Positions 1 through 64,000 of a stretch of DNA of 64,000 bases are shown here, one piece after another. Positions within the stretch are counted from its first letter, which is position 1; each line of letters starts with the position of its first letter. The notes beneath the pieces are model-generated. The model was not told the DNA's origin, made no database searches, and was given only the letters and a program-made list of their open reading frames with translations. The stretch lies in the NCBI GenBank assembly GCA_963793265.1, contig CAWBZI010000002.1, forward strand, positions 384,001-448,000. The letters run 5' to 3'. The stretch is from an uncultured cyanobacterium. Its GTDB lineage: Bacteria > Cyanobacteriota > Cyanobacteriia > Phormidesmidales > Phormidesmidaceae. Both the position numbers and the translations under genes were made by a program.

Positions 1-45
1 ATAATTCTTGTCAGCTAAAAACAATACAAAAGTCAAGGAAATCTC

Positions 46-384
46 TTAAAAGCAAAGGATACAGCAGCCTAAGTTGAGCCCTTTAGACCTGCTCCCTTTT
101 GAATCAACAACCTCAACTGCTGGCGACAGCCGATACAGCCGTCCCTTTCCCGTCTGCTCAGAAGTCAAAAACCCTGCCTTGCGTAAGGTCTTTAAATGAT
201 GCGACAGCAAACTCTGCTCAATTTTGATCACCTGATTGATCTCTGCTACTCGCTTAGGGCTCTCTAACAACAGCTCTAGAACCGCCAGCCGGGTAGAATT
301 GGCGACTATCTTTAACCGATCGGCACATTCTGTAGGCAACACAGGCACACACTCCCAAGACAACGGCTTTGTGAAGGCTCTCAC
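46..384 (-). CDS. ArsR/SmtB family transcriptional regulator
   Basis: 112 aa winged-HTH pattern LKIVANSTRLAVLELL...EQSLLSHHLKTLRKAGFL...GKGRLYRL; C-terminal LGCC. Confidence 0.85.
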   Translation of the reverse strand: MRAFTKPLSWECVPVLPTECADRLKIVANSTRLAVLELLLESPKRVAEINQVIKIEQSLLSHHLKTLRKAGFLTSEQTGKGRLYRLSPAVEVVDSKGSRSKGLNLGCCILCF

Positions 385-428
385 TTCTGCTCAGTATCCT
401 TCCAGAGGAACCTGAAGCTGAGATGAGA

Positions 429-460
429 ATGAACTAAACTTCATATGAAAATTCGTTCAT
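429..460. promoter_or_regulatory. Tandem ArsR/SmtB-type operator, 2x ATGAA-N6-TTCAT
   Basis: ATGAActaaacTTCAT (429-444) directly followed by ATGAAaattcgTTCAT (445-460), 45 bp upstream of the ArsR gene; matches the TGAA-N6-TTCA core of SmtB boxes. Confidence 0.65.
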
Positions 461-783
461 AGATAGACCAAAATATCATTTTCTGATCCAGATTGCTGCT
501 GTTCGAGGCAGATTGCAGGTTGCTATTTGCGAAGTCACTCTCTCATTTTGAGTACGCTCAAATATACGTAGGCTTTTTGTATTCTCATGAGTTTCTCATT
601 TTCAAAGAGATTCAAAAACGAAGATAGATCTGTCTTAGAAGCAATGTGACCGTAACTGTCAAAGCACTCTTAAATTCTTAAAAGTAAGTTCATAGGCTCA
701 TGTTGCATTCAAGTAGGATCTGAATATAAGCTTAAATGTTTTCAATACTACTCACAACAACTGTCCACTGCCATAGCCGGTAA

Positions 784-980
784 ATGCTAGAAACAAACGC
801 AGAGCAACGTTTTATTGTTATTGACGACCACGATGCTATTTTAAAGGGTACAATTCCGGCGCTTCAGCAAAGATATCCGAGGGCTGGGGCATTACAACTG
901 CTGGTAACGTACAGACTGCTGAGCAGCTAATTGCTCGCCATCAGCCTAACTTAGCGATTGTCGATCTTAGCTTGCCGCTA
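784..980 (+). pseudogene. Response regulator receiver-domain fragment (NarL-like), frameshifted and truncated by the IS
   Basis: ATG784 reads MLETNAEQRFIVIDDHDAILKGTIPALQQRYPRAG; removing one G from the run near 886-889 continues ITTAGNVQTAEQLIARHQPNLAIVDLSLPL (IDDH and phospho-Asp DLSLP motifs), then runs into transposase DNA. Confidence 0.7.
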
Positions 981-2141
981 ACAAAAAGTACGCACCTGTA
1001 CGCCAGACGGATGATACTTGATGCCTCGGAACCCTTTGTCCACAGCGGCTTGCTTCGGCGTCGCCCCGGTGAGCCGCTGCGTCTGCTCAATCGCAGCGCT
1101 CAAGGTTGCGCCGTCGTAGGGATGACCATGGACAGCCGCTGCGCCGACAATCCAGTTGCTATGGCTAGTTGTCACCAGCACGACTTTGCAGCCAAACTCG
1201 TAGCGTTTGTTGACTTTGCCTTTGGCAATACATTCTACTTCTGGCGCATGCATACTGTAGAGCTTGTTAGAATCACTCCGCTGTTGTTGTTTAATCTGCG
1301 AGTGCTCTCTTCAACAACGTGGCCATCTGAGCATCCGGCTGCGGTAGCTTTCGTTCAATATCTCGAATCACACGACCCAGATAAGTACGTAGTTTTCGAG
1401 CATACTTCTTCGCTCGTTTTAGCTGGCTAGCCGCGCGGTAAGGGACATGCGTCTAAATAAAGTACCGCTGATAGCGCTGTTCATTGCCTCGGGCATAGCA
1501 GTGCTAAGCCCCTACAGAAATTGACGGTGACGTAGGGGCATAGCACGCTAAGCCCAGGGCAATATTTGTCGGTTTGCCGGTACTTTATTTGAGCGCAGCT
1601 CCCTAACGACTTTGCTTGAAGAAAGCGTACTTGCCAACGCGGACATAGCTTTGACGCAATTTTATATTTCTCTTTTTTGCCGCGCGTACCAGCGTCTTCC
1701 TCGCCTGCTGATAAAGCCAGAGCATCGGTTGGAAACGCCACTGCTTTTTCTTGGACAGTGGCATCTACATTCACGCGCTCAATTTCTCTGGGTCTTAGCA
1801 TCGCTGTGCTCATCGCGCTGCGAACGACTTGACCCAACAGCAGCTCAATTCCTTCAGTCCCTACTTGCTTACGCCACTTCACCAAACTGGTCGGATGGTA
1901 GGGCAGTTCATGCTGAAACATCGTCTCACCGCAAAAATATTGCCAGTAAGGATTCTCAACCCATTTTGCCACCACGGACTCATCGCTTTCGTCGTACAGC
2001 GCTTTGAGGCAGTGCAAGCCCACCATTAAGCGCGTGGGCAAGCTTTTTTTGGCGGTAACGGCTTATCTGGTCATTCTACCGCGCTATTCATAGCCCAAAA
2101 CACCTGTGTGGCATGACCTGAAGCAGTTTTTCAGGGACGAC
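978..2141 (-). mobile_element. IS5-family insertion sequence remnant with fragmented DDE transposase
   Basis: Fragments 1481-2041 (PTRLMVGLHCLK...WVENPYWQYFCGE...VDATVQEKAVAFPTD) and 978-1253 (HAPEVECIAKGK...YEFGCKV...VDKGFRG); candidate left end GTCGTCCCTGAAAAAC at about 2126-2141 abutting CTAG; frameshifts, missing N- and C-termini. Confidence 0.85.
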
Positions 2142-2702
2142 TAGCCTAACCAAGCGGTCATTACGAAAAACCTTTCGGGTTTTGCGGTTAAGAACAATGT
2201 TGGCACAGTACAAAGCTGCCTCTGAAGTGTCTAGAGTTCTACGATGACCTGTTATTCTCGTACGAATGCGGGCAACAAACTCTTCTTCTACAAAAGGCAT
2301 AGAGATTCAGTCATCAGCACCTGCTTCAAACCCTGCAATTCGCTCACGCATCCCCTCTCCTCTTGTGAGCAAAATGATCGGCTGATCGCCTCTATTATTT
2401 GTCTTTAGACGACTGCAGATATCTAACCCTGTGAGTCTAGGCGGCTCCCAATCTACAACAATGAGATCTGGGCAAAGGCGCTTGACAGCAAGTAGCCCCC
2501 GCAGGCCATCGTGAATAACGCTGATCTGATAGCCTGCGCAAGAGAGTGTCGCCTGCAGTTTCTCAACTAGCTCTATATCATCGGAGATAATAATCCGCTT
2601 GAGCGCAGCTGACTGGTACGCTATTCGTCTGCCAGTGCCTTTCAGCCATGAAGTGCGGTTTTGAAAAGGAACAGTCGGCGCTTGCTGAAAGGAAACAACC
2701 AT
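2142..2702 (-). pseudogene. OmpR-family response regulator pseudogene
   Basis: Receiver domain (PDLIVVDWEPP, GFEAGADD) has an in-frame TGA at 2307-2309, continues in frame (ISMPFVEEEFVARIR...LNRKTRKVFRN) and is cut at the IS end before the winged-helix domain. Confidence 0.8.
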
Positions 2703-2955
2703 GGCTTAATCTTCCGAATACATTAACAGTTCGATACTTTTATACTGGTGCTGAGCCGCTAGCCTGTCAGCAGCGTTCTATGAAACTCGCTTTCTAAATT
2801 TAGAAAATTAGGGCGTAGAACGAACGGAAAAACCGTGTCTCGCTTGCCTTTAGCAGTCATTGTTAAGAAAAAAGAAAAATCTTATAGACTGTCGTTGAGA
2901 AAGTCATAGAATACGACATCGTTAGATACTTTGGGACAAATCACTGTTTCTCACT

Positions 2956-3004
2956 AAAAAAACGCCCTGTAGCTGTCTCTTACTAGAGAATAGCTACAGG
3001 GCGT
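2956..3004 (-). terminator. Rho-independent terminator of the PEP-CTERM gene
   Basis: Stem ACGCCCTGTAGCT...AGCTACAGGGCGT (2962-3004) with an A7 run on + (U tract on -), about 60 bp downstream of the stop at 3067. Confidence 0.7.
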
Positions 3005-3066
3005 AGTCAAAAGCTAACCTATTTCTGTTTCTTTTCTTATCAGGTCTGATATCTCACGCTTACGGC

Positions 3067-3645
3067 TTAGTAATCGCCTTTGCGTCGCAGACGACTGCTG
3101 ATGCCAACTATACCTACAATGCCCAACAACAAACCGGGCTCTGGCACCTCCTGCGAAGCGGGCGGCTCAGAGCTTGCCTGCCTATACACAGATAGATGTG
3201 AGAGTCCTGGCGTATTGCCTTTTTTCCCAACCTTTGCGACACCTGCCGTTCCCCAATCAAAAGCTGCCAGGTCGCTGACGGTGTACAGGGAATAAGAATT
3301 ACCTGCCTTGATTGCGATCGCACCTAGTCCGCTCAGCCCTGTCGAAGCGCTTCCTAACTGACTACTTTCACCACCGTCCGTAAACGAAACGAATCCATCT
3401 TCATTGTCGCCGACAAAAGACCAGCCTTCCCCAAACAGTGAATTGAGATTTAATAATCCGCTGCCCTGAGCACCTTTGTCATTTCCTGAAAATGAGCCTG
3501 CGCAGTCAAGATAGCTAAAGCTGACCTCGGAGCAAGTGCTGCTACCTCCCAGCACAGCAGCTTTTGCAGATGACGTTACGCCTTGCACCGATAACAGAGC
3601 CACAGTTGTTGCTGTTACTAGCGCTAGCTTCTTCTTTCTTGCCAT
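3067..3645 (-). CDS. PEP-CTERM sorting domain surface protein
   Basis: N-terminal signal peptide; C-terminal VPEP, hydrophobic helix and RLRRK. Confidence 0.9.
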   Translation of the reverse strand: MARKKKLALVTATTVALLSVQGVTSSAKAAVLGGSSTCSEVSFSYLDCAGSFSGNDKGAQGSGLLNLNSLFGEGWSFVGDNEDGFVSFTDGGESSQLGSASTGLSGLGAIAIKAGNSYSLYTVSDLAAFDWGTAGVAKVGKKGNTPGLSHLSVYRQASSEPPASQEVPEPGLLLGIVGIVGISSRLRRKGDY

Positions 3646-3817
3646 AAATTATTTCCTCTATCAGTAGACGATCACAATCTAAGAGAAAAAAGCACAATCT
3701 ATGCTGAGTGAAATTACTTGCTCTGGTAAAGCTTTATCAAAATAATATATGCAGCAGCCTCATTTTTTATGAGCACTTGCTGACGCTAGTTTACCGAGGG
3801 CTTGCAGATAAAAGACC

Positions 3818-3860
3818 AGCGGCCTGTCATTGTCAAGCTATTGAAAAATGACAGGCCGCT
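3818..3860. repeat. Inverted repeat (hairpin) in a divergent intergenic region
   Basis: AGCGGCCTGTCATT...AATGACAGGCCGCT, 14-bp perfect arms. Confidence 0.7.
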
Positions 3861-4075
3861 AACTGAGCTGACTGCCAGACTTGATTAGCGATATTGAGAT
3901 TCACTTTATTCAGCGCGTCACCCTCTCAAAAGGAATCCCAACCAAGCTCTGAATTTCTCTAGACCACTTAAGTCTGAAAATCAGACAGTCCGGGCATTAT
4001 TAGGTAGCAATCGTTTGCCGAATTTGGCAGCACGGCCTTAAGGAAACATCGTGAAAGAGATCGCGAAGGAAGCTC

Positions 4076-5899
4076 ATGGACAGACTCAATCAATGGCTTA
4101 GGCAATCACTGTTCAATAGAACCTCTATTATCAGTCTGACTATCTTGCTACCAATACATTTGTATTTGGCTAAGATATCGGGCATTTTCGCTTTTGACGA
4201 TGGAACCGGCGTCATCTGGCCCTCTACAGGGGTGTTTATGGCGGTAGTGTTCATCTTTGGGCCAAAGAAGATGTGGCTACCCATTTTCATCTGCGACTTG
4301 GTTGCAAACGAGTTTCTTTACTATCACTACTGGCCAGCTAGTCTATTGATTGCAGGAATAGCAACGATAGACTACATCGTAATCAGCAGCCTAATTCTGC
4401 ATTTTGTAAGAAATAGAAAACCTTTCGAGCGAATTGCCGATACGCTCAAGTTTCTCTGCCTGGTGGTGCCTGTTCCTTTCGTAACTTCTGCCTTGTCGAT
4501 TGCCGCGCAGTGCCTTCTTGCAGGCAGTAGCTGGCGCGATTTTTTACCGCTCTACAGAGGATGGATAGCTTCAATCACGACTGGCATGATGATTGTCTCA
4601 CCAGTCATGATTTGTACGTGGCAATCTATTCAAGCGAAACGCTGGAAGCTTCGCAAGAGAGAACTTGCAGAATTTCTCTTTGTGCTGAGCCTGCTGATTG
4701 TGACGGGTCTAACTGCTTTTTCTGGAACGACGCCTGTTGAGTACGTCATGATTTTGCCGCTGATTTGGGCGGCTATTCGATTTGGGCCTCGGGAGGCTTC
4801 CTTTTTAGCACTGGTGATGAGTGCGATCGCTATTTTTCAAACGCTTCGCGGCAATGGGTCTTTTGCCCAGAGTGAAGTATACGAAGCCGCTATCTTACTT
4901 CAGTCTTTCGTAGTAGCACTCACCGTTGCAACGCTAGTACTATCTGCTGCCATTCAGGAAAATCGGAGGGCTAATAGAAACCTCAGACACGCCAACGAAG
5001 ATCTTGAACATCGAGTAGAAGAGCGCACTGGAGAACTTACCGAGATACTCAGAGAGCTGAAGAAGACACAGGCGCATCTGGTGCAGCAAGAGAAGATGTC
5101 TGGCCTTGGCCAAATGGTCGCAGGTGTAGCGCATGAAATCAACAATCCAGTGAACTTTATTCATGGCAATATCAAATATATAGAAAGCCACTGTAATGAT
5201 CTTATAGAATTTGTCCAGCTTTATGAGACGCATTATCCAGATCCTGTTGAAGAAATTCAGGAGCAAGCGGAAGAGCTAGAGATTGATTTTGTTAAAGAGG
5301 ATTTGAGTAAAACCCTATCTGCGATGAAAGAAGGGACAACTCGGATCAAAGAGATTGTTCTATCGCTACGCAACTTTTCTCGAATGGACGAGGCAGAGTG
5401 CAAAGCCGTTGATATTCATGAGGGCATAGAAAGCACGCTGATGATTTTGCAGCATCAAATAAAGGCTAGCGGCGATCGCCCTGAAATTAAAATTATTAGA
5501 GACTTCGATCAGCTACCAGAAATAGAGTGCTATGCCGGACAGCTCAACCAGGTATTTATGAACATTTTAGTGAATGGTATCGACGCGCTAACAACCGAGC
5601 TAGCAGAAAACCCTGATTCTGACAAAATCCTGCAAATTATCATTCGCACTGAAACTCGTGCAGAGAGCGTGGTAATTAGCATCGCAGATAATGGTACGGG
5701 CATTTCACCCGAAGTAAAAGCGCGAATTTTCGACCCATTCTTTACCACTAAAGCAGTGGGTAAAGGGACAGGCATGGGGATGGCAATTAGCTATCAGCTA
5801 GTGACTGAAAAGCATAAAGGCAAAATTGAATGCTTCTCTGACGAAGGTGTTGGCACAGAGTTCGTCATCGAACTGCCTATCCACTTAGCCAGTAGCTAA
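4076..5899 (+). CDS. MASE1-domain sensor histidine kinase
   Basis: Multi-TM N-terminus ([15 protein letters not shown]); H-box [10 protein letters not shown]1, F, G2 boxes ([29 protein letters not shown]). Confidence 0.9.
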
Positions 5900-5965
5900 C
5901 GACTGTCTTTTAACACATTCACGATCAGCCTTGAACAGTACCCAACAGATCATCTCAACAATACT

Positions 5966-6868
5966 ATGAACACTACCAGCCCACTGACCTTAGCTAGCCG
6001 CAATCCTGCTAAAAAGCCCTATATGCTTGTAGTAGATGACGAGCCCAATAACTTAGATTTACTCTATCGTGCCTTTCGCAAAGACTTTAAGGTGTTTAAA
6101 GCAGAGAGCGGCGCGGCAGCGCTTGAAGTGCTAGAAACCAAGGGAGAAATGGCAGTCATTATCTCTGATCAGCGGATGCCACTAATGAAGGGCACAGAGT
6201 TTTTAAGCAGAACAGTGGCTACTTTTCCTGATACGGTTCGCATTATTCTAACTGGGTTTACAGATGTCTCTGATCTGGTTGATGCGATTAATGCAAGCCA
6301 GGTATATCGCTATGTCACTAAGCCCTGGGATGCTGATAACCTGGAGCACTTGGTAGAGCTAGCCCTAGATACCTACACCAAGGCCAAGGCTTATCGTGAG
6401 GAGGCTTACCGAGCCGAAAAATTTTCTAAGCTGGTGGTTGCCATCGGTCAACTGGCCGCTCAATCACTAGAAAGATCTGAAGCGCTGACGTTTCTGGCAG
6501 AGGGCATTGGGCAGGTTTTGGATGCGGATGCCTGCGCGCTACTATTGACTGACAGCAGCGGGGCTGGATGTTATGGTGCCGCAGCGGTAGAAGCGGTCAA
6601 GGAAAATGGATTAGTGAGAGCAGCGATCGCCTCTGGGCAAATTCAATCTGCGCTCAAAATTCAGGCCAACGACGATCAGGCCAACGACGATCTCTATGCA
6701 GCCGGTGTCGAAAGCCATCTAACTATCCCAATTATTTGCCGAGGAGAAGCCTTAGCCGTCCTGTCTATACAGTGGAAAATTCCTTACGCAACCCTAGATG
6801 ATGTTGCTCAGCTCTTTAGACTTATCGCACCCCAGCTCGCATTGAGCTTGAAAGCCGTGGTGCTTTAA
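5966..6868 (+). CDS. Response regulator, receiver plus GAF-like domain
   Basis: VVDDEP, ISDQRMP, LTG, YVTKPW receiver motifs; C-terminal GAF-like HLTIPIICRGEALAVLSIQ. Confidence 0.85.
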   Translation: MNTTSPLTLASRNPAKKPYMLVVDDEPNNLDLLYRAFRKDFKVFKAESGAAALEVLETKGEMAVIISDQRMPLMKGTEFLSRTVATFPDTVRIILTGFTDVSDLVDAINASQVYRYVTKPWDADNLEHLVELALDTYTKAKAYREEAYRAEKFSKLVVAIGQLAAQSLERSEALTFLAEGIGQVLDADACALLLTDSSGAGCYGAAAVEAVKENGLVRAAIASGQIQSALKIQANDDQANDDLYAAGVESHLTIPIICRGEALAVLSIQWKIPYATLDDVAQLFRLIAPQLALSLKAVVL

Positions 6869-6923
6869 ATCGTGAAGGGACAGAACGTTGTAGGCGCAAC
6901 GCAAATAGCTCAATGCTGGAATT

Positions 6924-7259
6924 TTAGACAATAGGATGAGGAAATAGTTCTAGGGCGAGTTCAACTTGCAAGGGGCCTTCAATACAAGGCAGCATGGCAC
7001 CGAAGTAATCACCCACGCGTTTATCTTGGGCAAAGGTATCGGTTCTTATTCCATACGTGTTCAAGTCAGCATAGCGATAGATATTGAGAAATTGATCGTA
7101 ACGACCTGATTCTGTCACAAGCATTGAGACAGGCTCAATTCCTGCATCTTGAAGAATGGGAAGAAGAATCTGTTGGTGAATTCTGCTGAATTCTTCTCGT
7201 TTTCCTAGCTTAATTTGACCACGGACTAACTCATAGATTGGGGATGCAGAACCTAGCAT
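6924..7259 (-). CDS. NIPSNAP-family (dimeric alpha-beta barrel) protein
   Basis: 111 aa, IYELVRGQIKLGK...NIYRYADL pattern. Confidence 0.6.
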   Translation of the reverse strand: MLGSASPIYELVRGQIKLGKREEFSRIHQQILLPILQDAGIEPVSMLVTESGRYDQFLNIYRYADLNTYGIRTDTFAQDKRVGDYFGAMLPCIEGPLQVELALELFPHPIV

Positions 7260-7363
7260 GTTGACGCCTACTATAGGTAAAAACTACAGATGTGAATTTG
7301 ATTTGCGAAACGACGAGCTGATATTACTCACGAAAGAGCGGCTACCTTTTTAAAGCTACTTTT

Positions 7364-9049
7364 CTATGGTGGATCGAGGTAACCACTTTTAATAAAGTAG
7401 GAGAAATAGACAGGTAATAGATCAACAACCGGCGGATAGGGGTTGGCAAAGCCTGCAAGCGCCTGCTGCAAATTATCATTTTCAAACTGTAGCTGATGGG
7501 TACGGAAGTAAATTTCGGGAATGGTCATCGGATATTCTGGTGATCGCTCGGTTAAAAATGAAAGGTAAGGAGCCAGCGCATTGTCACAGTTAGACGTAAC
7601 CCTGTCTCTAATCAGAGCCAGCCAGTCGGCATAGGGAATTTTCTTCAGACTGTAGCCGTAGTCATTGAGCCAGTCTACGAGCTGCATCCAGTCGATTGCA
7701 TGGGGATTGGCAAAGTTGTAGGACTGTCCTGCTGATGTGGGTTGAGTAGAAAGATGAACAATGGCCTGGCTAAGGTAGTCTACTGAAACAATGTCAATCG
7801 GCATCTGCCAATCGGGAGCAAGCCCCAGTTGCAAACAGCCTTTAATCAGGCTGCGCAGAAAATCACCTCGATTACAAACGCCTGTTTGACTATGGCCTTC
7901 TACCCAGGCAGGTCGATGAATAGTGGTTGGGATTCCTCTCGATTGGGCAATGGCAAGCAGCTTTTCGGCGACCCACTTGGTTTGGGTGTAGCCGTACATG
8001 CCCTCTGGCTGATCGGCTGCGTCCTGTGAACGAACGGTGTGATTGTCGGCATAGGCAATAGGCGAGAACACACCCATTGTCGAGACAAAGTGAACCGGCT
8101 TAATTTTTTGTTGACTTGCCAAGCGCAGCAGCGTTTCGGTGCTTGAAACATTGGTAGCCTTCATAATCGAGTAAGGATACATGAAGTTCACCATACTCCC
8201 ATTGTGATAAATGAGGTCAATGGTTTTGGCTAGCTGTTGAAATAGCTCAGGGGACAGGCCCAGCTGTGGTTGCGCCAAATCTCCCGGTAGAAAGACAATT
8301 CTTGGTTCGTAGCCTGACTGCCAGAGCGCGTACTGCTGTAAGTTTTCAATGATTCGCTCTTTGGCTGTAGCTTGACTGGGCGATCGCACCAAGCAGTAAA
8401 CGGTGGCTTGGGTTTGTGTGAGTAGCTGATGTAGTAAAAAGGCTCCTAAAAAGCCAGTAGCGCCCGTTAACAATACGGCGTTAGGAGAACTAACCTTAGC
8501 TTTTACTTCTGTTGTTGGAACAATATCTGACGGTAGTATAGCCTCTGCGCGAAGATCAATGCTCGCGGTATCAACTAGGGTTCCGGCCTTGCGATCGCGC
8601 ACTAATTTTGCTTGCCCTGCAACCGTAGGTGACATAAAAATGCTGATCAGAGCCAAGTCAACGTCAAACGTTTCTTGCAGCCTAAACAGCAACTCTGCAG
8701 CTAGCAGAGAATGACCGCCTAAATCGAAAAAGTTATCATCCGTACTGACCTGATCGACAGATAAAACATCTGCCCACAGCGCGGCAATTAGCCTTTCTTC
8801 GGCGGTGCTAGGAGCGATAAATTTCGATGAGGCTTCGCGCTTTGAAGGCGGCGCTGGCAGTGCTTTTCGATCCACTTTACCGTTCGGCATGAGTGGCAAA
8901 GAGGATAAAAAGACGAAGGTAGAAGGCACCATATAGTCGGGCAGCTTAGCCTGCAAGTGCTGGCGCAGTTGAGATCTCAGTTTGATAGGATTCGAGCGGG
9001 TAGGTTTGTTTGTATAAACAGACCAATCGAGTGTTTTTGCAGCGATCAT
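7364..9049 (-). CDS. NRPS C-terminal part: A-subdomain (A9-A10), PCP and thioester reductase
   Basis: LPDYMVPS, PNGKVDRKAL, FFDLGGHSL, VLLTGATGFLG, GYTQTKWVAE. Confidence 0.9.
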   Translation of the reverse strand: MIAAKTLDWSVYTNKPTRSNPIKLRSQLRQHLQAKLPDYMVPSTFVFLSSLPLMPNGKVDRKALPAPPSKREASSKFIAPSTAEERLIAALWADVLSVDQVSTDDNFFDLGGHSLLAAELLFRLQETFDVDLALISIFMSPTVAGQAKLVRDRKAGTLVDTASIDLRAEAILPSDIVPTTEVKAKVSSPNAVLLTGATGFLGAFLLHQLLTQTQATVYCLVRSPSQATAKERIIENLQQYALWQSGYEPRIVFLPGDLAQPQLGLSPELFQQLAKTIDLIYHNGSMVNFMYPYSIMKATNVSSTETLLRLASQQKIKPVHFVSTMGVFSPIAYADNHTVRSQDAADQPEGMYGYTQTKWVAEKLLAIAQSRGIPTTIHRPAWVEGHSQTGVCNRGDFLRSLIKGCLQLGLAPDWQMPIDIVSVDYLSQAIVHLSTQPTSAGQSYNFANPHAIDWMQLVDWLNDYGYSLKKIPYADWLALIRDRVTSNCDNALAPYLSFLTERSPEYPMTIPEIYFRTHQLQFENDNLQQALAGFANPYPPVVDLLPVYFSYFIKSGYLDPP

Positions 9050-9114
9050 TAGCTTTATTGTTTTGGTTGATTACCGGCTGAACTGTTGGGTTTATGTCGT
9101 TTTTGTACTTTTCA

Positions 9115-12100
9115 TCAAAGCGGCGACAGCTTTTCAAAAGTCGCATCAAAGGTTTTAGATTGAAAATCTTCAGACCAGTGAAGAGAAACTTGGTAATTTA
9201 GAGACTCTCCCAGTTGCCAGAGCTTTTCTGGGTCTAATCCTACGGATGAGGACGCGGGCGATCGCACATATTCTTGTAAATCACCGGCGGTTTCTATCGA
9301 GGCTTGTTCTGCCGACAATGCAGCCATGGCCTTTAAGGTAGGCAGCAATCTGGCATTGCCAATCTGGCAAAGAGTCAACCGTTCCGGCTGCGTCTGCATG
9401 AGGTTCGCTTTCACGGCTTGTATATCTATATCGGCCTGCCAATTTATAGAAACGGCAGAGGGAGAGGCAGCACTTTCCTGCGAAAGAGAATTCTGACAAG
9501 CACCAGTCTGACGAGCATCAACCACACCAATATGTAAAACCACGTCATAGCGAAACTGAGTCATTTCATTCAAGTGCTGACCTCGCTTAAGCTGAATATC
9601 TACCTGCGCGATTTCAGGCAGGTGGTGTCGTAAAGCTGTAAAAAACTGAGGACTAATGACTAGCTCACTTTCTTGCGTCAGCTTTGACTGAATGCGAGCT
9701 TTCAACTTTTCAAGCGGCAGCGTCTTTTCAGCTTGAAACAACTGAACCGCTGTATGAAAAGCTGGCAGTAGCTCCAGGCTGCGCACATCGCCAATGAAGA
9801 CCTGACCGCCTGTCGCCAGTCCCTGACAAGCTTTTTCTATTACGGCAAATAAGTAGTCAGCACTAGGAAAATACTGCACTACAGAGTTCATAACAACAGT
9901 ATCAACAGCTTTAAAGTCTTCTGGCGTAAGACTATCGGCAGCGCCCGCACCTAGTTGAACCGAATCGGCTAGCTGAACCGAATCGGCTAAATGAGTATCT
10001 CGAAGCGTTTGGTTGATATGCGACTGAAGAGCCTTAATCGCCTGAGACGAAAGATCAACACCTCGATAGGACTTACAGCTCGGTGCCACTCGCCAAAGCA
10101 ACAGCCCTGTGCCACAGCCAATTTCTAGCAGCCGCTGGGGCCGCAGCGCTAGAATTCGATTTGTCGTATGCTCAACCCACTCACGCATATCGGCTTCCGG
10201 CATGGGCTGTTTTGTATAGCTACTGCCCCAGCCGGAGATATCAAATGCTGGATCAATTGCATTGACAGATTGCTGATAAGTCTGCTCCCAGATAGTCTGC
10301 CACTGCTGCGTTTGCTGGTGATTGGGAGCTTGGGCCTGTTCGCAAGAGGCTAGCTGAAACTCACTATTGATGTTTTCACTGTTGGATTTTTCGCTGTTAG
10401 GATTTTTGCAGTCGGAGCTTTCATTGGCCACCACGTAGGCAACCAGCTGCTTTTGCTGTAGGCGATCTTCTCGGGCGACGACGACGGTGCTATGAACCAT
10501 CGGATGCTGATTAATCGCCATTTCAATATCACCAAGTTCAATCCTAAATCCTCGAATTTTTATCTGATGGTCTATGCGCCCCAAGCACTCTAAGCTACCA
10601 TCTGGCAAATACCGGGCCAAATCGCCTGTACGATAAATTCGAGCTGTTGGATCAGGCGCGAAAGGGTGGGGAATAAATTTTTCCTGAGTGAGCACAGGCT
10701 GATTTAGATAGCCTTTGGCTAAATTATCTCCTCCAATATAAAGTTCGCCAATAACCCCTATCGGGACAGGCGACAACCGTTGAGAGGTTTTAGAAGCGCC
10801 CTCGTGAGAGGCCGTTTTGAGTAAGTAGACTTGAGTATTGGCAACGGGCCGACCAATTGGGATGGTGCTGCCCTGCGCTTCTACTTGATGAACCGTCGAA
10901 TAGATAGTTGCTTCTGTTGGCCCGTACAGATTCCACAGCGTTTTTCCTCGTGATAGAAGCTGATCGGCCAAATCGCGGGGTAGCGGTTCGCCTGCGCACC
11001 AAATATTGAGCTGGGCAAATCCTTTCCATCCGGCTGCAATCAACATCCGCCAAGTGGCGGGAGTTGCCTGCATCATAGTGCCCCCCACGTCGGTGAGAAG
11101 TGCGGCTAACAGCTTCGGATCACGGGCGGTTTCACGGCTCGCCAGAACAACCTTAGCACCTACAATTAAGGGTAGGTACAATTCGGCTGCTGCAATATCA
11201 AAACAGACCGTAGTGACCGCTATCCAAACATCTTGAGCGGTGAGTCCTGGACGCTGCTTTATAGACCACAGGAGATTAATCAAGGCGCGGTGCTGAATTT
11301 GAACACCTTTGGGGTTACCGGTAGATCCTGAGGTGTATAGGGTGTAGACCACGTTCTCAGAAGAGGCGAGTGGTTCAAGGTTGATTGAGCTTTGCTGCGA
11401 TAGGGCACAACCCATCTGATCCAAACAGAGGGCTTGGTGTGCAGAAACTGGTAGCTGAGATAGAAGCGATGACTGGGTTAACACCCACGAGAGCTGGCTG
11501 TCTTCTATCATGAACGCTAGTCGCTCAGCCGGATAGATTGGGTCTAATGGAACGTAGCAGGCCCCTGCCTTTAGCACCGCTAGCAGGGCAATCAGCAGAT
11601 GCTCGGTGCGATCTATAAAGATGCCGACTAAGCTGCCGGGGCCAACACCTAATGAGCGTAGGTAATGAGCGCACTGATTACTGCGCTGATTGAGCGATTC
11701 ATAAGTAAGGCATTGACCGGCTACTTCGAGGGCGATCGCCTCCGGCGTTTTTCTAACTTGCGCTTCAATTAGCTCGTGCAGGCACTGGTCTTTAGGATAG
11801 TCGGCTGTGGTTTTATTCCAACCGGCTATTTGATGCAGTTCTGTTGTAGAAAGCAGCGGCAGCGCAGCAATAGAACAATCCGGGTTGGCCACTATGGCCT
11901 CAAGCAGTTTGATGAAGTGGCGACTCATCCGAGCGATGGTTTCAGCCTTAAACAGATCGGTGCTGTACTCAAAATAACCACTCATGCCAGCAGGTTGTTC
12001 GGCCAGCTCCAAAAACAGATCAAACTTAACAGTCCTATTATCTAACTCAATCGGTGTTAGCGTCAGTCCAGGAAATGACTGCGCTAGGGCCGGTGTATTT

Positions 12101-15024
12101 TGCAGGTTAAACACAACCTGAAAGAAGGGGTTTTGTCCCGGCTTATGATCAGGATGCAGTGCTTGCACAAGATGATCAAAGGGAATGTCTTGGTGGGCGT
12201 AAGCGCCTAGCGTCATTGTCTTTACCCTTTGCAGCAACTGCCGGAAGCTGGGAGTTTTTGAGAGATTGCTACGCAAAACGACTGTATTCGGGAAAAATCC
12301 AATGAGCTGTTCTAGATCGCCATGAGGACGACTAGCCAACAAAGAACCCACTGCAATATCAGACTGTCCGCTATAGCGATAAAGTAGGGTTTGGAAAGCT
12401 GCCAATAACATCATATAGAGGGTAGTGTCAGACTCTCTTGACAGCGCTTTAAGAGAGTGAGTTAGAGATTCTGAAAGCTGAAAAAACTGTCGGCCCCCGT
12501 TATAGGTTGGCATTGCAGGACGAGAAAAATCGTAAGGCAACGCCAGCATAGGAACTTCATCGGCAAGCTGAGCTTTCCAGTAGGTTAGCTGCTGCTCATA
12601 CGTTTTCGAGCGCAGCCACTGCCGATGCCAAAGACTAAAATCGCTGTATTGAACCGGTAGCGGCGATAGCGGCGAAGGTTTATCTGCAACAAATGCGGTA
12701 TAGAGTACCGTTAGCTCCTTAAGCAACAGGCTCACCGACCAGCCATCACAAACAATGTGATGCAGATTCAACAGTAGCGTATGTTCATCTGTCGCCAGTG
12801 CGAATACAGTAACGCGCAGCAGAACATCTTCGGCTAGATTAAAAGGAACTCGTGCCGCCTCAACCAGTTGCCTCTGGAGCGCAGTCGCTCGTTCATCCTC
12901 AGATAGCTGAGAAAGATCGACCAGGCGAAAAGGACAGACAGCTTTTTCTTGCACAATCTGCACGGGTTTTCCATGCTGAATAACAAAGAGTGTCCGTAGC
13001 GCTTCATGGCGATCAATGACTGCTTGCAGGGCTTTCTCTAAAGCCTGTATGTTTAAATGACCCGTAAGCTGAAAAGCCACTGGCACAGTATAAAAAGGAT
13101 GATTGGGTACCAGTCGATCTAAAACCCAAAGGGGTTCTTGCACCCAGGCTAAAGGAGCCGCAACCTTCTCGGGCAAAGGCTTTAGAACGATCGGTGCGAC
13201 GGTATTTACTTTGGGCTGAGTTAATAGCCAACTGGCTAATTTCCCAATTGTCGGCATCTCAAATATCTGAGTAAACGGAACATTCTGTTCTAATTCTTCA
13301 CGGATACGAATAATGACCTGTGTGGCTATGAGCGAGTGCCCACCAAGATCGAAGAAGTTTTGGTCAGTCTCTATTCGGGCCAATCCAAGTAGCTCTGCCC
13401 AGATATCGGCTAGCTGCTGCTCAATAGGTGTTTTAGGCTGAGTAAAACAGTCCTCTGGAAGTGATTGCTGAGGTATTGGCAAATTGCGACGGTCTACTTT
13501 ACCGCTAGGCGTTAAAGGAAATGCATCTAAGCATATAATTTGGCTGGGAATCATGTAGTCAGGCAGGCGATCGCCTAAAAAATGACGGAGTTCTCCGACA
13601 ACACCTAAGGCATTTGGCTTGCTCAAAACAACATACCCTAATAATTGCCTTGTTCCTATCTGAGCTTCTGTGGCGATGACAACCGCCTCTTTAACGTCAG
13701 TGTGACGGTCTAAAACGGTTTCAATCTCTCCTAGCTCAATCCGATAGCCGCGAATCTTAACCTGCTGATCGCACCGGCCCAGATACTCATAGTCACCAGT
13801 GGCTAAGCGTCGAGCTAAGTCTCCCGTTTTATAAAGTCGAGCAGACTTACCGTGAGCTGTTTCGATAAAACGCTCTGCGCTTAAATCTGGTTGGTGAAGA
13901 TATTCTTTGGCAAGGCATATACCGCCAATATAAATCTCCCCAATATTGCCATGAGAAACGGGGAGTAAGCGCTCGTCTAACAAATGAATTTCAGCATTGT
14001 CAATGGCTTTCCCTATAGGCGGGAGCGTCGGCCATTCATCCGGGGTGCCCGAAAGCTGGTAGGCCGTCGCTACGTGACTTTCTGAGGGGCCATATTGGTT
14101 CCATAAGATGCAGTGGGGCATTTGGCCGAACCACTGAGCTAGCGCAGGCGTAATACGTAGTTGTTCGCCTGCGGTAATCACCTCTTTGAGGCCAGTGGGT
14201 GCTGAGCCTACGCTTACAGCGACTTCTGCGAGCTGCTGCAGGGCTACAAAAGGTAAAAATAATCGCTCAATTGACTGGCTCTCAATGACTTTGAGTAACG
14301 TGTAGGGATCGCGGCGATCTGCGTCTTTAATGAGAACAACCGTGCCTCCGGCTGTCAGGGTGGCAAAGATCTCTTGAAAAGAGACATCAAAGCTGATGGG
14401 TGTAAACTGAAGCGTTTTACCCGTTGTCACAACCGAGCTGTTAACTTGCCAGCGAATAAGATTTGCCAGCGGGCCGTGAGGCATAGCAACACCCTTCGGG
14501 TTTCCGGTAGAACCCGAGGTATAGACGACATAGCCCAAAGACATTGGGGGCATTGGATACTTGCGATCGCTAGTAGGCGCATCAGCCAGCCTTTTCCAAT
14601 CTTTGTCAAGACAGAATGTAAATCGCTGTGATTGGGGTAGCCGGTCTTGTAGGCAACTGTGGGTTAGCACAATATCGACTTGGGCCTGCTCCAACATATA
14701 GGCAATGCGATCGCGAGGATAGCTAGAGTCAAGCGGAACGTAAGCTCCGCCTGCTTTTAGGATAGCTAAGATGCTCACCACCATATCTGATGAGCGTTCA
14801 AGACATAGCCCGACTAGCACATTAGGCCCAACCCCTTGAGCGCTTAAAAAATAGGCTAGCTGATTTGCCCGACAGTTGAGCGTGTTATAGCTCAACTGCT
14901 GACCATTTCCTTCGAGCGCGATCGCCTTTGGCGTCTTCTCAACCTGCTGCTCAAATAAACGGTGGATCAGTGATTCTTGCTGTTCAAGCTTATCTAGTCG
15001 ATCTTCTGTATAAGTAGATGACAT
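9115..15024 (-). CDS. NRPS A-PCP-C-A(core)-methyltransferase
   Basis: Two A domains (YTSGSTGNPKG, YGPSE/YGPTE, YKTGD/YRTGD), PCP LGGHSL, C domain HHIVCDG, MT LEIGCGTG and NSVVQYFPS. Confidence 0.92.
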   Translation of the reverse strand: MSSTYTEDRLDKLEQQESLIHRLFEQQVEKTPKAIALEGNGQQLSYNTLNCRANQLAYFLSAQGVGPNVLVGLCLERSSDMVVSILAILKAGGAYVPLDSSYPRDRIAYMLEQAQVDIVLTHSCLQDRLPQSQRFTFCLDKDWKRLADAPTSDRKYPMPPMSLGYVVYTSGSTGNPKGVAMPHGPLANLIRWQVNSSVVTTGKTLQFTPISFDVSFQEIFATLTAGGTVVLIKDADRRDPYTLLKVIESQSIERLFLPFVALQQLAEVAVSVGSAPTGLKEVITAGEQLRITPALAQWFGQMPHCILWNQYGPSESHVATAYQLSGTPDEWPTLPPIGKAIDNAEIHLLDERLLPVSHGNIGEIYIGGICLAKEYLHQPDLSAERFIETAHGKSARLYKTGDLARRLATGDYEYLGRCDQQVKIRGYRIELGEIETVLDRHTDVKEAVVIATEAQIGTRQLLGYVVLSKPNALGVVGELRHFLGDRLPDYMIPSQIICLDAFPLTPSGKVDRRNLPIPQQSLPEDCFTQPKTPIEQQLADIWAELLGLARIETDQNFFDLGGHSLIATQVIIRIREELEQNVPFTQIFEMPTIGKLASWLLTQPKVNTVAPIVLKPLPEKVAAPLAWVQEPLWVLDRLVPNHPFYTVPVAFQLTGHLNIQALEKALQAVIDRHEALRTLFVIQHGKPVQIVQEKAVCPFRLVDLSQLSEDERATALQRQLVEAARVPFNLAEDVLLRVTVFALATDEHTLLLNLHHIVCDGWSVSLLLKELTVLYTAFVADKPSPLSPLPVQYSDFSLWHRQWLRSKTYEQQLTYWKAQLADEVPMLALPYDFSRPAMPTYNGGRQFFQLSESLTHSLKALSRESDTTLYMMLLAAFQTLLYRYSGQSDIAVGSLLASRPHGDLEQLIGFFPNTVVLRSNLSKTPSFRQLLQRVKTMTLGAYAHQDIPFDHLVQALHPDHKPGQNPFFQVVFNLQNTPALAQSFPGLTLTPIELDNRTVKFDLFLELAEQPAGMSGYFEYSTDLFKAETIARMSRHFIKLLEAIVANPDCSIAALPLLSTTELHQIAGWNKTTADYPKDQCLHELIEAQVRKTPEAIALEVAGQCLTYESLNQRSNQCAHYLRSLGVGPGSLVGIFIDRTEHLLIALLAVLKAGACYVPLDPIYPAERLAFMIEDSQLSWVLTQSSLLSQLPVSAHQALCLDQMGCALSQQSSINLEPLASSENVVYTLYTSGSTGNPKGVQIQHRALINLLWSIKQRPGLTAQDVWIAVTTVCFDIAAAELYLPLIVGAKVVLASRETARDPKLLAALLTDVGGTMMQATPATWRMLIAAGWKGFAQLNIWCAGEPLPRDLADQLLSRGKTLWNLYGPTEATIYSTVHQVEAQGSTIPIGRPVANTQVYLLKTASHEGASKTSQRLSPVPIGVIGELYIGGDNLAKGYLNQPVLTQEKFIPHPFAPDPTARIYRTGDLARYLPDGSLECLGRIDHQIKIRGFRIELGDIEMAINQHPMVHSTVVVAREDRLQQKQLVAYVVANESSDCKNPNSEKSNSENINSEFQLASCEQAQAPNHQQTQQWQTIWEQTYQQSVNAIDPAFDISGWGSSYTKQPMPEADMREWVEHTTNRILALRPQRLLEIGCGTGLLLWRVAPSCKSYRGVDLSSQAIKALQSHINQTLRDTHLADSVQLADSVQLGAGAADSLTPEDFKAVDTVVMNSVVQYFPSADYLFAVIEKACQGLATGGQVFIGDVRSLELLPAFHTAVQLFQAEKTLPLEKLKARIQSKLTQESELVISPQFFTALRHHLPEIAQVDIQLKRGQHLNEMTQFRYDVVLHIGVVDARQTGACQNSLSQESAASPSAVSINWQADIDIQAVKANLMQTQPERLTLCQIGNARLLPTLKAMAALSAEQASIETAGDLQEYVRSPASSSVGLDPEKLWQLGESLNYQVSLHWSEDFQSKTFDATFEKLSPL

Positions 15025-15217
15025 ACTCTATTTCCCTCGGTTTTCTGATAAGACCCAACGGTGAACCAGCGACGAATGTAAGCTCAGGAGATCTGCTAAT
15101 CGATACCGATAGGGACTGTATTTCTACAGAAACCGGCATAGAAGCTGATTGGCATAAATGGAGTTAAGAACATGCCACCAAAGAGCCTACCATCCTAAAG
15201 GGCTACTTTAAAGGCAC

Positions 15218-15264
15218 TCTCAACCAAGTTTTGATACCTTGCTATCTCAACCAAGTTTTGATAC
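15218..15264. repeat. 20-bp direct repeat upstream of the NRPS
   Basis: TCTCAACCAAGTTTTGATAC at 15218-15237 and 15245-15264. Confidence 0.85.
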
Positions 15265-15532
15265 TTTAATATGTTCAGTAATTAAAATGAGCAATACTAC
15301 GAAGCAGCCCAATCAGACTAGCTCGCATAGGATCAGATTGCACAAAACTGCAATTAGTTGTGCTCGAAGCAGTAGAACAACCTGCCGCTTCTAGGAATAT
15401 TCGACTGCTATATACTGCCTGAAGCAACAGAAAAGATGACATAAATCCCCGGTGATTCGTACTGTTAGACATTCTAATTTTGTAGCAACGAACAAATGAA
15501 TTTGTTGCTTACAAAATCGGGAAGAAAAAACA

Positions 15533-15805
15533 GTGTCTGCCTTCTATTCAAACGAATTAGAAATTCATAGCGTGGATTCAGAGCTATCTGGTAGCAGTCT
15601 TGATGTTGCAGCCTCATCCTACGGATTGGTGGCGGGTCGAACAGACTCGAAGATAATGGCCTCGCAGCTAACAACCTTTAATGAGCCTGCGGCCCTTACA
15701 GAGGTTGCAGCTAACCTAGAATCTAACCTAGCAGCTTCTGTTGCCCATACTGCCTACCGGCAGACCGACTTGAATGCAGATGAGCTTACGGGCGTTCGGT
15801 GGTAA
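15533..15805 (+). CDS. Hypothetical protein or gene remnant
   Basis: 90 aa acidic, Ala/Ser-rich ORF with GTG start in an otherwise empty interval; no motif recognised. Confidence 0.3.
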   Translation: MSAFYSNELEIHSVDSELSGSSLDVAASSYGLVAGRTDSKIMASQLTTFNEPAALTEVAANLESNLAASVAHTAYRQTDLNADELTGVRW

Positions 15806-15965
15806 GGTCAGGCAGCTCAGCGGCGATCACATGCCAGGGACTTTACAACAGAATATAACAAGTCGTCGTGAGCGTGTGAAAACTAGCACCCAATCAAGTG
15901 GCAGAGTTGGATCTGATCAACACTCAGAATGCGTTTTTTTAGTCGAAGCTTGTATAGCCCCGGTT

Positions 15966-16808
15966 CTACCTTAAAAAGTCTTTAATATATTGGTTCACCT
16001 GATCTGGCTGCTCCTGCTGAACCCAGTGACTACAGTTAGGAATATAGTGAATTGTGAAATCGCTTACATACTGCTCGGTTCCGTAGGTAAGCTCTTTACC
16101 CAAAGCCCGATCGTTTTCTCCCCAAACCATCAAAGTTGGCACATTGAGCACGCCCCACTCCCGATTCAACAGCCCGCCTGAGCCTGCAATATTGCGGTAG
16201 TAATTCAACATACTCTCAATCGCATTTGGCTTAGCCGCCGCCGCCACCAGAGCATCTAAATCTGCTGTGGTAAACGCATCAGGATTCACAGCCTGATCGC
16301 GAAATGCGGCTCTAATAGCCTCATAGTTATTTGCCTTTAGCAGCAGCTCGGGCAGTAGCGGAAGCTGGAAGAAGGCGATATACCAGCTTCGTAATAGCTG
16401 CTGAGGCGTTCTTAACCCCGCTGCAAACTTAGCGGGATGCGGCAAGTTGAGCACGATCAGCCGGTCAAGCATTTGCGGATAAGCGTAGGCAAAACTCCAG
16501 GCGATCGCCCCACCCCAGTCATGCCCTACCAGCGTACACTTCTCATATCCCAGCGCTCGAATCACGCCCGCCACATCTTCTATTAATTCAGATAAAGCGT
16601 AGGCCGATTTTGCCTTTGGCTTATCGCTATCGTTATAGCCACGTAGATCTATAGCAACAACCTTGTGCGTACTGCTAAAGGCTTCAATTTGGTACCGCCA
16701 AGAGTACCAGAACTCTGGGAACCCGTGTAAGCACAGCATCAAAGGGCCTTCGCCCTGGGTGACGTAGTGCAGTTGAATGCCGTTAGTATCGAGATAGCCA
16801 TGCTGCAT
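15966..16808 (-). CDS. Alpha/beta hydrolase, epoxide hydrolase-like
   Basis: HGFPEFWYSW, GHDWGG, HWVQQE; start moved to MQHGYL (ATG 16808) to avoid overlap with the upstream gene. Confidence 0.9.
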   Translation of the reverse strand: MQHGYLDTNGIQLHYVTQGEGPLMLCLHGFPEFWYSWRYQIEAFSSTHKVVAIDLRGYNDSDKPKAKSAYALSELIEDVAGVIRALGYEKCTLVGHDWGGAIAWSFAYAYPQMLDRLIVLNLPHPAKFAAGLRTPQQLLRSWYIAFFQLPLLPELLLKANNYEAIRAAFRDQAVNPDAFTTADLDALVAAAAKPNAIESMLNYYRNIAGSGGLLNREWGVLNVPTLMVWGENDRALGKELTYGTEQYVSDFTIHYIPNCSHWVQQEQPDQVNQYIKDFLR

Positions 16809-16839
16809 AGGGTGATATTTATAACAAGGCTTTATTCTA

Positions 16840-17364
16840 TTATTTTTCTGGGGTTGTGACCGTAGCCTCCTCTGAATCAGTCTCTTCAATAGCGCGCTGA
16901 GATGATTTTTGCGGCGGCTTCCAAAGTTGGAAAGTGAGATCGGGCAGCGGCACTTTGAAGTCTTTGCCAAACTGCACTTTGGCCTGATGCTCTACAAAAT
17001 CAGCAAGAAATCGTACCGGCACTAGAAAGAGTCGCGCGAGGCCATTCACGATCTGCCGTTCGCCGGGCTGATCCATATCGATTGCAACAGATTTAAAAGC
17101 TAAGCCTGACTGATAGCCAATGCTCCAAAACCAGACGACTAGAACAGCGATCGCTAAAAGCAACAGCGAGAGAATCGCGGCAAGCTGCTTTATTAGCCGA
17201 CCTAAGACCTGAAGCGATCGCACAAAGACATTCTTGGTTTCTTTTGCCGACAGCGTATCCCAAAATTCAGTCAGCTTAGGCTGTAGGGCTCCGCCTGAAA
17301 TCGTCTCGAAGGGCTTTGTCGTCTTATTCACAAAAGTCTTATTTGCAAGAGTCATATCCAACAC
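16840..17364 (-). CDS. Hypothetical membrane protein
   Basis: 174 aa with one clear TM helix LAAILSLLLLAIAVLVVWFW. Confidence 0.6.
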   Translation of the reverse strand: MLDMTLANKTFVNKTTKPFETISGGALQPKLTEFWDTLSAKETKNVFVRSLQVLGRLIKQLAAILSLLLLAIAVLVVWFWSIGYQSGLAFKSVAIDMDQPGERQIVNGLARLFLVPVRFLADFVEHQAKVQFGKDFKVPLPDLTFQLWKPPQKSSQRAIEETDSEEATVTTPEK

Positions 17365-17610
17365 CAGTTTGATTAGCCAGTTTGAGCAAGTAGATTTGAG
17401 CGAATAGAGAGGCTACTGATCCGCCCTTATGCATAAAATGATACGAAGCGCACAGGCCATAGGCTCATAAGAACTGGTTATACAATACTCTACAATCATT
17501 TTGAGTAACGATTGTTTAATTATCTCAAAAAACTTTTCGCCCTCATTGAATTAGAGGGAGAATTCGCGGTAGTTTTATCGGACACGAACTTTTCATAGCA
17601 GCGATCGCCC

Positions 17611-18273
17611 ATGACCAGTTTCCCCGGATCTCCTCGGTTGTTAAAAGGCGCAATCGTCGGGCTTAGCAAAGTCGGCCCTCAGGCAAACGCCGTCGCCTTT
17701 CAGTACAATCCTGATACCATGACGCGATCGCTAAAGCCGCGCACAGCAACAGCCTCAGACGACGACAGCGATGGCCCTAGCCGCAAAGAAGCCTTCAGAA
17801 TTACCGGCCCACCTGAAGAAACCATTAGTCTCAAAATTGAGCTAGACGCCACCGACAGGCTCGAACAAGGAGATATAAACGCCCTTCAAAACGGCATACA
17901 TCCTCAGCTTGCAGCGCTAGAACTGCTGCTATATCCCAAATCAGAGACAGTGCTTAAAAATCAATCGCTGAGTAAAACAGGCACCTTAGAAGTAGTCCCC
18001 GTAGAGCTGCCGCTAGCGCTGTTGGTGTGGGGCGTGAAGCGAACAGTGCCCGTGCGATTAGAGAGTTTGAGCATAGAGGAACAGGCATACGATACCAACC
18101 TTAATCCAATCAGAGCCGTGATTGATCTGTCCTTGCGGGTGCTGAGCTACGCCGATCTTGAGTTTGATAGCAAAGGCGGATCGCTATTTATGGCGCATCA
18201 GGTACAAAAAGAGCGACTGGCCGCTTCAGCGGTTAGTAAAACAACGCTTCAGCGTGTTCAAGTAGGTCGCTAA
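17611..18273 (+). CDS. CIS tube-initiator-like protein (Afp7/Pvc7 N-terminal type)
   Basis: AFQYNPDTMTRSL, LLVWG..RTVPVRLESLSIEEQAYD..LNPIRA motifs; first gene of the baseplate operon. Confidence 0.75.
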   Translation: MTSFPGSPRLLKGAIVGLSKVGPQANAVAFQYNPDTMTRSLKPRTATASDDDSDGPSRKEAFRITGPPEETISLKIELDATDRLEQGDINALQNGIHPQLAALELLLYPKSETVLKNQSLSKTGTLEVVPVELPLALLVWGVKRTVPVRLESLSIEEQAYDTNLNPIRAVIDLSLRVLSYADLEFDSKGGSLFMAHQVQKERLAASAVSKTTLQRVQVGR

Positions 18274-18434
18274 TTAATGTATCTCCTCAAAGAGAAAGAA
18301 TCTTTTAGAGAAAATACAACATTTCAGCATAGCTATCCTCGAAAGCAACAGTATTCCTAATTAGGAAGAGAGGTTACTTTTCATACAAAAGTTCACTAAC
18401 GCCCAAAAAGCATTATTAAATCTTGAGGTTCTTT

Positions 18435-18785
18435 ATGTTTGATACTAGAAGCCGGTACTACAATTCGGCAGAAGCGACCTTTGAGCGACCAGCGCAGGCG
18501 AATGCAGGTATTGCCACGGTGACTAGAATTGCCTATAAGCGCAGACGGTTTTTGCCCCAGGGGCGATCGCTGCCTGTGCTCGCAGAAGTCAACGTTGCTG
18601 AAGGCGAACGGCTAGATCTGCTATCTCACCGACTGTTAGGCGATGCCGAGCAGTACTGGCAAATTTGCGATGCCAATGACACCATGAATCCAACTGCACT
18701 ATTGGGAAATACATCGCAGGGCGAACAGATTGAGCAAAGCGTGTTCGAGCGAGTTATTCGCGTTCCCTTGCCGCAGATAGTTTAA
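18435..18785 (+). CDS. CIS LysM-like small baseplate protein
   Basis: GERLDLLSHRLLGDAEQYWQICDAN (LysM/tail-X like); GAGG RBS before ATG 18435. Confidence 0.8.
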   Translation: MFDTRSRYYNSAEATFERPAQANAGIATVTRIAYKRRRFLPQGRSLPVLAEVNVAEGERLDLLSHRLLGDAEQYWQICDANDTMNPTALLGNTSQGEQIEQSVFERVIRVPLPQIV

Positions 18786-18805
18786 GAACCCAACAGAGAT
18801 CTACC

Positions 18806-19954
18806 ATGCCGCTTTCTTCAGGGCTACAGTTCACACTGCTCATGGGAGCAACAGTGCCAAGACCAGTGCCGATTGAGATTAGTCGGGCCTTTGTTGCTGC
18901 CGAAGTGACCCAGAGCGATCAGGGGCGCTCGGGCTTTCAGCTCACCTTCAGGGCCGGGCGGCAAGACGCCAGCGACCTGCGAGATTACGATCTGATTACA
19001 GAGCGGCTGCTTAAGCCCTTTAGCCGCGTGATATTAGTTGCGATTATAAACACCAAGCCAGAAGTTGTCATAGACGGCGTGATTACGCACCATCAGTTTA
19101 TGCCGAGCAATCAGCCGGGCAGCTCAAGGCTGACGGTAACGGGGGAAGATATCAGCGTCATGATGGACTTGGAGGAGAAAATTGTTGCCTATCCAGCACA
19201 GGCGGAAAGGGGAATCGCGATTAAAATTATTGCGGGCTATGCCAAATACGGCTTTATTCCCAAAGCAGTTCGGCCCAAAAATGACCTGCCCGCGCCCTCT
19301 ACCGAGCGCATTCCCGTACAGCACGGCACTGACCTGTCGCATTTACAACACTTAGCCGAGCGGCGTGGCTACGTGTTTTATGTAGAGCATGGGCCTGCGC
19401 CAGGATCGAATACGGCCTATTGGGGGCCCCCTAACCGGAAAGATGCACCGCAGCCTGCCCTCTCTTTTGATATGGGCACAAACACGAATGTAGAAGATAT
19501 TCGGTTTGAGTACAACGCACTGGCCGCGAGCACGACATCAGGGCATTTGCAAGATAGTCAAACAGCCCGAGTGAGCGATATTAGTGCGCTGCGAAGTACG
19601 AGAACACCTGCTTTAGTGAAAAGACCGGCCCTGAAAGCTCAGTCGCGGGTGAGACAGGTTTTACCGGTGCCGATTGCGGGGCTTAATCAGGCTCAGGCAA
19701 GGGCGATCGCACAGGGCATGACCGACCGCGCTAGCGATCAGGTCGTTACAGCCAAAGGTGAACTGCGGGTAACGCGCTACGGGCAGCTATTGAGGGCGCG
19801 GCGATTGGTCGGGCTTAGAGGCTGTGGCGATAGCTACGACGGCCTGTACTACGTTAAAAAGGTGTCGCACTTTATTCGGCTAGGAGAGTACCGGCAACAG
19901 TTTACGCTAACGCGGGAGGGGCTTGGGTCAACCTTGACGGCGGTGAGGCTTTAA
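18806..19954 (+). CDS. CIS baseplate hub (gp27/late control D-like, Afp8 N-half)
   Basis: Q.GTDL..L..LA.R.GY.FYV and GLYYVKKVSH motifs; lies before the spike gene. Confidence 0.8.
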   Translation: MPLSSGLQFTLLMGATVPRPVPIEISRAFVAAEVTQSDQGRSGFQLTFRAGRQDASDLRDYDLITERLLKPFSRVILVAIINTKPEVVIDGVITHHQFMPSNQPGSSRLTVTGEDISVMMDLEEKIVAYPAQAERGIAIKIIAGYAKYGFIPKAVRPKNDLPAPSTERIPVQHGTDLSHLQHLAERRGYVFYVEHGPAPGSNTAYWGPPNRKDAPQPALSFDMGTNTNVEDIRFEYNALAASTTSGHLQDSQTARVSDISALRSTRTPALVKRPALKAQSRVRQVLPVPIAGLNQAQARAIAQGMTDRASDQVVTAKGELRVTRYGQLLRARRLVGLRGCGDSYDGLYYVKKVSHFIRLGEYRQQFTLTREGLGSTLTAVRL

Positions 19955-19996
19955 GCGGAGTTTAGCCAAGGGTTTAACAACACATTAGGAGCAGCA

Positions 19997-20797
19997 ATGC
20001 GACAGTTTTTCGGTAAATATCGCGGACAGGTGACCAGCAGCAAAGACCCTAATTTTTTAGGTCGAATTCAGGTGAGCGTGCCTGCGGTGCTAGGTGAAAC
20101 TGAACAGAGCTGGGCGATGCCGTGCGTACCCTATGCCGGGAAAGATATTGGGCTGTTGATGGTGCCGCCTGTGGGCGCGAATATTTGGGTGGAGTTTGAA
20201 GGAGGCGACCCGGACTATCCGATTTGGAGCGGGTGCTTTTGGGGGAAAGGAGAGCTGCCGAAGAACGCGCAGGTTGAAGATGCTGCCGAGGTGCAGGTTT
20301 TTAGGACTGAGGGTGTGACGCTGACGGTAAGCCGCTTCAAGCAGTCTAAAGGGGTGAGTTTGGAGATTAATCAGCCGGTGGTAGAAAAGCCGATGAAGCT
20401 GGTGTTTGACGCGAACGGGATCGAGATTAATCATGATAACAAGACGACCGCTAAGTTCTTAGCCGACAGTATTGAGATTAAAACGGGCGATCGCTCAGCG
20501 ATGACCATTGCAACTGACAGCATTCAGCTTAAAGAAAAGAGCGTGGAGGTGAAGCTAACGGGTAATAGTATTGAATTAAAAAACTCGCCTTCGCAGGTGA
20601 AATTGAGCGCTTCAGCCGTTGAGATTGCGAATAGCTCGGCAAAAGTAAAAGTTGCCGCATCTGGAATTGAGCTGGCCAATGCCCCTGGTAAGGTGAAGGT
20701 TGCGCCAAGTGGAATTGATATCGGCATTGCGGCGGCAAGCGTGAAGCTGTCTCCGGTGAGTGTGAATGTAAATAACGGGGCTTTGGAGGTTATTTAA
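19997..20797 (+). CDS. CIS spike, VgrG/baseplate assembly protein V (gp5 OB-fold plus beta repeats)
   Basis: FFGKYRGQV...DP..LGRIQV.VP, PPVGANIWVEFEGGDPDYPIWSG; C-terminal beta-strand repeats. Confidence 0.9.
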   Translation: MRQFFGKYRGQVTSSKDPNFLGRIQVSVPAVLGETEQSWAMPCVPYAGKDIGLLMVPPVGANIWVEFEGGDPDYPIWSGCFWGKGELPKNAQVEDAAEVQVFRTEGVTLTVSRFKQSKGVSLEINQPVVEKPMKLVFDANGIEINHDNKTTAKFLADSIEIKTGDRSAMTIATDSIQLKEKSVEVKLTGNSIELKNSPSQVKLSASAVEIANSSAKVKVAASGIELANAPGKVKVAPSGIDIGIAAASVKLSPVSVNVNNGALEVI

Positions 20798-20802
20798 GCG
20801 CG

Positions 20803-21123
20803 ATGGGATTTTTATTGACAGTCGGCTCACAGGTGATTTGTGCGCATGGCGGACAGGCTAAGCCGACCGTGCCGAATCCTCGGGTAAAGGTGATGGGTCA
20901 GCCAGTGGTGACGATGGGGCCTCCTTATGCTGTAGCAGGCTGTGCGAATCCACCGCCGCCTGTAAATGTTGGGCCTTGCATTATCGGTAACTGGGTGAAA
21001 GGCGCGGTTCGGGTGAAGGTGATGGGGTTGCCGGTGCTCTTGCAGGATGGGATTGCAATTTGTGTGCCAACGGGGACGCCGCTTTCTGTTGTACTTACGC
21101 AGCCGCGCGTGAAAGGGCTGTAA
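20803..21123 (+). CDS. PAAR-like spike tip protein (Afp10-like)
   Basis: 106 aa, CAHGG...GC...PC...C pattern directly after the spike gene. Confidence 0.75.
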   Translation: MGFLLTVGSQVICAHGGQAKPTVPNPRVKVMGQPVVTMGPPYAVAGCANPPPPVNVGPCIIGNWVKGAVRVKVMGLPVLLQDGIAICVPTGTPLSVVLTQPRVKGL

Positions 21124-21166
21124 GAAGCTGTAAGAGGCTGTAGAAAAATGTGAGGAGGCGATCGCG

Positions 21167-21607
21167 ATGTTCAACACTCAGCAGCACAATACTGTTCAAA
21201 ATTTGGCCCATCCTTTTCGAGTAGACGGGCGCGGGAGAATTGCCGGGGCAGACCATGCTGCGCACATTCGGCAGCTTATAGAACAGGTGTTGTTTACGGC
21301 TCCGGGCGAGCGGGTGAATCGGCCTGAGTTTGGCAGCGGCGTGCGGCAGCTTATTTTTTCGCCTAATAGCGAAGAGCTAGCAGCAGCGTCTCAGTTTTTA
21401 GTGCAGGGCTCTTTAGAGCAGTGGCTAGGCGATCTGATTCAGGTAGAAGACGTTGAGATTTTTAACCGTGACGCTGAGCTAGTCGTGACGGTACGGTATC
21501 TCATCAGGCGCTCTCAAGAACAGCGAAACGACAGCTTTTCATCGGGTGCGATTTCTGGTGCGGGCGTGGCGCTAGAAGGGCCGCTGTTTGGCGGGGTGGG
21601 GCTATGA
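21167..21607 (+). CDS. GPW/gp25 family baseplate protein (Afp9-like)
   Basis: LFTAPGERVNRPEFGSG motif. Confidence 0.9.
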   Translation: MFNTQQHNTVQNLAHPFRVDGRGRIAGADHAAHIRQLIEQVLFTAPGERVNRPEFGSGVRQLIFSPNSEELAAASQFLVQGSLEQWLGDLIQVEDVEIFNRDAELVVTVRYLIRRSQEQRNDSFSSGAISGAGVALEGPLFGGVGL

Positions 21608-24165
21608 GAGACGTGCAGTATGCCGATCGGCAGGCGAGCAGACGGGCGGCAGTGCGATCGCTGCGGTTGCCCAACGGCCAGCCCCGACTCAACGGCATTG
21701 ACTACATAGAAGTCGGTGAAGATCCGCGCACGCTCTGCGTTCGTTTCATTCATCCGCTCACTAGCACCTTGTCTGGCACCTTAGCTGGTGAGACGGGTTT
21801 AAACACCAACAATGTGCAAATTATTGGCGGCGAACGGCTCGCGCAAATTGAGGTAGTGTCACTCACGCAGTTTGATCAGCAGCTTACCGTGCGCGTTGAT
21901 CGAAGAGGAGATTTTTCGACATATCGGCTGAAACTGGTGCGATCGCCCGCCGACCCGTCCAATCCACCCATCGGCATCGACCCCCAGCTTGCTGAAGTAG
22001 ACTTCTCTTTTTGGGCAGAGGGCAGCAACGTCAACAGCAGCCACGATCAAACCACGCTGGCCCAGGTACCGCCACCGCCACCCGTCATTGATTATCTAGC
22101 AAAAGACTACGCTAGCTTTCGCCAGCTCATGCTCGACCGGCTCGCGGTCACATTGCCCAAATGGCAAGAGCGAAATCCTGCCGATGTTGGGCTATTGCTA
22201 GTAGAACTCATGGCCTATCGGGGCGATCAGCTCAGCTATTTTCAAGACGCAGTTGCAACAGAAGCCTATTTGGGCACAGCCCGCAGGCGAATTTCAGTGC
22301 GCCGCCATGCGCGACTGCTAGACTACGCTATGCACGATGGCTGTAATGCACGAGTCTGGGTGACGTTTCAGGTGTCTAGGCCGCTAGTTTTACCAGGGCC
22401 AGAGGAAGGAACAGAAGAGAACGGCGGCGGTAGCGTATTGCTCACAAAGGTGTCAATGATGCCGCTGTCTGTTTTGCGCAGTGAAGACGAGCTTTTGACC
22501 GCGCTTTCTAGTGGGGCGCAGGTGTTTGAAACCATGCACTCAGCTAGGCTCCATCCAGCCTTGAACAACCTTCACTTCTACACCTGGGGCAACGAGCACT
22601 GCGTTTTACCAGCGGGCACTACTCAGGCAACTTTTGTCGATACAGGCGGATGTATTCAGCCTTTGTTGCAGCCAGGACAGGTTTTGATTTTAGCGCAGCG
22701 GATTAGTCCGATTACGGGGTTGGAGAGTGACGCGGATTTAATCTGTCGCCATCCCATCAGACTCACCGCCGTCAGCCCCACCGAAGATCCGCTTTTCCCC
22801 GAAGCTGGCGCTAACAGTGATGATCCAAACGCCCCCCGACAGCGCCTGATTACCGTTCACTGGGCCGAAGCAGACGCGCTGCCGTTTAGTCTCACGCTCT
22901 CCACTCAAGTTCAGGGAAAGCCCGTCAACAACATCAGTATTGCATGGGGCAACTGCGTACTCGCTGACCATGGCCGTACGCTAAACGCCGAGAATCTCTC
23001 CTACTTAGACCCAAATTCAGCCCGGCCCTATCGACCTCGGCTACAGTTTGGGCCGCTTTCACAGCAGGGCTATGTGCTCAACGAAACAGAGCGCCGGTGG
23101 CAACCGTTCGACGCTCAAGCGCCCGCTAAATCTGCGCTAGCGTGGGAAATCAGGAACGCCCGGCCCAGCATTAGGTTGCAGCCCAAAGAACAAGCAAGAG
23201 GGCAGACAGAAGGATCGCAGGCTATGCGCTGGCAGCCGCAAAGAGACTTGTTGAAAAGCGGGCCGTTCGCGCTGGACTTTGTACCAGAGACTGAAGACAA
23301 TGGCGCGGTATATTTGCGCTTTGGTGACGATGTATTAGGCAGAAGGCCCACACAGCAGCTTCAGGCAGTCTATAGAATTGGAAACGGTCGCGCTGGAAAC
23401 GTTGGGGCGCTTTCTATTGCACATGTGTATTTACCGGAAGACGCAGGCTCGAACAGCTCAGTAGAACAGATTATTACAGCCGTCACGAACCCTTTAGCCG
23501 CCGTTGGAGGCATTGATCCTGAACCGATTGAAGACGTAAAGCTATACGCGCCTCAAGCCTTTCGGACACCGCAACGCGCCGTCACCACAGACGACTATGA
23601 AAAGTTTGCACAGCAGTACCCAGGCGTACAGCGGGCTTTGGCCACACGGCGCTGGACGGGAAGCTGGCACACCTTATACATCACGGTCGATCGAGAGAAT
23701 GGTCTACCGGTAGATGGAGAGTTTGAAGCCGATCTGTTGGACTTTTTGGAGCCGATGCGGCTAGCGGGGCATGACTTAAAAATTGAGAATCCGCAGTTTG
23801 TTCCTTTGGATATAGCGCTACGAGTGACGGTAAAACCCGACTACTTTAGCGATGAAGTCGAAGCCGTTCTAGCGCGAGCGTTTAGCCATGGGGTGCTGAG
23901 TAACGGCGAGCGAGGATTCTTTCATCCCGACAATTTCACCTTTGGTCAGCCGGTTTACCTGAGCCAGATTATAGCAGCAGCGCTACAGGTAACCGGCGTG
24001 CAGTCGGTTCAGGCCACCCGGTTTCAGCGATGGGAGCGGGCGGCGCAGCAGGCGCTAGAGTCTGGACAGATTGTGTTGGATCGGCTAGAGATTGCAAAGC
24101 TGAACAACGATCCTAGTGCGATGGAACAGGGGCGGCTGACGTTTGAGATGGAGGGCGGGCTATGA
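21604..24165 (+). CDS. Baseplate J-like wedge protein (Afp11-like) 1
   Basis: DYLAKDYASFRQLM, EAYLGTARRRISV, YRIGNG..GNVG, RAVTTDDY. Confidence 0.9.
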   Translation: MRDVQYADRQASRRAAVRSLRLPNGQPRLNGIDYIEVGEDPRTLCVRFIHPLTSTLSGTLAGETGLNTNNVQIIGGERLAQIEVVSLTQFDQQLTVRVDRRGDFSTYRLKLVRSPADPSNPPIGIDPQLAEVDFSFWAEGSNVNSSHDQTTLAQVPPPPPVIDYLAKDYASFRQLMLDRLAVTLPKWQERNPADVGLLLVELMAYRGDQLSYFQDAVATEAYLGTARRRISVRRHARLLDYAMHDGCNARVWVTFQVSRPLVLPGPEEGTEENGGGSVLLTKVSMMPLSVLRSEDELLTALSSGAQVFETMHSARLHPALNNLHFYTWGNEHCVLPAGTTQATFVDTGGCIQPLLQPGQVLILAQRISPITGLESDADLICRHPIRLTAVSPTEDPLFPEAGANSDDPNAPRQRLITVHWAEADALPFSLTLSTQVQGKPVNNISIAWGNCVLADHGRTLNAENLSYLDPNSARPYRPRLQFGPLSQQGYVLNETERRWQPFDAQAPAKSALAWEIRNARPSIRLQPKEQARGQTEGSQAMRWQPQRDLLKSGPFALDFVPETEDNGAVYLRFGDDVLGRRPTQQLQAVYRIGNGRAGNVGALSIAHVYLPEDAGSNSSVEQIITAVTNPLAAVGGIDPEPIEDVKLYAPQAFRTPQRAVTTDDYEKFAQQYPGVQRALATRRWTGSWHTLYITVDRENGLPVDGEFEADLLDFLEPMRLAGHDLKIENPQFVPLDIALRVTVKPDYFSDEVEAVLARAFSHGVLSNGERGFFHPDNFTFGQPVYLSQIIAAALQVTGVQSVQATRFQRWERAAQQALESGQIVLDRLEIAKLNNDPSAMEQGRLTFEMEGGL

Positions 24166-27100
24166 CAGCATTCGATGGCGGTATTAGAGAAGTATCGCGG
24201 CCCTACAATCGGCCTGGCTTAGATGAACTCTCCTATCGGGTAGGAGACTATCATCGCTTTCGGCAAAAGCTGGTATCGGCGCTTTCTCAGCCGGTGCTGC
24301 CAGGCGGGCCTAGCTTGGCGACACTAACGACAAGATCGAGTGATGACGGGGCGATCGCACTCCTTGACGCCTGGTCAATTATGGCCGACGTGCTCACCTT
24401 TTACCAGGAGAGAATTGCCAACGAAGGCTTTCTCAACACGGCCACCGAGCGGCTGTCTGTACTAGAGCTAGCGCGCTCAATTGGCTACGAGCTGAAGCCA
24501 GGGGTTGCGGCCAGCACTTTTTTAAGCTTTGAAGTAGAGGCGATCGCACTCGAAGTCGATCCCACTATTGTTATTCCGACCGGCACTCAGGTAGAGAGCG
24601 TACCCGGTGAAGACGAGCTGCCCCAGCTATTTGAGACAGTCACCGAGATAGTAGCGCGGCCTGAGTGGAATGCGATCGCCCCTCGCCCGACTCGTCCCCA
24701 GTCGATCACTGACCAGGCAACAGAACTACGGCTCAACGGCACTGATACGCAGCTACAGTCGGGAGACTGGGTGCTGCTGATAGACGAACACGCCCCTGAC
24801 CACTGGCAGCTTTTGCCTATAAGCGAGGTCGTGGCCGATAGAGCAGACAGTCAAACCCTGATTCGCTGGACACAGCCGCCTATCAGCAATTCAACAGAAC
24901 AGCGCTCCTCTCGGCTATATAGTCAGCCGCAGGTGTGGGCCTTTCGCCAAAGCGCACGTTTGTTTGGATCTGAAGCGCCTCAGTGGCAGAGTTTGCCTGG
25001 TGAAACCAAGCGAGCGGCTTTAGAAGCAGCGGCTCAAAATAATGCTGAAGAAGGCGATCACGTCCCAGTCCTTCACAGCGGTGTCTTTAGCTCAACAGAT
25101 GACGGTGAAACCTGGCAGGCGTTGAGTACAGGACTACCCGACAAAGACATTTTCAGCTTAGCTGCACTCGACGATGGCACATTATTAGCTGCAACAGCAG
25201 GCTCCGGTATTTTCAGACGGCGGCGTGGGGATGTGGCTTGGCAACCAGCGAGTGCCGGGCTCGATCAGCTCACGGTGCTGACACTGACTGTAGAGGGCGC
25301 AGGCGAAGATGCCACTATTTACGCAGGTACCGGCGGTGGTGGGCTTTATCGCTCTAAGGATGGGGGCGATACGTGGGTAGGCATTCATACGGGCCGGATT
25401 CGGGTAGAAAGTACAGGAGGTAACGAGTGGGCTTCGGTAAACAACAGTTTGCCAAGCACGGTTGTGAGAGCGGTGGGTACGGTTAGTTTTGCAAGCTCGA
25501 CCTACACTTTAGCGGGAACAGATAACGGGCTATATTTCTGTAAAGAGATAGATTTGGAAAGGACTTGGCAGCGAATACCAGCGTCAGCAGGCTTTGTTAT
25601 AAAGGCGTTTCAGCACAACACTGCTAGCGGACAGCCGGGCGCTGTGATTGCGTCTGATAGAGGAGTTTATGAGGTACTTCATACGACCTCTGGTGAAATT
25701 CCGCTGGGGCTAAGGTTATCGATAGCAGAGTTCGAGGAGCCTGCGCAGACCTTTTGGGCGGGCGACCGCGAGCTAATTGCTGGAACACCCACCGGAATTT
25801 CAGTATATAGAGGTTGGCAAGAGCCAAGAGAGGATCGGGGCGGCGTAGAGCGAAGGCAGAGCGTGGAAGATCGCCGCAGCGGAAAGGATAGACGGCTGAG
25901 TATAAAAAGGCGGCTTCGCGGGCGAAAATTGCTGTCTGGGCAAAGAAGGCTGAGTGTAAGAAGAAAGGTTAGTGAAAGGAGACAAATTAGTAGAGAAAGG
26001 CGGGTCGGTGGAGAAAGACGGTTTGAAGAGCGGCGTGAGTTTCAGGGTCAGCGATCGCAACACTTCCCACTAGACACATCAGTCCAAGCTTTAGTTAGCA
26101 CTCCTAGCAACCTTCTTGCTGCAACGCCCAAAGGCATATTTGCTTTGAAGGAGAGAGGCACCAACTGGCAGTTCGATCAGCCTGTGAAGTTACCAGTAGA
26201 CACGCTCACGCTAGTCACTGCCAGCGATGGAACAATCTACAGCGGTAGTCGCTTTATAGAACCCGCCACCGACGCGCTAAACCCTATTAGCGCAGAATCG
26301 GCTGGTGTAGAAAATGCCGCCTCTTCGGCAAGACAGACACAGCTAAACCAGGCGAAAAGAGCGCCGTCGAACTGGCCCGGATTCAATCTTAAAACGGCCC
26401 GTCGGATAGACCTTGACACGCTCTATCCCCAGGTTATCTCACCGAGCTGGCTAGCTTTAATTGACACGGTGGATGAAGAGGTAAAGGGAGAAATTGCTGC
26501 CGTCACCGCTGCGCAATCTACCCCCCGAAAAGACTTCGGCCTAGATACTCAAATCACTCGCCTAACACTCTCCTCAGCGCTAGAAAACCCAGCGCAGTTT
26601 AGCCTTAGGAATACACAAGTTTTAGCCCAAAGCGAACAGATTGAGCTGGCCCTAGAGCCTTTAACCGTAGCAGCTCAGCAGCACAAAATCTTTCAAGATC
26701 CGCTGCGAGGGAAACAGATTTTCCTAAGCCGGTACGTCGCGCATTTACAGCCACAGCAGTCGGTTTTAATTAGGGGTAAGCACTTACGAGCAGAGGTGGT
26801 TTCGGTAGGGGGCGTTTTCTCAGCGCGATCGCCTCAACCTGATCAGTTCGATACGGCTCCATGGAACGCTCAAAACACAGGGCTGACCACAACAAACATT
26901 CGCGCTTTGGCGATCGCACCAAACCAACAGCAGATCTATGCAGGCACAGATGAAGGAATTTTTGTAGCAAGCTTACCCACAACAGAATCGTCTTTCGGGC
27001 TCACCTGGCGACCGCTCAATCAAGGGCTGCTAAATAAATCGGTGCAGTGCTTGGTTATACAAGAAAACGGCAGCATCTATGCAGGAACATCAGACGGCAT

Positions 27101-29405
27101 TTTTCGGCTAGCGACGGGCGGCGATCGCTGGACTCAGGCTCATCAGGGGCTCACGCATCCTAACGTGTATGCGCTAGTAGGTGCAGGCGATCGGCTGTAT
27201 GCGGCAACGGGTACCGGACGCGATGAGCGATCGCCCAGAGGTGTCTTTTGTTTGTTAGATAATCAGGCAGACGAGCAAACAGGCTGGCATTCTACAGGGC
27301 TTACCAATATCGATGTGCAAACGCTAGCCGTGCAGCAAAACGGAGAGACGTTCTCTCTATGGGCAGGTACGCTCGAACAAGGGCTTTTTTATTCAGACAA
27401 CAGTGGCGATAGCTGGCAGGCTTTGCCACAGTGGGAGGAAGGTGAAGGGCTGTTGGAGAGTGAGGGCGAATGGGTGAGGGTAACCGTCGATCAGCCTGAC
27501 TTGCGGGTAGGCGATACGATTCGGGCTTCAGGGCAGATTAGAGAAGTTGTTGAAGTTAGGCGTGAGAATGAGCCGTTTGAGTTTCGTGTGTCAGAACCGT
27601 TTAGGCCCGATTTGCTGGCTAAGACGCCTTTTAGCATCGGTACCGGGCTGACAAATCCTCGGGTGACAGCTTTGTTGATCGATCAAGCAGAGGAGAGGGA
27701 AACGGTTGTTTTTGCCGGGACGGCGGGCAGCGGCGTGTTTCGTTCGGGTGATCGCGAGGGGCGATGGCAGGCGGTAGGAGAGAAAACGGCAGCTTTAGAG
27801 ATTCGCTGCTTAGCCAAAGGTGAAAACGGACGCATTTGGGCGGGAACTCAGCTCAACGGTATCTTCTATAGCGAAAATGAAGGAGAAACATGGCTCGCCT
27901 ACAGCCAAGACTTACACAACACCGCCGTGCATTCAATTTTACCGATGGCGGATCGGCTGCTGGCGGCAGGGTCAGGCACACTGCTAAATACAGCCGGGAA
28001 CTATGCGGTTCCACTTCAGGTAGGCGATATTTTGCAGGTGGTGAAGCCGCCGCAGTCTAAGACGCCTAACGTTGATGATTTGGCAGCGCCCGATCTTACA
28101 GAAGGTGGATGGTGGACGGTGCGCAATCGCGAAGGCTTTACCGGCAGACTTACCACCGTGTCGCCCTCGGACTTAAAGCTGTTGCCTGCTGCTGAAACGG
28201 ACGCCTGGGTTAGTGAGAAAGGAGAGATTGACTATCCGCCCGAAGATCAGCGGCACCCGATTTTTACGCTGGTAGAGCCGCTGCAATATAGCTATGACCC
28301 GGCAACGGTGACGATAGCGGCTAATGTCGCTCTGGCAACGCATGGAGAGACGGTGGGTGAAACGCTGGGGAGTGGGGATGGGACGCGATCGCGCCAAACC
28401 TTCACACTTCAACAGCCGCCGCTCACCTACACCGCAGGCCAAAGCATTCAGCTTAACAGCTCTTTGCAAGTGCGCGTTAACGGCATCTTGTGGCAAGAAG
28501 TCAATTCCCTCTATGGCGCAAAGCCTCACGATCCGATTTACACCGTGAAACTAGAAGACGATGGCACCCCCCATATCTCTTTTGGTGATGGCATCGCCGG
28601 GGCAAGGCTCCCCACTGGCCTAGAAAACATTACTGCAACCTACCGCACTGGCAGCGGTTTAGACGGAGAAGTAGACGCTGAGAAGCTCACGCTGCTAAAA
28701 ACCAAGCCGCTAGGACTCGTGGCCTCGAACAATCCGCTACCCGCCATCGGCGCGGCACCGCCTGAAACGCTACAGACTGCCCGAACCAAAGCCCCCGCCA
28801 CGCTGCGCACGCTAGATCGAATTGTCTCTTTATCAGACTTTGAAGACTTTGCTCGCGCCTATCCTGGGATTGGGAAAGCGCAGGCGATCGCAGTTTGGAC
28901 AGGCCGCGCCCAGTGGGTACACATCACCATTGCCGGGTTAGACAACAGTTCGCAGAGCCAAACCCTAGACGAAACTTCGCGGCTGTACGAAGAACTTGTC
29001 GCCGCCATTGACCGCAACCGTGACCCTATTCAACAGATGCAGGTGAACTTTAGCAAAGTAGAACGGTTCAACTTAGCCGCCAGAGTGTTGATCGATTCTG
29101 TTTATGAGGAGCATCAGGTAATGGAACAGGTAACGGCCTCTTTGCAGGCGATGTTTGCCTTTGAGCAGAGAGCGTTTGGGCAGGCCGTGACTGCTTCAGA
29201 AGCGATCGCGGCCATTCAATCAGTAGCCGGTGTTGTTGCCGTCGATTTAGACGCCCTCTATCGATTTGGCCAAAGCAAAAACCGCCGCACTGAGCTACCT
29301 GCTACCACCGCCTACTGGGACGCGCAGCTCGGCGAAATTCTTCCAGCCCAGCTTCTACTCCTCAATCCCAACGGTATCGAACTCAAGGCGGTGACCAGAC
29401 TATGA
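24162..29405 (+). CDS. Baseplate J-like wedge protein 2 with inserted Asp-box beta-propellers
   Basis: DVLTFYQERIANEGFL.TA.ER.S, FGDGIAGARLPTG, RIVSLSDFEDFAR; internal S.D.G.TW repeats. Confidence 0.88.
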   Translation: MTAFDGGIREVSRPYNRPGLDELSYRVGDYHRFRQKLVSALSQPVLPGGPSLATLTTRSSDDGAIALLDAWSIMADVLTFYQERIANEGFLNTATERLSVLELARSIGYELKPGVAASTFLSFEVEAIALEVDPTIVIPTGTQVESVPGEDELPQLFETVTEIVARPEWNAIAPRPTRPQSITDQATELRLNGTDTQLQSGDWVLLIDEHAPDHWQLLPISEVVADRADSQTLIRWTQPPISNSTEQRSSRLYSQPQVWAFRQSARLFGSEAPQWQSLPGETKRAALEAAAQNNAEEGDHVPVLHSGVFSSTDDGETWQALSTGLPDKDIFSLAALDDGTLLAATAGSGIFRRRRGDVAWQPASAGLDQLTVLTLTVEGAGEDATIYAGTGGGGLYRSKDGGDTWVGIHTGRIRVESTGGNEWASVNNSLPSTVVRAVGTVSFASSTYTLAGTDNGLYFCKEIDLERTWQRIPASAGFVIKAFQHNTASGQPGAVIASDRGVYEVLHTTSGEIPLGLRLSIAEFEEPAQTFWAGDRELIAGTPTGISVYRGWQEPREDRGGVERRQSVEDRRSGKDRRLSIKRRLRGRKLLSGQRRLSVRRKVSERRQISRERRVGGERRFEERREFQGQRSQHFPLDTSVQALVSTPSNLLAATPKGIFALKERGTNWQFDQPVKLPVDTLTLVTASDGTIYSGSRFIEPATDALNPISAESAGVENAASSARQTQLNQAKRAPSNWPGFNLKTARRIDLDTLYPQVISPSWLALIDTVDEEVKGEIAAVTAAQSTPRKDFGLDTQITRLTLSSALENPAQFSLRNTQVLAQSEQIELALEPLTVAAQQHKIFQDPLRGKQIFLSRYVAHLQPQQSVLIRGKHLRAEVVSVGGVFSARSPQPDQFDTAPWNAQNTGLTTTNIRALAIAPNQQQIYAGTDEGIFVASLPTTESSFGLTWRPLNQGLLNKSVQCLVIQENGSIYAGTSDGIFRLATGGDRWTQAHQGLTHPNVYALVGAGDRLYAATGTGRDERSPRGVFCLLDNQADEQTGWHSTGLTNIDVQTLAVQQNGETFSLWAGTLEQGLFYSDNSGDSWQALPQWEEGEGLLESEGEWVRVTVDQPDLRVGDTIRASGQIREVVEVRRENEPFEFRVSEPFRPDLLAKTPFSIGTGLTNPRVTALLIDQAEERETVVFAGTAGSGVFRSGDREGRWQAVGEKTAALEIRCLAKGENGRIWAGTQLNGIFYSENEGETWLAYSQDLHNTAVHSILPMADRLLAAGSGTLLNTAGNYAVPLQVGDILQVVKPPQSKTPNVDDLAAPDLTEGGWWTVRNREGFTGRLTTVSPSDLKLLPAAETDAWVSEKGEIDYPPEDQRHPIFTLVEPLQYSYDPATVTIAANVALATHGETVGETLGSGDGTRSRQTFTLQQPPLTYTAGQSIQLNSSLQVRVNGILWQEVNSLYGAKPHDPIYTVKLEDDGTPHISFGDGIAGARLPTGLENITATYRTGSGLDGEVDAEKLTLLKTKPLGLVASNNPLPAIGAAPPETLQTARTKAPATLRTLDRIVSLSDFEDFARAYPGIGKAQAIAVWTGRAQWVHITIAGLDNSSQSQTLDETSRLYEELVAAIDRNRDPIQQMQVNFSKVERFNLAARVLIDSVYEEHQVMEQVTASLQAMFAFEQRAFGQAVTASEAIAAIQSVAGVVAVDLDALYRFGQSKNRRTELPATTAYWDAQLGEILPAQLLLLNPNGIELKAVTRL

Positions 29406-32400
29406 CTTCTCTAACACCCACTTCTCCTACTCCCGCCGAAAAGCTCTACGCCCTACTCCCGGCCATTCACCGCATTCGCGACGCCGCTGAAGGGGAGCCT
29501 TTACGGGCGCTGCTAGCTATCTTAGAGCAAGAGTTTGACACGCTAGAACAAGATATCGAAGGGCTGTACGACAACTGGTTTATTGAAACCTGTGATGAGT
29601 GGGTTGTGCCCTACATTGGAGACTTGTTGGACGTACGTGAGCTGTATGCCAAGGCAGGACGCGGCAGACCCGACGAGAACAACTACGGCCAGCAGTACGG
29701 CCAGCAGGAGCGCCGGGCCTATGTGGCAAATACGCTCGCTTACCGGCGGCGAAAGGGGACTGTGCCCATATTAGAACAGTTGGTGCAGGATATCACTGGC
29801 TGGCGATCGCGCGCGGTAGAGTTCTTTCAGCTACTCGCCACCACGCAAAACATCAATCACGAGCGCCCCAGCAACACCACGGTAGACTTAAGATCTGGAC
29901 GCCAGCCCGACCGCATAGGCACCGCATTTGAACGGCAGGCTTCTTACTCGCTAGAGGTGCGAAACACCAATCAGGGCCGCTATAACCTGCCGACCATCGG
30001 GCTATTTATTTGGCGGCTACGAAGCTATGCAACACCAGTGTGCAGCGCCCGGCTAGTCGAAGGCGATCGCGGCTACACCTTCGACCCCATCGGCAGCTCA
30101 CAACCGTTATTCAACCGTCCTCAAACGGCTACCGACACCGCCCGGCTAACCCGAGAGATCAACGTGCCTGCGCCACTCCGCCGCACTGCGTTAAAGCAAG
30201 AGATCGAGAATCTGCAACAAAGGCTTGCACTGGGTCAAAAAATAGAAGATTTGTCAGATCAGTTCGATCTCTCTAGCCAGCAAATGGTAGTACGGCTGAA
30301 GCGAGAGCAGCAGGCACTAGCAGCCGCCATTCCTCGGAGCGATCGCTATTTAGACAATTCCCAGCCTGTTTTCTCTATCTACTTTGACGGTGAGCAGGTG
30401 CCCGCTGAGGAAATTAGCATTCAAACGCTTGCTGAAGAAAACAATCGGTGGAAGCCGCCGCAGGCCGAGAGCGGTTCTCGGATAAAGGCCAAAGTGGTTG
30501 TTGATCCTGAGAGCGGGCGGCTGTGGTGTTTGTCGCTGCCGCCGCAGTCGGTGCAGGTGAGCTATAGCTACGGTTTTAGTGGCGACGTGGGGAGCGGCGT
30601 TTATGACCGTAGAGCGGCGATCGCACAGACCATGCTGGGCTCGCATAAAATTTGGCGCGTAGACTCAGCGCAGGCTTTAACCGACGCTACGCTGCAATGG
30701 AACGAAATTACGCAGCTATGGCTAATGCAGCAACAGCAGCAGTCTATCGTCTTAGGCCGCATTGCTTTGGACGGCGAAGGGAAAGTTCAGGAATGGCAGC
30801 ACAATCAATTGGTCATCAGCCCTCCCATTGTTGTCTCGCCGGGTAGCCGAGAGTTATTAATCAGCAGCGGCACTATCAAGAACGGACGTGGCGCGACTTT
30901 AATGATAAAAGCAGCGCAGCAGGTCGGTTTCTCAGCAGACGATGCCTACTTGACAATCACGATATTTGCGACGGCTGCAGATAGTGGTAATGATGCTCTA
31001 ATTGCAGCTGCGCCTGAGATTGATCGCGGGGTTATTTTACTGACGAATTCTCTCTCTTATCCTGATGCGATCGCCGTCAACGTCTCAGCCAACAAACAGC
31101 TCTCTATCGTAGCCGCCAACGGTCAAAGACCTCACCTGTGCGGCAATATATACGCGCGTGGCGTGGCGACTAATCGTGAGAATCCTGGCGCGATCGCCCT
31201 CGAAGGACTGCTGCTTGAAGGTCGCCTTATTTTACTAGCCGGGCACCTCAAACACTTGCAGATAAGCCACTGTACCCTCGTACCTTCCGAGCGAGCCTTA
31301 AGCGGTATGAGGGTAGATGCGCTGCTCTCGCCACTAGATAGAGAAGAAGATTTGGCCCAGTCAGGCATCGATAGCGTGATGCTAATGGCGCTGTGGCTAT
31401 ATCTGTTTACGCTCATTCAACAGATCATAAAAATTGGGTTCGATTCACAGCGCTCTACACCGCAGAAAAATCTGCACAAGCTTTGGTGGATAGCCCAAAG
31501 CCAGCTCAGCTTGTTAATTGCTAGCCTGAAAGAGATATTTCAAACCTGCGCGGCTGAAGGCGAAACCGATCTGCTCGATTTGCCAGGATACAAGACGTTT
31601 CAAAGCGTAACGTATCTACCCGATCTCGCCTGTGACAATGCAGCGCTAACCGTGACAGTCGAGCGTAGCATTACCGGCCCGCTAGCCCTAGCGGAAACGA
31701 TACCCACCTTAGTTTGTACAGACAGCTTAATTCATCAGGGATGGACGAGTGAAACGCCGATAGCAGCTCAGGGCCAGCGGGCGATCGCAGCATCAGGTGC
31801 AAACGCCACTATCAACACCACCACCGTATTCGGCGCGACGAAAGTCCGAGAAATCACAGCCAATAATTCCCTCTTTACCGACACGCTACAGGCCCAGCTA
31901 CAGCAGTCCGGCTGCGTTCGCTTTAGCAGCCTGCCGCCAACGTCCAAAACGCCCAGACGCGAGCGGACTCAGCCCGATCTATCCACTCAAAAACTAGACC
32001 AGATTCCACCTGCGATTAACGCAATTGTTCAACAGCCCAACAGTCAAATTATGTGGGCCGCAACCGCAGGCCAAGGCTTTTACGTTCGAGACTTTGCCGA
32101 TGAAACGGCTGAGTGGACAGCGCACTTACCACTGGATCTAAGGAAAGTAAATATCACTGCCCTCACTATTAGTCAGCAGCAGGAGAGAACGGTCTTTTTG
32201 GTGGGTACCGACAGCGGCAAGCTACTATACGCGATGGATCTATCCTCGGACAATTTAGGTGAAGGCTGGCAAAGTATGAGCTTAATTGCCAGCGGGCAAG
32301 ACCAGATTGGAGAGATTGTGAGCAGGGGACGGTTGGTGACTGGCACTGATACTGTTTTTCAGTCGGGCGGTCGGGTTCAGGTGGGCGATCGCATCACAGC

Positions 32401-33631
32401 CGCCAATCAAACCCGTGTTATACAACAGGTTCTTAGCAATACCGAACTCCTGATCAACGCACCCTTTCAGCCTGCAATCAGCCAGCCCACGTCGTTCCGC
32501 ACAAACCTTGGGCAAACGGACGCAGCTATCACAGCTCTGTTGATTAAAGACGAATTTTGGTTTGTCGGCACAGCAGGCGGCGGGCTCTTTCGCTCAGCCA
32601 ACGAAGGCGTCACCTGGGACTGGTTGAACATTCCTAAACGGAAGATCACCTGCTTGATGGCGACTGAAAATAGAAATTTGCTAGCTGGAACCAGCGGTGG
32701 TTTGTTCCTTTCTGAGGATAACGGGCAGCAGTGGCAGGTGTTAGAGAGAGGGTTGCCGACGCTGCCGGTTACTTGCTTGACGAGCGATCGCGCTGGCCAG
32801 ATTTTTGCAGGAACAGAAAGCCAAGGCGTCTTCCGCTCTACAGATGGCGGCTTTTTCTGGCAGTCTATCGGGCTCGCTCAGTGGCCGGTAACTGGGCTGA
32901 TTGCAAAACACCGTCAGACAAGCGGCACGATTAGTAGTAAAGGCGATATTGTTACCGGGGTAGGCACTGAGTTTCGCTCACAGCTTAAGGTTGGAGATGC
33001 GATCACCGTCCAAAACCAAACCCGCACCATCCAATCCATCGACTCCAACACCCAGCTCACTCTTACCCTGGCCTTCTATCCCGCTATCCCCGAAGAAACC
33101 GCCTTTGAAAGCAGCTTGCTCATCGCAGGCACTCAGGGCGGCGGCACGTTCCGCGTCCAAGGCTCAAGCACAACTGAAGGCAACACCTGGGAACGTGTCA
33201 ACACCAGCACAACAACTTCGTGGGTAAGTACCCTCACCTGGATAGAGCCCACAGACGAAGCCACAGACGAAGCCGCCCCGCCTGTCGAAGCCGCTCTACT
33301 TGGAACAACATTAGGAAACTTTTTAACCACCCCAGATCGCGGCAGTCCTTCCGACTGGGTATCAGCCGATCAGGGGCTTACGGCGGTAGACAGCTTTCTA
33401 CAAGAGGTAATTCGATTACAGCCCAGCTTTACTGCAAACCAACATGGCCCGCCCGGCTTTGGGCAGCTAGCGCTGAGCTGCCCAACTGAGATTCTTACCG
33501 GGGCCGAAGACGGCTCAGAAATGGGGGCCTTTAGCTACCTCAAGCAACCCCAGCGCCAGGCCAACCTATCGACCAGCCTGGACGAATATCTACGATTTGG
33601 CCTTTCTGCAAACCTGTTCTACCTCACCTAA
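29402..33631 (+). CDS. Phage tail protein I-like baseplate protein (Afp12-like) with propeller insert
   Basis: LYALLPAIHRIRD, WFIETCDEWVVPYIGDL, YRRRKGT; C-terminal GAEDGSEMGAF. Confidence 0.85.
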   Translation: MTSLTPTSPTPAEKLYALLPAIHRIRDAAEGEPLRALLAILEQEFDTLEQDIEGLYDNWFIETCDEWVVPYIGDLLDVRELYAKAGRGRPDENNYGQQYGQQERRAYVANTLAYRRRKGTVPILEQLVQDITGWRSRAVEFFQLLATTQNINHERPSNTTVDLRSGRQPDRIGTAFERQASYSLEVRNTNQGRYNLPTIGLFIWRLRSYATPVCSARLVEGDRGYTFDPIGSSQPLFNRPQTATDTARLTREINVPAPLRRTALKQEIENLQQRLALGQKIEDLSDQFDLSSQQMVVRLKREQQALAAAIPRSDRYLDNSQPVFSIYFDGEQVPAEEISIQTLAEENNRWKPPQAESGSRIKAKVVVDPESGRLWCLSLPPQSVQVSYSYGFSGDVGSGVYDRRAAIAQTMLGSHKIWRVDSAQALTDATLQWNEITQLWLMQQQQQSIVLGRIALDGEGKVQEWQHNQLVISPPIVVSPGSRELLISSGTIKNGRGATLMIKAAQQVGFSADDAYLTITIFATAADSGNDALIAAAPEIDRGVILLTNSLSYPDAIAVNVSANKQLSIVAANGQRPHLCGNIYARGVATNRENPGAIALEGLLLEGRLILLAGHLKHLQISHCTLVPSERALSGMRVDALLSPLDREEDLAQSGIDSVMLMALWLYLFTLIQQIIKIGFDSQRSTPQKNLHKLWWIAQSQLSLLIASLKEIFQTCAAEGETDLLDLPGYKTFQSVTYLPDLACDNAALTVTVERSITGPLALAETIPTLVCTDSLIHQGWTSETPIAAQGQRAIAASGANATINTTTVFGATKVREITANNSLFTDTLQAQLQQSGCVRFSSLPPTSKTPRRERTQPDLSTQKLDQIPPAINAIVQQPNSQIMWAATAGQGFYVRDFADETAEWTAHLPLDLRKVNITALTISQQQERTVFLVGTDSGKLLYAMDLSSDNLGEGWQSMSLIASGQDQIGEIVSRGRLVTGTDTVFQSGGRVQVGDRITAANQTRVIQQVLSNTELLINAPFQPAISQPTSFRTNLGQTDAAITALLIKDEFWFVGTAGGGLFRSANEGVTWDWLNIPKRKITCLMATENRNLLAGTSGGLFLSEDNGQQWQVLERGLPTLPVTCLTSDRAGQIFAGTESQGVFRSTDGGFFWQSIGLAQWPVTGLIAKHRQTSGTISSKGDIVTGVGTEFRSQLKVGDAITVQNQTRTIQSIDSNTQLTLTLAFYPAIPEETAFESSLLIAGTQGGGTFRVQGSSTTEGNTWERVNTSTTTSWVSTLTWIEPTDEATDEAAPPVEAALLGTTLGNFLTTPDRGSPSDWVSADQGLTAVDSFLQEVIRLQPSFTANQHGPPGFGQLALSCPTEILTGAEDGSEMGAFSYLKQPQRQANLSTSLDEYLRFGLSANLFYLT

Positions 33632-33643
33632 GGAAAAAGACTC

Positions 33644-36250
33644 ATGAAGGGAGATTTTACGCGGTCTACTTTTCGCCCCCAAAAGCACTACAGCAGCGTT
33701 CGGATGCAGCAAGGCCGATTGCAGGTCGATGCCGACTGGAACGAACAGGCCGACATTACCGCCTACCTAAGAGAGCAACAGGCCAGAAACTTACTCGGGC
33801 AAAACGTAGCCGCCGCCGCCCGCACCGCAGCAGCTAACAAAGACCTCTTTGAAAACTTTCGAGTAAAGCCTTCTGCCGACGGTACAGAATTCGAGATCGC
33901 CGCAGGCCAAATCTACGTAAACGGCGTTTGGTGTGAGCTACAAGAACCCATTCAATACACCAAACAGCCAGATTATCCCCAAGCCCCTAAGCCTCAAAAA
34001 GAAGGAGCCTATCTCGCTTATCTAGACGTATGGCAGCGCCACATCACCACCGTCGATGACGACTTCATCCGTGAAAGTGCGCTCAACAGCGTGCCCGATA
34101 CCACCACTCGCCTGCAAACGGTGTGTCAGGTAAAGCTAAAGCCTTTGGCAAAAGAAAACCCTTCTTTAGAAGATGTGATCGCTACCCTCAAGCCGCCCAA
34201 GCCAGGAAAGCTCGCAGCCCGACTCAAGCCAGCTAGCGGCTCAGCCAACAGCGGCCCTTCCGTAGACAACACGCTGTATAGAGTCGAAATTCATAAGCCC
34301 GGCACAGTCGGCACAGCCACCTTCAAATGGTCAAAAGACAACGCCATTGTCGTCAGCCGCATTTTGTCTATCAAAGACAACACTCTCGTTGTTGAGAGCC
34401 CGGATGGCTTCTCACCCGGAAGCTGGGTAGAAGTCACTGATACCCACCACGAGCTACGCGGCGAGCCGGGCCTACTGCTTCAGCTCACCGAAAAAACAAC
34501 CGGCACCCGATTAGTCTTCGACCCTTCTAAAACCAGCGACGGCGACAAAACCCTCATTGACGCGATGAGGTTTGCCAACCGAGAGTCCGACAACATTTTA
34601 AAAGTAAGGCGCTGGGACGGCAATGCTACTCAGATAAAGGAAGGATCAAGCTGGATTGACTTAGGCAACAACGGCGTTCAGATCAATTTTTCACAGGTCA
34701 ACGCTTCAAGCGAGCAGGCAGGGGACGAACAGGCACGACAATATGCGACGGGAGACTACTGGCTTATTCCCGTGCGATCTATTAGCCCCCAGCTAGACTA
34801 CTGGCCAAAAGATGAAGACAACAACCCCGCTGCCATATCCTCACAGGGCATCCAACACAATACCGCCCCGCTAGCCTTTCTCCGCTACACAGGTACAAAA
34901 TTCGAGCTGGCCAAAACGGGCCGAGCCGAGTCACTTCCTCAAGGAGACTTTCGCCGCACGTTTCCAACGCTCACCCGTGCACTAGACAGTTTGGGTGGCG
35001 TTATTGAAGGCTCTTTAAATATTCAGAAAAATCTTTCAGTACAAGGAAAGCTGACGCTATCAAAAGGGATAGCGGTTAGTGAGTTTTCTAACGGTAATCT
35101 GAGCAGTAGCGCTGAGTCAGTACCCACTGAAGGCGCTGTGAAAACCTATGTAGACACTGAGGTTCAAAGCGTCAATGGGAGAGTAGATCAGGCAAATCAG
35201 AATATTGCAAACAATGCGAATGCAATTAATGGTAAAGCCGATAAAAACGGTTCTTCAGAAGAAGACTTTAGCGTAAACGAACTATTAGCAAAGCGTGCGC
35301 GCCTATCAGAAGGTGTGAGCATCAATAAATTCTCTAACGATGGGCTGAGCGATAGCGCCCAGTCAGTACCTACTGAAGGCGCTGTAAAAACCTATGTAGA
35401 CACTGAAGTTCAAAGCATCGATGGGAGAGTAGACCAAGCAAATCAGAATATTGCAAATAATGCGAATGCAATCAGCGGTAAAGCTGATAAAAACGGGTCT
35501 TCAGAAGAAGACTTTAGCGTAGACGAACTGCTAGCCAACAGTGTGAGACTATTAGCAGGCGTGAGCGTCAATAGATTCTCTAACGATGAGCTGAGCGATC
35601 GCACTCAGTCAGTGCCCACTGAAGACGCTGTAAAAACCTATGTAGATTCTAAGATCCGAAGCGTTGACAAGAGAGTAGACCAGACTGCCGAAAATAATGC
35701 GAGTGCGAACAGTGGTAAAGCTGATAAAAACGGTTCTTTAGAAGAAAACTTTAGCGTGAGCGAACTGCTGGCAAAGAGGGGCAGCTTCTCGGATAGATTA
35801 AATACGCGCGCGTTAGACGTTGAGAATGAACTGTCTGCGAATCAAATCACTGCTCAATCTGTTGCTGCTCAGTCTATTAGCCAAGAATCTTCTCAGGCTC
35901 TCAAGGAGAATATTTCAAACCTTTCCAGTCAAGAAGCGACTATTTTGCTTAGCCAGCTCGACCCGGTTAAATTTAGCTATCGTACTGACGAAAACCAACG
36001 TATTCGTACGGGCTTTATTGCCGAAACTGTACCTGATATTGTGGCATCAGCAAATCGGCAGGCAGTTAGCCCACTAGACATTACGGCAATTTTGACCAAG
36101 ATGGCTAAGGATCATCACCTAGCGATCGCTCAAATGAACGGAGCGATCGCTCAAATGACCAGCGTCATCCAACAGCAGCAGCAGGAAATTAGCGCACTTA
36201 ATGCCACCGTGCAAAGGCTATCGGGAGAAAGGCCATCAAACGCTATATGA
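33644..36250 (+). CDS. Tail fibre protein, DUF6519 N-terminus and peptidase S74 chaperone C-terminus (Afp13-like)
   Basis: MKGDFTR.TF...V.MQQGR.QVDADWNE; GDYWLIP.R; SSQALKENI...L.PVKFSY...GFIAE followed by a coiled coil. Confidence 0.85.
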   Translation: MKGDFTRSTFRPQKHYSSVRMQQGRLQVDADWNEQADITAYLREQQARNLLGQNVAAAARTAAANKDLFENFRVKPSADGTEFEIAAGQIYVNGVWCELQEPIQYTKQPDYPQAPKPQKEGAYLAYLDVWQRHITTVDDDFIRESALNSVPDTTTRLQTVCQVKLKPLAKENPSLEDVIATLKPPKPGKLAARLKPASGSANSGPSVDNTLYRVEIHKPGTVGTATFKWSKDNAIVVSRILSIKDNTLVVESPDGFSPGSWVEVTDTHHELRGEPGLLLQLTEKTTGTRLVFDPSKTSDGDKTLIDAMRFANRESDNILKVRRWDGNATQIKEGSSWIDLGNNGVQINFSQVNASSEQAGDEQARQYATGDYWLIPVRSISPQLDYWPKDEDNNPAAISSQGIQHNTAPLAFLRYTGTKFELAKTGRAESLPQGDFRRTFPTLTRALDSLGGVIEGSLNIQKNLSVQGKLTLSKGIAVSEFSNGNLSSSAESVPTEGAVKTYVDTEVQSVNGRVDQANQNIANNANAINGKADKNGSSEEDFSVNELLAKRARLSEGVSINKFSNDGLSDSAQSVPTEGAVKTYVDTEVQSIDGRVDQANQNIANNANAISGKADKNGSSEEDFSVDELLANSVRLLAGVSVNRFSNDELSDRTQSVPTEDAVKTYVDSKIRSVDKRVDQTAENNASANSGKADKNGSLEENFSVSELLAKRGSFSDRLNTRALDVENELSANQITAQSVAAQSISQESSQALKENISNLSSQEATILLSQLDPVKFSYRTDENQRIRTGFIAETVPDIVASANRQAVSPLDITAILTKMAKDHHLAIAQMNGAIAQMTSVIQQQQQEISALNATVQRLSGERPSNAI
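35052..35780 (+). repeat. Three tandem 246-bp (82 aa) repeats in the tail fibre
   Basis: FSN...SVPTE.AVKTYVD...GKADKNGS.EE.FSV.ELLA units with the FSN codons at 35084, 35330 and 35576. Confidence 0.9.
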
Positions 36251-36301
36251 TTTGAAACGCACGCTCTCCCAGCAGGCTCATCCACCAGGCATACACCAAC
36301 C

Positions 36302-38077
36302 ATGACACAGCCACAAACGCCCAAAGGTCAGTACCTACTCTCAGTTGAGAGGATAACGCCTGAAACGTCAACGTTCCCTTTTTACTTTGTGGGCAGCACC
36401 GCGCCTAATAACGTAGACGATGGCGTCGGTAAAGTTGATAATCCACAGACTGAGATTGAGTCGCTGGCGGCCTTTTTATGCGAGCAGGAAAACCCTGAAA
36501 TACTTGTTGTTGTGCATGGCTATAATACGCGGCTGGGCTACTTCGCCTCCAAAGACGGTAGAGGCGATGGGGTTAAGGGGTGGTATCAAAACATTCGAGA
36601 TCATATTGAGAAAAATTGCGATCGCAGATCCCCAGGGCTCGCGCTCGTGGGCTATCGATGGCCCTCTGAAGAGATCAATGGCGGCGGCGATGACAGCTTA
36701 GGCAACAAGCTAAGAGATTCTTTCAAGTCGTTACCAACCGCACTAAAGTTCATTCTTTTCCTGGCAAAATTACCGCTGCTTGCTGGATTTATAGCCGCGT
36801 TCGTGCCGAATCAATACGATACAGTAGGCACTGAAGCACTCGCAGTCACCCTAACAATACTAGCCGTCTTCTTTATCGCCCTCGTCATTACCCTTTTCCT
36901 CCTCAGAATTGTTGGATATTTCCGAGATTCATACCGGGCCAGCAACTTTGGAGTCCCCGATCTCGTAGAGCTAATTCGACAGATAGACAAAGCTGTCGTT
37001 GGCATCAAGCGAGAGGACGATCCTGGCTGGAAAGCAAAGGAAGATGACCAGTTCAATCGCATCAAGCTATCGTTTGTTGGTCATAGCATGGGTGGCTTCG
37101 TAGTTACCAACACTGTCCGCATTCTCTCTGATGTTTTTGACAGCGCCTCGATTGGCAACCTCGACCCGGCAAACAAAGCCAAAGCCCCTTCCTCTAACAT
37201 TGGTAATGTTTTTTCATTGGGGCGGCTGGTGCTAGTCTCACCTGATATTCCTGCAGAAACAATTATTTCAGGGCGAGCTAACTTTCTCAGCTCATCGCTG
37301 CGGCGCTTTGAAGAGACTTATCTATTTAGTAATGAGGGCGATATGGCGCTGCGGTTGGCTTCTTCGGCAGCGAACTATGCGAGCTTTCCGGCGAGGACGC
37401 GAGAAGGTGGCTATCGGCTGGGGAATGTGGTGGTGCGATCGCCCAAAAACGAAGCGGATAAAACGCCTCCATACGGCATCATCAAACTTGAGCCTGAAGC
37501 CGATGGCAGCAAGCAGTCATTTTTAGACTACCTATATATCCTTGGCGATAAGTCTTTGAAAGAGCGACAGGAGAAAATCATAGAGCCCGATCAGCATTCG
37601 ATTGCGGAGCTATTCACCGTCTTTGACTGCACTGATTATTCTGAGTATTTGCCAAGAGAAGAGGGGAAAGAACCGAAGGTTAAGGGTTTGATGACTGGGG
37701 CGAAGGGGAGGCGATCGCTCAATTTCTATCGCTACATATTGCTCACAATTGCCATGTTCCGCGGCACTATCGACACGCACGGCGGATATTTTCAAGAGGG
37801 TAATCCTGAGCATAAGAAAAAGAATCGGGCGACTAATATTGAAGCTTACGTTACTAAGCAGCTTATCTATGGTTTAGCGTGTTTAGGCTTTGAGCCCTTT
37901 TTGGAGTCTCTATCGACTGGTGTTGAAAGTAGTTCTTCTAAAGAGGTTGCTGAGCAAAATCTTGAAGCGCTGTCGTCGCTGTGCGAGTCTCGGAAGATTC
38001 AAGTATTGCTGTCGCCTGAGCGGTATAAGCAGGATGTTTTGGGGATTGAGGGGGCGGGCGATCGGGAGGGTTATTAG
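36302..38077 (+). CDS. Alpha/beta hydrolase (DUF900-like) with two TM helices; candidate CIS effector or lipase
   Basis: VVVHGYN, YRWPS, VGHSMGG, LVSPDI, SNEGD.AL motifs. Confidence 0.75.
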   Translation: MTQPQTPKGQYLLSVERITPETSTFPFYFVGSTAPNNVDDGVGKVDNPQTEIESLAAFLCEQENPEILVVVHGYNTRLGYFASKDGRGDGVKGWYQNIRDHIEKNCDRRSPGLALVGYRWPSEEINGGGDDSLGNKLRDSFKSLPTALKFILFLAKLPLLAGFIAAFVPNQYDTVGTEALAVTLTILAVFFIALVITLFLLRIVGYFRDSYRASNFGVPDLVELIRQIDKAVVGIKREDDPGWKAKEDDQFNRIKLSFVGHSMGGFVVTNTVRILSDVFDSASIGNLDPANKAKAPSSNIGNVFSLGRLVLVSPDIPAETIISGRANFLSSSLRRFEETYLFSNEGDMALRLASSAANYASFPARTREGGYRLGNVVVRSPKNEADKTPPYGIIKLEPEADGSKQSFLDYLYILGDKSLKERQEKIIEPDQHSIAELFTVFDCTDYSEYLPREEGKEPKVKGLMTGAKGRRSLNFYRYILLTIAMFRGTIDTHGGYFQEGNPEHKKKNRATNIEAYVTKQLIYGLACLGFEPFLESLSTGVESSSSKEVAEQNLEALSSLCESRKIQVLLSPERYKQDVLGIEGAGDREGY

Positions 38078-38183
38078 GTAGAGGCGCGATCACAGTTGAT
38101 TTCAGATTTTTAAAGCTGCTTCTTTACAGCATGTAGACTATTAAAGGGAAATCAGTATTAACAGCATAGGAGATGTAGTCGTA

Positions 38184-38801
38184 ATGATTGCGGTAATTGA
38201 TAAAAAGCCTGTGTCGTTTGATGAGTTTGTGGATTGGTATCCAGAAAACTCAGAGAATCGCTATGAACTAAGACGAGGAGTCATTATTGAAATGCCTAAA
38301 CCAAAAGGCAGTCATTCTCGTATAGCAGGCGACTTGGCATACGATTTGGGTACGGCTATTCGCCAGGCGAGTCAACCCTACTTTATTCCTAAGGAGTGCG
38401 TAATTAAAGTCTCGAATAATACGGGCTATGAGCCAGATATTATTGTGCTAGATGAAGGCGCGATCGCTGACGAACCTCGCTGGGCAAGAGAATCAATTAT
38501 CACGTTCGGTCAGTCAATCAAGCTGGCGGTAGAGGTTGTTTCGACCAACTGGCGCGACGACTATTTGTTTAAGCTAGCGGACTATGAGTCTCTAGGTATT
38601 CGGGAATACTGGATCGTTGATTACTTGGGTATTGGAGGGCGTCGCTATATTGGCTCTCCCAAGCAGCCTACCTTTACCGTTTGTACTTTGGTAGAAGGAG
38701 AATACGAACTACAGCAGTTCAGAGACGGTGAGTCTATCATCTCTCCTACATTTCCAAACTTTTCATTCACAGCTAACCAAGTCTTTAGACTGTGTAAGTA
38801 G
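38184..38801 (+). CDS. Uma2 family (DUF820) endonuclease
   Basis: RYEL..G.IIEM, PDIIV, LAVEVVS, Y...GIREYWIVD. Confidence 0.9.
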   Translation: MIAVIDKKPVSFDEFVDWYPENSENRYELRRGVIIEMPKPKGSHSRIAGDLAYDLGTAIRQASQPYFIPKECVIKVSNNTGYEPDIIVLDEGAIADEPRWARESIITFGQSIKLAVEVVSTNWRDDYLFKLADYESLGIREYWIVDYLGIGGRRYIGSPKQPTFTVCTLVEGEYELQQFRDGESIISPTFPNFSFTANQVFRLCK

Positions 38802-38845
38802 ACATCTTGTCCACAGTCCAAATAAATACTCTGTTTTGCCTTATT

Positions 38846-40192
38846 TTACTTGACCGTTTCATAGTTCTTCTGCTGTTCACCCCATCCAACAGCAGTATTA
38901 GTTCTTTTCCAATCCACGCCTTCTGCCTCATTTGTTCGATAGGGCCAGTAATTGTCTAGCTGCATCCCCAACGTAGCGACATTAGTCGCCTCCTTTTTAA
39001 TCTTCGCACTGACTGATTTCATTTTCTCAATACTGTCAATAGTCGCCAGTCCTCCAATTGTATCTGACAGCTTCTCTAGCTCTTTACCCCAATCTCTAGC
39101 AAGCTGGTATTTGCTAGAGTTCATAGTTTTTGGCTTTTCGTGTTCTACGTTGCTACCAGGATCATCAGTACGGCGATCGCTTCTAATGCCGAGAAATCCA
39201 TTCCCATCTTTCCAGTAATAGTGAGGCGGTTTTGCTAATCTACCCTGAAGATTCATAGATATGGTCGTACCGACTAACTGCATTGCTTGGTGGCTTGCTG
39301 TCTCAGTTATCTCACCTTCATGACCATCAGTTGCAACGAGGTAGCGGCTGATGTTAGCCACATGTTCTTTAAGTTTGTTACGTGGGTAAATGTGATGCCA
39401 AGTACCCTTCTCGCCTGTGACAAAGTTTTCTTCTGCGGTCAGTTTTATATTGTTACCCTTGCTTCCCTCACTAGCATAGCTTGGATCAGGATTCTTGAAA
39501 GGCACAGATCTTAATAGATCCACATTTTGCTGATCGGTTCGTTGGACGACGAACTGTTTGGGATAACTTGCGCCGAGTTTCGCTTGTTGTTGATAGAGTT
39601 GAGAATGTGTATCGACAGTTCTCTTCATTGCCGTCTCCATGTTAGAGGCCAAAGGGTGGTTGTAGCTTTGCTGAGTAGCCGCTTGTGCCCCCATTAAATC
39701 AGCTTCACGTTCTAAAGCAGGATCATCATTGACTGCCTTTCCTCTCATCTGCATCGTCGGCATGACCCGTCCCTGAAGCTGCTGTACAACGTGCCAGCCT
39801 TCATGAGGCAGATGTTTTTCTTGACCTACCCCTAGATGAATATCCTGACCTTGCGCATAGGCAAGAGCGTTCAGTTGCGCTGGTTTCGGAGAATTGCGAT
39901 GGACTCGCACATCCGACAGGTCAAGTCCTGATAAGTTCTCTAGTCCTGACTTCAGTTTATCTGGTATTCCTGTCCGATTTTCTACAAGCTGTACCGCTTG
40001 AACCGGCACTGTCGCTAGATTTGCTCGAAAGTGTGATTCACGATGAGATGTCGTCTCTCCATTTGAATCAGTCCTCTTATGTGCTCGCATCTGCGGTGTT
40101 ATCTGCTGAAATAGTGTCTTATTCGTAGACACTTCTCGCTGAGCCGCTTGCCGTTTTTCTCGTTCTTTAGCCATTAGCTGTCTCTCCAACAT
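38846..40192 (-). CDS. DUF4157 (eCIS core) protein with unknown C-terminal domain; putative effector
   Basis: G.DLSDVRVH...[11 protein letters not shown]...HEGWHVVQQ...LEREAD; VVQR followed by a divergent tail. Confidence 0.85.
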
Positions 40193-40439
40193 TCAAATCC
40201 GTATAAATTGACTGCGCGATCGCCCGCCCCACTTCCTCAGCCCTCAACCCCTCCTGCAATACCAAATCCGCAGGCACCTTCGCAATCCGCCCGCCCTGCC
40301 GCAAAGCATCCGGCACCCCATGCACCGCCATCAACCGCGACAGCTCCGCCTCGAAAGCCGCCCGCAACCGAGGCCGCTCATTTCTTGGTACCTTCACGCC
40401 CGAAAGCGCCAAACTATCAATGTGTAAATGCAGCGTCAT
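40167..40439 (-). CDS. Small CIS-associated protein
   Basis: LHIDSLALSG...A.EAEL.RL...GRAIAQSIY; overlaps the ATPase stop, a usual position in CIS loci. Confidence 0.7.
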   Translation of the reverse strand: MTLHLHIDSLALSGVKVPRNERPRLRAAFEAELSRLMAVHGVPDALRQGGRIAKVPADLVLQEGLRAEEVGRAIAQSIYTDLNVGETANG

Positions 40440-42409
40440 TCTCGAAAATCCTCCTCATTGATCGGCCTTTCTAGCTTGCGATACTCCGCCCTTGCCGCTG
40501 TCAGCACATGCCGCATACCCACCGCCGACTTCTCTTTCGCCGCTAAAAAAGCAGAGTTAATAGCGATCGCATGAATATTTCCCCCCGTAAAATTCAGCCT
40601 TGCCAGCCGCCGATAGTCCAAATCTGCTACTGGCGTTTGAGCTGGAAACACCTGCTGCCACAGCCGCAGCCGCTCCGCTCGTGCAGGCACCGGAAACGTA
40701 ACCACAAACCGCAGCCGCCGCAAAAAAGCCGTATCCAGCGAACTGCGCAAATTCGTCGCCAAAATCGCTAGCCCCTGATATGCCTCTAGCCGCTGCAACA
40801 GATAGTTTGTTTCAATATTCGCATAGCGATCGTGAGAGTCTTTCACATCGCTCCGCTTGCCAAACAGCGCATCCGCTTCATCAAAAAACAAAATCGTCCC
40901 GCCATCTTCTGCCGCATCAAACAGCTTCCGCAAATTCTTCTCTGTCTCACCAATATACTTACTCACCACCGCCGACAAATCAATCCGATACAAGTGCAGC
41001 CGCAGCTCATGAGCAATCACCTCTGCCGCCATCGTCTTCCCCGTCCCACTCTCCCCCGCAAACAAAACACTCACACCCAGCCCCCGATTCATCTTCTGCC
41101 GAAAGCCCCAGTCGTCGTACACCAGCGCCCGCTGTCGCACCTGCTCAGCAATCTGATGCAGTAAAGCTGTCTCCTCGGCAGGTAGAACAATGTCGTCCCA
41201 GGTTGCCTTTACCGTAAGCCGCTGAGCCAAGTTGTCGAGCTTAGGTCGCGTTTTGTCCAGGCAGGCATTCCAAATGCGGGCTTCATTTAGCGAATGAGGA
41301 GAGGGTTTCTCATCAGAAGGGAGTACGGTAGAGGCAATATCAACAATGTCAGGCGCGTTGAGGCAAAACTGACTGGCAAGATGAGTCGGAATCGGTTCCG
41401 AGTCTGGGCCGAGAAGAAGCTGCCATAGCGATCGCTGCTCAATAGACGTAGGCTTCGAGACTTCGACAGCAACAACAGCCCTACCCAGCGAAAGCCCTTT
41501 ATCTGGCATATTAATAAAGCAAATGCCCTGGCACCGAGAAACAAAATGCTTGAGCGCAGTCGCCTGAGTGCCCTTGGCATCTATGTCCGAGCCCTCCAGG
41601 TAGAGTGCGACCGGTAGCAATAACGTTTCACGATGCCACAGACGTGCCAGCGCAGTTAGTTCGCTCGATTGAACCGGTAACTGTTCAACCGACAAGCGAT
41701 AAATTTGTCGCCCCAACTGGTCAGCCACTGCTTGAGCAATCTGTTCTTGGCTAGTGCTATCGGGGCCTAAAAGCTGAAGAACGGGATAAGGGCCGGGGTG
41801 TTGCTCTGATTGGGTGAGGGTGTCGATGATTTTAGTCATCGTCGCCTGTTGAGAGGTCGGTAGCGCAGCAGGTGCAGCAGGTAGCCATGACTGAAGTGGA
41901 CTCACCAGCTCAAAAAGGCGACTGTCTAATTTGTTGACGCCCTTGAGATAGTTCACAACTCGCATATCTGCACGCAGAGGGCTAACTGTAAGCGGCGTTG
42001 TGGCGTTTAGCGTTACGTCTATAAGCTGCCAGTCGCGCAGCGTCCCATCGGTCATCACCACTGACCAATCGGGCTGATCGAAGAGCGTAAGCGCAAGCGC
42101 AAAGGTAGGGTAAGGGCGCTGAGGATTATCTTGCGCTTTGGCGCATAGCGGCGCAATTTGAGTGTTTAGCTCCACAGCCGCGCAAAGGAGCAAAAGCTGT
42201 TGTTCAAAAACAGAGAGATCAAACCGTTGGGCTAAAAAAGCAAGCGCTGGGACAAATTCGTTGTCTGATTGAACGCTAAACAGTTCGGTTGTAGGGCGAT
42301 CGCCGCCCGCACTCTCATTCACCGCTACCTGATATTCCAGCATCGCTTGCAGCCAGGCGATCACCTCACTCAAAAACCGATCGTTCTGTTCTATCCACCG
42401 CTCCCCCAT
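40436..42409 (-). CDS. CIS AAA+ ATPase (Afp15/Pvc15-like)
   Basis: Walker A GESGTGKT, VVSKYIGETEKNL, Walker B FFDEAD, DSHDRYAN. Confidence 0.95.
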   Translation of the reverse strand: MGERWIEQNDRFLSEVIAWLQAMLEYQVAVNESAGGDRPTTELFSVQSDNEFVPALAFLAQRFDLSVFEQQLLLLCAAVELNTQIAPLCAKAQDNPQRPYPTFALALTLFDQPDWSVVMTDGTLRDWQLIDVTLNATTPLTVSPLRADMRVVNYLKGVNKLDSRLFELVSPLQSWLPAAPAALPTSQQATMTKIIDTLTQSEQHPGPYPVLQLLGPDSTSQEQIAQAVADQLGRQIYRLSVEQLPVQSSELTALARLWHRETLLLPVALYLEGSDIDAKGTQATALKHFVSRCQGICFINMPDKGLSLGRAVVAVEVSKPTSIEQRSLWQLLLGPDSEPIPTHLASQFCLNAPDIVDIASTVLPSDEKPSPHSLNEARIWNACLDKTRPKLDNLAQRLTVKATWDDIVLPAEETALLHQIAEQVRQRALVYDDWGFRQKMNRGLGVSVLFAGESGTGKTMAAEVIAHELRLHLYRIDLSAVVSKYIGETEKNLRKLFDAAEDGGTILFFDEADALFGKRSDVKDSHDRYANIETNYLLQRLEAYQGLAILATNLRSSLDTAFLRRLRFVVTFPVPARAERLRLWQQVFPAQTPVADLDYRRLARLNFTGGNIHAIAINSAFLAAKEKSAVGMRHVLTAARAEYRKLERPINEEDFRE

Positions 42410-43711
42410 CTATCCAGACCCTCCAGGCACCGTCACCCGATAAGCCGGATCGAACCGCAGCTTGCCATCAGGCGATCGCACTACCAGCCCACTATCCACC
42501 CCATCTACCCGCACCCGCAGCCAATACTCACCTGCCGCCACATCCTTCAGCCCAAACTCAAGCGCACTCACCGGCTCTATCTCATCAGCCTCCCACTTAT
42601 AAGCAATCTCTTGGCTACCCAACAGCAGCGACACTTGCTGCCCCGGTCGCACAGCAGGTTTACAGTCGAGCGCTATGCGAATAGCTGAAACGCGAAGTGT
42701 ATCTGGATTGATAGCAGGCGCGATCGCCACCGATAGCGCATTAGAAAGCTGAGTGCTATCTGCTTGACCGCTGTCTGCTTGCCCATAGCGCAAAGCCACC
42801 GTATAAAAGCCAGCTAGCCATGACGGCTGAGTCTCATCAGGGAGCACAACCGTAATCTCATTCGGTGCGGCTGACGGCGGCAGCGGTATTTCAATCGGGC
42901 GGCTCATCTGTGGATGCTTGAACCGGGCAAATGCATTGTCTCCAATATCATTCAGGCGGTTCCCTTTTATCGTAAGCGCGCCGCCTACAACAAGGCCAGA
43001 TTGTTCACGAATGCCAGGCCAGCTTAGCGATTGAAGCGTTGGGAAAGGTGGGGTAAGATCGGCCTGAGTAAGAACACCGCGATCGCCTTCCCCCCGAGCC
43101 ATCACTGGCAAAGCCGCCTTCACCGGCACTCCGCTCTCAATTAGCACTACAGAGACTTCATAAGCCGCTGAAATTCGATACGGCGCTTGAAACGTTGACC
43201 ACATTTTAGAAATCTCTTCCATCGAGAGAATCTGTGGCGTAACCCGCACCCGCTCAAGCTGATTTTTTAAATTGCTGCTCACCAAAATCTCTCGCTTATC
43301 AGGCGACAGGTTAGGACTATCCACAGCCTGTTCAATATCTCGCGCCTTCACCTCAGGATGATCGTGAAAGCGCTGCATCGCCATACCCAGCAGCCGTTGC
43401 CCCTCAATATCATCATCGTTTTTACCATAGGCCGTAATCAAATACGACAGCGTTAGCGCCAGCGGATCTCTTCCAGTCTCACCCGGTTTTACCCGTCCTG
43501 GCACCGACCGATTACGCCAGGCCGCATTCGGCAAAATCTGGTACAAAAAGATATTGATCTGGTTAGTGCTCTCGTTACCTCCTCTGGCCTTATCGAGCGG
43601 CTTGGCAGTGACGCTTTCCAGACTCACAACAGCATTACTACTGGCCAGCGACTGCGTGAGTAAATAGTCGAGCATGGTGGTAACAGCCGCGATCGCTAAA
43701 GCATTACTCAT
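42410..43711 (-). CDS. DUF4255 cap/terminator protein (Afp16/Pvc16-like) with C-terminal Ig-like extension
   Basis: MSNALAIAAVT, NIFLYQI.PN..WRN, L.YLITAY, YRISAAYEVSVVLI. Confidence 0.88.
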   Translation of the reverse strand: MSNALAIAAVTTMLDYLLTQSLASSNAVVSLESVTAKPLDKARGGNESTNQINIFLYQILPNAAWRNRSVPGRVKPGETGRDPLALTLSYLITAYGKNDDDIEGQRLLGMAMQRFHDHPEVKARDIEQAVDSPNLSPDKREILVSSNLKNQLERVRVTPQILSMEEISKMWSTFQAPYRISAAYEVSVVLIESGVPVKAALPVMARGEGDRGVLTQADLTPPFPTLQSLSWPGIREQSGLVVGGALTIKGNRLNDIGDNAFARFKHPQMSRPIEIPLPPSAAPNEITVVLPDETQPSWLAGFYTVALRYGQADSGQADSTQLSNALSVAIAPAINPDTLRVSAIRIALDCKPAVRPGQQVSLLLGSQEIAYKWEADEIEPVSALEFGLKDVAAGEYWLRVRVDGVDSGLVVRSPDGKLRFDPAYRVTVPGGSG

Positions 43712-45369
43712 GACGATTGGCCTCCCCGCTGCTTCAGATAGTCTTGTAAGGAGAGCGACGGCTGACGCTGTTTTCTGCGAGACGGTTTGGGCGATGGCTC
43801 AGGCGCAGTTACGCTCACCTCAATTCGCCCAATTGTGACTTTTACGGGGGGAGCGTCTGCTTTGTTGTGGGGGGGAAAGGTAGGTGATCGCTTTGAAACA
43901 GCAGTGAAGAGAGAATTGACTTCAGTGGTTGTGGCTGTATAGGGCTGTATGGCTTGTGGAAGGGAAAGTGTGGGTTGGTGAGTAGGGGATTGTGGCTGAA
44001 GTGGGGGAGTGGGGGCGGGCGATCGCGCTAAAGATTGAGCGCGGTTGGCCTGAAGGCGGATAGCCTGAAGGTGTAGAGGAGAGGGAGCTAAGAGATTGTT
44101 TGCAGTTAAAAGAGCGTTCATTGTCTCTGACGAAGGTTGAGACGTAGGGTTAATAGCTGATGAGCGGGTTACTACTGCTTTCGGCGGCTCATCTGTTGGT
44201 TTTTGGTGCAAAGCTGCCGCAGATTCTAGGATTTTAGGATTAGAGTCTATCTCTATCGGCGTAGCAGGCTGCGGCAAACCGCTCAGTCTGGAAGTGTCTG
44301 GGTGAGCAGTTTGCGGCTGAGAAGTCTGCGGCTGAGAAACTAATGATTGAGCAATCGACGGCTGAGCAACTGATGGCTGAATAACTGAGGGTCGAATAGC
44401 TGGCGGCTGAATAACTGACGACAGTTGAGCAACTATTGGCTGAACAACTGGCGGCTGAGCAGTGGTAGGAGCAACTGACGATTGAATAACTGGTGGTTGA
44501 GCAACTGACGATTGAGCAGTTGTCGGCCGCTCAACTGGCGGCTGAGCGGCCGTAGGAGTAATCTCAACCTTGCAAAAGTCCTGACCAGGGCTATCGCTAC
44601 CGATACCTAAATCCGATTGTGTGCGATCTGTCTTCACTACTTGATCTGACTCTGTTCTATTGCTACTAATTACTGAGCCCTCTTGTGGTGGAGCCATCCT
44701 GTTCGACTGGGCGGAGTTAGGTAGTATTGGGCGATCGCTAGTTGTTTTCACCGCTGAATCATCTAAGCCGGGCTGCTCAGAAATCAACTGTTTCGGCACC
44801 ACCTGTTCAGATGCTATTTGAGGTGTCATTCGTTCAGAAAGCTGATGTTCAAAAAGCACTTGCTCAGACGATACTTGCCCAGCAGATAGCTGGCCAGAAG
44901 ATCTTCGTTCAAAATCCCCCCTTTCAAAAGATCGCGGCCTTCCCTCCTCTCCTTCAGATCCTCCGGCCCCCTTCTCCCCTCGGGAGAAGGGCTGGGGATG
45001 AGGGCTCGACATATCCATAACCGCTCGACCAGACCGATCAGCAGACGGCACGGCAGAAAAAATATCAGCAACCGTTAAAGCCGGTTGCTCCGACAATGAT
45101 TCTGAAACCAGTAAATCTACTTCAGACGCATCAATAAACGGTTGCTGTGAAGATATTCGCTGCGGTGATGATAGGGAGCTTGATGCTGACAAACCAAACG
45201 TTGCAGATTCAGTTGAAGAGCCAAAGACTCCCAAAGAACTAGCAGGTGGCGGAACTTTCGAGTCGGCCAGCAACGGTTCTTCCGATGAAAACACACCAGG
45301 TACAGCGGGCCAAATGCCAACAGGCCCCACCCAAGTTCGCTCTATCAACTGTGGTAGATAGTCATTCAT
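43708..45369 (-). CDS. Low-complexity Ser/Pro/Gln-rich CIS protein, candidate tape measure
   Basis: Disordered composition, conserved-looking C-terminal PPVKVTIGRIEV...LSLQDYL; follows the tube and chaperone genes. Confidence 0.6.
   Translation of the reverse strand: MNDYLPQLIERTWVGPVGIWPAVPGVFSSEEPLLADSKVPPPASSLGVFGSSTESATFGLSASSSLSSPQRISSQQPFIDASEVDLLVSESLSEQPALTVADIFSAVPSADRSGRAVMDMSSPHPQPFSRGEKGAGGSEGEEGRPRSFERGDFERRSSGQLSAGQVSSEQVLFEHQLSERMTPQIASEQVVPKQLISEQPGLDDSAVKTTSDRPILPNSAQSNRMAPPQEGSVISSNRTESDQVVKTDRTQSDLGIGSDSPGQDFCKVEITPTAAQPPVERPTTAQSSVAQPPVIQSSVAPTTAQPPVVQPIVAQLSSVIQPPAIRPSVIQPSVAQPSIAQSLVSQPQTSQPQTAHPDTSRLSGLPQPATPIEIDSNPKILESAAALHQKPTDEPPKAVVTRSSAINPTSQPSSETMNALLTANNLLAPSPLHLQAIRLQANRAQSLARSPAPTPPLQPQSPTHQPTLSLPQAIQPYTATTTEVNSLFTAVSKRSPTFPPHNKADAPPVKVTIGRIEVSVTAPEPSPKPSRRKQRQPSLSLQDYLKQRGGQSS
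44967..45004. repeat. Cyanobacterial dispersed palindromic (REP-like) element embedded in a CDS
   Basis: CCCTTCTCCC-ctc-GGGAGAAGGG followed by CTGGGGATGAGGG; encodes PHPQPFSRGEKG on the - strand. Confidence 0.55.
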
Positions 45370-46127
45370 TCTCCGGCCCGATCAACTCGATCTAAATAAA
45401 ACTGTCGTCGCACGCCGCTCATCGCTAAAATATCCGACTCTCGCCAGCCATAGAAGCGAGCCAGTATATGCACTTCTTGCAAAAGCTGCTTCGCCAGGTT
45501 AGTCAGCTCCGCCCAAAAGAAAGAGACAATATCAAACAAACTTTGCCAGCTATGGTCACAGTCCGGGCAAACCAAAGGCATCAACACCTCTGCCTGCGGA
45601 TCGTGTTCTATCATTTGTTCACTAATCTGCATCCGCACCGATCCTGGCAGCGCCTCTATATCCACCGCTTCTCCCTTATATTGGGCTGCTACCAAACAGC
45701 GAGAAAGCAGCTGAGCAGATGATGCTGCAATATCACTTACAGGGGCGATCGCGCCCAAATCATAGCTATTCGGCAGCCGAAACTTAATCTGATAGTCCTC
45801 CTGAACAAAGTCATACACCGCTGCTGTTCCTTCTTCAGCCAGCTCAACAACAGGCTTAGAAAACTGAATATCAGCCACCGACAGCCCAAACTCTAGCTGA
45901 CACTGACACTCGGGGCAGCTTGTCATGCTGTTGAGCTTAGGGCCAAACGTCAGCGATCGCAACTGCAACAGCCCCGCATCCCGCTGCCCCACACTCAGCT
46001 CAGCAAGCTGCACATCACTCCCCTGCGGATAGGCCACACGCAGTAGCAGCAAAGCCTGTTCTAAAGGATGCCGCCGCTTCCCCTGCTCCCAAACGGATAA
46101 AATTTGAGCCGCCGAAAGCTTGCGCAT
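45366..46127 (-). CDS. CIS tail-assembly chaperone / T4 gp26-like protein
   Basis: CPEC and CPDC pairs, FRLPN, EVHILARFYGWRESDILAM. Confidence 0.75.
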   Translation of the reverse strand: MRKLSAAQILSVWEQGKRRHPLEQALLLLRVAYPQGSDVQLAELSVGQRDAGLLQLRSLTFGPKLNSMTSCPECQCQLEFGLSVADIQFSKPVVELAEEGTAAVYDFVQEDYQIKFRLPNSYDLGAIAPVSDIAASSAQLLSRCLVAAQYKGEAVDIEALPGSVRMQISEQMIEHDPQAEVLMPLVCPDCDHSWQSLFDIVSFFWAELTNLAKQLLQEVHILARFYGWRESDILAMSGVRRQFYLDRVDRAGE

Positions 46128-46169
46128 ACAGGATAAGCCCTATGTAGATTGGTTCTAACGCCTTCTCTT

Positions 46170-46700
46170 CTATGCCGGTTCTAAAAACGAAGGCTCCCCA
46201 GGCTCAGCCATATCATAATCTCGCTCCCAGCCCTCATTTTGCAGCGTAATCATCTGGATCGCGACCGCATTCGCATTCGCATCCAGCTCAGGCATCGCCG
46301 TAAATTCCGACACCCAGCAGCGATAGACCTTGTACGAAATCGCCACCTGCCCCGCCTCATTCATCAGCTCGATAATAATGTCTTTGCGAAAGTCTTTTAG
46401 CGACACCTCAGCCCCTAAGCCCGAGCCATAGTTCCACACCTTATTGGCCCACTGCTCAAAATCTCTATCGTGCGTCACCCCGCGCTCCAAAGAGATCGCA
46501 TCATACTTAGTCGGCCCCGGCGAATTACGCTTACTGCTCGGATCGCCTCCTTCTCTATGCTCAATTACCTCAGTCGTTCGCTTCAGCGCCCCCACCTTAC
46601 TTATTCCGGCCACATAGCGACCATCCCACTTCACGCGAAACTTAAAATTCTTATACGGATCAAAACGCTGCGCGTTAACAACAAACTGAGGAGCAGGCAT
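46170..46700 (-). CDS. CIS tail tube protein (T4 gp19-like, Afp1/5)
   Basis: DPYKNFKFRVKWDG, EHREGG, ISLERGVT, RKDIIIEL.NEAG. Confidence 0.95.
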   Translation of the reverse strand: MPAPQFVVNAQRFDPYKNFKFRVKWDGRYVAGISKVGALKRTTEVIEHREGGDPSSKRNSPGPTKYDAISLERGVTHDRDFEQWANKVWNYGSGLGAEVSLKDFRKDIIIELMNEAGQVAISYKVYRCWVSEFTAMPELDANANAVAIQMITLQNEGWERDYDMAEPGEPSFLEPA

Positions 46701-46751
46701 ATTTGAAAATTCTCCAAGATGTAAAAACGATGAATGGTCTAAATTCGATCC

Positions 46752-48314
46752 CTAAGTCGCAATCTCACCCGCAATCTGCTGAAACTTCAAGATCACAAAC
46801 TCCGCAGGCTTCAGCGGCGCATACCCCACAACAATATTCACAATCCCCTGATTAATATCATTCTGCGTCGTCGTCTCCTTATCGCACTTCACAAAGTAAG
46901 CATCTTTAGCCGCCGTTCCCTGAAAAGCACCCTGCCGGAAAAGATTGTTCATAAACGCACCTACGTTCAATCGAATCTGAGCCCAAAGCGGCTCATCATT
47001 CGGCTCAAACACCACCCACTGCGTCCCCCGATACAAACTCTCTTCCAAATACAGCGCCAGCCGCCGCACCGGAATATACTTCCACTCAGAAGCAAGCTGA
47101 TCGTTGCCCTGCAACGTGCGCGCGCCCCATACCACCCGGCCAGCCGCCGGGAAGGCCCGCAAACAGTTAACCCCCAGCGGATTAAGCTGTCCGTTTTCAT
47201 CATCAGTCAGCGGCACGCTAAAGCCCGTTACGCCGTTCAGCGTCGCATCCAAACCAGCAGGCGCTTTCCACACGCCACGCTGCGCATCAGTGCGGGCCAT
47301 CACCCCAGCGATCACACCACAGGGCGCAAACGTTCCCATCTGATTTTCTCTCAGCGCATCCGGCTTTCGCAGCCGAGGAAAGAACACCGCTGCATTCTTG
47401 CTGTTCGTACCCAAAGCACCTGCGCCATCTCTAGCTAATGCAACCGATGTCCAGCTCGAAGGTGGATCAACAATCATCATCGCCCGCCGTTTCTCACAGT
47501 AGGCGGCAGCAGTAGTCACCAGCGGCGACTCAACATCATCACCAGCGTAAGGGGGAATACAAAGTAGATTGAACAGATCGGCTTTTTCAAGCGCAAACAG
47601 TCCTGTCTTTGCGCCCTCTTTGCCCGTACCAGTAAAGTCATTGGTATCAATGCTATCACCGTCTGCGCCAGGCGTTGTCACTGGGCTGCTGGCCGCATCG
47701 TCAGTCCAAATCGTGCTGCTAGCGCCTTCACTGTGTTCATCCGGTCGATTATCACCTGTGTTATCGATTCCGCGTACTAACATAGAACTGTTTTGCAGCA
47801 CAGCATCCACCTGTCGAGCACTGTCTTTTGTTGAGACGTTCTGAAAGGTTTCTGTTACACCTGTTTTGGTATCACGTATTGTCAGGTTAAAAAGATCACC
47901 ATCGTCTAGCCCGTAACGCTCTGCGAGCCCAGGCATGTCAACATGGCTAATGCGCGCGCGTAGGCTGTTTCCCCAAGCCCCAGCAGCAGCAGCGTTCAAA
48001 GCCAGCCCATTAGCATTTAAAGAGGCGGTAGAATTCTCGCCCGTTTTCTCATGAAACACTCTTACTATCACGGCCTGCCCGCCGCCGTTCAAGAAAAAGT
48101 CTTGCACCGCGTAGCCGAGATTGCTCTTACGCCATAGTCCACCAAAAATACGTTCAAAGTCGCCGTAGTTGTTGATAGTAACGGGCTCATCAGTAGGGCC
48201 GCGCAGCGCTCTGCCGATAAAGGCCGTAATCGAAGTAGCTACCCCTGAGATGGTTCTAACGCCGCTGGGCAGCTCTTCTACATAAACACCAGGATAGGTT
48301 GGAGCAGTTGGCAT
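46752..48314 (-). CDS. CIS tail sheath protein (Afp2/3/4-like)
   Basis: PGVYVEE, RGVWKAPAG, VWGARTL, VFEPNDEPLW, APLKPAEFV. Confidence 0.95.
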   Translation of the reverse strand: MPTAPTYPGVYVEELPSGVRTISGVATSITAFIGRALRGPTDEPVTINNYGDFERIFGGLWRKSNLGYAVQDFFLNGGGQAVIVRVFHEKTGENSTASLNANGLALNAAAAGAWGNSLRARISHVDMPGLAERYGLDDGDLFNLTIRDTKTGVTETFQNVSTKDSARQVDAVLQNSSMLVRGIDNTGDNRPDEHSEGASSTIWTDDAASSPVTTPGADGDSIDTNDFTGTGKEGAKTGLFALEKADLFNLLCIPPYAGDDVESPLVTTAAAYCEKRRAMMIVDPPSSWTSVALARDGAGALGTNSKNAAVFFPRLRKPDALRENQMGTFAPCGVIAGVMARTDAQRGVWKAPAGLDATLNGVTGFSVPLTDDENGQLNPLGVNCLRAFPAAGRVVWGARTLQGNDQLASEWKYIPVRRLALYLEESLYRGTQWVVFEPNDEPLWAQIRLNVGAFMNNLFRQGAFQGTAAKDAYFVKCDKETTTQNDINQGIVNIVVGYAPLKPAEFVILKFQQIAGEIAT

Positions 48315-48577
48315 AAAAGTGTCCTCAAAATTAGCAGTTTATTTACAAGGTTCAAATCAAAATGTAGTCAAGGTTGACTGATACCGAACCATCTCAGCTA
48401 TGGCAGCGGTAGTCGCACCGACGAGTTAATATTTTAGAACAACGTCTGATCTACAACAATCTAAACGGCGATCGCACCTTCGCATACAAGCATTCTCAAA
48501 ATTGTTGGAAAACATAACAGAACTAAACGAGTAGGTATTGAAAGCAATAGTCATAAAAAAGCAGGCGTTGTATTCAT

Positions 48578-51500
48578 TTAAGGTTGAGATTCAATTATTT
48601 GCGGCTCTGTTTGTGACTCTGAGGGAACATCAGGACGCTGTGCTAAGCCAAATACTACGGCAATCACTAGGGCGATCGCTAAAAATCCCCACGCCCACAG
48701 CGGCAACCTGCCTTGGCCTTCTCTACGCTCTTGAGCAAACGGAGCGCGTTCGGAAACAGCCGCTGTCGCAGGTGGTTGAGGTTCAGTGACTAAAGTCTGT
48801 ACAGGTCTTGTAGGCTCAGATGCCACAGGTTCAGGGGAAATAGGTTCAGGCGTAGCTGATATAGGCACAACAGGTTCTGGCGATGGCGACCCGTTACCAG
48901 AATTAGACTTGCCCAAACCCGTGCCAACAACAGCAATTGTAAGAGCGGCAAGTCCGATCGGATTGGTGAAGTACTCTAGATGGTTGCAGGCAACCGGCAG
49001 ATGAATAGGCGCAGGCGATCGCCCCTCTGGCACCGCAGTAATACTCTCTACCAACACCGCAATATCATTAGGCTGTCTAAAAAACGGCAGCTCAGCCACT
49101 TTCCCCAATCTACCGAGTAACCGCTGCTTCAAACCCGCCGTTTTATCCTCTGGAATCAAAGACGTATTCCCTACTACCAGCGTATAGGGCACCTTTGGAT
49201 CTTTCGCCTTCGCCAGCTCCGCCAGAAAGTCCGACCCCGGCTGCATCTGATCGAGTGACACATCGATTGTCTCAATCCGCTTCAGCAATCCCTCTAAAAT
49301 TTTCAGCGGCGCAGCCACCAAAGAGAGCCCGTTAATTGCAAAGCTCACGGCGGCAGTAATTCCCGCCTGCATCTGCGGCCATGGCGATCCGTTGTTAGGC
49401 GTTCCTAACATAATTAAATGGTTCACCACCTCACTACCGCCCTCCTGTTCAATAAACCACCGAGACACCAGTCCGCCCATTGAATGCGCAACAATATGTA
49501 CCGTCTTCTGATGGCCTACGCCTAGTCCGACCGCCTCTAGCCGCGCTTTTAGCAATCGGGCGTTGGTGTCAATCGTTGTATTCAAGTTCTCATAGTCAAA
49601 AGCTAGCACCAAATCATACAACTGTCCGATTGGCGTCTTGCTATCTTCTAACGTCGCCACCGCTGACTCCAAACTTGGCAGCATACTTTCTGTATCACCA
49701 AAAATCCCGTGGATATAGATAGCAATATTTTGGGCTTTCGCTACCTTCTCTCTTATCGTTTCAACCGTTCTCTCGTAGTTAACTTTAGCATCTTTCAACT
49801 CTGCAACTGTCAGTAACGGATACTCAAACGACAGGCCAATTGTCTTACTCAGGCTCTCTCCTAGTTTCTTAGTCGCCACCTTTTGAAAAAAGATGCGAAT
49901 AGAACCTGTTACGCTACGTCTACCTTCACTCACGGGCTCAGGAAGTCGCTCAATAACAATCTGAGTTTTCCCCTCTGTTGTTTTGCCATAGCCCAGCGGC
50001 AGGTAGAACTCACCATCGTAGGCAACTGGCAAAATATATTCACCTTCATTCAAAGGCACTTCTGTTTCTATTCGCAGCGGATTCTCAGGCGTGACTGCGG
50101 CTGAATCGCTGACGTTGTTGAGTTCCAGAGCGCTGAGGCCAGGGTCGCTCGCGCGGCTTTGCGCAAATTGAAAAGGCACTGTCTCATTTTGTAAAATTGG
50201 TGGCAAAATTGCGCTACCCAAATCGCGAGTAGACTGTGAGACTGTTGTAAGCCGGACATTTGCACTGAACCGAGAATGCGGCTGAATTTGAACGGTGCTG
50301 TTAACAACAGTAGGTTCAGACTGGCTAATTGGCGTCGATAGCTGAGGGCGCACGAAGGTGAACGCAACTTGGCTGGTCACCCAGTCATCGTAAGCTGTGG
50401 TGTCTTCAGCAAAGCCAATGTCTCGCGTATTGACCCGCTGCATTAGGCGGTTGAGGCTACCGGCAGCAGGCAGCGATCGCATCCCACCCCCACTCGCAGG
50501 CTGTCCCAACTCATCTAACGACATCAAAGTCGGATCGAACTCATCCGTACAGGCGATCGCCTTCAAAATATCCTGACTTTCCGTAATCCCCTGCTGCCAC
50601 AGCACATCTTTAATCGTGCCGTTCAGCGGAGCCCCATTGGCAAACCAGATCTCTTGTTCAGGCAGCAGCCGCGTCAAGCTCACCACGCTATCCGGCTTTA
50701 GCACTACCGCGTTAAAGCGTTCAGTCAAATAAAACAGCGCACAGTAGAGCGTTCTATCACTCGTATTTCGCAGCTTGAGCCGAAAGCGCGGCGGTGTCCA
50801 CGTATCTTGCAAGCGGTTGTGCCGGTAGCTCAAGCGAATCTGAGCGTCTGTTATCTCTGTCGCCTCTTCGTAACTAGGCTCATCACCCGAATAGATCTTG
50901 ATTTCAACCGCGCCTTGAATCTGACTGCTCGCTGGACTTGCCAAATCCGCAATTGTCTTCCAGCGCGCAATATGTTCTAAGTCTTTCACGACTTTTGTCA
51001 CATTCACCGTGTCGTAGCCCGCAACAGCAGTCACCAGCGGACGCTGCTCGGCAACAGAGGTGATCGTATACTCATCGCCCTTTGCCACGACTCGATAGCT
51101 TGCACCTTCTATCTGATCGGTTGCTTGCACATAGAGCGAAGGTCGGTTGCCGGGAGCAGCGATCGTGATCGCCTGTCGTAACATCTCAACCCCCGCCGCC
51201 TCACCTTCTATAAAAATGCTAAGCGGCGGTAGCGGTGATGAAACAACAACTGCTTTAAAAGTCTCCGTAGTCTCAGCAGTCTGAGAAATTACCCCACTAC
51301 CCTCTCTATCCACAATCTGACTGTATTGAGGCAGTACCCGAGTGATATTTACTAAACCTAATGCATTTGAAAAGTCTTTAAGCTGCTCGGCTTGGCTGTC
51401 AAAAGGGAAGAGCGCAAGTACCGTCGATTCCTCACCGACTGCTGATCGGAGGCCGTGAATCGCACCGCCGTCTATTGCCCAGCCATGGTCAGGATGACGA

Positions 51501-52414
51501 CTAGCTGTAAAGTAGGGGTCGCAGGGCGCGATCGCCCCACCTAAAAACGGCATCTCCAAATCTTGCGAATGCGTCGCATCCATCTGCGGAGACTGCGCCA
51601 TTACGCCGCTACGAATCAGCGCATTGGTTCGCTTAAACAAATCTCGATAGCTGAGCTGACCATTCGCTTTATTCAAAGAATCTTGTAAAAAGTAAGAGAA
51701 TGCACCCCGAGCCTTACCGCCACCGTGGTACTCCTTTGCCTCTTCAATATTTTGGCAGGCCGCAAGCACCACATGTCGCCCCGTTGGTGGCAGCTTAATC
51801 GCCATCGGAGACAGGCTCCGGGTTCCCACAGATTCGCCTACCAACGCCTGCGCCGCATCAGCTGACACAATAAAACTCTCTAAAGGGCGCAGGCGCTTGT
51901 CAATCTCCGCTCGGCGCGTCGCCACCTCAGACACCTCTCCCTCGCGCGTACCCGATCCCGAATGGCAGCAGTCCAGCAGCACCGCAATATGCGGCTCATG
52001 ACTATCCACTTCAGAGATAAGCTGAGCCAGCTCTTTATCAGCCAAATCCCAGTGCTGATCGTCTATACGGCTGTCGTAGCACACCAGCGTTTCCATCATG
52101 CGATCGGGCGACACCGGCCAAAAAGGCTCTGGTGCGATCGCCTGTGCCCCATGTCCCGCATAGTAAAACAGCACCACATCGTCCTTACCCGCCAGCGCCA
52201 AATGCTGCCGAAACCCGTCAATAATGCCTTGCCGAGTCGCGCGACTGTCAGTCAGCATCTTCAGCTTCAGCTCAAAATCCTTCTGAGAGACGCGACCCTC
52301 TAAATAAGCCTGCATTCCGCTCACGTCATTCACACACCCTTTTAGCCAGGGAACGCGCGATCGCTTGTCATATTCATTAATGCCCACCAGAAGCGCATAC
52401 AGTTTTTTAGACAT
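48578..52414 (-). CDS. Caspase-family (peptidase C14) protease fused to an alpha/beta hydrolase and a C-terminal TM helix
   Basis: ALLVGINEY, FYYAGHG, LLDCCHSG (His-Cys dyad); later HGIFG, AHSMGGL, GTPNNGS; Pro-rich linker and WAWGFLAIALVIAVVFGL. Confidence 0.88.
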   Translation of the reverse strand: MSKKLYALLVGINEYDKRSRVPWLKGCVNDVSGMQAYLEGRVSQKDFELKLKMLTDSRATRQGIIDGFRQHLALAGKDDVVLFYYAGHGAQAIAPEPFWPVSPDRMMETLVCYDSRIDDQHWDLADKELAQLISEVDSHEPHIAVLLDCCHSGSGTREGEVSEVATRRAEIDKRLRPLESFIVSADAAQALVGESVGTRSLSPMAIKLPPTGRHVVLAACQNIEEAKEYHGGGKARGAFSYFLQDSLNKANGQLSYRDLFKRTNALIRSGVMAQSPQMDATHSQDLEMPFLGGAIAPCDPYFTASRHPDHGWAIDGGAIHGLRSAVGEESTVLALFPFDSQAEQLKDFSNALGLVNITRVLPQYSQIVDREGSGVISQTAETTETFKAVVVSSPLPPLSIFIEGEAAGVEMLRQAITIAAPGNRPSLYVQATDQIEGASYRVVAKGDEYTITSVAEQRPLVTAVAGYDTVNVTKVVKDLEHIARWKTIADLASPASSQIQGAVEIKIYSGDEPSYEEATEITDAQIRLSYRHNRLQDTWTPPRFRLKLRNTSDRTLYCALFYLTERFNAVVLKPDSVVSLTRLLPEQEIWFANGAPLNGTIKDVLWQQGITESQDILKAIACTDEFDPTLMSLDELGQPASGGGMRSLPAAGSLNRLMQRVNTRDIGFAEDTTAYDDWVTSQVAFTFVRPQLSTPISQSEPTVVNSTVQIQPHSRFSANVRLTTVSQSTRDLGSAILPPILQNETVPFQFAQSRASDPGLSALELNNVSDSAAVTPENPLRIETEVPLNEGEYILPVAYDGEFYLPLGYGKTTEGKTQIVIERLPEPVSEGRRSVTGSIRIFFQKVATKKLGESLSKTIGLSFEYPLLTVAELKDAKVNYERTVETIREKVAKAQNIAIYIHGIFGDTESMLPSLESAVATLEDSKTPIGQLYDLVLAFDYENLNTTIDTNARLLKARLEAVGLGVGHQKTVHIVAHSMGGLVSRWFIEQEGGSEVVNHLIMLGTPNNGSPWPQMQAGITAAVSFAINGLSLVAAPLKILEGLLKRIETIDVSLDQMQPGSDFLAELAKAKDPKVPYTLVVGNTSLIPEDKTAGLKQRLLGRLGKVAELPFFRQPNDIAVLVESITAVPEGRSPAPIHLPVACNHLEYFTNPIGLAALTIAVVGTGLGKSNSGNGSPSPEPVVPISATPEPISPEPVASEPTRPVQTLVTEPQPPATAAVSERAPFAQERREGQGRLPLWAWGFLAIALVIAVVFGLAQRPDVPSESQTEPQIIESQP

Positions 52415-52460
52415 AGCTAATCAACAAAGAGAGAGTCATATTATCTCAGACGCAGAAGTC

Positions 52461-53345
52461 CTAAGCATTACTTGCCGTCAGCAGCAGCGGCAGCGTATCT
52501 TCATCCACCACGCCGCTCACATTCACGCCTGCTTTCTCCTGAAACGCTTTCACCGCCCTCTCAGTGTCTATGCCAAACACGCCATCTACATCCACCGCAA
52601 CGCCCGCCTTCACTAGCATCGCCTGCACCTCCTCAACTCTCTGACCCTGCATATACGGCGACACCAGCTTCAAATATCCCGTATCAGACGGCGTAAACGT
52701 CGGCGCAGCCACATTCGGCCCAAGCTGAAAACGCACGTGAATATGATCGTCATGCCCCGCATGGTACTGCACGCCTTTAACATTGCCGTCGTTAAATAAA
52801 ATCACGCGAGGGGGCAGCACCGGATTGTTGGTAATTAGGCTTATAAACGCCTGCGTCAGCTCGCGCGAGTAGTTCCCGGCTCGCCAGTTAGAAGGCTCTT
52901 CTCTGCCATTATTCGTCACCAGGCTAAAATCCACATCGACGCCCTCCTCATGAGACGCATGACGCGGCGTATCTCCCCCATTTGGCAAGCTAATATCGCC
53001 TACCCCAATACGCGGCGCGTTGGGATGCTTTTTAGCCCACTGCTCGCAGATATGGACGATCGCTTGAATCGTGCTAGACCGTCCGTAGTGATGCTGACCG
53101 TCATTGTCGTAGCCGTAACACTCATAGCCAGGCCCGTCAAAAGGCAGCTTCGTAAACAGCGCCCGACTATCGCTATTGAGAATTTCTAGCTCAGACTCGG
53201 TAAATTGAACATCCGCAGTACAGGTGATGCCATGCTGATGTTCCTGCCTAGAGGCGGCAGCAGCTAGGCTTCGAGGAGACAACTTTTGTTTGATAGCGTT
53301 CACGACGTTCCCCTTAAGTTTGATCTCAAGTCGTGCAAACATCAT
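52461..53345 (-). CDS. MepA-like murein endopeptidase with C-terminal peptidoglycan-binding domain
   Basis: GDISL.NGG...HASHEEGVDVD...HDDHIHV zinc ligands; VDGVFG..TERAVKAFQ PG-binding repeat. Confidence 0.85.
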   Translation of the reverse strand: MMFARLEIKLKGNVVNAIKQKLSPRSLAAAASRQEHQHGITCTADVQFTESELEILNSDSRALFTKLPFDGPGYECYGYDNDGQHHYGRSSTIQAIVHICEQWAKKHPNAPRIGVGDISLPNGGDTPRHASHEEGVDVDFSLVTNNGREEPSNWRAGNYSRELTQAFISLITNNPVLPPRVILFNDGNVKGVQYHAGHDDHIHVRFQLGPNVAAPTFTPSDTGYLKLVSPYMQGQRVEEVQAMLVKAGVAVDVDGVFGIDTERAVKAFQEKAGVNVSGVVDEDTLPLLLTASNA

Positions 53346-53506
53346 ATGAAGACAATGCTTGTGGCTACTTCCACATCTGGAAAATATATAAAAAGCGCTA
53401 CAAAACTATAGCAAGTAGGCTGACATGCAGTTACTTAGGTTGAGGTATCGTAAATCTGTCCAGGCTTTACTTGAAGCCCATCACGTTTCTACTGCAAAAA
53501 TCGACT

Positions 53507-55597
53507 ATGACTGACCCTACTTCTACTTCGCTTCAGCCGCCCGTTGCACCACAGCGGCCTAAAACGCTCATCACGCACGGCGACGAGCGAGTAGATCCTT
53601 ACTTTTGGCTAAGCGATCGCGACAACCCCGAAGTGATTGACTATCTCAAGACAGAGAACGCCTACACCGAAGCTAAAACAGAGCACACCAAAGCCCTGCA
53701 AAAGACACTCTACGATGAAATGCTCGGTCGCATTCAAGAAACCGATCTCTCAGTACCCTATCGCTACGGCGACTACTATTACTACTCACGCACAGAAGAA
53801 GGCAAAGCCTACGGGTTTCTATGTCGTAAAAAAGGCTCGCTCGAAGCAGATGAAGAAGTGTTGCTAGATGAGAACGCTCTGGCTGAAGGCTATGATTTTT
53901 TCTCGTTAGGAGACTACGAGATTAGCCCCGACCAAAAGCTGTTAGCCTATGCCACCGATACCCAGGGTAACGAGCGCTACACGCTTGTATTCAAGACAAT
54001 TGAAACAAATCAGCACTTTGACGAAAAAATCTCGGACATCAGCGGCGTAGTGTGGGCCAACGATAATAAAACGCTATTTTACCTACGGCTAGACGAAGCC
54101 CATCGGCCGTATCAGGTATGGCGACATCAGCTCGATACTTCGCCCGATACGGACGTGCTGATCTATGAAGAAACTGATGAAGCCTTTTACTTAGATCTCG
54201 ATGTAACCCGCAGCGAAGCCTACATTTTGCTCAGCGCTGAGAGTAAAATCACGTCCGAAGTGCGTTTTTTAAACGCCAATGAGCCCGGCGGTGAGTTTCG
54301 CACGATTCACCCACGTGAGAAAGGCATAGAGTACGGCGTTGAGCACCATCCTGGCACGAATGCCCAGACGGACACCCAGAGCGATCGCTTCTACATCATC
54401 ACCAACGATGAAGCCATCAACTTTAAGCTGATGGCAGCGCCGACAAGCGATCCGAGTAAATCTAACTGGAAAACAGTCGTTCCCCATCGAGAAGACGTAA
54501 TGCTTTCGGGTATAGATGTCTTCAAAGATTATCTTGTATTCTACGAAAGAGAGAAAGGACTGCCTACCATTCGGCTGCAAGAGCTTTCTACCGGCAGCAT
54601 CAAAAAGATAGACTTTCCAGAACCGACCTACTTTGTCATGGGCACCTCTATGCCCGAGTTCGATACAACAACCTTGCGATTTCGCTATAGCTCACTGGTC
54701 ACACCGACCTCAGTGTTTGACTACGACATGAATACGCATCAGCGCGTGCTTAAAAAGCAGCAGCCCGTGCTCGGCGGTTTTGACCCAGATGGCTATGCGA
54801 GCGAGCGTCTGATCGCCACCGCGCCAGATGGCGTTGAGGTGCCGATTTCTTTGGTCTACAAAAAAGATATTTCTCTCGACACGACCAATCCCATGCACCT
54901 GACGGGATATGGTTCTTACGGCTATCCTTATCCCGTGACGTTTTCGGCGTATCAGCTTTCGCTTTTAGATAGAGGGGTGGTGTGTGCGATCGCTCACATT
55001 AGAGGCGGCGGTGAAATGGGCCGCAAATGGTACGAAGACGGCAAGTTCTTAAACAAAAAGAACACCTTCACCGACTTTATCGCTTGCGCCGAGCATTTAA
55101 TCGAACAAAAATGGACAAGCCCTGAGCAGCTTGCAATTTCGGGCGGTAGTGCAGGTGGGTTGCTGATCGGGGCCGTGGTGAATGAAAGACCAGAGCTGTT
55201 TAAAGTTGCGATCGCCCAAGTCCCCTTCGTCGATGTCGTCACCACCATTCTCGATCCTAATCTGCCGCTCTCAGTCATTGAGTGGGACGAATGGGGCAAC
55301 CCCAACGAGCCCGAATTCTATCAATACATGAAATCATATTCTCCCTACGACAATGTGAAAGCTCAGGACTACCCAAATCTGTTGATTACCGGCGGGCTCA
55401 ACGACCCTCGCGTCTCATACTGGGAGCCCGCAAAGTGGACAGCTAAGCTCCGCGCTACCAAAACAGACCAGAACCGACTACTGCTCAAAACCAACATGGG
55501 CGCAGGCCACAGCGGCGCATCAGGCCGCTACGAGCGCATTAAAGAATTTGCGTTTGACGACGCCTTTTTACTGGACGCGTTAGGACTAGGAGGATAA
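53507..55597 (+). CDS. ptrB: Oligopeptidase B (S9A)
   Basis: HGDERVDPYFWL, GYGSYG, RGGGEMG, GGSAGG, NDPRV.YWEPAKW, GHSG. Confidence 0.92.
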   Translation: MTDPTSTSLQPPVAPQRPKTLITHGDERVDPYFWLSDRDNPEVIDYLKTENAYTEAKTEHTKALQKTLYDEMLGRIQETDLSVPYRYGDYYYYSRTEEGKAYGFLCRKKGSLEADEEVLLDENALAEGYDFFSLGDYEISPDQKLLAYATDTQGNERYTLVFKTIETNQHFDEKISDISGVVWANDNKTLFYLRLDEAHRPYQVWRHQLDTSPDTDVLIYEETDEAFYLDLDVTRSEAYILLSAESKITSEVRFLNANEPGGEFRTIHPREKGIEYGVEHHPGTNAQTDTQSDRFYIITNDEAINFKLMAAPTSDPSKSNWKTVVPHREDVMLSGIDVFKDYLVFYEREKGLPTIRLQELSTGSIKKIDFPEPTYFVMGTSMPEFDTTTLRFRYSSLVTPTSVFDYDMNTHQRVLKKQQPVLGGFDPDGYASERLIATAPDGVEVPISLVYKKDISLDTTNPMHLTGYGSYGYPYPVTFSAYQLSLLDRGVVCAIAHIRGGGEMGRKWYEDGKFLNKKNTFTDFIACAEHLIEQKWTSPEQLAISGGSAGGLLIGAVVNERPELFKVAIAQVPFVDVVTTILDPNLPLSVIEWDEWGNPNEPEFYQYMKSYSPYDNVKAQDYPNLLITGGLNDPRVSYWEPAKWTAKLRATKTDQNRLLLKTNMGAGHSGASGRYERIKEFAFDDAFLLDALGLGG

Positions 55598-56230
55598 AGA
55601 GCGCGCCCTTGAATATGCGTTTTTAGTGTTAATGTCTATCAATACTTCGGGCGTTGCAAATTCGACCTTTCTAATTTTAGACTGTCGTTTTCGCACAATC
55701 TCTCGCAGTCCTAAGCTCGAATCGCTAATCTGTTTAAGATCGGGGAATAGGTGATGAGAGAACAATAGCGGATGGCCTAATTTCCCTTGATAGCAAGGTG
55801 CCGTAATCAGGGCTGATTCTCGATAATGCGTTTTTAGTAACGTGCGGTAGACGCTGGCCGGACGGGGCTGATCAACAGCCGATACGGTGAGCGTCGAGAA
55901 TTTAGCGGGAAGCATTTTTAGCCCCGTTAGGATCGAGCTGGTTTTGCCGCGATCGCTATTCCAATTAACCACAGCCCGGCTCCCCAAAGGGCAGTCTGTA
56001 TGGCGATGAGCGTTGTGCGCACCCAAAACAACTAATGGTGTAATATTGGCCTGCAAAAATTGCTCGCACTGGTAGCGAAGCAGCGTTTGATGGCCGTGCC
56101 AGAGCAGCGTTGTTTTACAAACGCCCATGCGAGTAGAAAGACCGGCAGCTAGGACGATAGCGAAATCTTGGTTGTCTGGCGGTTGATCTGGCGGTTGATC
56201 TGGCAGTTGATCTGGCAGTTGATCTGGCAT
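55586..56230 (-). CDS. mocA: Molybdenum cofactor nucleotidyltransferase (MocA/MobA-like)
   Basis: IVLAAGLSTRMG, VDQP, GHP, DIN; located in the xdh cluster. Confidence 0.75.
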   Translation of the reverse strand: MPDQLPDQLPDQPPDQPPDNQDFAIVLAAGLSTRMGVCKTTLLWHGHQTLLRYQCEQFLQANITPLVVLGAHNAHRHTDCPLGSRAVVNWNSDRGKTSSILTGLKMLPAKFSTLTVSAVDQPRPASVYRTLLKTHYRESALITAPCYQGKLGHPLLFSHHLFPDLKQISDSSLGLREIVRKRQSKIRKVEFATPEVLIDINTKNAYSRARSLSS

Positions 56231-57270
56231 GGGTTAGGGCTGCTGCAAGCGTGGATCTTTGAGAGCGCTTTAGTGGGCGTGACGCGATCGCAAAGCGACA
56301 ACCCCGTCCCCCCGCGACGAACCTTAATCAGTTCTGCGCAGATACTAACGGCGATTTCTGACGGCGACAGTGCGCCAATATCCAAACCAATCGGGGCGTG
56401 AAAGTGAGCTGGTTTTTCTATTGATATGCCCTCATAATTAAGCGCCTGGTGGATTAGGCGGATGCGCTTTTGACTGCCAATAGCACCGATATATTGATAG
56501 GCTAACGGCCTGCGTAAAATCGTTTTCAGCGCTTCAACGTCCTGTAAAAATCCTCTTGTGACAAGCGCGATGTAGATCTGAGGGTGAGTGGCGAGCCGGT
56601 CTAAAGCCTCAGCCATAGAGTCAGATAGCAGCATTGCCTGTGGAAATCTTTGACCAGTCACAAATTCAGAGCGATCGTCCTGTACGGCTATTTGGAAACC
56701 AGAAAAGCTAGCAATTTGTGCAAGGGCAACAGCCACATGCCCCCCGCCTACGATGAGTAAAACGGGCGGAGGCTGGATAACTTCGACAAAAGAATTGTCA
56801 TCTGACATGAGGGATTGATGTTCTTCCATGAGATAGGGCTGGCAAGACTCTCTCAAAGAGGTGATGTTGTTACACGCAAGCGGCGTGATTAATCTGCCTG
56901 ATTTTCCCGAATTGAACAAATCTAGAATTTGCTCGACTAGGGCGATCGCCGCCCATCCCGCCCATCGCTCTAACCATACTTGCACCCTGCCGCCACACAC
57001 ACCCTGACTATCTCTTCCCGGCGCACCGGTCAGGTCAATATCAACCAAACGCTTCTCACCATCGACCATCGTCAAGGCTTGTTCAATCACTTTTCCTTCA
57101 CCCGCACCACCGCCCACCGTGCCGATAATACCGCCGTCTGCACATATCGCCATTTTTGCCCCAATCTCTCTAGGTGCAGACCCTGTTGTTGAAACCACTG
57201 TGGCGAGCACGACAGAATTCTGGACTAAGGCAGTCTTGAGCTGTTGATAGAAGTGTTGGGTATTAGTCAT
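56149..57270 (-). CDS. xdhC: XdhC/CoxI family xanthine dehydrogenase accessory protein
   Basis: GSAPRE.GAKM, GTVGGG, VCGG, VGGGHVA, YIGAIGS, APIGLDIGA. Confidence 0.9.
   Translation of the reverse strand: MTNTQHFYQQLKTALVQNSVVLATVVSTTGSAPREIGAKMAICADGGIIGTVGGGAGEGKVIEQALTMVDGEKRLVDIDLTGAPGRDSQGVCGGRVQVWLERWAGWAAIALVEQILDLFNSGKSGRLITPLACNNITSLRESCQPYLMEEHQSLMSDDNSFVEVIQPPPVLLIVGGGHVAVALAQIASFSGFQIAVQDDRSEFVTGQRFPQAMLLSDSMAEALDRLATHPQIYIALVTRGFLQDVEALKTILRRPLAYQYIGAIGSQKRIRLIHQALNYEGISIEKPAHFHAPIGLDIGALSPSEIAVSICAELIKVRRGGTGLSLCDRVTPTKALSKIHACSSPNPCQINCQINCQINRQINRQTTKISLSS
56181..56228. repeat. 4x 12-bp tandem repeat in the xdhC/mocA overlap
   Basis: (G/A)GTTGATCTGGC x4 plus a degenerate copy at 56170-56180. 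Confidence 0.9.
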
Positions 57271-57294
57271 GGGATATTGGGTGATAGATAGCGC

Positions 57295-60066
57295 CTAATT
57301 GTCTGATAGCGCCTGCCATACCCGCTCTGGAATCATCGGAAGCTGCCTGAGCCTAGCGCCAGTCGCCCCTGCAACAGCATTAGCGATCGCAGGGGCAATA
57401 CAGTTCGTCCCAATCTCACCAATTCCTTTAGCACCAAACGGCCCATACGGATCGGCATGCTCTACTAAAAAAACGTCTAGCGGCGGCACATCTGTCGCCG
57501 CTGGAATCCGATAAGTCCGCAGGCTAGGGTTCAAAATTCTACCCTGTTCATTAAAGCGAAGTTCTTCAGTTAGCGCATACCCCAGGCCCATCACGAGCCC
57601 GCCCACCGCCTGCCCCTGACAGATTCGCGGATTAATTGCGGTGCCAATATCCACCGCTTCCGCGCAGCGCAACACGGTAATGCGGCCTGTCTCGGTGTCT
57701 ACTTCTACTTCTGCGCCTAAAAATGCAAATGTGAGAGAGGCGCGATCGCTGCTATATTCCAACTCTATCGATAGAGAGTCTCCTTGTTTCTCAGCGGCTT
57801 GAGCGAGCTGCAATAGCGTTACTTTAGCCGTTGAGCTGCATACCCCATAATTGTCTATCTCTAAATCTTCTACAGGTGCCTCTAAAAGTTTGGCCGCGAC
57901 CTTGAGCAGTCGAGTACGCAGCTTTTGAGCCGCCAGGTTGACCGCCTGGCCAGAGATAAAGGTAGTTGCAGAGGCATAAGAGCCCGCATCAAAAGGCGTG
58001 TGATGGGTGTCTGCGCTCACTAGCTCTATTTTCTCTACGGTGGTTGTCAGCACATGCGCCGCTATCTGACGAAGAGAGGTATCTGAGCCCGTACCCACAT
58101 CTACCGAGCCCGTTCTTAGTTCATACGCACCGCTGGGCAGCAAGGATAGCTTCACGCTCGCTAAGTGAATCTTAGCGAGGCCGCTAGCTTGCATTGTAGC
58201 CGCAAAGCCAATGCCGCGCTTAATCGGATCTGCTGCCCTTAACGCTTCTGTTTTAGTGAGTTCAGCAGGCTGATAATCTAACGCCTGAGTAACTTTCTCA
58301 ATGCATTCATCCAGCGCGTAGCTGCCGATGATGTGAAAGTGTTCTTCTCTACCAATCAGAATCTCGTCTTCAGGCGTAATCAGGTTGTGCTGGCGCAGTT
58401 TGATCGGGTCAATATTCAACTTACTAGCAATCTCATCTAGTTGAGACTCCATTGCAAAGGTGCCCTGCGTGGCTCCGTAGCCCCGAAATGCACCTGCAGG
58501 CATCGTATTGGTATAAACAACCGTGCCTTTGTAAGACTGATGGGCACAGCGGTAGAGCCCTAGAGGAAAACAGCCCGTCAAAAAGGTAACAGTTTCGCCA
58601 TGATTGCCGTAAGCCCCCGTGTTTGAAATGGCTTCCATTTGCTGAGCAACAATTGTACCGTCGTTTTTGACGCCCGTTTTTAACCGAATGCTCATTGCAT
58701 GACGGCTATTTGTGGCGGTAAACTCTTCTTCTCTGGTGAGCTGCCACTGCACCGGCTTGCCTGTTTTCAAGGTAGCTAGCACACACAAATCTTCTGTCAA
58801 AATCTCCTGTTTGTTACCAAAGCCACCGCCGAGCTGAGGCTTATAAACGCGAACTTTTTCTTTGGGCAAATCAAACAGTTCGCACAGCAGCCTTTGACAG
58901 TGAAAGGGAACCTGCGTACTAGAGCGAACCACCAAAATGCCGTTTTCATCGAACCCGCTAATGCAGGCATGAGGCTCCAGGTGAACGTGCTGTACGGCGG
59001 GTAGCGTGTATGTGTTTTCAACTATCAGATCGGCCTCAGCAAACCCGATAGCCAGCTCGCCTTTATCTAAAACTATCTCTCCTGCAATATTACGAGCAGC
59101 GTCATGAATTTGGCTCGACTCTGGCTCATCGTGAATGACGGTTTCTCCTTTCATTGCCTCAACAGGATTAACCACATAGGGCAAAATCTCGTAGTCAACC
59201 TCAATAAGTTCGCAGGCTTTAGCAGCGGTTGCTTCAGTATCAGCAACAACAGCGGCCACGCGATCGCCAATAAATCGCACCTTGTTATCTAACAGATAAT
59301 GGTCTAAAGGATCAGGCACAGGCGCACCGTGTCCGGCAGTGCTATAGGCGCGGCGATCGACATCTTTGTGAGTGAAAACAGCTTCAACACCTGCTAGGGC
59401 CTCGGCTTTAGCCGTGTCGATACTGCGGATGTGGGCATGGGGATGAGGCGATCGCAACACTTTTATATGCAACAGTCCAACCGGCGACCAGTCGGCAGTA
59501 TACACTGGCTTCCCGGTTACCAAATCCGGCCCATCTTGCTTAGGCACATTTTGACCAACCTGCCCCGCCACCTCAGCGGTTGTTTTCGCGAGTGGCTCAC
59601 TACCGCACGCTAAGACACTCTCAACAATAGACTCGTAGCCCGTGCAGCGGCAGAGATTACCTTCCATCTCAGCTTTCACCTCTGCTGCTGTAGCACACGC
59701 TAGCTTACTAGCCGTCATAATCATCCCAGGCGTGCAGTAACCGCACTGAAACCCCTGTTTTTCTAAAAAAGCCTGCTGCATAGGCGATCGCCCGCCCTTC
59801 TCTTCTAAGCCCTCAAGCCCCTCAATCGTTGTTACTTCGCAGCTATCTACTCGCATCGCCGGATAAATGCAGCTATGAATCGGCTTATCATCAACCCATA
59901 CCGTACAGCCCCCGCAGTCGCCCGACTCACAAACGCGATGCACCCCCGCATAGCCTAAAGACCGCAGCAGGCTCAGTAAGCTTGTCCCTGGGCTACAGCT
60001 AATGTCGTGCGTTTGACTGTTGACTTGAAAGTTCAATGAGAGCGTGTCTACTGTGGCACTTTTCAT
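57295..60066 (-). CDS. Xanthine dehydrogenase-family 2Fe-2S plus molybdopterin-binding fusion subunit
   Basis: CESGDCGGC, QCGYCTPG, GNLCRCTGY, GGGFG.K, AFRGYG, GAKGIGE. Confidence 0.92.
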   Translation of the reverse strand: MKSATVDTLSLNFQVNSQTHDISCSPGTSLLSLLRSLGYAGVHRVCESGDCGGCTVWVDDKPIHSCIYPAMRVDSCEVTTIEGLEGLEEKGGRSPMQQAFLEKQGFQCGYCTPGMIMTASKLACATAAEVKAEMEGNLCRCTGYESIVESVLACGSEPLAKTTAEVAGQVGQNVPKQDGPDLVTGKPVYTADWSPVGLLHIKVLRSPHPHAHIRSIDTAKAEALAGVEAVFTHKDVDRRAYSTAGHGAPVPDPLDHYLLDNKVRFIGDRVAAVVADTEATAAKACELIEVDYEILPYVVNPVEAMKGETVIHDEPESSQIHDAARNIAGEIVLDKGELAIGFAEADLIVENTYTLPAVQHVHLEPHACISGFDENGILVVRSSTQVPFHCQRLLCELFDLPKEKVRVYKPQLGGGFGNKQEILTEDLCVLATLKTGKPVQWQLTREEEFTATNSRHAMSIRLKTGVKNDGTIVAQQMEAISNTGAYGNHGETVTFLTGCFPLGLYRCAHQSYKGTVVYTNTMPAGAFRGYGATQGTFAMESQLDEIASKLNIDPIKLRQHNLITPEDEILIGREEHFHIIGSYALDECIEKVTQALDYQPAELTKTEALRAADPIKRGIGFAATMQASGLAKIHLASVKLSLLPSGAYELRTGSVDVGTGSDTSLRQIAAHVLTTTVEKIELVSADTHHTPFDAGSYASATTFISGQAVNLAAQKLRTRLLKVAAKLLEAPVEDLEIDNYGVCSSTAKVTLLQLAQAAEKQGDSLSIELEYSSDRASLTFAFLGAEVEVDTETGRITVLRCAEAVDIGTAINPRICQGQAVGGLVMGLGYALTEELRFNEQGRILNPSLRTYRIPAATDVPPLDVFLVEHADPYGPFGAKGIGEIGTNCIAPAIANAVAGATGARLRQLPMIPERVWQALSDN

Positions 60067-60112
60067 AAGCTATTACTTTTGTTCATTGAGCCTACTTATT
60101 CATAGAGAGTCA

Positions 60113-60955
60113 TCAATATCGACGTTTTCCATCACCGCCCGCGCTCAATTCCGCGATGCCTCGCTGCATCAAAACTCGGGTAATCTGTTGGCGGTATGGC
60201 ATACTCGCGCGCTCATCATTCAGCCAGGACGCTTCAGCAATACCCGCTATTACCTGTTCTGTTATTTGTTCAGGGGTAGGAACTGTCTCAAATTCAATCA
60301 TAAGCGGTGCCTTTAGGCTGCCGCCAACGCCGAACCTAACCCGCCGCGTAGCAGGGTGGTAAGCCGTCACAACAATGGCGATCGCATACCCCGCCGTCCC
60401 TACCGCCATTCGCTTAAAGCTCGTTTGCCACCCCTCTAAATTCTCTCGAAGAACCTTAATTCTTCTCAATACGTCTCCAGGTTGCAATATCGTTTGCTGC
60501 GGTGCTGTCTGAAAATCAACAGCCTCGACAACGTAGGGAGCACCGTTCGGTCGCCAAATTTCGTACTGAGCCTTCAGCGCCACCATCGCGGGGGCAAACG
60601 TACTCGCACTCAGAGCCAAACAGAGATTTCCACCTACCGTCGCCGCATGAGACAGCTTAAAAGAAGCCAGTTCTCTCACCGCATCTTTTAGCGCCTCTGT
60701 CGCGCCCCACGTCTGAGGGAAAGAGAACGCCAGCAAATCATTCTGAATGCCGGTAGCGCCGATAGACAAAGATTCTGAGGTGACCTCTATCTCTGACCAG
60801 TCGAGCGGCTGCATATCGACTAAAGCTGTTACCTGGGGCTGCGCTTCGTTAAATAGCCAAGTCCCGCCCGCTAGCCAGTTCCAGCTAGGCTGCCAGGGCG
60901 ACACTTCGGCGAGCGATCGCGGTCGTAAATAGGTGTCAACACTATGCAAGTCCAT
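60113..60955 (-). CDS. Xanthine dehydrogenase-family FAD-binding subunit
   Basis: WLAGGTW, ATVGGNLC. Confidence 0.88.
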   Translation of the reverse strand: MDLHSVDTYLRPRSLAEVSPWQPSWNWLAGGTWLFNEAQPQVTALVDMQPLDWSEIEVTSESLSIGATGIQNDLLAFSFPQTWGATEALKDAVRELASFKLSHAATVGGNLCLALSASTFAPAMVALKAQYEIWRPNGAPYVVEAVDFQTAPQQTILQPGDVLRRIKVLRENLEGWQTSFKRMAVGTAGYAIAIVVTAYHPATRRVRFGVGGSLKAPLMIEFETVPTPEQITEQVIAGIAEASWLNDERASMPYRQQITRVLMQRGIAELSAGGDGKRRY

Positions 60956-61142
60956 CGCAGATTCATCCTTAAAATCCTATCTTTGGGCGCGAGCCTTTAC
61001 TGTGCAAACTCTCACTATTGTGCTGCGGAATTAATTTGAATACTGTACGCATTGTTGCAGAATTAATTGCCCGCTGTAGATACGTTGGCGCAATATATTC
61101 CACTATGAAATAACAGTATCGCTAAACCTTCAGGCACCTACT

Positions 61143-62585
61143 ATGAGTCGGAAACCATTAAGCCCCACGCGAGAAACATCCGATCGCAACTCAACGCCAA
61201 AAGTAGCAACCTCTCCCCCTAACCCTGACGACTCGGGTGGCATTGCAAGTTTTTTTCACTTTGAGCAGCTTGGCACCAACTTTCGCACCGAAGTCTTGGC
61301 AGGGGTCACAACCTTCGTCACCATGGCCTATATTTTGGCCGTCAATCCCGATATTCTCTCTGCCGCTATCTTTTTGCAGAATCCTGGTGATTTGTTTGGA
61401 GAGCTGGTTTTTGCGACCGCTATTTCATCCGCGATCGCTACGCTGATCATGGGTGTTTACGCCAAATATCCGTTTGCACTGGCCCCTGGCATGGGTATCA
61501 ACGCCTATTTTGCGTTTTCTGTTGTGCTCGGATTAGGCATAGAATGGCGCGTTGCACTAGCAGCAGTATTTATTGAGGGACTGATCTTTATCGCAATGTC
61601 TCTCACCAAAATGCGCAGCCGCATCGTTTCGGCTATTCCCGATTGCCTCAAACATGCCACAGCAGCAGGGATTGGTTTATTTATTGCCTACATTGCGCTC
61701 ACCAGTAACTCAGGCATTATCGTCACCAGCGAAGCCACCACTACAACGTTAGGTAACCTGGCAAATCCAAGTACTTTGATGGCGATCGCCGGTATTCTAA
61801 TCACGGGTGCTTTTGTCGCCAGACGAGTCAAAGGCGCGCTGCTAATCGGCATTTTAGCGACCGCCCTACTCGGCTGGATTTTGGGCGTTGCTCCCTGGCC
61901 TCAAGGCGTGGTCGGACTTCCTGTTTTGCCGGTTAATATTGCGGGTCAGGCTTTTGTGGGCTTATCAAAAGTATTAGAAAACAACATTTGGAATTTACTC
62001 GCAGTCCTATTTGTCTTTCTATTCGTAGACACGTTTGACACAGTAGGAACGCTCACAGGCGTAGGCGTTAAAGCCGGGTTCGTCGATGAAGACGGAGAAC
62101 TCCCGCGCGCCAGTCAAGCCTTTATGGCAGACGCGATCGGGACGACGGCAGGCGCTGCTTTAGGAACCTCTACAGTGGCCACTTTCATCGAGTCTGCTTC
62201 AGGCGTATCTGAAGGCGGACGCAGCGGCTTTACGGCTGTAGTCACCTCTGCTCTCTTCGCCCTTGCTGTTTTCTTCACGCCCCTTCTGTCTGCAATTCCC
62301 GCCTTCGCGACTGCGCCAGTTCTACTCATCGTGGGCGTTTTGATGGTAGGCAGCATCACCGAAATCGACTGGCGCGATCCAGCCGAATCTATCCCTTCAT
62401 TTTTGACCATTTTATTTATTCCCCTCAGCTTTTCCATTGCCGAGGGATTGGCCGTGGGTTTTATCAGCTACCCTATTTTCAAAGCCTCTCAGGGCAAAGC
62501 CCATGAAATTGATATCACCGTCTGGATCTTAGCAGCAGTGTTCTTGCTCCGATTTGTCTTCTTAGCCCTCGATATTGGCGCGTAA
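61143..62585 (+). CDS. NCS2/AzgA family purine permease
   Basis: EVLAGVTTFVTMAYIL.VNP, APGMG.NAYF, ESASGV..GGRSG. Confidence 0.92.
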   Translation: MSRKPLSPTRETSDRNSTPKVATSPPNPDDSGGIASFFHFEQLGTNFRTEVLAGVTTFVTMAYILAVNPDILSAAIFLQNPGDLFGELVFATAISSAIATLIMGVYAKYPFALAPGMGINAYFAFSVVLGLGIEWRVALAAVFIEGLIFIAMSLTKMRSRIVSAIPDCLKHATAAGIGLFIAYIALTSNSGIIVTSEATTTTLGNLANPSTLMAIAGILITGAFVARRVKGALLIGILATALLGWILGVAPWPQGVVGLPVLPVNIAGQAFVGLSKVLENNIWNLLAVLFVFLFVDTFDTVGTLTGVGVKAGFVDEDGELPRASQAFMADAIGTTAGAALGTSTVATFIESASGVSEGGRSGFTAVVTSALFALAVFFTPLLSAIPAFATAPVLLIVGVLMVGSITEIDWRDPAESIPSFLTILFIPLSFSIAEGLAVGFISYPIFKASQGKAHEIDITVWILAAVFLLRFVFLALDIGA

Positions 62586-63626
<1,041 letters not shown>

Positions 63627-63732
63627 ATCTCTCTTTTTTGCTAGCTGCCGTCCGACAAAACGTAGCGCAAGCTACAGCGCTCTCTTCAGGGTTAATATTT
63701 TATACTCTTGTGTTCTTTACTCTTCATTTGCA

Positions 63733-64000
63733 ATGCGTAAACGAGTCCCAATTCGCGATTGCAAGACTGTTTTATACGGAATGATTGCTTTGTTAGGCGC
63801 GATCGCGCCTCAAGCCCTTCACACTCCCGTAGCTCAAGCTGCCGACACCACGCCCCTCATTTTTGACGACGACGGCAGTCAAGATGGATTTGCAGCCCTC
63901 GCCTATTTGTTGTCAAAGCCCGAATTTGACTTGCAGGCAATTACAATGTCTCACGGGGTCGCTCGCCCAGAAAGCGAAAGCTTTCAAGTTGGCCTCAAGC
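63733..64000 (+). CDS. Nucleoside hydrolase with signal peptide (partial, runs off the window)
   Basis: MRKRVPIRDCKTVLYGMIALLGAIAPQALHTPVAQA-ADTTPLIFDDDGSQDGFAALAYLL...LQAIT; Asp-rich IU-NH-like motif; not in the ORF track. Confidence 0.75.
   Translation, partial: MRKRVPIRDCKTVLYGMIALLGAIAPQALHTPVAQAADTTPLIFDDDGSQDGFAALAYLLSKPEFDLQAITMSHGVARPESESFQVGLK

Follow-up and report, generated by a model that had tools for sequence, protein, structure and literature searches.

The contractile injection system (CIS) locus described here has the standard gene set of subtype IIa/eBAP5; what is new is a helical hairpin and propeller-repeat insertions in its wedge proteins, a longer spike, and a linked membrane-protein gene. 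It lies on contig CAWBZI010000002.1, at positions 17611–53345 of the window (the whole 64,000-nt stretch of DNA that was analysed), and belongs to one cyanobacteria-only branch of this subtype. We propose that the particle is putatively anchored to the producer's own membrane by the hairpin, a reading to which we give slightly less than an even chance. The fuller reading, in which the anchored particle also delivers a putatively nuclease-like DUF4157 cargo, is rated at the same level, just short of half. The base hairpin, the propellers and the membrane gene together suggest a second, independent way of tethering a CIS to a membrane.

All the named ORFs are present with open frames, and Pfam matches bore out the complete CIS gene set that a sequence-only reading had announced. 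The genes it named lie where it placed them; however, the cluster extends 770 bp further left, to include a membrane-protein gene at 16840–17364, and on the right it probably stops where the sheath gene starts, at 48314, rather than at 53345. Two conserved genes (43708–45369 and 40167–40439) were absent from its list. The baseplate operon, on the + strand, begins with the tube initiator (Afp7 N-half, Pfam CIS_tube; 17611–18273) and a small LysM-like/Tail_X wedge protein (Afp7 C-half; 18423–18785), which has a weak Phage_tail_X match (E 3e-5), a weak PHROG match and a position conserved in kin. It continues with the gp27-like hub (Afp8a; 18806–19954; Pfam Phage_GPD and a second profile search), the 266-aa spike with a gp5-like OB fold and repeats (Afp8b; 19997–20797; Pfam Phage_base_V), the PAAR-like tip (Afp10; 20803–21123; weak Pfam PAAR/DUF4280) and the gp25-like sheath initiator (Afp9; 21167–21607; Pfam gp25). 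The remaining core genes lie on the − strand: a conserved 90-aa subtype gene after the ATPase (40167–40439; homologs at the equivalent place in kin), the AAA+ ATPase (Afp15; 40436–42409; Pfam AAA), the cap or terminator (Afp16; 42410–43711; Pfam Pvc16_N), a low-complexity protein of 553 aa whose C-terminal motif is conserved (43708–45369; 294–1150 aa in kin), a T4 gp26/gp51-like assembly protein (45366–46127; Pfam T4_baseplate, PHROG), the inner tube (Afp1; 46170–46700; Pfam T4_gp19 and further searches) and the sheath (Afp2; 46752–48314; Pfam and PDB matches). The 553-aa protein is a candidate ruler or linker, judged by position only, and the ATPase may load cargo by analogy with AlgoCIS, as the accessible part of that work describes.

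The structural genes are spaced by −26 to 51 bp, with 149 bp after afp7, and a search of the whole genome found the CIS genes in single copy. In the synteny comparison proposed in the sequence-only reading, the baseplate-operon order recurred in the fetched kin loci (the best 80 of 459 matches), which places the gene set far beyond chance. From its gene content and synteny, the locus is an intact CIS. A silent or decaying locus could account for a sheath operon inverted relative to kin and for the single small cargo gene; yet every frame is open, the overlaps are kept and the Walker A and Walker B motifs of the ATPase are intact, and we regard decay as scarcely credible.

A tube gene (afp1/5) and afp11 baseplate J genes, clustered with the sheath and Afp7, 8, 9, 15 and 16, place the locus in the eCIS superfamily. 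As given in the accessible part of Chen et al. 2019 (PMC6899500), subtypes IIa and IIc are defined by two afp11 copies and a split afp8, and a divergent afp12 with afp13 separates IIa from IIc. Here both J genes scored above the TIGR02243 cut-off, afp8 is split into separate gp27 and gp5 genes (Pfam), and afp10 was found as a weak Pfam match at a conserved position. The Tail_P2_I-like and DUF6519 genes that follow J2 (Pfam) would be the divergent afp12 and afp13, judging from position and published IIa/eBAP5 descriptions. General profile searches gave no family match for afp6 or afp14, though the 553-aa protein could be a ruler. The sheath's top PDB match, used as a proxy for clade, came from IIa (9EZM), with the IId protein 8BKY scoring almost as high. 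DUF6519, the published eBAP5 anchor according to the accessible text of PMC12923769, was detected (E 3.5e-38) downstream of the Tail_P2_I gene (E 0.006, below cut-off). The locus is thus very probably a IIa-type CIS, and the profile typing suggested earlier did yield, with Pfam and TIGR02243, a IIa/eBAP5 gene set. Among 401 genomes of the class, 42 carried DUF6519 and 167 Pvc16_N, so that CIS genes occur in about 40% of cyanobacterial genomes. The sequence-only reading had inferred a variant distinct from the Anabaena tCIS; the system is indeed unlike the tCIS, but two J genes, a split Afp8 and DUF6519 are the published IIa/eBAP5 signature, and one sheath, one tube and a split Afp7, also taken as variant marks, are common to the kin loci. 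None of these is therefore a sign of a new variant.

The distinction lies instead in the decoration, of which that reading had seen the wedge lengths alone; the decorated baseplate that it described proved real, with the hairpin and propellers behind the 1747 and 1409 aa, together with the long spike and the linked membrane gene. Baseplate J1 (Afp11a, 853 aa; 21604–24165, +) is undecorated, and J2 (Afp11b; 24162–29405, +; both Pfam Baseplate_J and TIGR02243) consists of a core of ~900 aa with two propeller-repeat insertions at about aa 300–720 and 885–1290, as mapped against undecorated forms. These insertions matched the Reg_prop, Sortilin-Vps10 and F510_1955 profiles and the sensor propellers 3v9f/3ott in sequence, and are predicted to be beta-propellers. 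The Tail_P2_I-like wedge protein (Afp12-like, 1409 aa; 29402–33631, +; weak Pfam Tail_P2_I) carries in order an N-terminal wedge domain, a beta-helix-like repeat, the hairpin insertion, a propeller and a conserved C-terminus. Typical lengths are about 800–1100 aa for J2 and about 700–950 aa for the I-like protein. The propeller of the latter (aa 867–1317; 32000–33352, +) was assigned from an AlphaFold model of aa 540–1409 (pLDDT 83) and fold searches, with a VIA Z of about 29 to WD40/GH74 propellers; it bears two phage-fibre-like inserts, the second matching PHROG 1980, and its conserved residues are structural only (nine sequences). In phmmer searches against the PDB, no 7B5H chain matched J1, J2 or the I-like protein, and the best match for both J proteins was the Streptomyces coelicolor CIS (8BKY/9GTP).

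The hairpin (aa 659–719 of the I-like protein; 31376–31558, +), defined by AlphaFold, hydropathy and kin comparison, has one hydrophobic and one amphipathic element and sits in an insertion of ~95 residues at a site where most undecorated forms have a loop of 4–20 aa. AlphaFold predicted two long helices joined by a short loop, at a pLDDT of only 58–76, and helix 1 is short and borderline as a transmembrane (TM) helix (KD 1.8). Of 24 distinct proteins compared, 20 have the most hydrophobic 18-mer of their entire length in the hairpin window, and in 22 an acidic patch precedes it. We consider it a candidate re-entrant membrane anchor. Against anchoring, helix 1 might instead be packed onto a different subunit, a free particle would be compatible with a fibre of S74 type that has no TM segment, and the linked membrane-protein family is not specific to CIS. 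We count the weak tube match to Anabaena Cis1 and the mixed locus L016, both described below, on the same side.

That linked gene (16840–17364, −), divergent from afp7, encodes a single-pass protein of 174 aa (TM segment KD 2.97) with no Pfam family for the window copy; it is the CIS-linked copy of an unnamed cyanobacterial family. In the class sample, 12 of the 13 decorated loci have the gene inside the cluster, on the same contig as the CIS; none of the 24 undecorated ones does, a zero that may miss links because many undecorated loci lie on short contigs. The family occurs in 133 of 401 class genomes, many without any CIS, and its CIS-linked copies form no single supported clade; the same family also stands beside other CIS-like genes at L204, L195 and L182 (loci and genomes used for comparison are labelled Lxxx and Gxxx), and in the bolder version given below, which we find doubtful, it could be the thylakoid partner left open by the tCIS paper. 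We treat the 174-aa protein as a candidate membrane partner of the particle.

These features bear directly on a free extracellular CIS, released by lysis. Target binding would then fall to the propellers and fibre, the hairpin would pack on another baseplate subunit or, on docking, grip the target membrane, and the membrane gene would either have hitch-hiked or have a part in release. The accessible part of PMC12923769 lists DUF6519 fibres among receptor-binding fibres; the fibre here (33644–36250, +; Pfam, PHROG) combines a DUF6519 (eBAP5) anchor, repeats and a Peptidase_S74 chaperone without a TM segment (no 19-mer with KD ≥ 1.6), the propellers resemble glycan-handling GH74 and sensor domains, and the membrane family is common without CIS. 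An exposed stretch that is the most hydrophobic of the protein in 20 of 24 cases would, however, be awkward for a soluble particle, and the linkage of the membrane gene is kept across proteins only 16–31% identical. A free particle is accordingly a serious but rather less than probable explanation.

The class sample comprised 37 readable loci, and the hairpin model was built without 10 of its 13 decorated ones. Hairpin and Asp-box propeller repeats occurred together in those 13 loci and neither in the other 24. Among the 80 fetched loci (the best of 459 matches), 11 had the hairpin, all titled cyanobacteria, and none of the 69 others did, five of which end before or at the hairpin site. J1 itself lacks the decorating traits and hence served as tree marker: the decorated loci fell on one side of a branch in the first J1 tree (17 of 85 rows, local support 100), and a second tree gave the same grouping (15 of 50 rows, SH-aLRT 99). 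The decorated loci are thus one branch, and because the traits arose once, their co-occurrence counts as one event and not as many tests. The spike is usually ~100 aa longer in decorated than in undecorated loci (266–270 aa in 10 of 13 versus ≤179 aa in 66 of 70). In locus L016 the I-like protein bears the hairpin and lacks a propeller, and a long spike accompanies a short J2. Among the relatives, the insertion and the small membrane gene are present in the cultured strains Drouetiella hepatica, Alkalinema pantanalense, Floridaenema flaviceps, Cyanomargarita calcarea and Nostoc sp. WHI. The accessible parts of PMC6899500 and PMC12923769 make no mention of the hairpin, propellers, longer spike or linked membrane gene.

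With other IIa/eBAP5 systems the locus shares two afp11, a split afp8, PAAR, divergent afp12/afp13 (Tail_P2_I and DUF6519), no recognised afp14 and extra subtype genes, and differs in its longer J2 and I-like proteins with propellers and hairpin, longer spike and linked membrane gene. The Halogeometricum borinquense T6SS, of clade IIa, is membrane-bound, and its Cis12 and Cis13 have been put forward as its feet (PMC11566945). It provides the best sheath match (9EZM, E 2e-79) and shares with our locus two cis11, no recognised cis6/14/19, a DUF4157 cargo and a linked membrane gene upstream; it differs in its archaeal envelope, six predicted TM helices in the membrane protein against one here, and toxin–immunity pairs, and offers no atomic baseplate for comparison. 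The Anabaena PCC 7120 tCIS (7B5H/7B5I), with a putative amphipathic helix of Cis12 at the thylakoid and crown and cage domains (PMC8894136), is similarly cyanobacterial, with a comparable baseplate extension, extra domains and DUF4157 cargo. Its sheath is far more distant (E 9e-41), however, and it carries a TM anchor on its fibre protein, Cis13; J1, J2, the I-like protein and the fibre had no sequence match among its chains, while its Cis1 was the best, weak match of our tube (E 4e-15). According to the accessible part of PMC12923769, eBAP5 has partial similarity to its crown anchor. By analogy, the membrane-bound source of the closest solved sheath, the Anabaena Cis12 helix and S. coelicolor CisA would be precedents for anchoring. 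The novelty claimed earlier, which an already characterised architecture was to remove, survives in part: the H. borinquense and Streptomyces davawensis relatives are characterised, but the decoration with hairpin, propellers, spike and membrane gene is distinct.

The Streptomyces systems raise a self-directed CIS, in which the 174-aa protein, as a CisA analogue, would recruit the particle to the cell's own membrane and the system would fire under stress, its nuclease-like cargo killing the cell or freeing DNA for mat or filament development. In S. coelicolor (IId), the membrane protein CisA is needed, the wedge has two Cis11 and one Cis12, and there is no fibre (PMC12237407). Its sheath nearly ties 9EZM (8BKY, E 2e-77), and the J match, the wedge composition and a linked single-pass membrane protein are also shared; differences are a single afp11 gene and a CisA of 468 aa with an outer C-terminal domain. 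The DUF6519-type CIS of S. davawensis affects the cell that makes it by means of a DUF4157 endonuclease, the cargo Tme with a nuclease C-terminus (PMC11126660, accessible part). Encoded upstream of the baseplate genes, Tme is very large and of the TM/coiled-coil kind, whereas only a 448-aa cargo is found here; kin G027 and G034 have a 1715–1731-aa ORF at its place. No immunity gene follows our cargo, which also suits self-action. On the other side, the presence of a fibre and of three propeller insertions speaks for a target outside the cell, and cargo C-termini vary among kin, as in competition systems. We consider self-action unlikely.

The cargo (38846–40192, −; Pfam eCIS_core) has a C-terminal domain (aa 215–448) from an unnamed family in which HH-x-x-P and G-x5-R-x-DDP are invariant; the domain had no Pfam or PDB match. 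Atlas leads from it to nuclease clusters at 0.75–0.78, under the 0.9 mark, and the motif presumably resembles those of HNH/His-Me nuclease toxins; a putative nuclease toxin is suggested. No co-oriented immunity gene lies downstream, the next gene being the convergent Uma2 gene 44 bp away, and the toxin-then-immunity arrangement of the haloarchaeal IIa T6SS was not found at this locus. The Uma2 putative endonuclease (38184–38801, +; Pfam; 19 tblastn matches in the genome) and the DUF900 alpha/beta hydrolase with two TM segments (36302–38077, +; Pfam), which has a paralog on C6 and no BLAST match in the other loci searched, are probably passengers.

Beyond the sheath lie a caspase-like protease with an alpha/beta hydrolase domain, a C-terminal TM segment and an intact His–Cys dyad (48578–52414, −; Pfam) and a MepA-like endopeptidase with a PG-binding domain (52461–53345, −; Pfam Peptidase_M74 and PG_binding). 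The pair is co-oriented with the sheath and 263 bp upstream of it, in G194 the CIS ATPase is likewise followed by a MepA and a caspase, DUF6519 occurs in four of six other genomes with this MepA, and IIa works as a T6SS in haloarchaea. A T6SS-like device might thus fire through its own envelope, for which MepA would open the wall and the caspase would process components. Yet the pair is present in just one of 10 decorated loci with fetched flanks, its closest counterparts (57–64% identity) lie in two kin genomes with no CIS genes within 20 kb (one, G066, has neither DUF6519 nor Pvc16_N), caspase paralogs occur elsewhere in this genome, and profile searches recognised no lipoprotein or trans-envelope gene at the locus. 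Such a device is very improbable; the pair, once read as a variant feature, is a separate module that also occurs without CIS.

Our preferred reading, the membrane-anchored particle, borrows its working model from the Anabaena tCIS. Tube and sheath would polymerise on a hub–spike–wedge baseplate and Pvc16 would cap the particle, as in known families; the ATPase would load the DUF4157 cargo and sheath contraction would drive the spike. Six wedges may each push a hydrophobic/amphipathic hairpin into one leaflet of the thylakoid or cytoplasmic membrane, with the 174-aa protein assisting or positioning them. On the target side, propellers and DUF6519 fibre could make up a crown of binding modules that have no catalytic role, and the longer spike would clear this crown (about 5–6 nm by the rise of T4 gp5, our yardstick). 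On contact, probably after lysis as in Anabaena ghost cells, the nuclease-like cargo would be injected into a neighbouring microbe. A bolder version, that Cyanobacteria invented a thylakoid-anchored CIS twice, this branch taking a IIa machine from other bacteria, equipping it with a crown of propellers, a longer spike and an anchor of its own made of six re-entrant hairpins in a ring, and recruiting a host membrane protein as dock, seems to us doubtful, though worth stating.

In our literature search, the Anabaena tCIS was the sole CIS found studied in the phylum, and no IIa baseplate or DUF6519 fibre turned up among PDB sequence matches in searches with J1, J2, the I-like protein and the fibre, the last of which had no PDB sequence match at all. 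With one insertion of ~95 residues and one small gene, the branch lends itself to testing how a CIS moves between the free and the membrane-anchored mode. If anchoring is true, it would have originated a second time in one phylum, and a widespread family of uncharacterised membrane proteins would gain a function; otherwise, this is still the first description found in that search of propeller-bearing wedge proteins in a CIS.

J2 also contains an Arg-rich loop (25824–26057, +) with 26 Arg in 78 aa and nine [D/E/Q/K]RR units in varied codons. Cle-type c-di-GMP-binding peptides have DRR-x11-(R/K)RxxD with flanking tyrosines (PMC7382256); the loop has DRR/ERR units and four RxxxR without the exact motif or tyrosines, and was rejected as such a peptide. 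That it adds nucleotide (c-di-GMP) or nucleic-acid sensing to the trigger is a long shot. The loop is private to this genome.

The CIS gene set lies at 17611-53345, where the sequence-only reading had placed it, in two convergent operons in which every frame is open, and by gap measurement in the window its structural genes adjoin or overlap one another. Each structural gene and the DUF4157 gene occur as single copies in the whole source genome. Judged by gene content rather than by tree placement, the locus fits the subtype IIa criteria, which in the accessible portion of Chen et al. 2019 (PMC6899500) are two afp11, a split afp8, PAAR, divergent afp12/afp13 and the lack of afp14. DUF6519, the domain of the fibre gene, is described in the part of PMC12923769 available as the anchor of eBAP5, paired with Tail_P2_I. 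The CIS type of the locus is common; its I-like protein, a Tail_P2_I-like wedge protein (29402-33631, +), was matched by 459 stretches in the genome collection, the baseplate gene order was repeated across 80 fetched loci (the best 80 of the 459 matches), and DUF6519 was found in 42 of the 401 genomes sampled from the source's class. Since the locus carries the IIa/eBAP5 signature and the type is common, the features previously taken as marks of a distinct variant, such as single sheath and tube genes and split Afp7 and Afp8, are therefore mostly the signature of the subtype. The top PDB matches of the sheath (46752-48314, -) were 9EZM (E 2e-79) and S. coelicolor 8BKY (2e-77), compared with 9e-41 for Anabaena 7B5H; 9EZM is the sheath of the H. 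borinquense system, which the source consulted in part (PMC11566945) assigns to clade IIa, with two cis11 and membrane-bound action. The top PDB match of the tube, however, was Anabaena Cis1, a weak one that runs counter to the sheath result. That the locus is silent is very improbable. Promoter and terminator scans of 46000-54000 rose no higher than chance level, and patterns of the NtcA and LexA consensus were absent from six intergenic stretches.

Compared with undecorated forms, two insertions stand out in J2 (24162-29405, +), near aa 300-720 and 885-1290. There are two main ones in the I-like protein as well, near aa 640-735 and 867-1317. Residues 540-1409 of the I-like protein were modelled with AlphaFold from a 49-sequence alignment (pLDDT 83), giving a strand-repeat core, a helix-loop-helix (aa 659-719, the hairpin) and a propeller that fold searches matched to those of WD40 and GH74 type at a Z of about 29. 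These searches were dominated by the propeller and barely probed the beta-helix-like part and the hairpin, and solved CIS chains were absent among the matches listed. A small domain inserted in the I-like propeller matched phage tail-fibre N-termini, and the J2 insertions, judged by sequence alone, bear the same repeats as that propeller. An enzymatic role for the propellers was rejected on a weak test, in which no charged residue was conserved at 80% among nine sequences, an alignment that took in 8 of about 23 homologs. Because only structural residues were conserved among these nine in the I-like propeller, the propellers are read, with the weakness of that test, as probable binding modules.

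The hairpin site is a 4-20-aa loop in most undecorated proteins parsed; loop lengths were readable in about half of the proteins, and an insertion HMM was used instead for counts. In the long cyanobacterial forms, about 100-120 aa occupy this site, with an acidic patch followed by two helices, one hydrophobic and one amphipathic. Eight other proteins carry inserts at the site that are rich in strands and unrelated to the hairpin. The insertion-only profile matched cyanobacterial loci exclusively. To reduce bias in the count, the sequence upstream of DUF6519 was fetched from 37 of the 42 class genomes that have this domain, leaving out the source genome, G016, G201 and two sub-threshold matches. 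Of the 39 regions obtained, 37 had a readable I-like gene; 13 of these had both the hairpin and propeller repeats and 24 had neither, and 10 of the 13 hairpin-bearing loci were outside the profile training set. One locus outside this count, L016, has the hairpin and lacks the I-like propeller. The hairpin window was the most hydrophobic 18-mer of the entire chain in 20 of 24 distinct proteins, and in three of the four exceptions the window lay off helix 1. A single-sequence fold of the region was poor (pLDDT 38), and the alignment-based model was used in its place. A single membrane crossing is unlikely because both ends of the hairpin rejoin the same domain; we infer that it would instead be re-entrant, lying within one leaflet.

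A gene missed by the sequence-only reading (16840-17364, -; 174 aa) encodes a predicted single-pass membrane protein with a TM segment. Its homologs were inside the cluster in all ten decorated loci with fetched flanks, mostly directly before afp7. By genome position, linkage holds for 12 of the 13 decorated loci of the class sample, the remaining one being cut by a contig end, and for none of the 24 undecorated ones. Many of the contigs are short, and the count covers all matches of the family search but one. The family is not CIS-exclusive, as it occurs in 133 of the 401 class genomes, and an unlinked second copy in the source genome (G000:C5:93723-94124) is flanked by a glycosyltransferase-like gene on one side and one of 531 aa on the other. 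No Pfam family matched more than one of ten members, and its Atlas matches were unnamed cyanobacterial clusters. Outside decorated clusters, members adjoin ATPase, Pvc16, sheath or DUF4157 genes in L204 (G429:C1:486093-489657), which looks like a different CIS type, L195 (G393:C1:1306618) and L182 (G221:C13), and by position lie near such genes in G316:C3 and G341:C1. CisA (PMC12237407) and Hbor_38620 are parallels of this protein by their published descriptions.

J1 (21604-24165, +), which carries none of the decoration traits, was chosen for the trees; these were built without four decorated class-sample loci that had no whole J1 in the DNA used. Decorated loci formed one side of a well-supported branch both with FastTree (17 of 85 rows) and with IQ-TREE (15 of 50 rows, 35 of the 85 having been dropped, including five basal long branches and near-copies). 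The branch is all cyanobacterial, spans several families and, under midpoint rooting, is nested among non-cyanobacterial forms. Undecorated cyanobacterial loci are placed outside it, even when they come from a genus that also has decorated ones. Ten of the 13 decorated loci have a spike of 266-270 aa, whereas 66 of the 70 other loci have one of 179 aa or less. In the three decorated loci with a short spike J2 is short as well, but L016 combines a short J2 with a long spike. Word-index protein searches recovered few relatives (3, 3 and 5 matches) and were kept out of the counts. The accessible literature, mostly without subscription papers, yielded no account of cyanobacterial IIa systems, propeller-bearing wedge proteins or the hairpin, and locus tables or baseplate models in the supplements of PMC12923769 and PMC6899500 may include branch members.

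Our leading, still tentative reading is a particle anchored on the producer's membrane. Assembly and firing would follow known families of CIS proteins, with the ATPase loading the cargo, as 10.64898/2026.05.27.728243 describes for AlgoCIS. Six hairpins and the membrane protein would anchor the particle, and propellers and fibres would form a crown turned to the target, which the longer spike would clear, by analogy with the Anabaena tCIS. In the accessible part of PMC8894136, that system has a Cis12 with a putative amphipathic helix, and its thylakoid partner is left open. A predicted complex of the hairpin-bearing domain and the membrane protein scored 0.05, with the partner fold uncertain, and weighs neither for nor against this reading. 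A free particle is a somewhat unlikely alternative; in Roseiflexus (IId), a CIS inside the cell can also float free, according to the part of PMC12998442 consulted.

The cargo gene (38846-40192, -) fits a pattern seen in the available portion of PMC8213781, a DUF4157 N-terminus and a toxin C-terminus, often without immunity. Its C-terminal domain had no match in Pfam or PDB and has 33 relatives among representatives, with eCIS_core also in 13 of 29 scanned. A putative nuclease is the best guess, from two invariant motifs (His-His and Arg-x-Asp-Asp-Pro) and from Atlas matches to nuclease clusters at low scores. In the excerpts consulted, the S. davawensis cluster is of DUF6519 type with a DUF4157 endonuclease as cargo (PMC11126660), and the validated Moorea CIS toxin EAT9 is catalogued as a restriction endonuclease near DUF4157 (PMC8213781). 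A Uma2 gene (38184-38801, +) adjoins the cargo gene; as fixed parts of the cluster, both Uma2, with 19 matches in the source genome, and the DUF900 gene were rejected. The linked MepA (52461-53345, -) and caspase (48578-52414, -) were likewise rejected as fixed parts, the same pair recurring at 57-64% identity without nearby CIS genes in G026 and G066; it adjoins a CIS in one of ten decorated flanks. We treat it as a separate module, which may be co-opted for lysis. A CIS directed at the producer itself is improbable, and an envelope-spanning device that includes MepA is still less probable.

The J2 propeller region contains an Arg-rich loop (25824-26057, +; 78 aa, 26 Arg, nine [D/E/Q/K]RR units). 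It was rejected as a branch trait, being missing from all kin scored and from the nearest relative, where the site has about 9 residues versus 73 here, and it is private to the source genome. Its varied codons make a recent DNA duplication less likely as its origin. The loop resembles the Cle c-di-GMP peptide of PMC7382256, as far as the available text describes it, without a motif match, and a c-di-GMP or nucleic-acid binder is possible.

Two conserved unnamed subtype genes lie at 43708-45369 (-) and 40167-40439 (-); the former encodes a low-complexity protein whose length ranges over 294-1150 aa in kin while its C-terminal motif stays fixed, and it occupies the position of phage tape measures, after the chaperone. 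In three decorated loci, a conserved unnamed 132-172-aa gene not seen in the window lies directly upstream of the sheath (L153:5874-6308, L156:3819-4217, L162:3977-4495). Split J1 or ATPase genes mark the CIS clusters L133 and L155 (G224) and L143 (G240), which are probably decaying or contain sequence errors. Pvc16_N ORFs of 420-450 aa are numerous in the class sample, with several in a single genome; some adjoin nothing but ATPase and DUF4157 genes, as in L195, and may be stand-alone cargo-loading cassettes. A caspase paralog (G000:C2:131635-138105) is split into 195- and 1027-aa ORFs; after it come three genes, the third of which encodes a PG-binding domain, and then 747- and 1374-aa genes. 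In the window, an NRPS (7364-15024, -) is divided between two ORFs that are separated by 65 bp and differ in frame, the first encoding A-T-C-A-methyltransferase and the second the remainder of the A domain followed by T and a reductase; the break is either a natural split or a frameshift. An IS5-like transposase fragment adjoins a truncated response regulator at 1481-2702, and xanthine dehydrogenase, purine permease and adenine deaminase genes cluster at 55586-63626.

Follow-up and report, generated by a model that had tools for sequence, protein, structure and literature searches.

Among the described systems closest to the locus considered here is the LcCaspase-LcHydrolase pair (PMC12642450; Evans et al. 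2025), in which, according to the accessible part of that report, a C14 caspase is likewise linked to a lipase-like hydrolase, a type of caspase/hydrolase pairing also noted by Kaur et al. 2020 (PMC7159879). As described there, LcHydrolase is a stand-alone protein of ~33 kDa with two internal cuts, LcCaspase cleaves it at conserved R/G (the slash marking the cut), and the product kills E. coli. The same portion of the report gives WD40 (beta-transducin) and STAND sensors and, where cuts are proposed, a conserved Arg with a small residue after it, both as in the present family, and names no peptidoglycan hydrolases among the effectors. A caspase-nSTAND1-WD40 partner and enrichment in filamentous cyanobacteria are features shared with nSTAND1/NLR-like conflict systems (Kaur et al. 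2021, PMC8195603) and Avs; unlike in those systems, the sensor is gone from the locus analysed here, and no effector-associated adaptor domain was recognised.

Cyanobacterial orthocaspases (MaOC1; PMC5756287, PMC8283722) have in common with the present caspase the catalytic dyad, acidic pocket residues, an Arg motif after the catalytic Cys, a TM tail and a DUF4384-like accessory region. Non-metazoan C14 enzymes favour Arg/Lys at P1 and MaOC1 autoprocesses (PMC5756287), but P1 need not be Arg, as a Runella caspase cuts after Leu (10.1101/2021.06.07.447441). A lipase fusion is not described in the main text of a survey of 473 orthocaspases. The membrane breach and wall digestion proposed below would lead to the same end as tailocin release by holin, lysin and spanin (PMC10598620) and as the exposure of the Anabaena tCIS in ghost cells (PMC8894136).

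The locus lies in a window of 64,000 nucleotides, the whole stretch of DNA that was analysed, from an uncultured cyanobacterium. A preliminary description had placed a MepA-like gene 46 bp ahead of a 1278-aa gene, itself 263 bp upstream of a CIS sheath gene on the same strand; these coordinates and gaps proved correct, both ORFs being on the minus strand. The features are as follows:

52461..53345, minus strand: M74 murein endopeptidase ORF, 294 aa (Pfam M74 and PG_binding_1)
53163..53303, minus strand: pro-segment, residues 15-61, with Cys42, an acidic helix and a DSR/ALF end at R61 (predicted caspase site)
52704..53162, minus strand: M74 catalytic domain, with H132-x6-D139, H201-x-H203 and also H129 and H198 (alignment)
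52491..52649, minus strand: peptidoglycan-binding domain, residues 233-285 (PF01471)
48578..52414, minus strand: orthocaspase-lipase-TM gene, 1278 aa (ORF, Pfam, alignment, model)
51527..52408, minus strand: C14 caspase-like domain, residues 3-296 (H88/C150 dyad, C27/D30/D148)
49835..51526, minus strand: middle region, residues 297-860, beta-rich and partly DUF4384-like (Atlas lead; Arg conservation)
48905..49834, minus strand: lipase-type alpha/beta hydrolase, residues 861-1170 (S978-D1117-H1145 triad, HG(902-903) oxyanion motif)
48644..48700, minus strand: C-terminal TM helix, residues 1239-1257, after a Pro-rich linker (basic residues N-terminal of the helix)
48315..48577, no strand: 263-bp gap, followed here by the CIS sheath (relatives begin the caspase-nSTAND1-WD40 gene at the gap)
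46752..48314, minus strand: CIS sheath gene, first of the neighbouring operon (Pfam; a neighbour, probably outside the module)

The 1278-aa protein indeed joins, as originally proposed, an intact C14 His-Cys dyad, an AHSMGG lipase-type hydrolase and a TM anchor. Pfam assigns Peptidase_C14 to residues 6-282 (E 6e-20) and a DUF7379 alpha/beta hydrolase to residues 899-1066 (E 4e-15); AHSMGG occupies 976-981, and the single hydrophobic helix reaches a Kyte-Doolittle value of 2.47. Across 130 aligned sequences (115 of the 120 listed homologs, including the query, plus 15 from loci), D30, D148, D1117 and H1145 are invariant, while H88, C150, S978 and C27 are at least 90% conserved (C150, 97%). The caspase domain matches the folds of 3bij (Z 27.4) and metacaspase 9 (8a53; Z 26.4), its GCxND aligns with the latter, and C27, D30 and D148 are presumably the acidic S1 pocket residues, as predicted. 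With a caspase-fold His-Cys dyad and these pocket residues the domain is an orthocaspase; it also matches a PADLOC caspase model (E 4e-41). For the middle region, an Atlas match scoring 0.92 points to a cluster of which 17% have DUF4384, which serves as a lead only, and an Atlas search with residues 690-870 gave no usable match. The hydrolase domain, best matched by a Streptomyces lipase (5h6g; Z 20.5, rmsd 2.7, 216 aligned residues), is a lipase-type alpha/beta hydrolase with its Ser-Asp-His triad and nucleophile elbow present and its activity predicted. Compared with the LcCaspase-LcHydrolase pair as its report partly describes it, caspase and hydrolase are here fused in one protein of 1150-1350 aa, with ~560 aa of extra domains, recurrent [TS]R motifs at 157-833 before the hydrolase and a TM tail that is optional, since 30 of 79 unfused homologous loci have it; a second caspase on the sensor and a putative peptidoglycan-hydrolase zymogen are further additions. 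Split forms with a separate caspase and LCAT-type lipase were also seen beside pro-M74 genes. Among 7995 candidates scored, 847 caspase-lipase homologs were found at E<=1e-20; the family is concentrated in filamentous cyanobacteria, with some members in distant phyla and one on a plasmid (80 of 504 matches kept in one search).

The upstream gene encodes Peptidase_M74 (residues 66-148, E 2e-12) and PG_binding_1 (E 7.8e-15). Residue numbers refer to the 294-aa ORF and exceed those of the alignment and the complex model by 14; because orthologs align from about residue 15, translation probably starts at the GTG at 53303, which would give 280 aa. H132 and D139 are invariant, and H129, H198, H201 and H203 at least 90% conserved, among 107 M74 sequences. 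The AlphaFold model (pLDDT 90.7) has its best fold match in MepA (1tzp; Z 13.7, rmsd 3.3, 157 aligned residues), and the H-x6-D and H-x-H zinc motifs within a LAS fold, shared with E. coli MepA, identify an M74/LAS peptidase. It is not MepA proper, scoring 44.5 bits against a cut-off of 272 in the PRK09429 equivalog model. MepA is periplasmic, whereas the protein analysed here has no signal peptide or hydrophobic leader (no hydrophobic signal or TM segment was found, maximum hydrophobicity 1.25), and it carries an extra peptidoglycan-binding domain and a Cys/acidic pro-segment.

This pro-segment sets the subfamily apart, with a Cys plus xR[GAS] leader in 77 of 83 members versus 0 of 179 other matches. 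It was modelled across the active-site face and zinc site with a score of 0.65, versus 0.01 for the best control; on this scale, 116 of 157 solved pairs attain the mark, as do 2 of 215 mismatched ones. Since one polypeptide was split in two and a custom alignment was supplied, the model falls outside the calibration of the tool. The runs agree in at least 79% of contacts with partner pLDDT of at least 74, and the modelled interface takes in H129, H132, D139, H198, H201, H203 and C42; a Cys-Zn contact is absent from the listed contacts. When M74 genes were collected independently of the caspase, a caspase gene turned up within 3 kb of 7 of the 13 that carry the pro-motif, versus 1 of the 59 that lack it; of the six pro-M74 genes with no caspase within that distance, two are on contigs shorter than 4 kb. 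A metagenome scan with the M74 alignment returned mainly short contigs and M74 genes from outside the subfamily.

Conserved [TS]R[GSDA]x motifs lie between the caspase and lipase domains and also after the catalytic Cys of the sensor; most of the listed sensor caspases have an Arg motif just past that Cys, commonly STRD[IL]. Conservation across the 130 homologs is 96% for R157, 68% for R199, 92% for R646, 100% for R664, 95% for R730, 100% for R754 and 96% for R833. R157 and R199 fall in low-confidence loops of the caspase domain model, while R730 and R664 may be structural, because the former lies in a predicted helix and the latter at a helix end. The motif is short: R61 in the M74 protein scores within the top 1.6% of background arginines, which means that a protein will commonly contain one such site by chance, and candidate sites that score as high occur in several CIS proteins. 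The conserved motifs and the pro-segment lend support to protease gating. The suggestion that the caspase frees wall- and membrane-degrading activities can be kept in part: the sequence features fit caspase-gated activation, but the proposed link to CIS particle release is mostly unsupported.

The two genes form a real conserved pair. In 6 of 45 congeneric genomes M74 immediately precedes the caspase-lipase (in one across a contig break), and in all six a caspase-nSTAND1(-WD40) gene follows, with a sheath in none; two of the genomes that carry the pair, G053 (99% complete) and G010 (98%), have no sheath match at E<=1e-10. This NLR-like sensor, whose layout we take to be Apaf-1-like, is the next gene in 17 of the 20 congeneric genomes that have a caspase-lipase ortholog. 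Over 72 loci with at least 3 kb of downstream sequence or a fusion (own-genome loci excluded), the sensor is next or fused in 36, and 46 have it no more than 8 kb downstream. With both flanks counted out to 8 kb, 54 loci have an nSTAND1 gene and 18 have none. The congeneric paralog loci L049, L069 and L072 were dropped from this tally at de-duplication, and L105 was scored as having no next-gene sensor because its ORFs overlap. M74 accompanies 7 of 81 caspase-lipase loci. Two natural caspase-lipase-STAND fusion ORFs were found (L061, 3057 aa; L124, 3238 aa), and P0330 combines C14, nSTAND1, M74, PG-binding and GH19.

In the genome analysed here (G000), the usual congeneric site, hisD-ADH...C14-nSTAND1-sbcC, is empty. 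No STAND sensor gene is present at the present locus, but two intact caspase-nSTAND1-WD40 paralogs exist elsewhere, one of 1323 aa at C2:144.6 kb and one of 1478 aa at C6:568 kb. The pair may have become an orphan whose sensor was lost by rearrangement, inert or decaying and with purely structural Arg motifs; besides the missing cis sensor, heavy gene shuffling in the genus and damage to the other two caspase-lipase copies of the genome (the C2 paralog frameshifted, the C6 paralog devoid of its lipase) would fit such a history. Decay is improbable in view of two full-length ORFs that retain all their catalytic residues, a junction with the sheath that recurs in a slightly different strain, and two sensors still intact in trans.

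The pair is probably the effector arm of a cyanobacterial NLR-caspase lytic cascade acting in conflict or regulated death, rather than a dedicated CIS part. What is observed for this reading are the domains, intact catalytic residues, conserved gene partners and Arg motifs, from which all mechanistic steps are inferred. On a trigger, the caspase-nSTAND1-WD40 sensor would oligomerise and activate its own caspase by a cut at STR/D[IL]. The sensor caspase and the C14 domain of the caspase-lipase itself would then cut the 1278-aa protein after its [TS]R motifs; this would unmask the lipase, kept on a membrane by the TM tail. The caspase would also remove the pro-segment of the cytoplasmic M74 protein at DSR/ALF, uncovering the zinc site; latency may depend on a cysteine switch via Cys42. 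Membrane damage by the lipase could let the endopeptidase reach peptidoglycan, resulting in lysis without a holin. Here the pair would have left its usual site and lost its cis sensor to sit beside a CIS, and the two paralogous sensors could fire it in trans.

The same protease-gated pair could instead serve development or stress, through filament breakage, sacrificial cells or envelope remodelling. Its concentration in filamentous cyanobacteria, the constant place next to hisD and sbcC that it keeps in many congeners and the stress-induced, CIS-independent wall loss of Anabaena (PMC8894136) are in keeping with such a role, which is considered unlikely, as conflict systems account better for the patchy presence (10 of 300 genomes in the phylum draw described below), the distant phyla and plasmid, the variable WD40 partners, the CHAT/TIR/NACHT neighbours and the PADLOC match.

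The preliminary description had proposed a candidate release module for the CIS. In this reading, the pair would have been recruited by the adjacent CIS for lysis or exposure, would be co-transcribed with the sheath operon and would substitute for holin and endolysin. Besides shared strand and proximity, the 263-bp gap contains no terminator-like or promoter-like site, although the scan of 46000-54000 was uninformative (4 promoter-like sites versus 7.2 in shuffles, 8 terminator-like versus 7.6), and no classical holin was found in the locus, holin families having no match among the scanned ORFs. The gap sequence has no similar stretch elsewhere in the genome or in the fetched loci. Single contigs bridge the caspase-sheath junction in runs X1 (44977-50875, 6 differences) and X2 (45493-49318, 7 differences), so that it is not an assembly error; the two runs come from a single study, and the source sample is possibly X1 itself.

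Against such a module, the pair mostly occurs apart from CIS loci. Of 58 other caspase-lipase loci, 1 has a CIS gene within 10 kb, and none of 23 sibling sheath genes has M74 or caspase-lipase directly upstream; G052, which carries the sister sheath (80% identity), has unrelated genes there. In a 300-genome phylum draw scoring two candidates per genome, the caspase-lipase occurred in 10, this sheath in 5 and both in 0. Conversely, a caspase-lipase lies within 50 kb of this sheath subtype in 4 of 18 genomes versus 0.35 expected, corresponding to about three independent events (P about 0.006), for a distance picked after viewing the data and among related genomes that are not independent; G052 was left out because its caspase-lipase is in fragments. 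Caspase-lipase, STAND and sheath form one run in L109/G382, the same subtype is 12-14 kb away in G385, 25 kb in G046 and 43 kb in G371 (a search for such neighbours that set aside 6 of 56 loci, on short contigs), and genus-level co-occurrence is 8 of 20 versus 3 of 25 (Fisher P 0.04). G502 has, within a 35-kb CHAT/WD40/caspase island, a complete CIS operon and, next on its strand, pro-M74-GH19, a caspase, CHAT-NACHT and an LCAT-type lipase. Given this island and the scatter of CIS-adjacent cases over different branches of both trees (FastTree), the excess can be explained by island clustering. Ghost cells of Anabaena, stripped of wall and outer membrane, expose the CIS but also arise in a CIS-minus mutant (PMC8894136). 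The conserved linkage of an eCIS or tailocin lysis cassette is thus lacking, though proximity exceeds chance; a dedicated module appears distinctly unlikely, and the repeated closeness to this subtype would allow a loose link to the CIS.

In contrast to the Anabaena tCIS, the sheath of the window is closest among solved sheaths to 9ezm, 8bky and 8bl4, with All3325 well behind. A 174-aa single-TM ORF at 16840-17364, for which no family was assigned, travels with this CIS lineage. The DUF900 hydrolase (36302-38077) was rejected as CIS-specific or as part of the module, having matches in 44 of 46 genus genomes. Regional synteny with G046, which carries the sister caspase with its CIS 25 kb away, was likewise discarded, as the intervening genes are scattered over G000 and the sheath branches differ. 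The ptrB neighbourhood holds no caspase, M74 or CIS in three relatives, and five further genomes gave no ptrB match.

That the two proteins are CIS cargo was the other suggestion made initially; as such they would be injected into target cells. The CIS adjoins, and wall hydrolysis and lipase activity are both typical of antibacterial proteins. Cargo status was not borne out and seems very improbable, in view of the 1278-aa size with a TM tail, the rarity of CIS linkage, the caspase fold, which begins at residue 3 and lacks an extra leader just like orthologs whose genomes have no detected CIS, and the M74 leader, which is conserved irrespective of CIS.

A more speculative proposal, judged as unlikely as a developmental role, is that a caspase cascade licensing the lipase and a cysteine-switch endopeptidase constitutes the CIS-independent wall-stripping machinery of ghost cells, and that it was repeatedly recruited beside CIS operons (this genome, a Nostoc lineage, G502) because it would couple immune sensing to particle exposure or release.

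The locus is best read as a variation on known protease-effector defence modules, in a combination not found described in the literature searched, a scope that leaves most subscription journals outside. Its additions to these modules would be a zymogen of a peptidoglycan hydrolase and a two-caspase layout with initiator and effector, and it offers a holin-free route to lysis. Orthocaspases are abundant in cyanobacteria and few of their substrates are known; R61 of pro-M74 and the seven Arg motifs of the caspase-lipase provide candidate sites.

ORF and domain checks bore out the preliminary description of the two genes, with their domains, shared strand and gaps of 46 and 263 bp. In the source genome (G000) the window corresponds to C2:384001-448000. 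The pair and its surroundings in the window, including the contractile injection system (CIS), comprise the following features.

7364-15024 (-), NRPS genes adjoining the CIS locus (A-PCP-C-A-methyltransferase; PCP-reductase)
16840-17364 (-), 174-aa ORF that carries a single strong TM helix
36302-38077 (+), last in the baseplate arm, a DUF900 alpha/beta hydrolase carrying a TM insertion
38846-40192 (-), 448-aa eCIS_core (DUF4157) protein, C-terminal half without assignment
about 44960-45008, short repeat within a 553-aa gene, for which blastn gives 37 matches across the source genome
46752-48314 (-), CIS sheath gene
48578-52414 (-), 1278-aa caspase-lipase-TM protein
52461-53345 (-), M74 murein endopeptidase (pro-M74)
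55586-63626, xanthine dehydrogenase-type cluster (XdhC, MobA-like protein, purine permease, adenosine deaminase)

Contigs of two sequencing runs from one study span the caspase-sheath junction, and Phormidesmis is the source label on part of the nearest homologs.

A search of the genus, covering its 45 other genomes, recovered a caspase-lipase ortholog (about 60% identity or more) in 20, with the window protein nested inside the congeneric clade as sister to that of G046 (support 80). The next gene encodes a caspase-nSTAND1(-WD40) protein, an NLR-like sensor, in 17 of the 20 (exceptions G011, G016 and G049). An M74 gene lies directly upstream in six genomes, all with the sensor downstream, and G020 holds a remnant. 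In congeners the genes most often sit between hisD-ADH and a second C14-nSTAND1 with sbcC, a site where the source genome lacks them; it encodes two intact sensors elsewhere. In a wider tally of 81 distinct full-length loci, the sensor is adjacent or fused at 36 of 72 and within 8 kb downstream at 46 of 72, and fusions (loci L061 and L124, protein P0330) join the three components. Sensor caspases have intact dyads and commonly carry STRD[IL] after the catalytic Cys. That the pair is an orphan is quite improbable.

The co-occurrence check spoke mostly against a link of the pair to CIS: a CIS gene lies within 10 kb at 1 of 58 loci of the wider tally, and neither gene comes first upstream at any of 23 sheath loci of the window subtype (those, out of 25, with at least 1.4 kb upstream). 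The congeneric ortholog flanks (up to 8 kb fetched, shorter at contig ends) contained a CIS gene in 0 of 20 genomes, a draw of 300 genomes from the phylum held the caspase-lipase in 10, the sheath in 5 and both in none, and genes upstream of the sister CIS (G052) are unrelated to the pair. Two related Nostoc sheath loci do have a caspase-lipase and a sensor within 15 kb, and in 4 of 18 genomes with both genes the caspase-lipase lies within 50 kb of the sheath, always upstream and on the same strand (expected 0.35); this excess amounts to about three events (P about 0.006) in a 50-kb window picked after the fact. Since the CIS-adjacent cases fall on separate branches of both trees, they represent repeated juxtapositions rather than co-inheritance, for which clustering of conflict genes would be the simpler cause. 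The CIS link is probably incidental, and a role for the pair as a CIS release module is rather unlikely. Membership in a CIS lysis cassette class was rejected for want of conserved linkage.

The CIS locus itself occupies about 17.6-48.3 kb in two convergent arms. Its sheath, the one match of this type in the whole source genome, is nearer to the solved structures 9ezm, 8bky and 8bl4 than to Anabaena All3325. The 448-aa eCIS_core protein, whose counterpart position in G371 holds an SLT transglycosylase domain, is more plausible as cargo than the caspase pair, for which a cargo role is very improbable. The 174-aa ORF, with no Pfam or NCBIfam match, has matches in the source genome and G052 only (46 genus genomes), in G052 again divergent from the CIS_tube gene; it may serve this CIS lineage as membrane anchor or holin-like partner. 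The DUF900 hydrolase is common across the genus and in G363 has a homolog directly upstream of the sheath. In G005 and G044, the short repeat has matches lying between CIS genes.

An AlphaFold model of the 1278-aa protein (130-sequence alignment, mean pLDDT 85) has a metacaspase-like fold at residues 3-296 (3bij, Z 27.4) and a lipase fold at 861-1170 (5h6g, Z 20.5), joined by a beta-rich region whose partial likeness to DUF4384 is a lead only. The caspase dyad (H88/C150), pocket residues (C27/D30/D148) and lipase triad (S978/D1117/H1145) are conserved in homologs. Of 79 unfused loci, 30 encode the TM tail, an optional feature. Conservation is 68-100% for seven arginines within [TS]R[GSDA]x-type motifs: R157 and R199 lie in segments with pLDDT below 50, the R646 block averages 56, and R730 is helical.

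The small protein adopts the MepA fold (Z 13.7) with intact zinc motifs, and a hydrophobicity scan found no export signal. The stretch preceding its catalytic domain combines a conserved Cys with an acidic helix and xR[GAS]x[FY]; Cys and Arg motif occur in 77 of 83 subfamily proteins versus 0 of 179 other matches. The six misses comprise two N-terminally truncated proteins, a fusion, a non-member, a protein with wider spacing and one in which Gln replaces Arg. Modelled as a separate chain with zinc, this pro-segment docks on the zinc-ligand face with a score of 0.65 (best control 0.01), a mark attained by 116 of 157 solved versus 2 of 215 mismatched pairs; contact agreement between runs was at least 79% and partner pLDDT at least 74. 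The complex model, one polypeptide split in two, contained no Cys-Zn bond, and we take "cysteine switch" and "Apaf-1-like" as terms of analogy only. A caspase gene lies within 3 kb of 7 of 13 pro-motif M74 genes versus 1 of 59 without the motif.

Related islands occur elsewhere. A second one in the source genome (loci L052/L178, G000:C2:131.6-156 kb) contains:

frameshifted caspase-lipase paralog, M15 peptidase, PG-binding/GH19
gene of about 355 aa with an early xRGLL motif
CHAT-TIR-AAA_35, WD40 proteins and an intact caspase-nSTAND1-WD40

At L051 (G000:C6:534-538 kb), PAP2 and thf1 genes flank a caspase paralog that keeps a TM tail and lacks the lipase; relatives have full-length versions at this site. 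A second architecture (L261, L260, L224) pairs a caspase of about 700 aa with a separate LCAT/PGAP1-type lipase of about 490 aa bearing AHSMGG, and adjoins pro-M74-GH19 in L260 and L261. In G502:C60 (L260/L267/L268/L269), a complete CIS operon is followed by pro-M74-PGB-GH19, a 696-aa caspase, CHAT-NACHT and an LCAT-type lipase; there pro-M74, a different caspase family and the lipase head a CHAT/WD40/caspase island of about 35 kb. L054 (G016:C29) has a protein-arginine deiminase gene between pro-M74-GH19 and caspase-nSTAND1-WD40; should the caspases cleave behind Arg, their action could, speculatively, be blocked or tuned by citrullination.

Evans et al. (PMC12642450) demonstrate that a caspase activates an alpha/beta hydrolase through cuts at R|G, and Kaur et al. 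2020 (PMC7159879) and 2021 (PMC8195603) note caspase-hydrolase pairing and name nSTAND1. Further articles (PMC5756287, PMC8283722, PMC8894136, PMC6403190, PMC10598620, PMC12210884) and preprints (10.1101/2021.06.07.447441, 10.1101/2023.09.22.558884) also served for comparison. The pair probably works like these protease-effector modules. It differs from the LcHydrolase type as portrayed there and was not assigned to it, because its hydrolase is fused and the candidate cut sites lie outside the hydrolase.

The most likely reading, held with moderate confidence, is an NLR-caspase lytic cascade, in which the sensor caspase would start Arg-specific processing, the lipase would be unmasked at a membrane, pro-M74 would shed its pro-segment and reach the wall via the damaged membrane, and the cell would finally lyse. 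The analysis shows the parts, partners and motifs; cleavage, event order, trigger and outcome are predicted. A developmental or stress role for the same pair is unlikely. The pair is a real, conserved module, a variant of the protease-effector modules; among its new elements, the shared Arg motif and the pro-M74 zymogen lend themselves best to testing.
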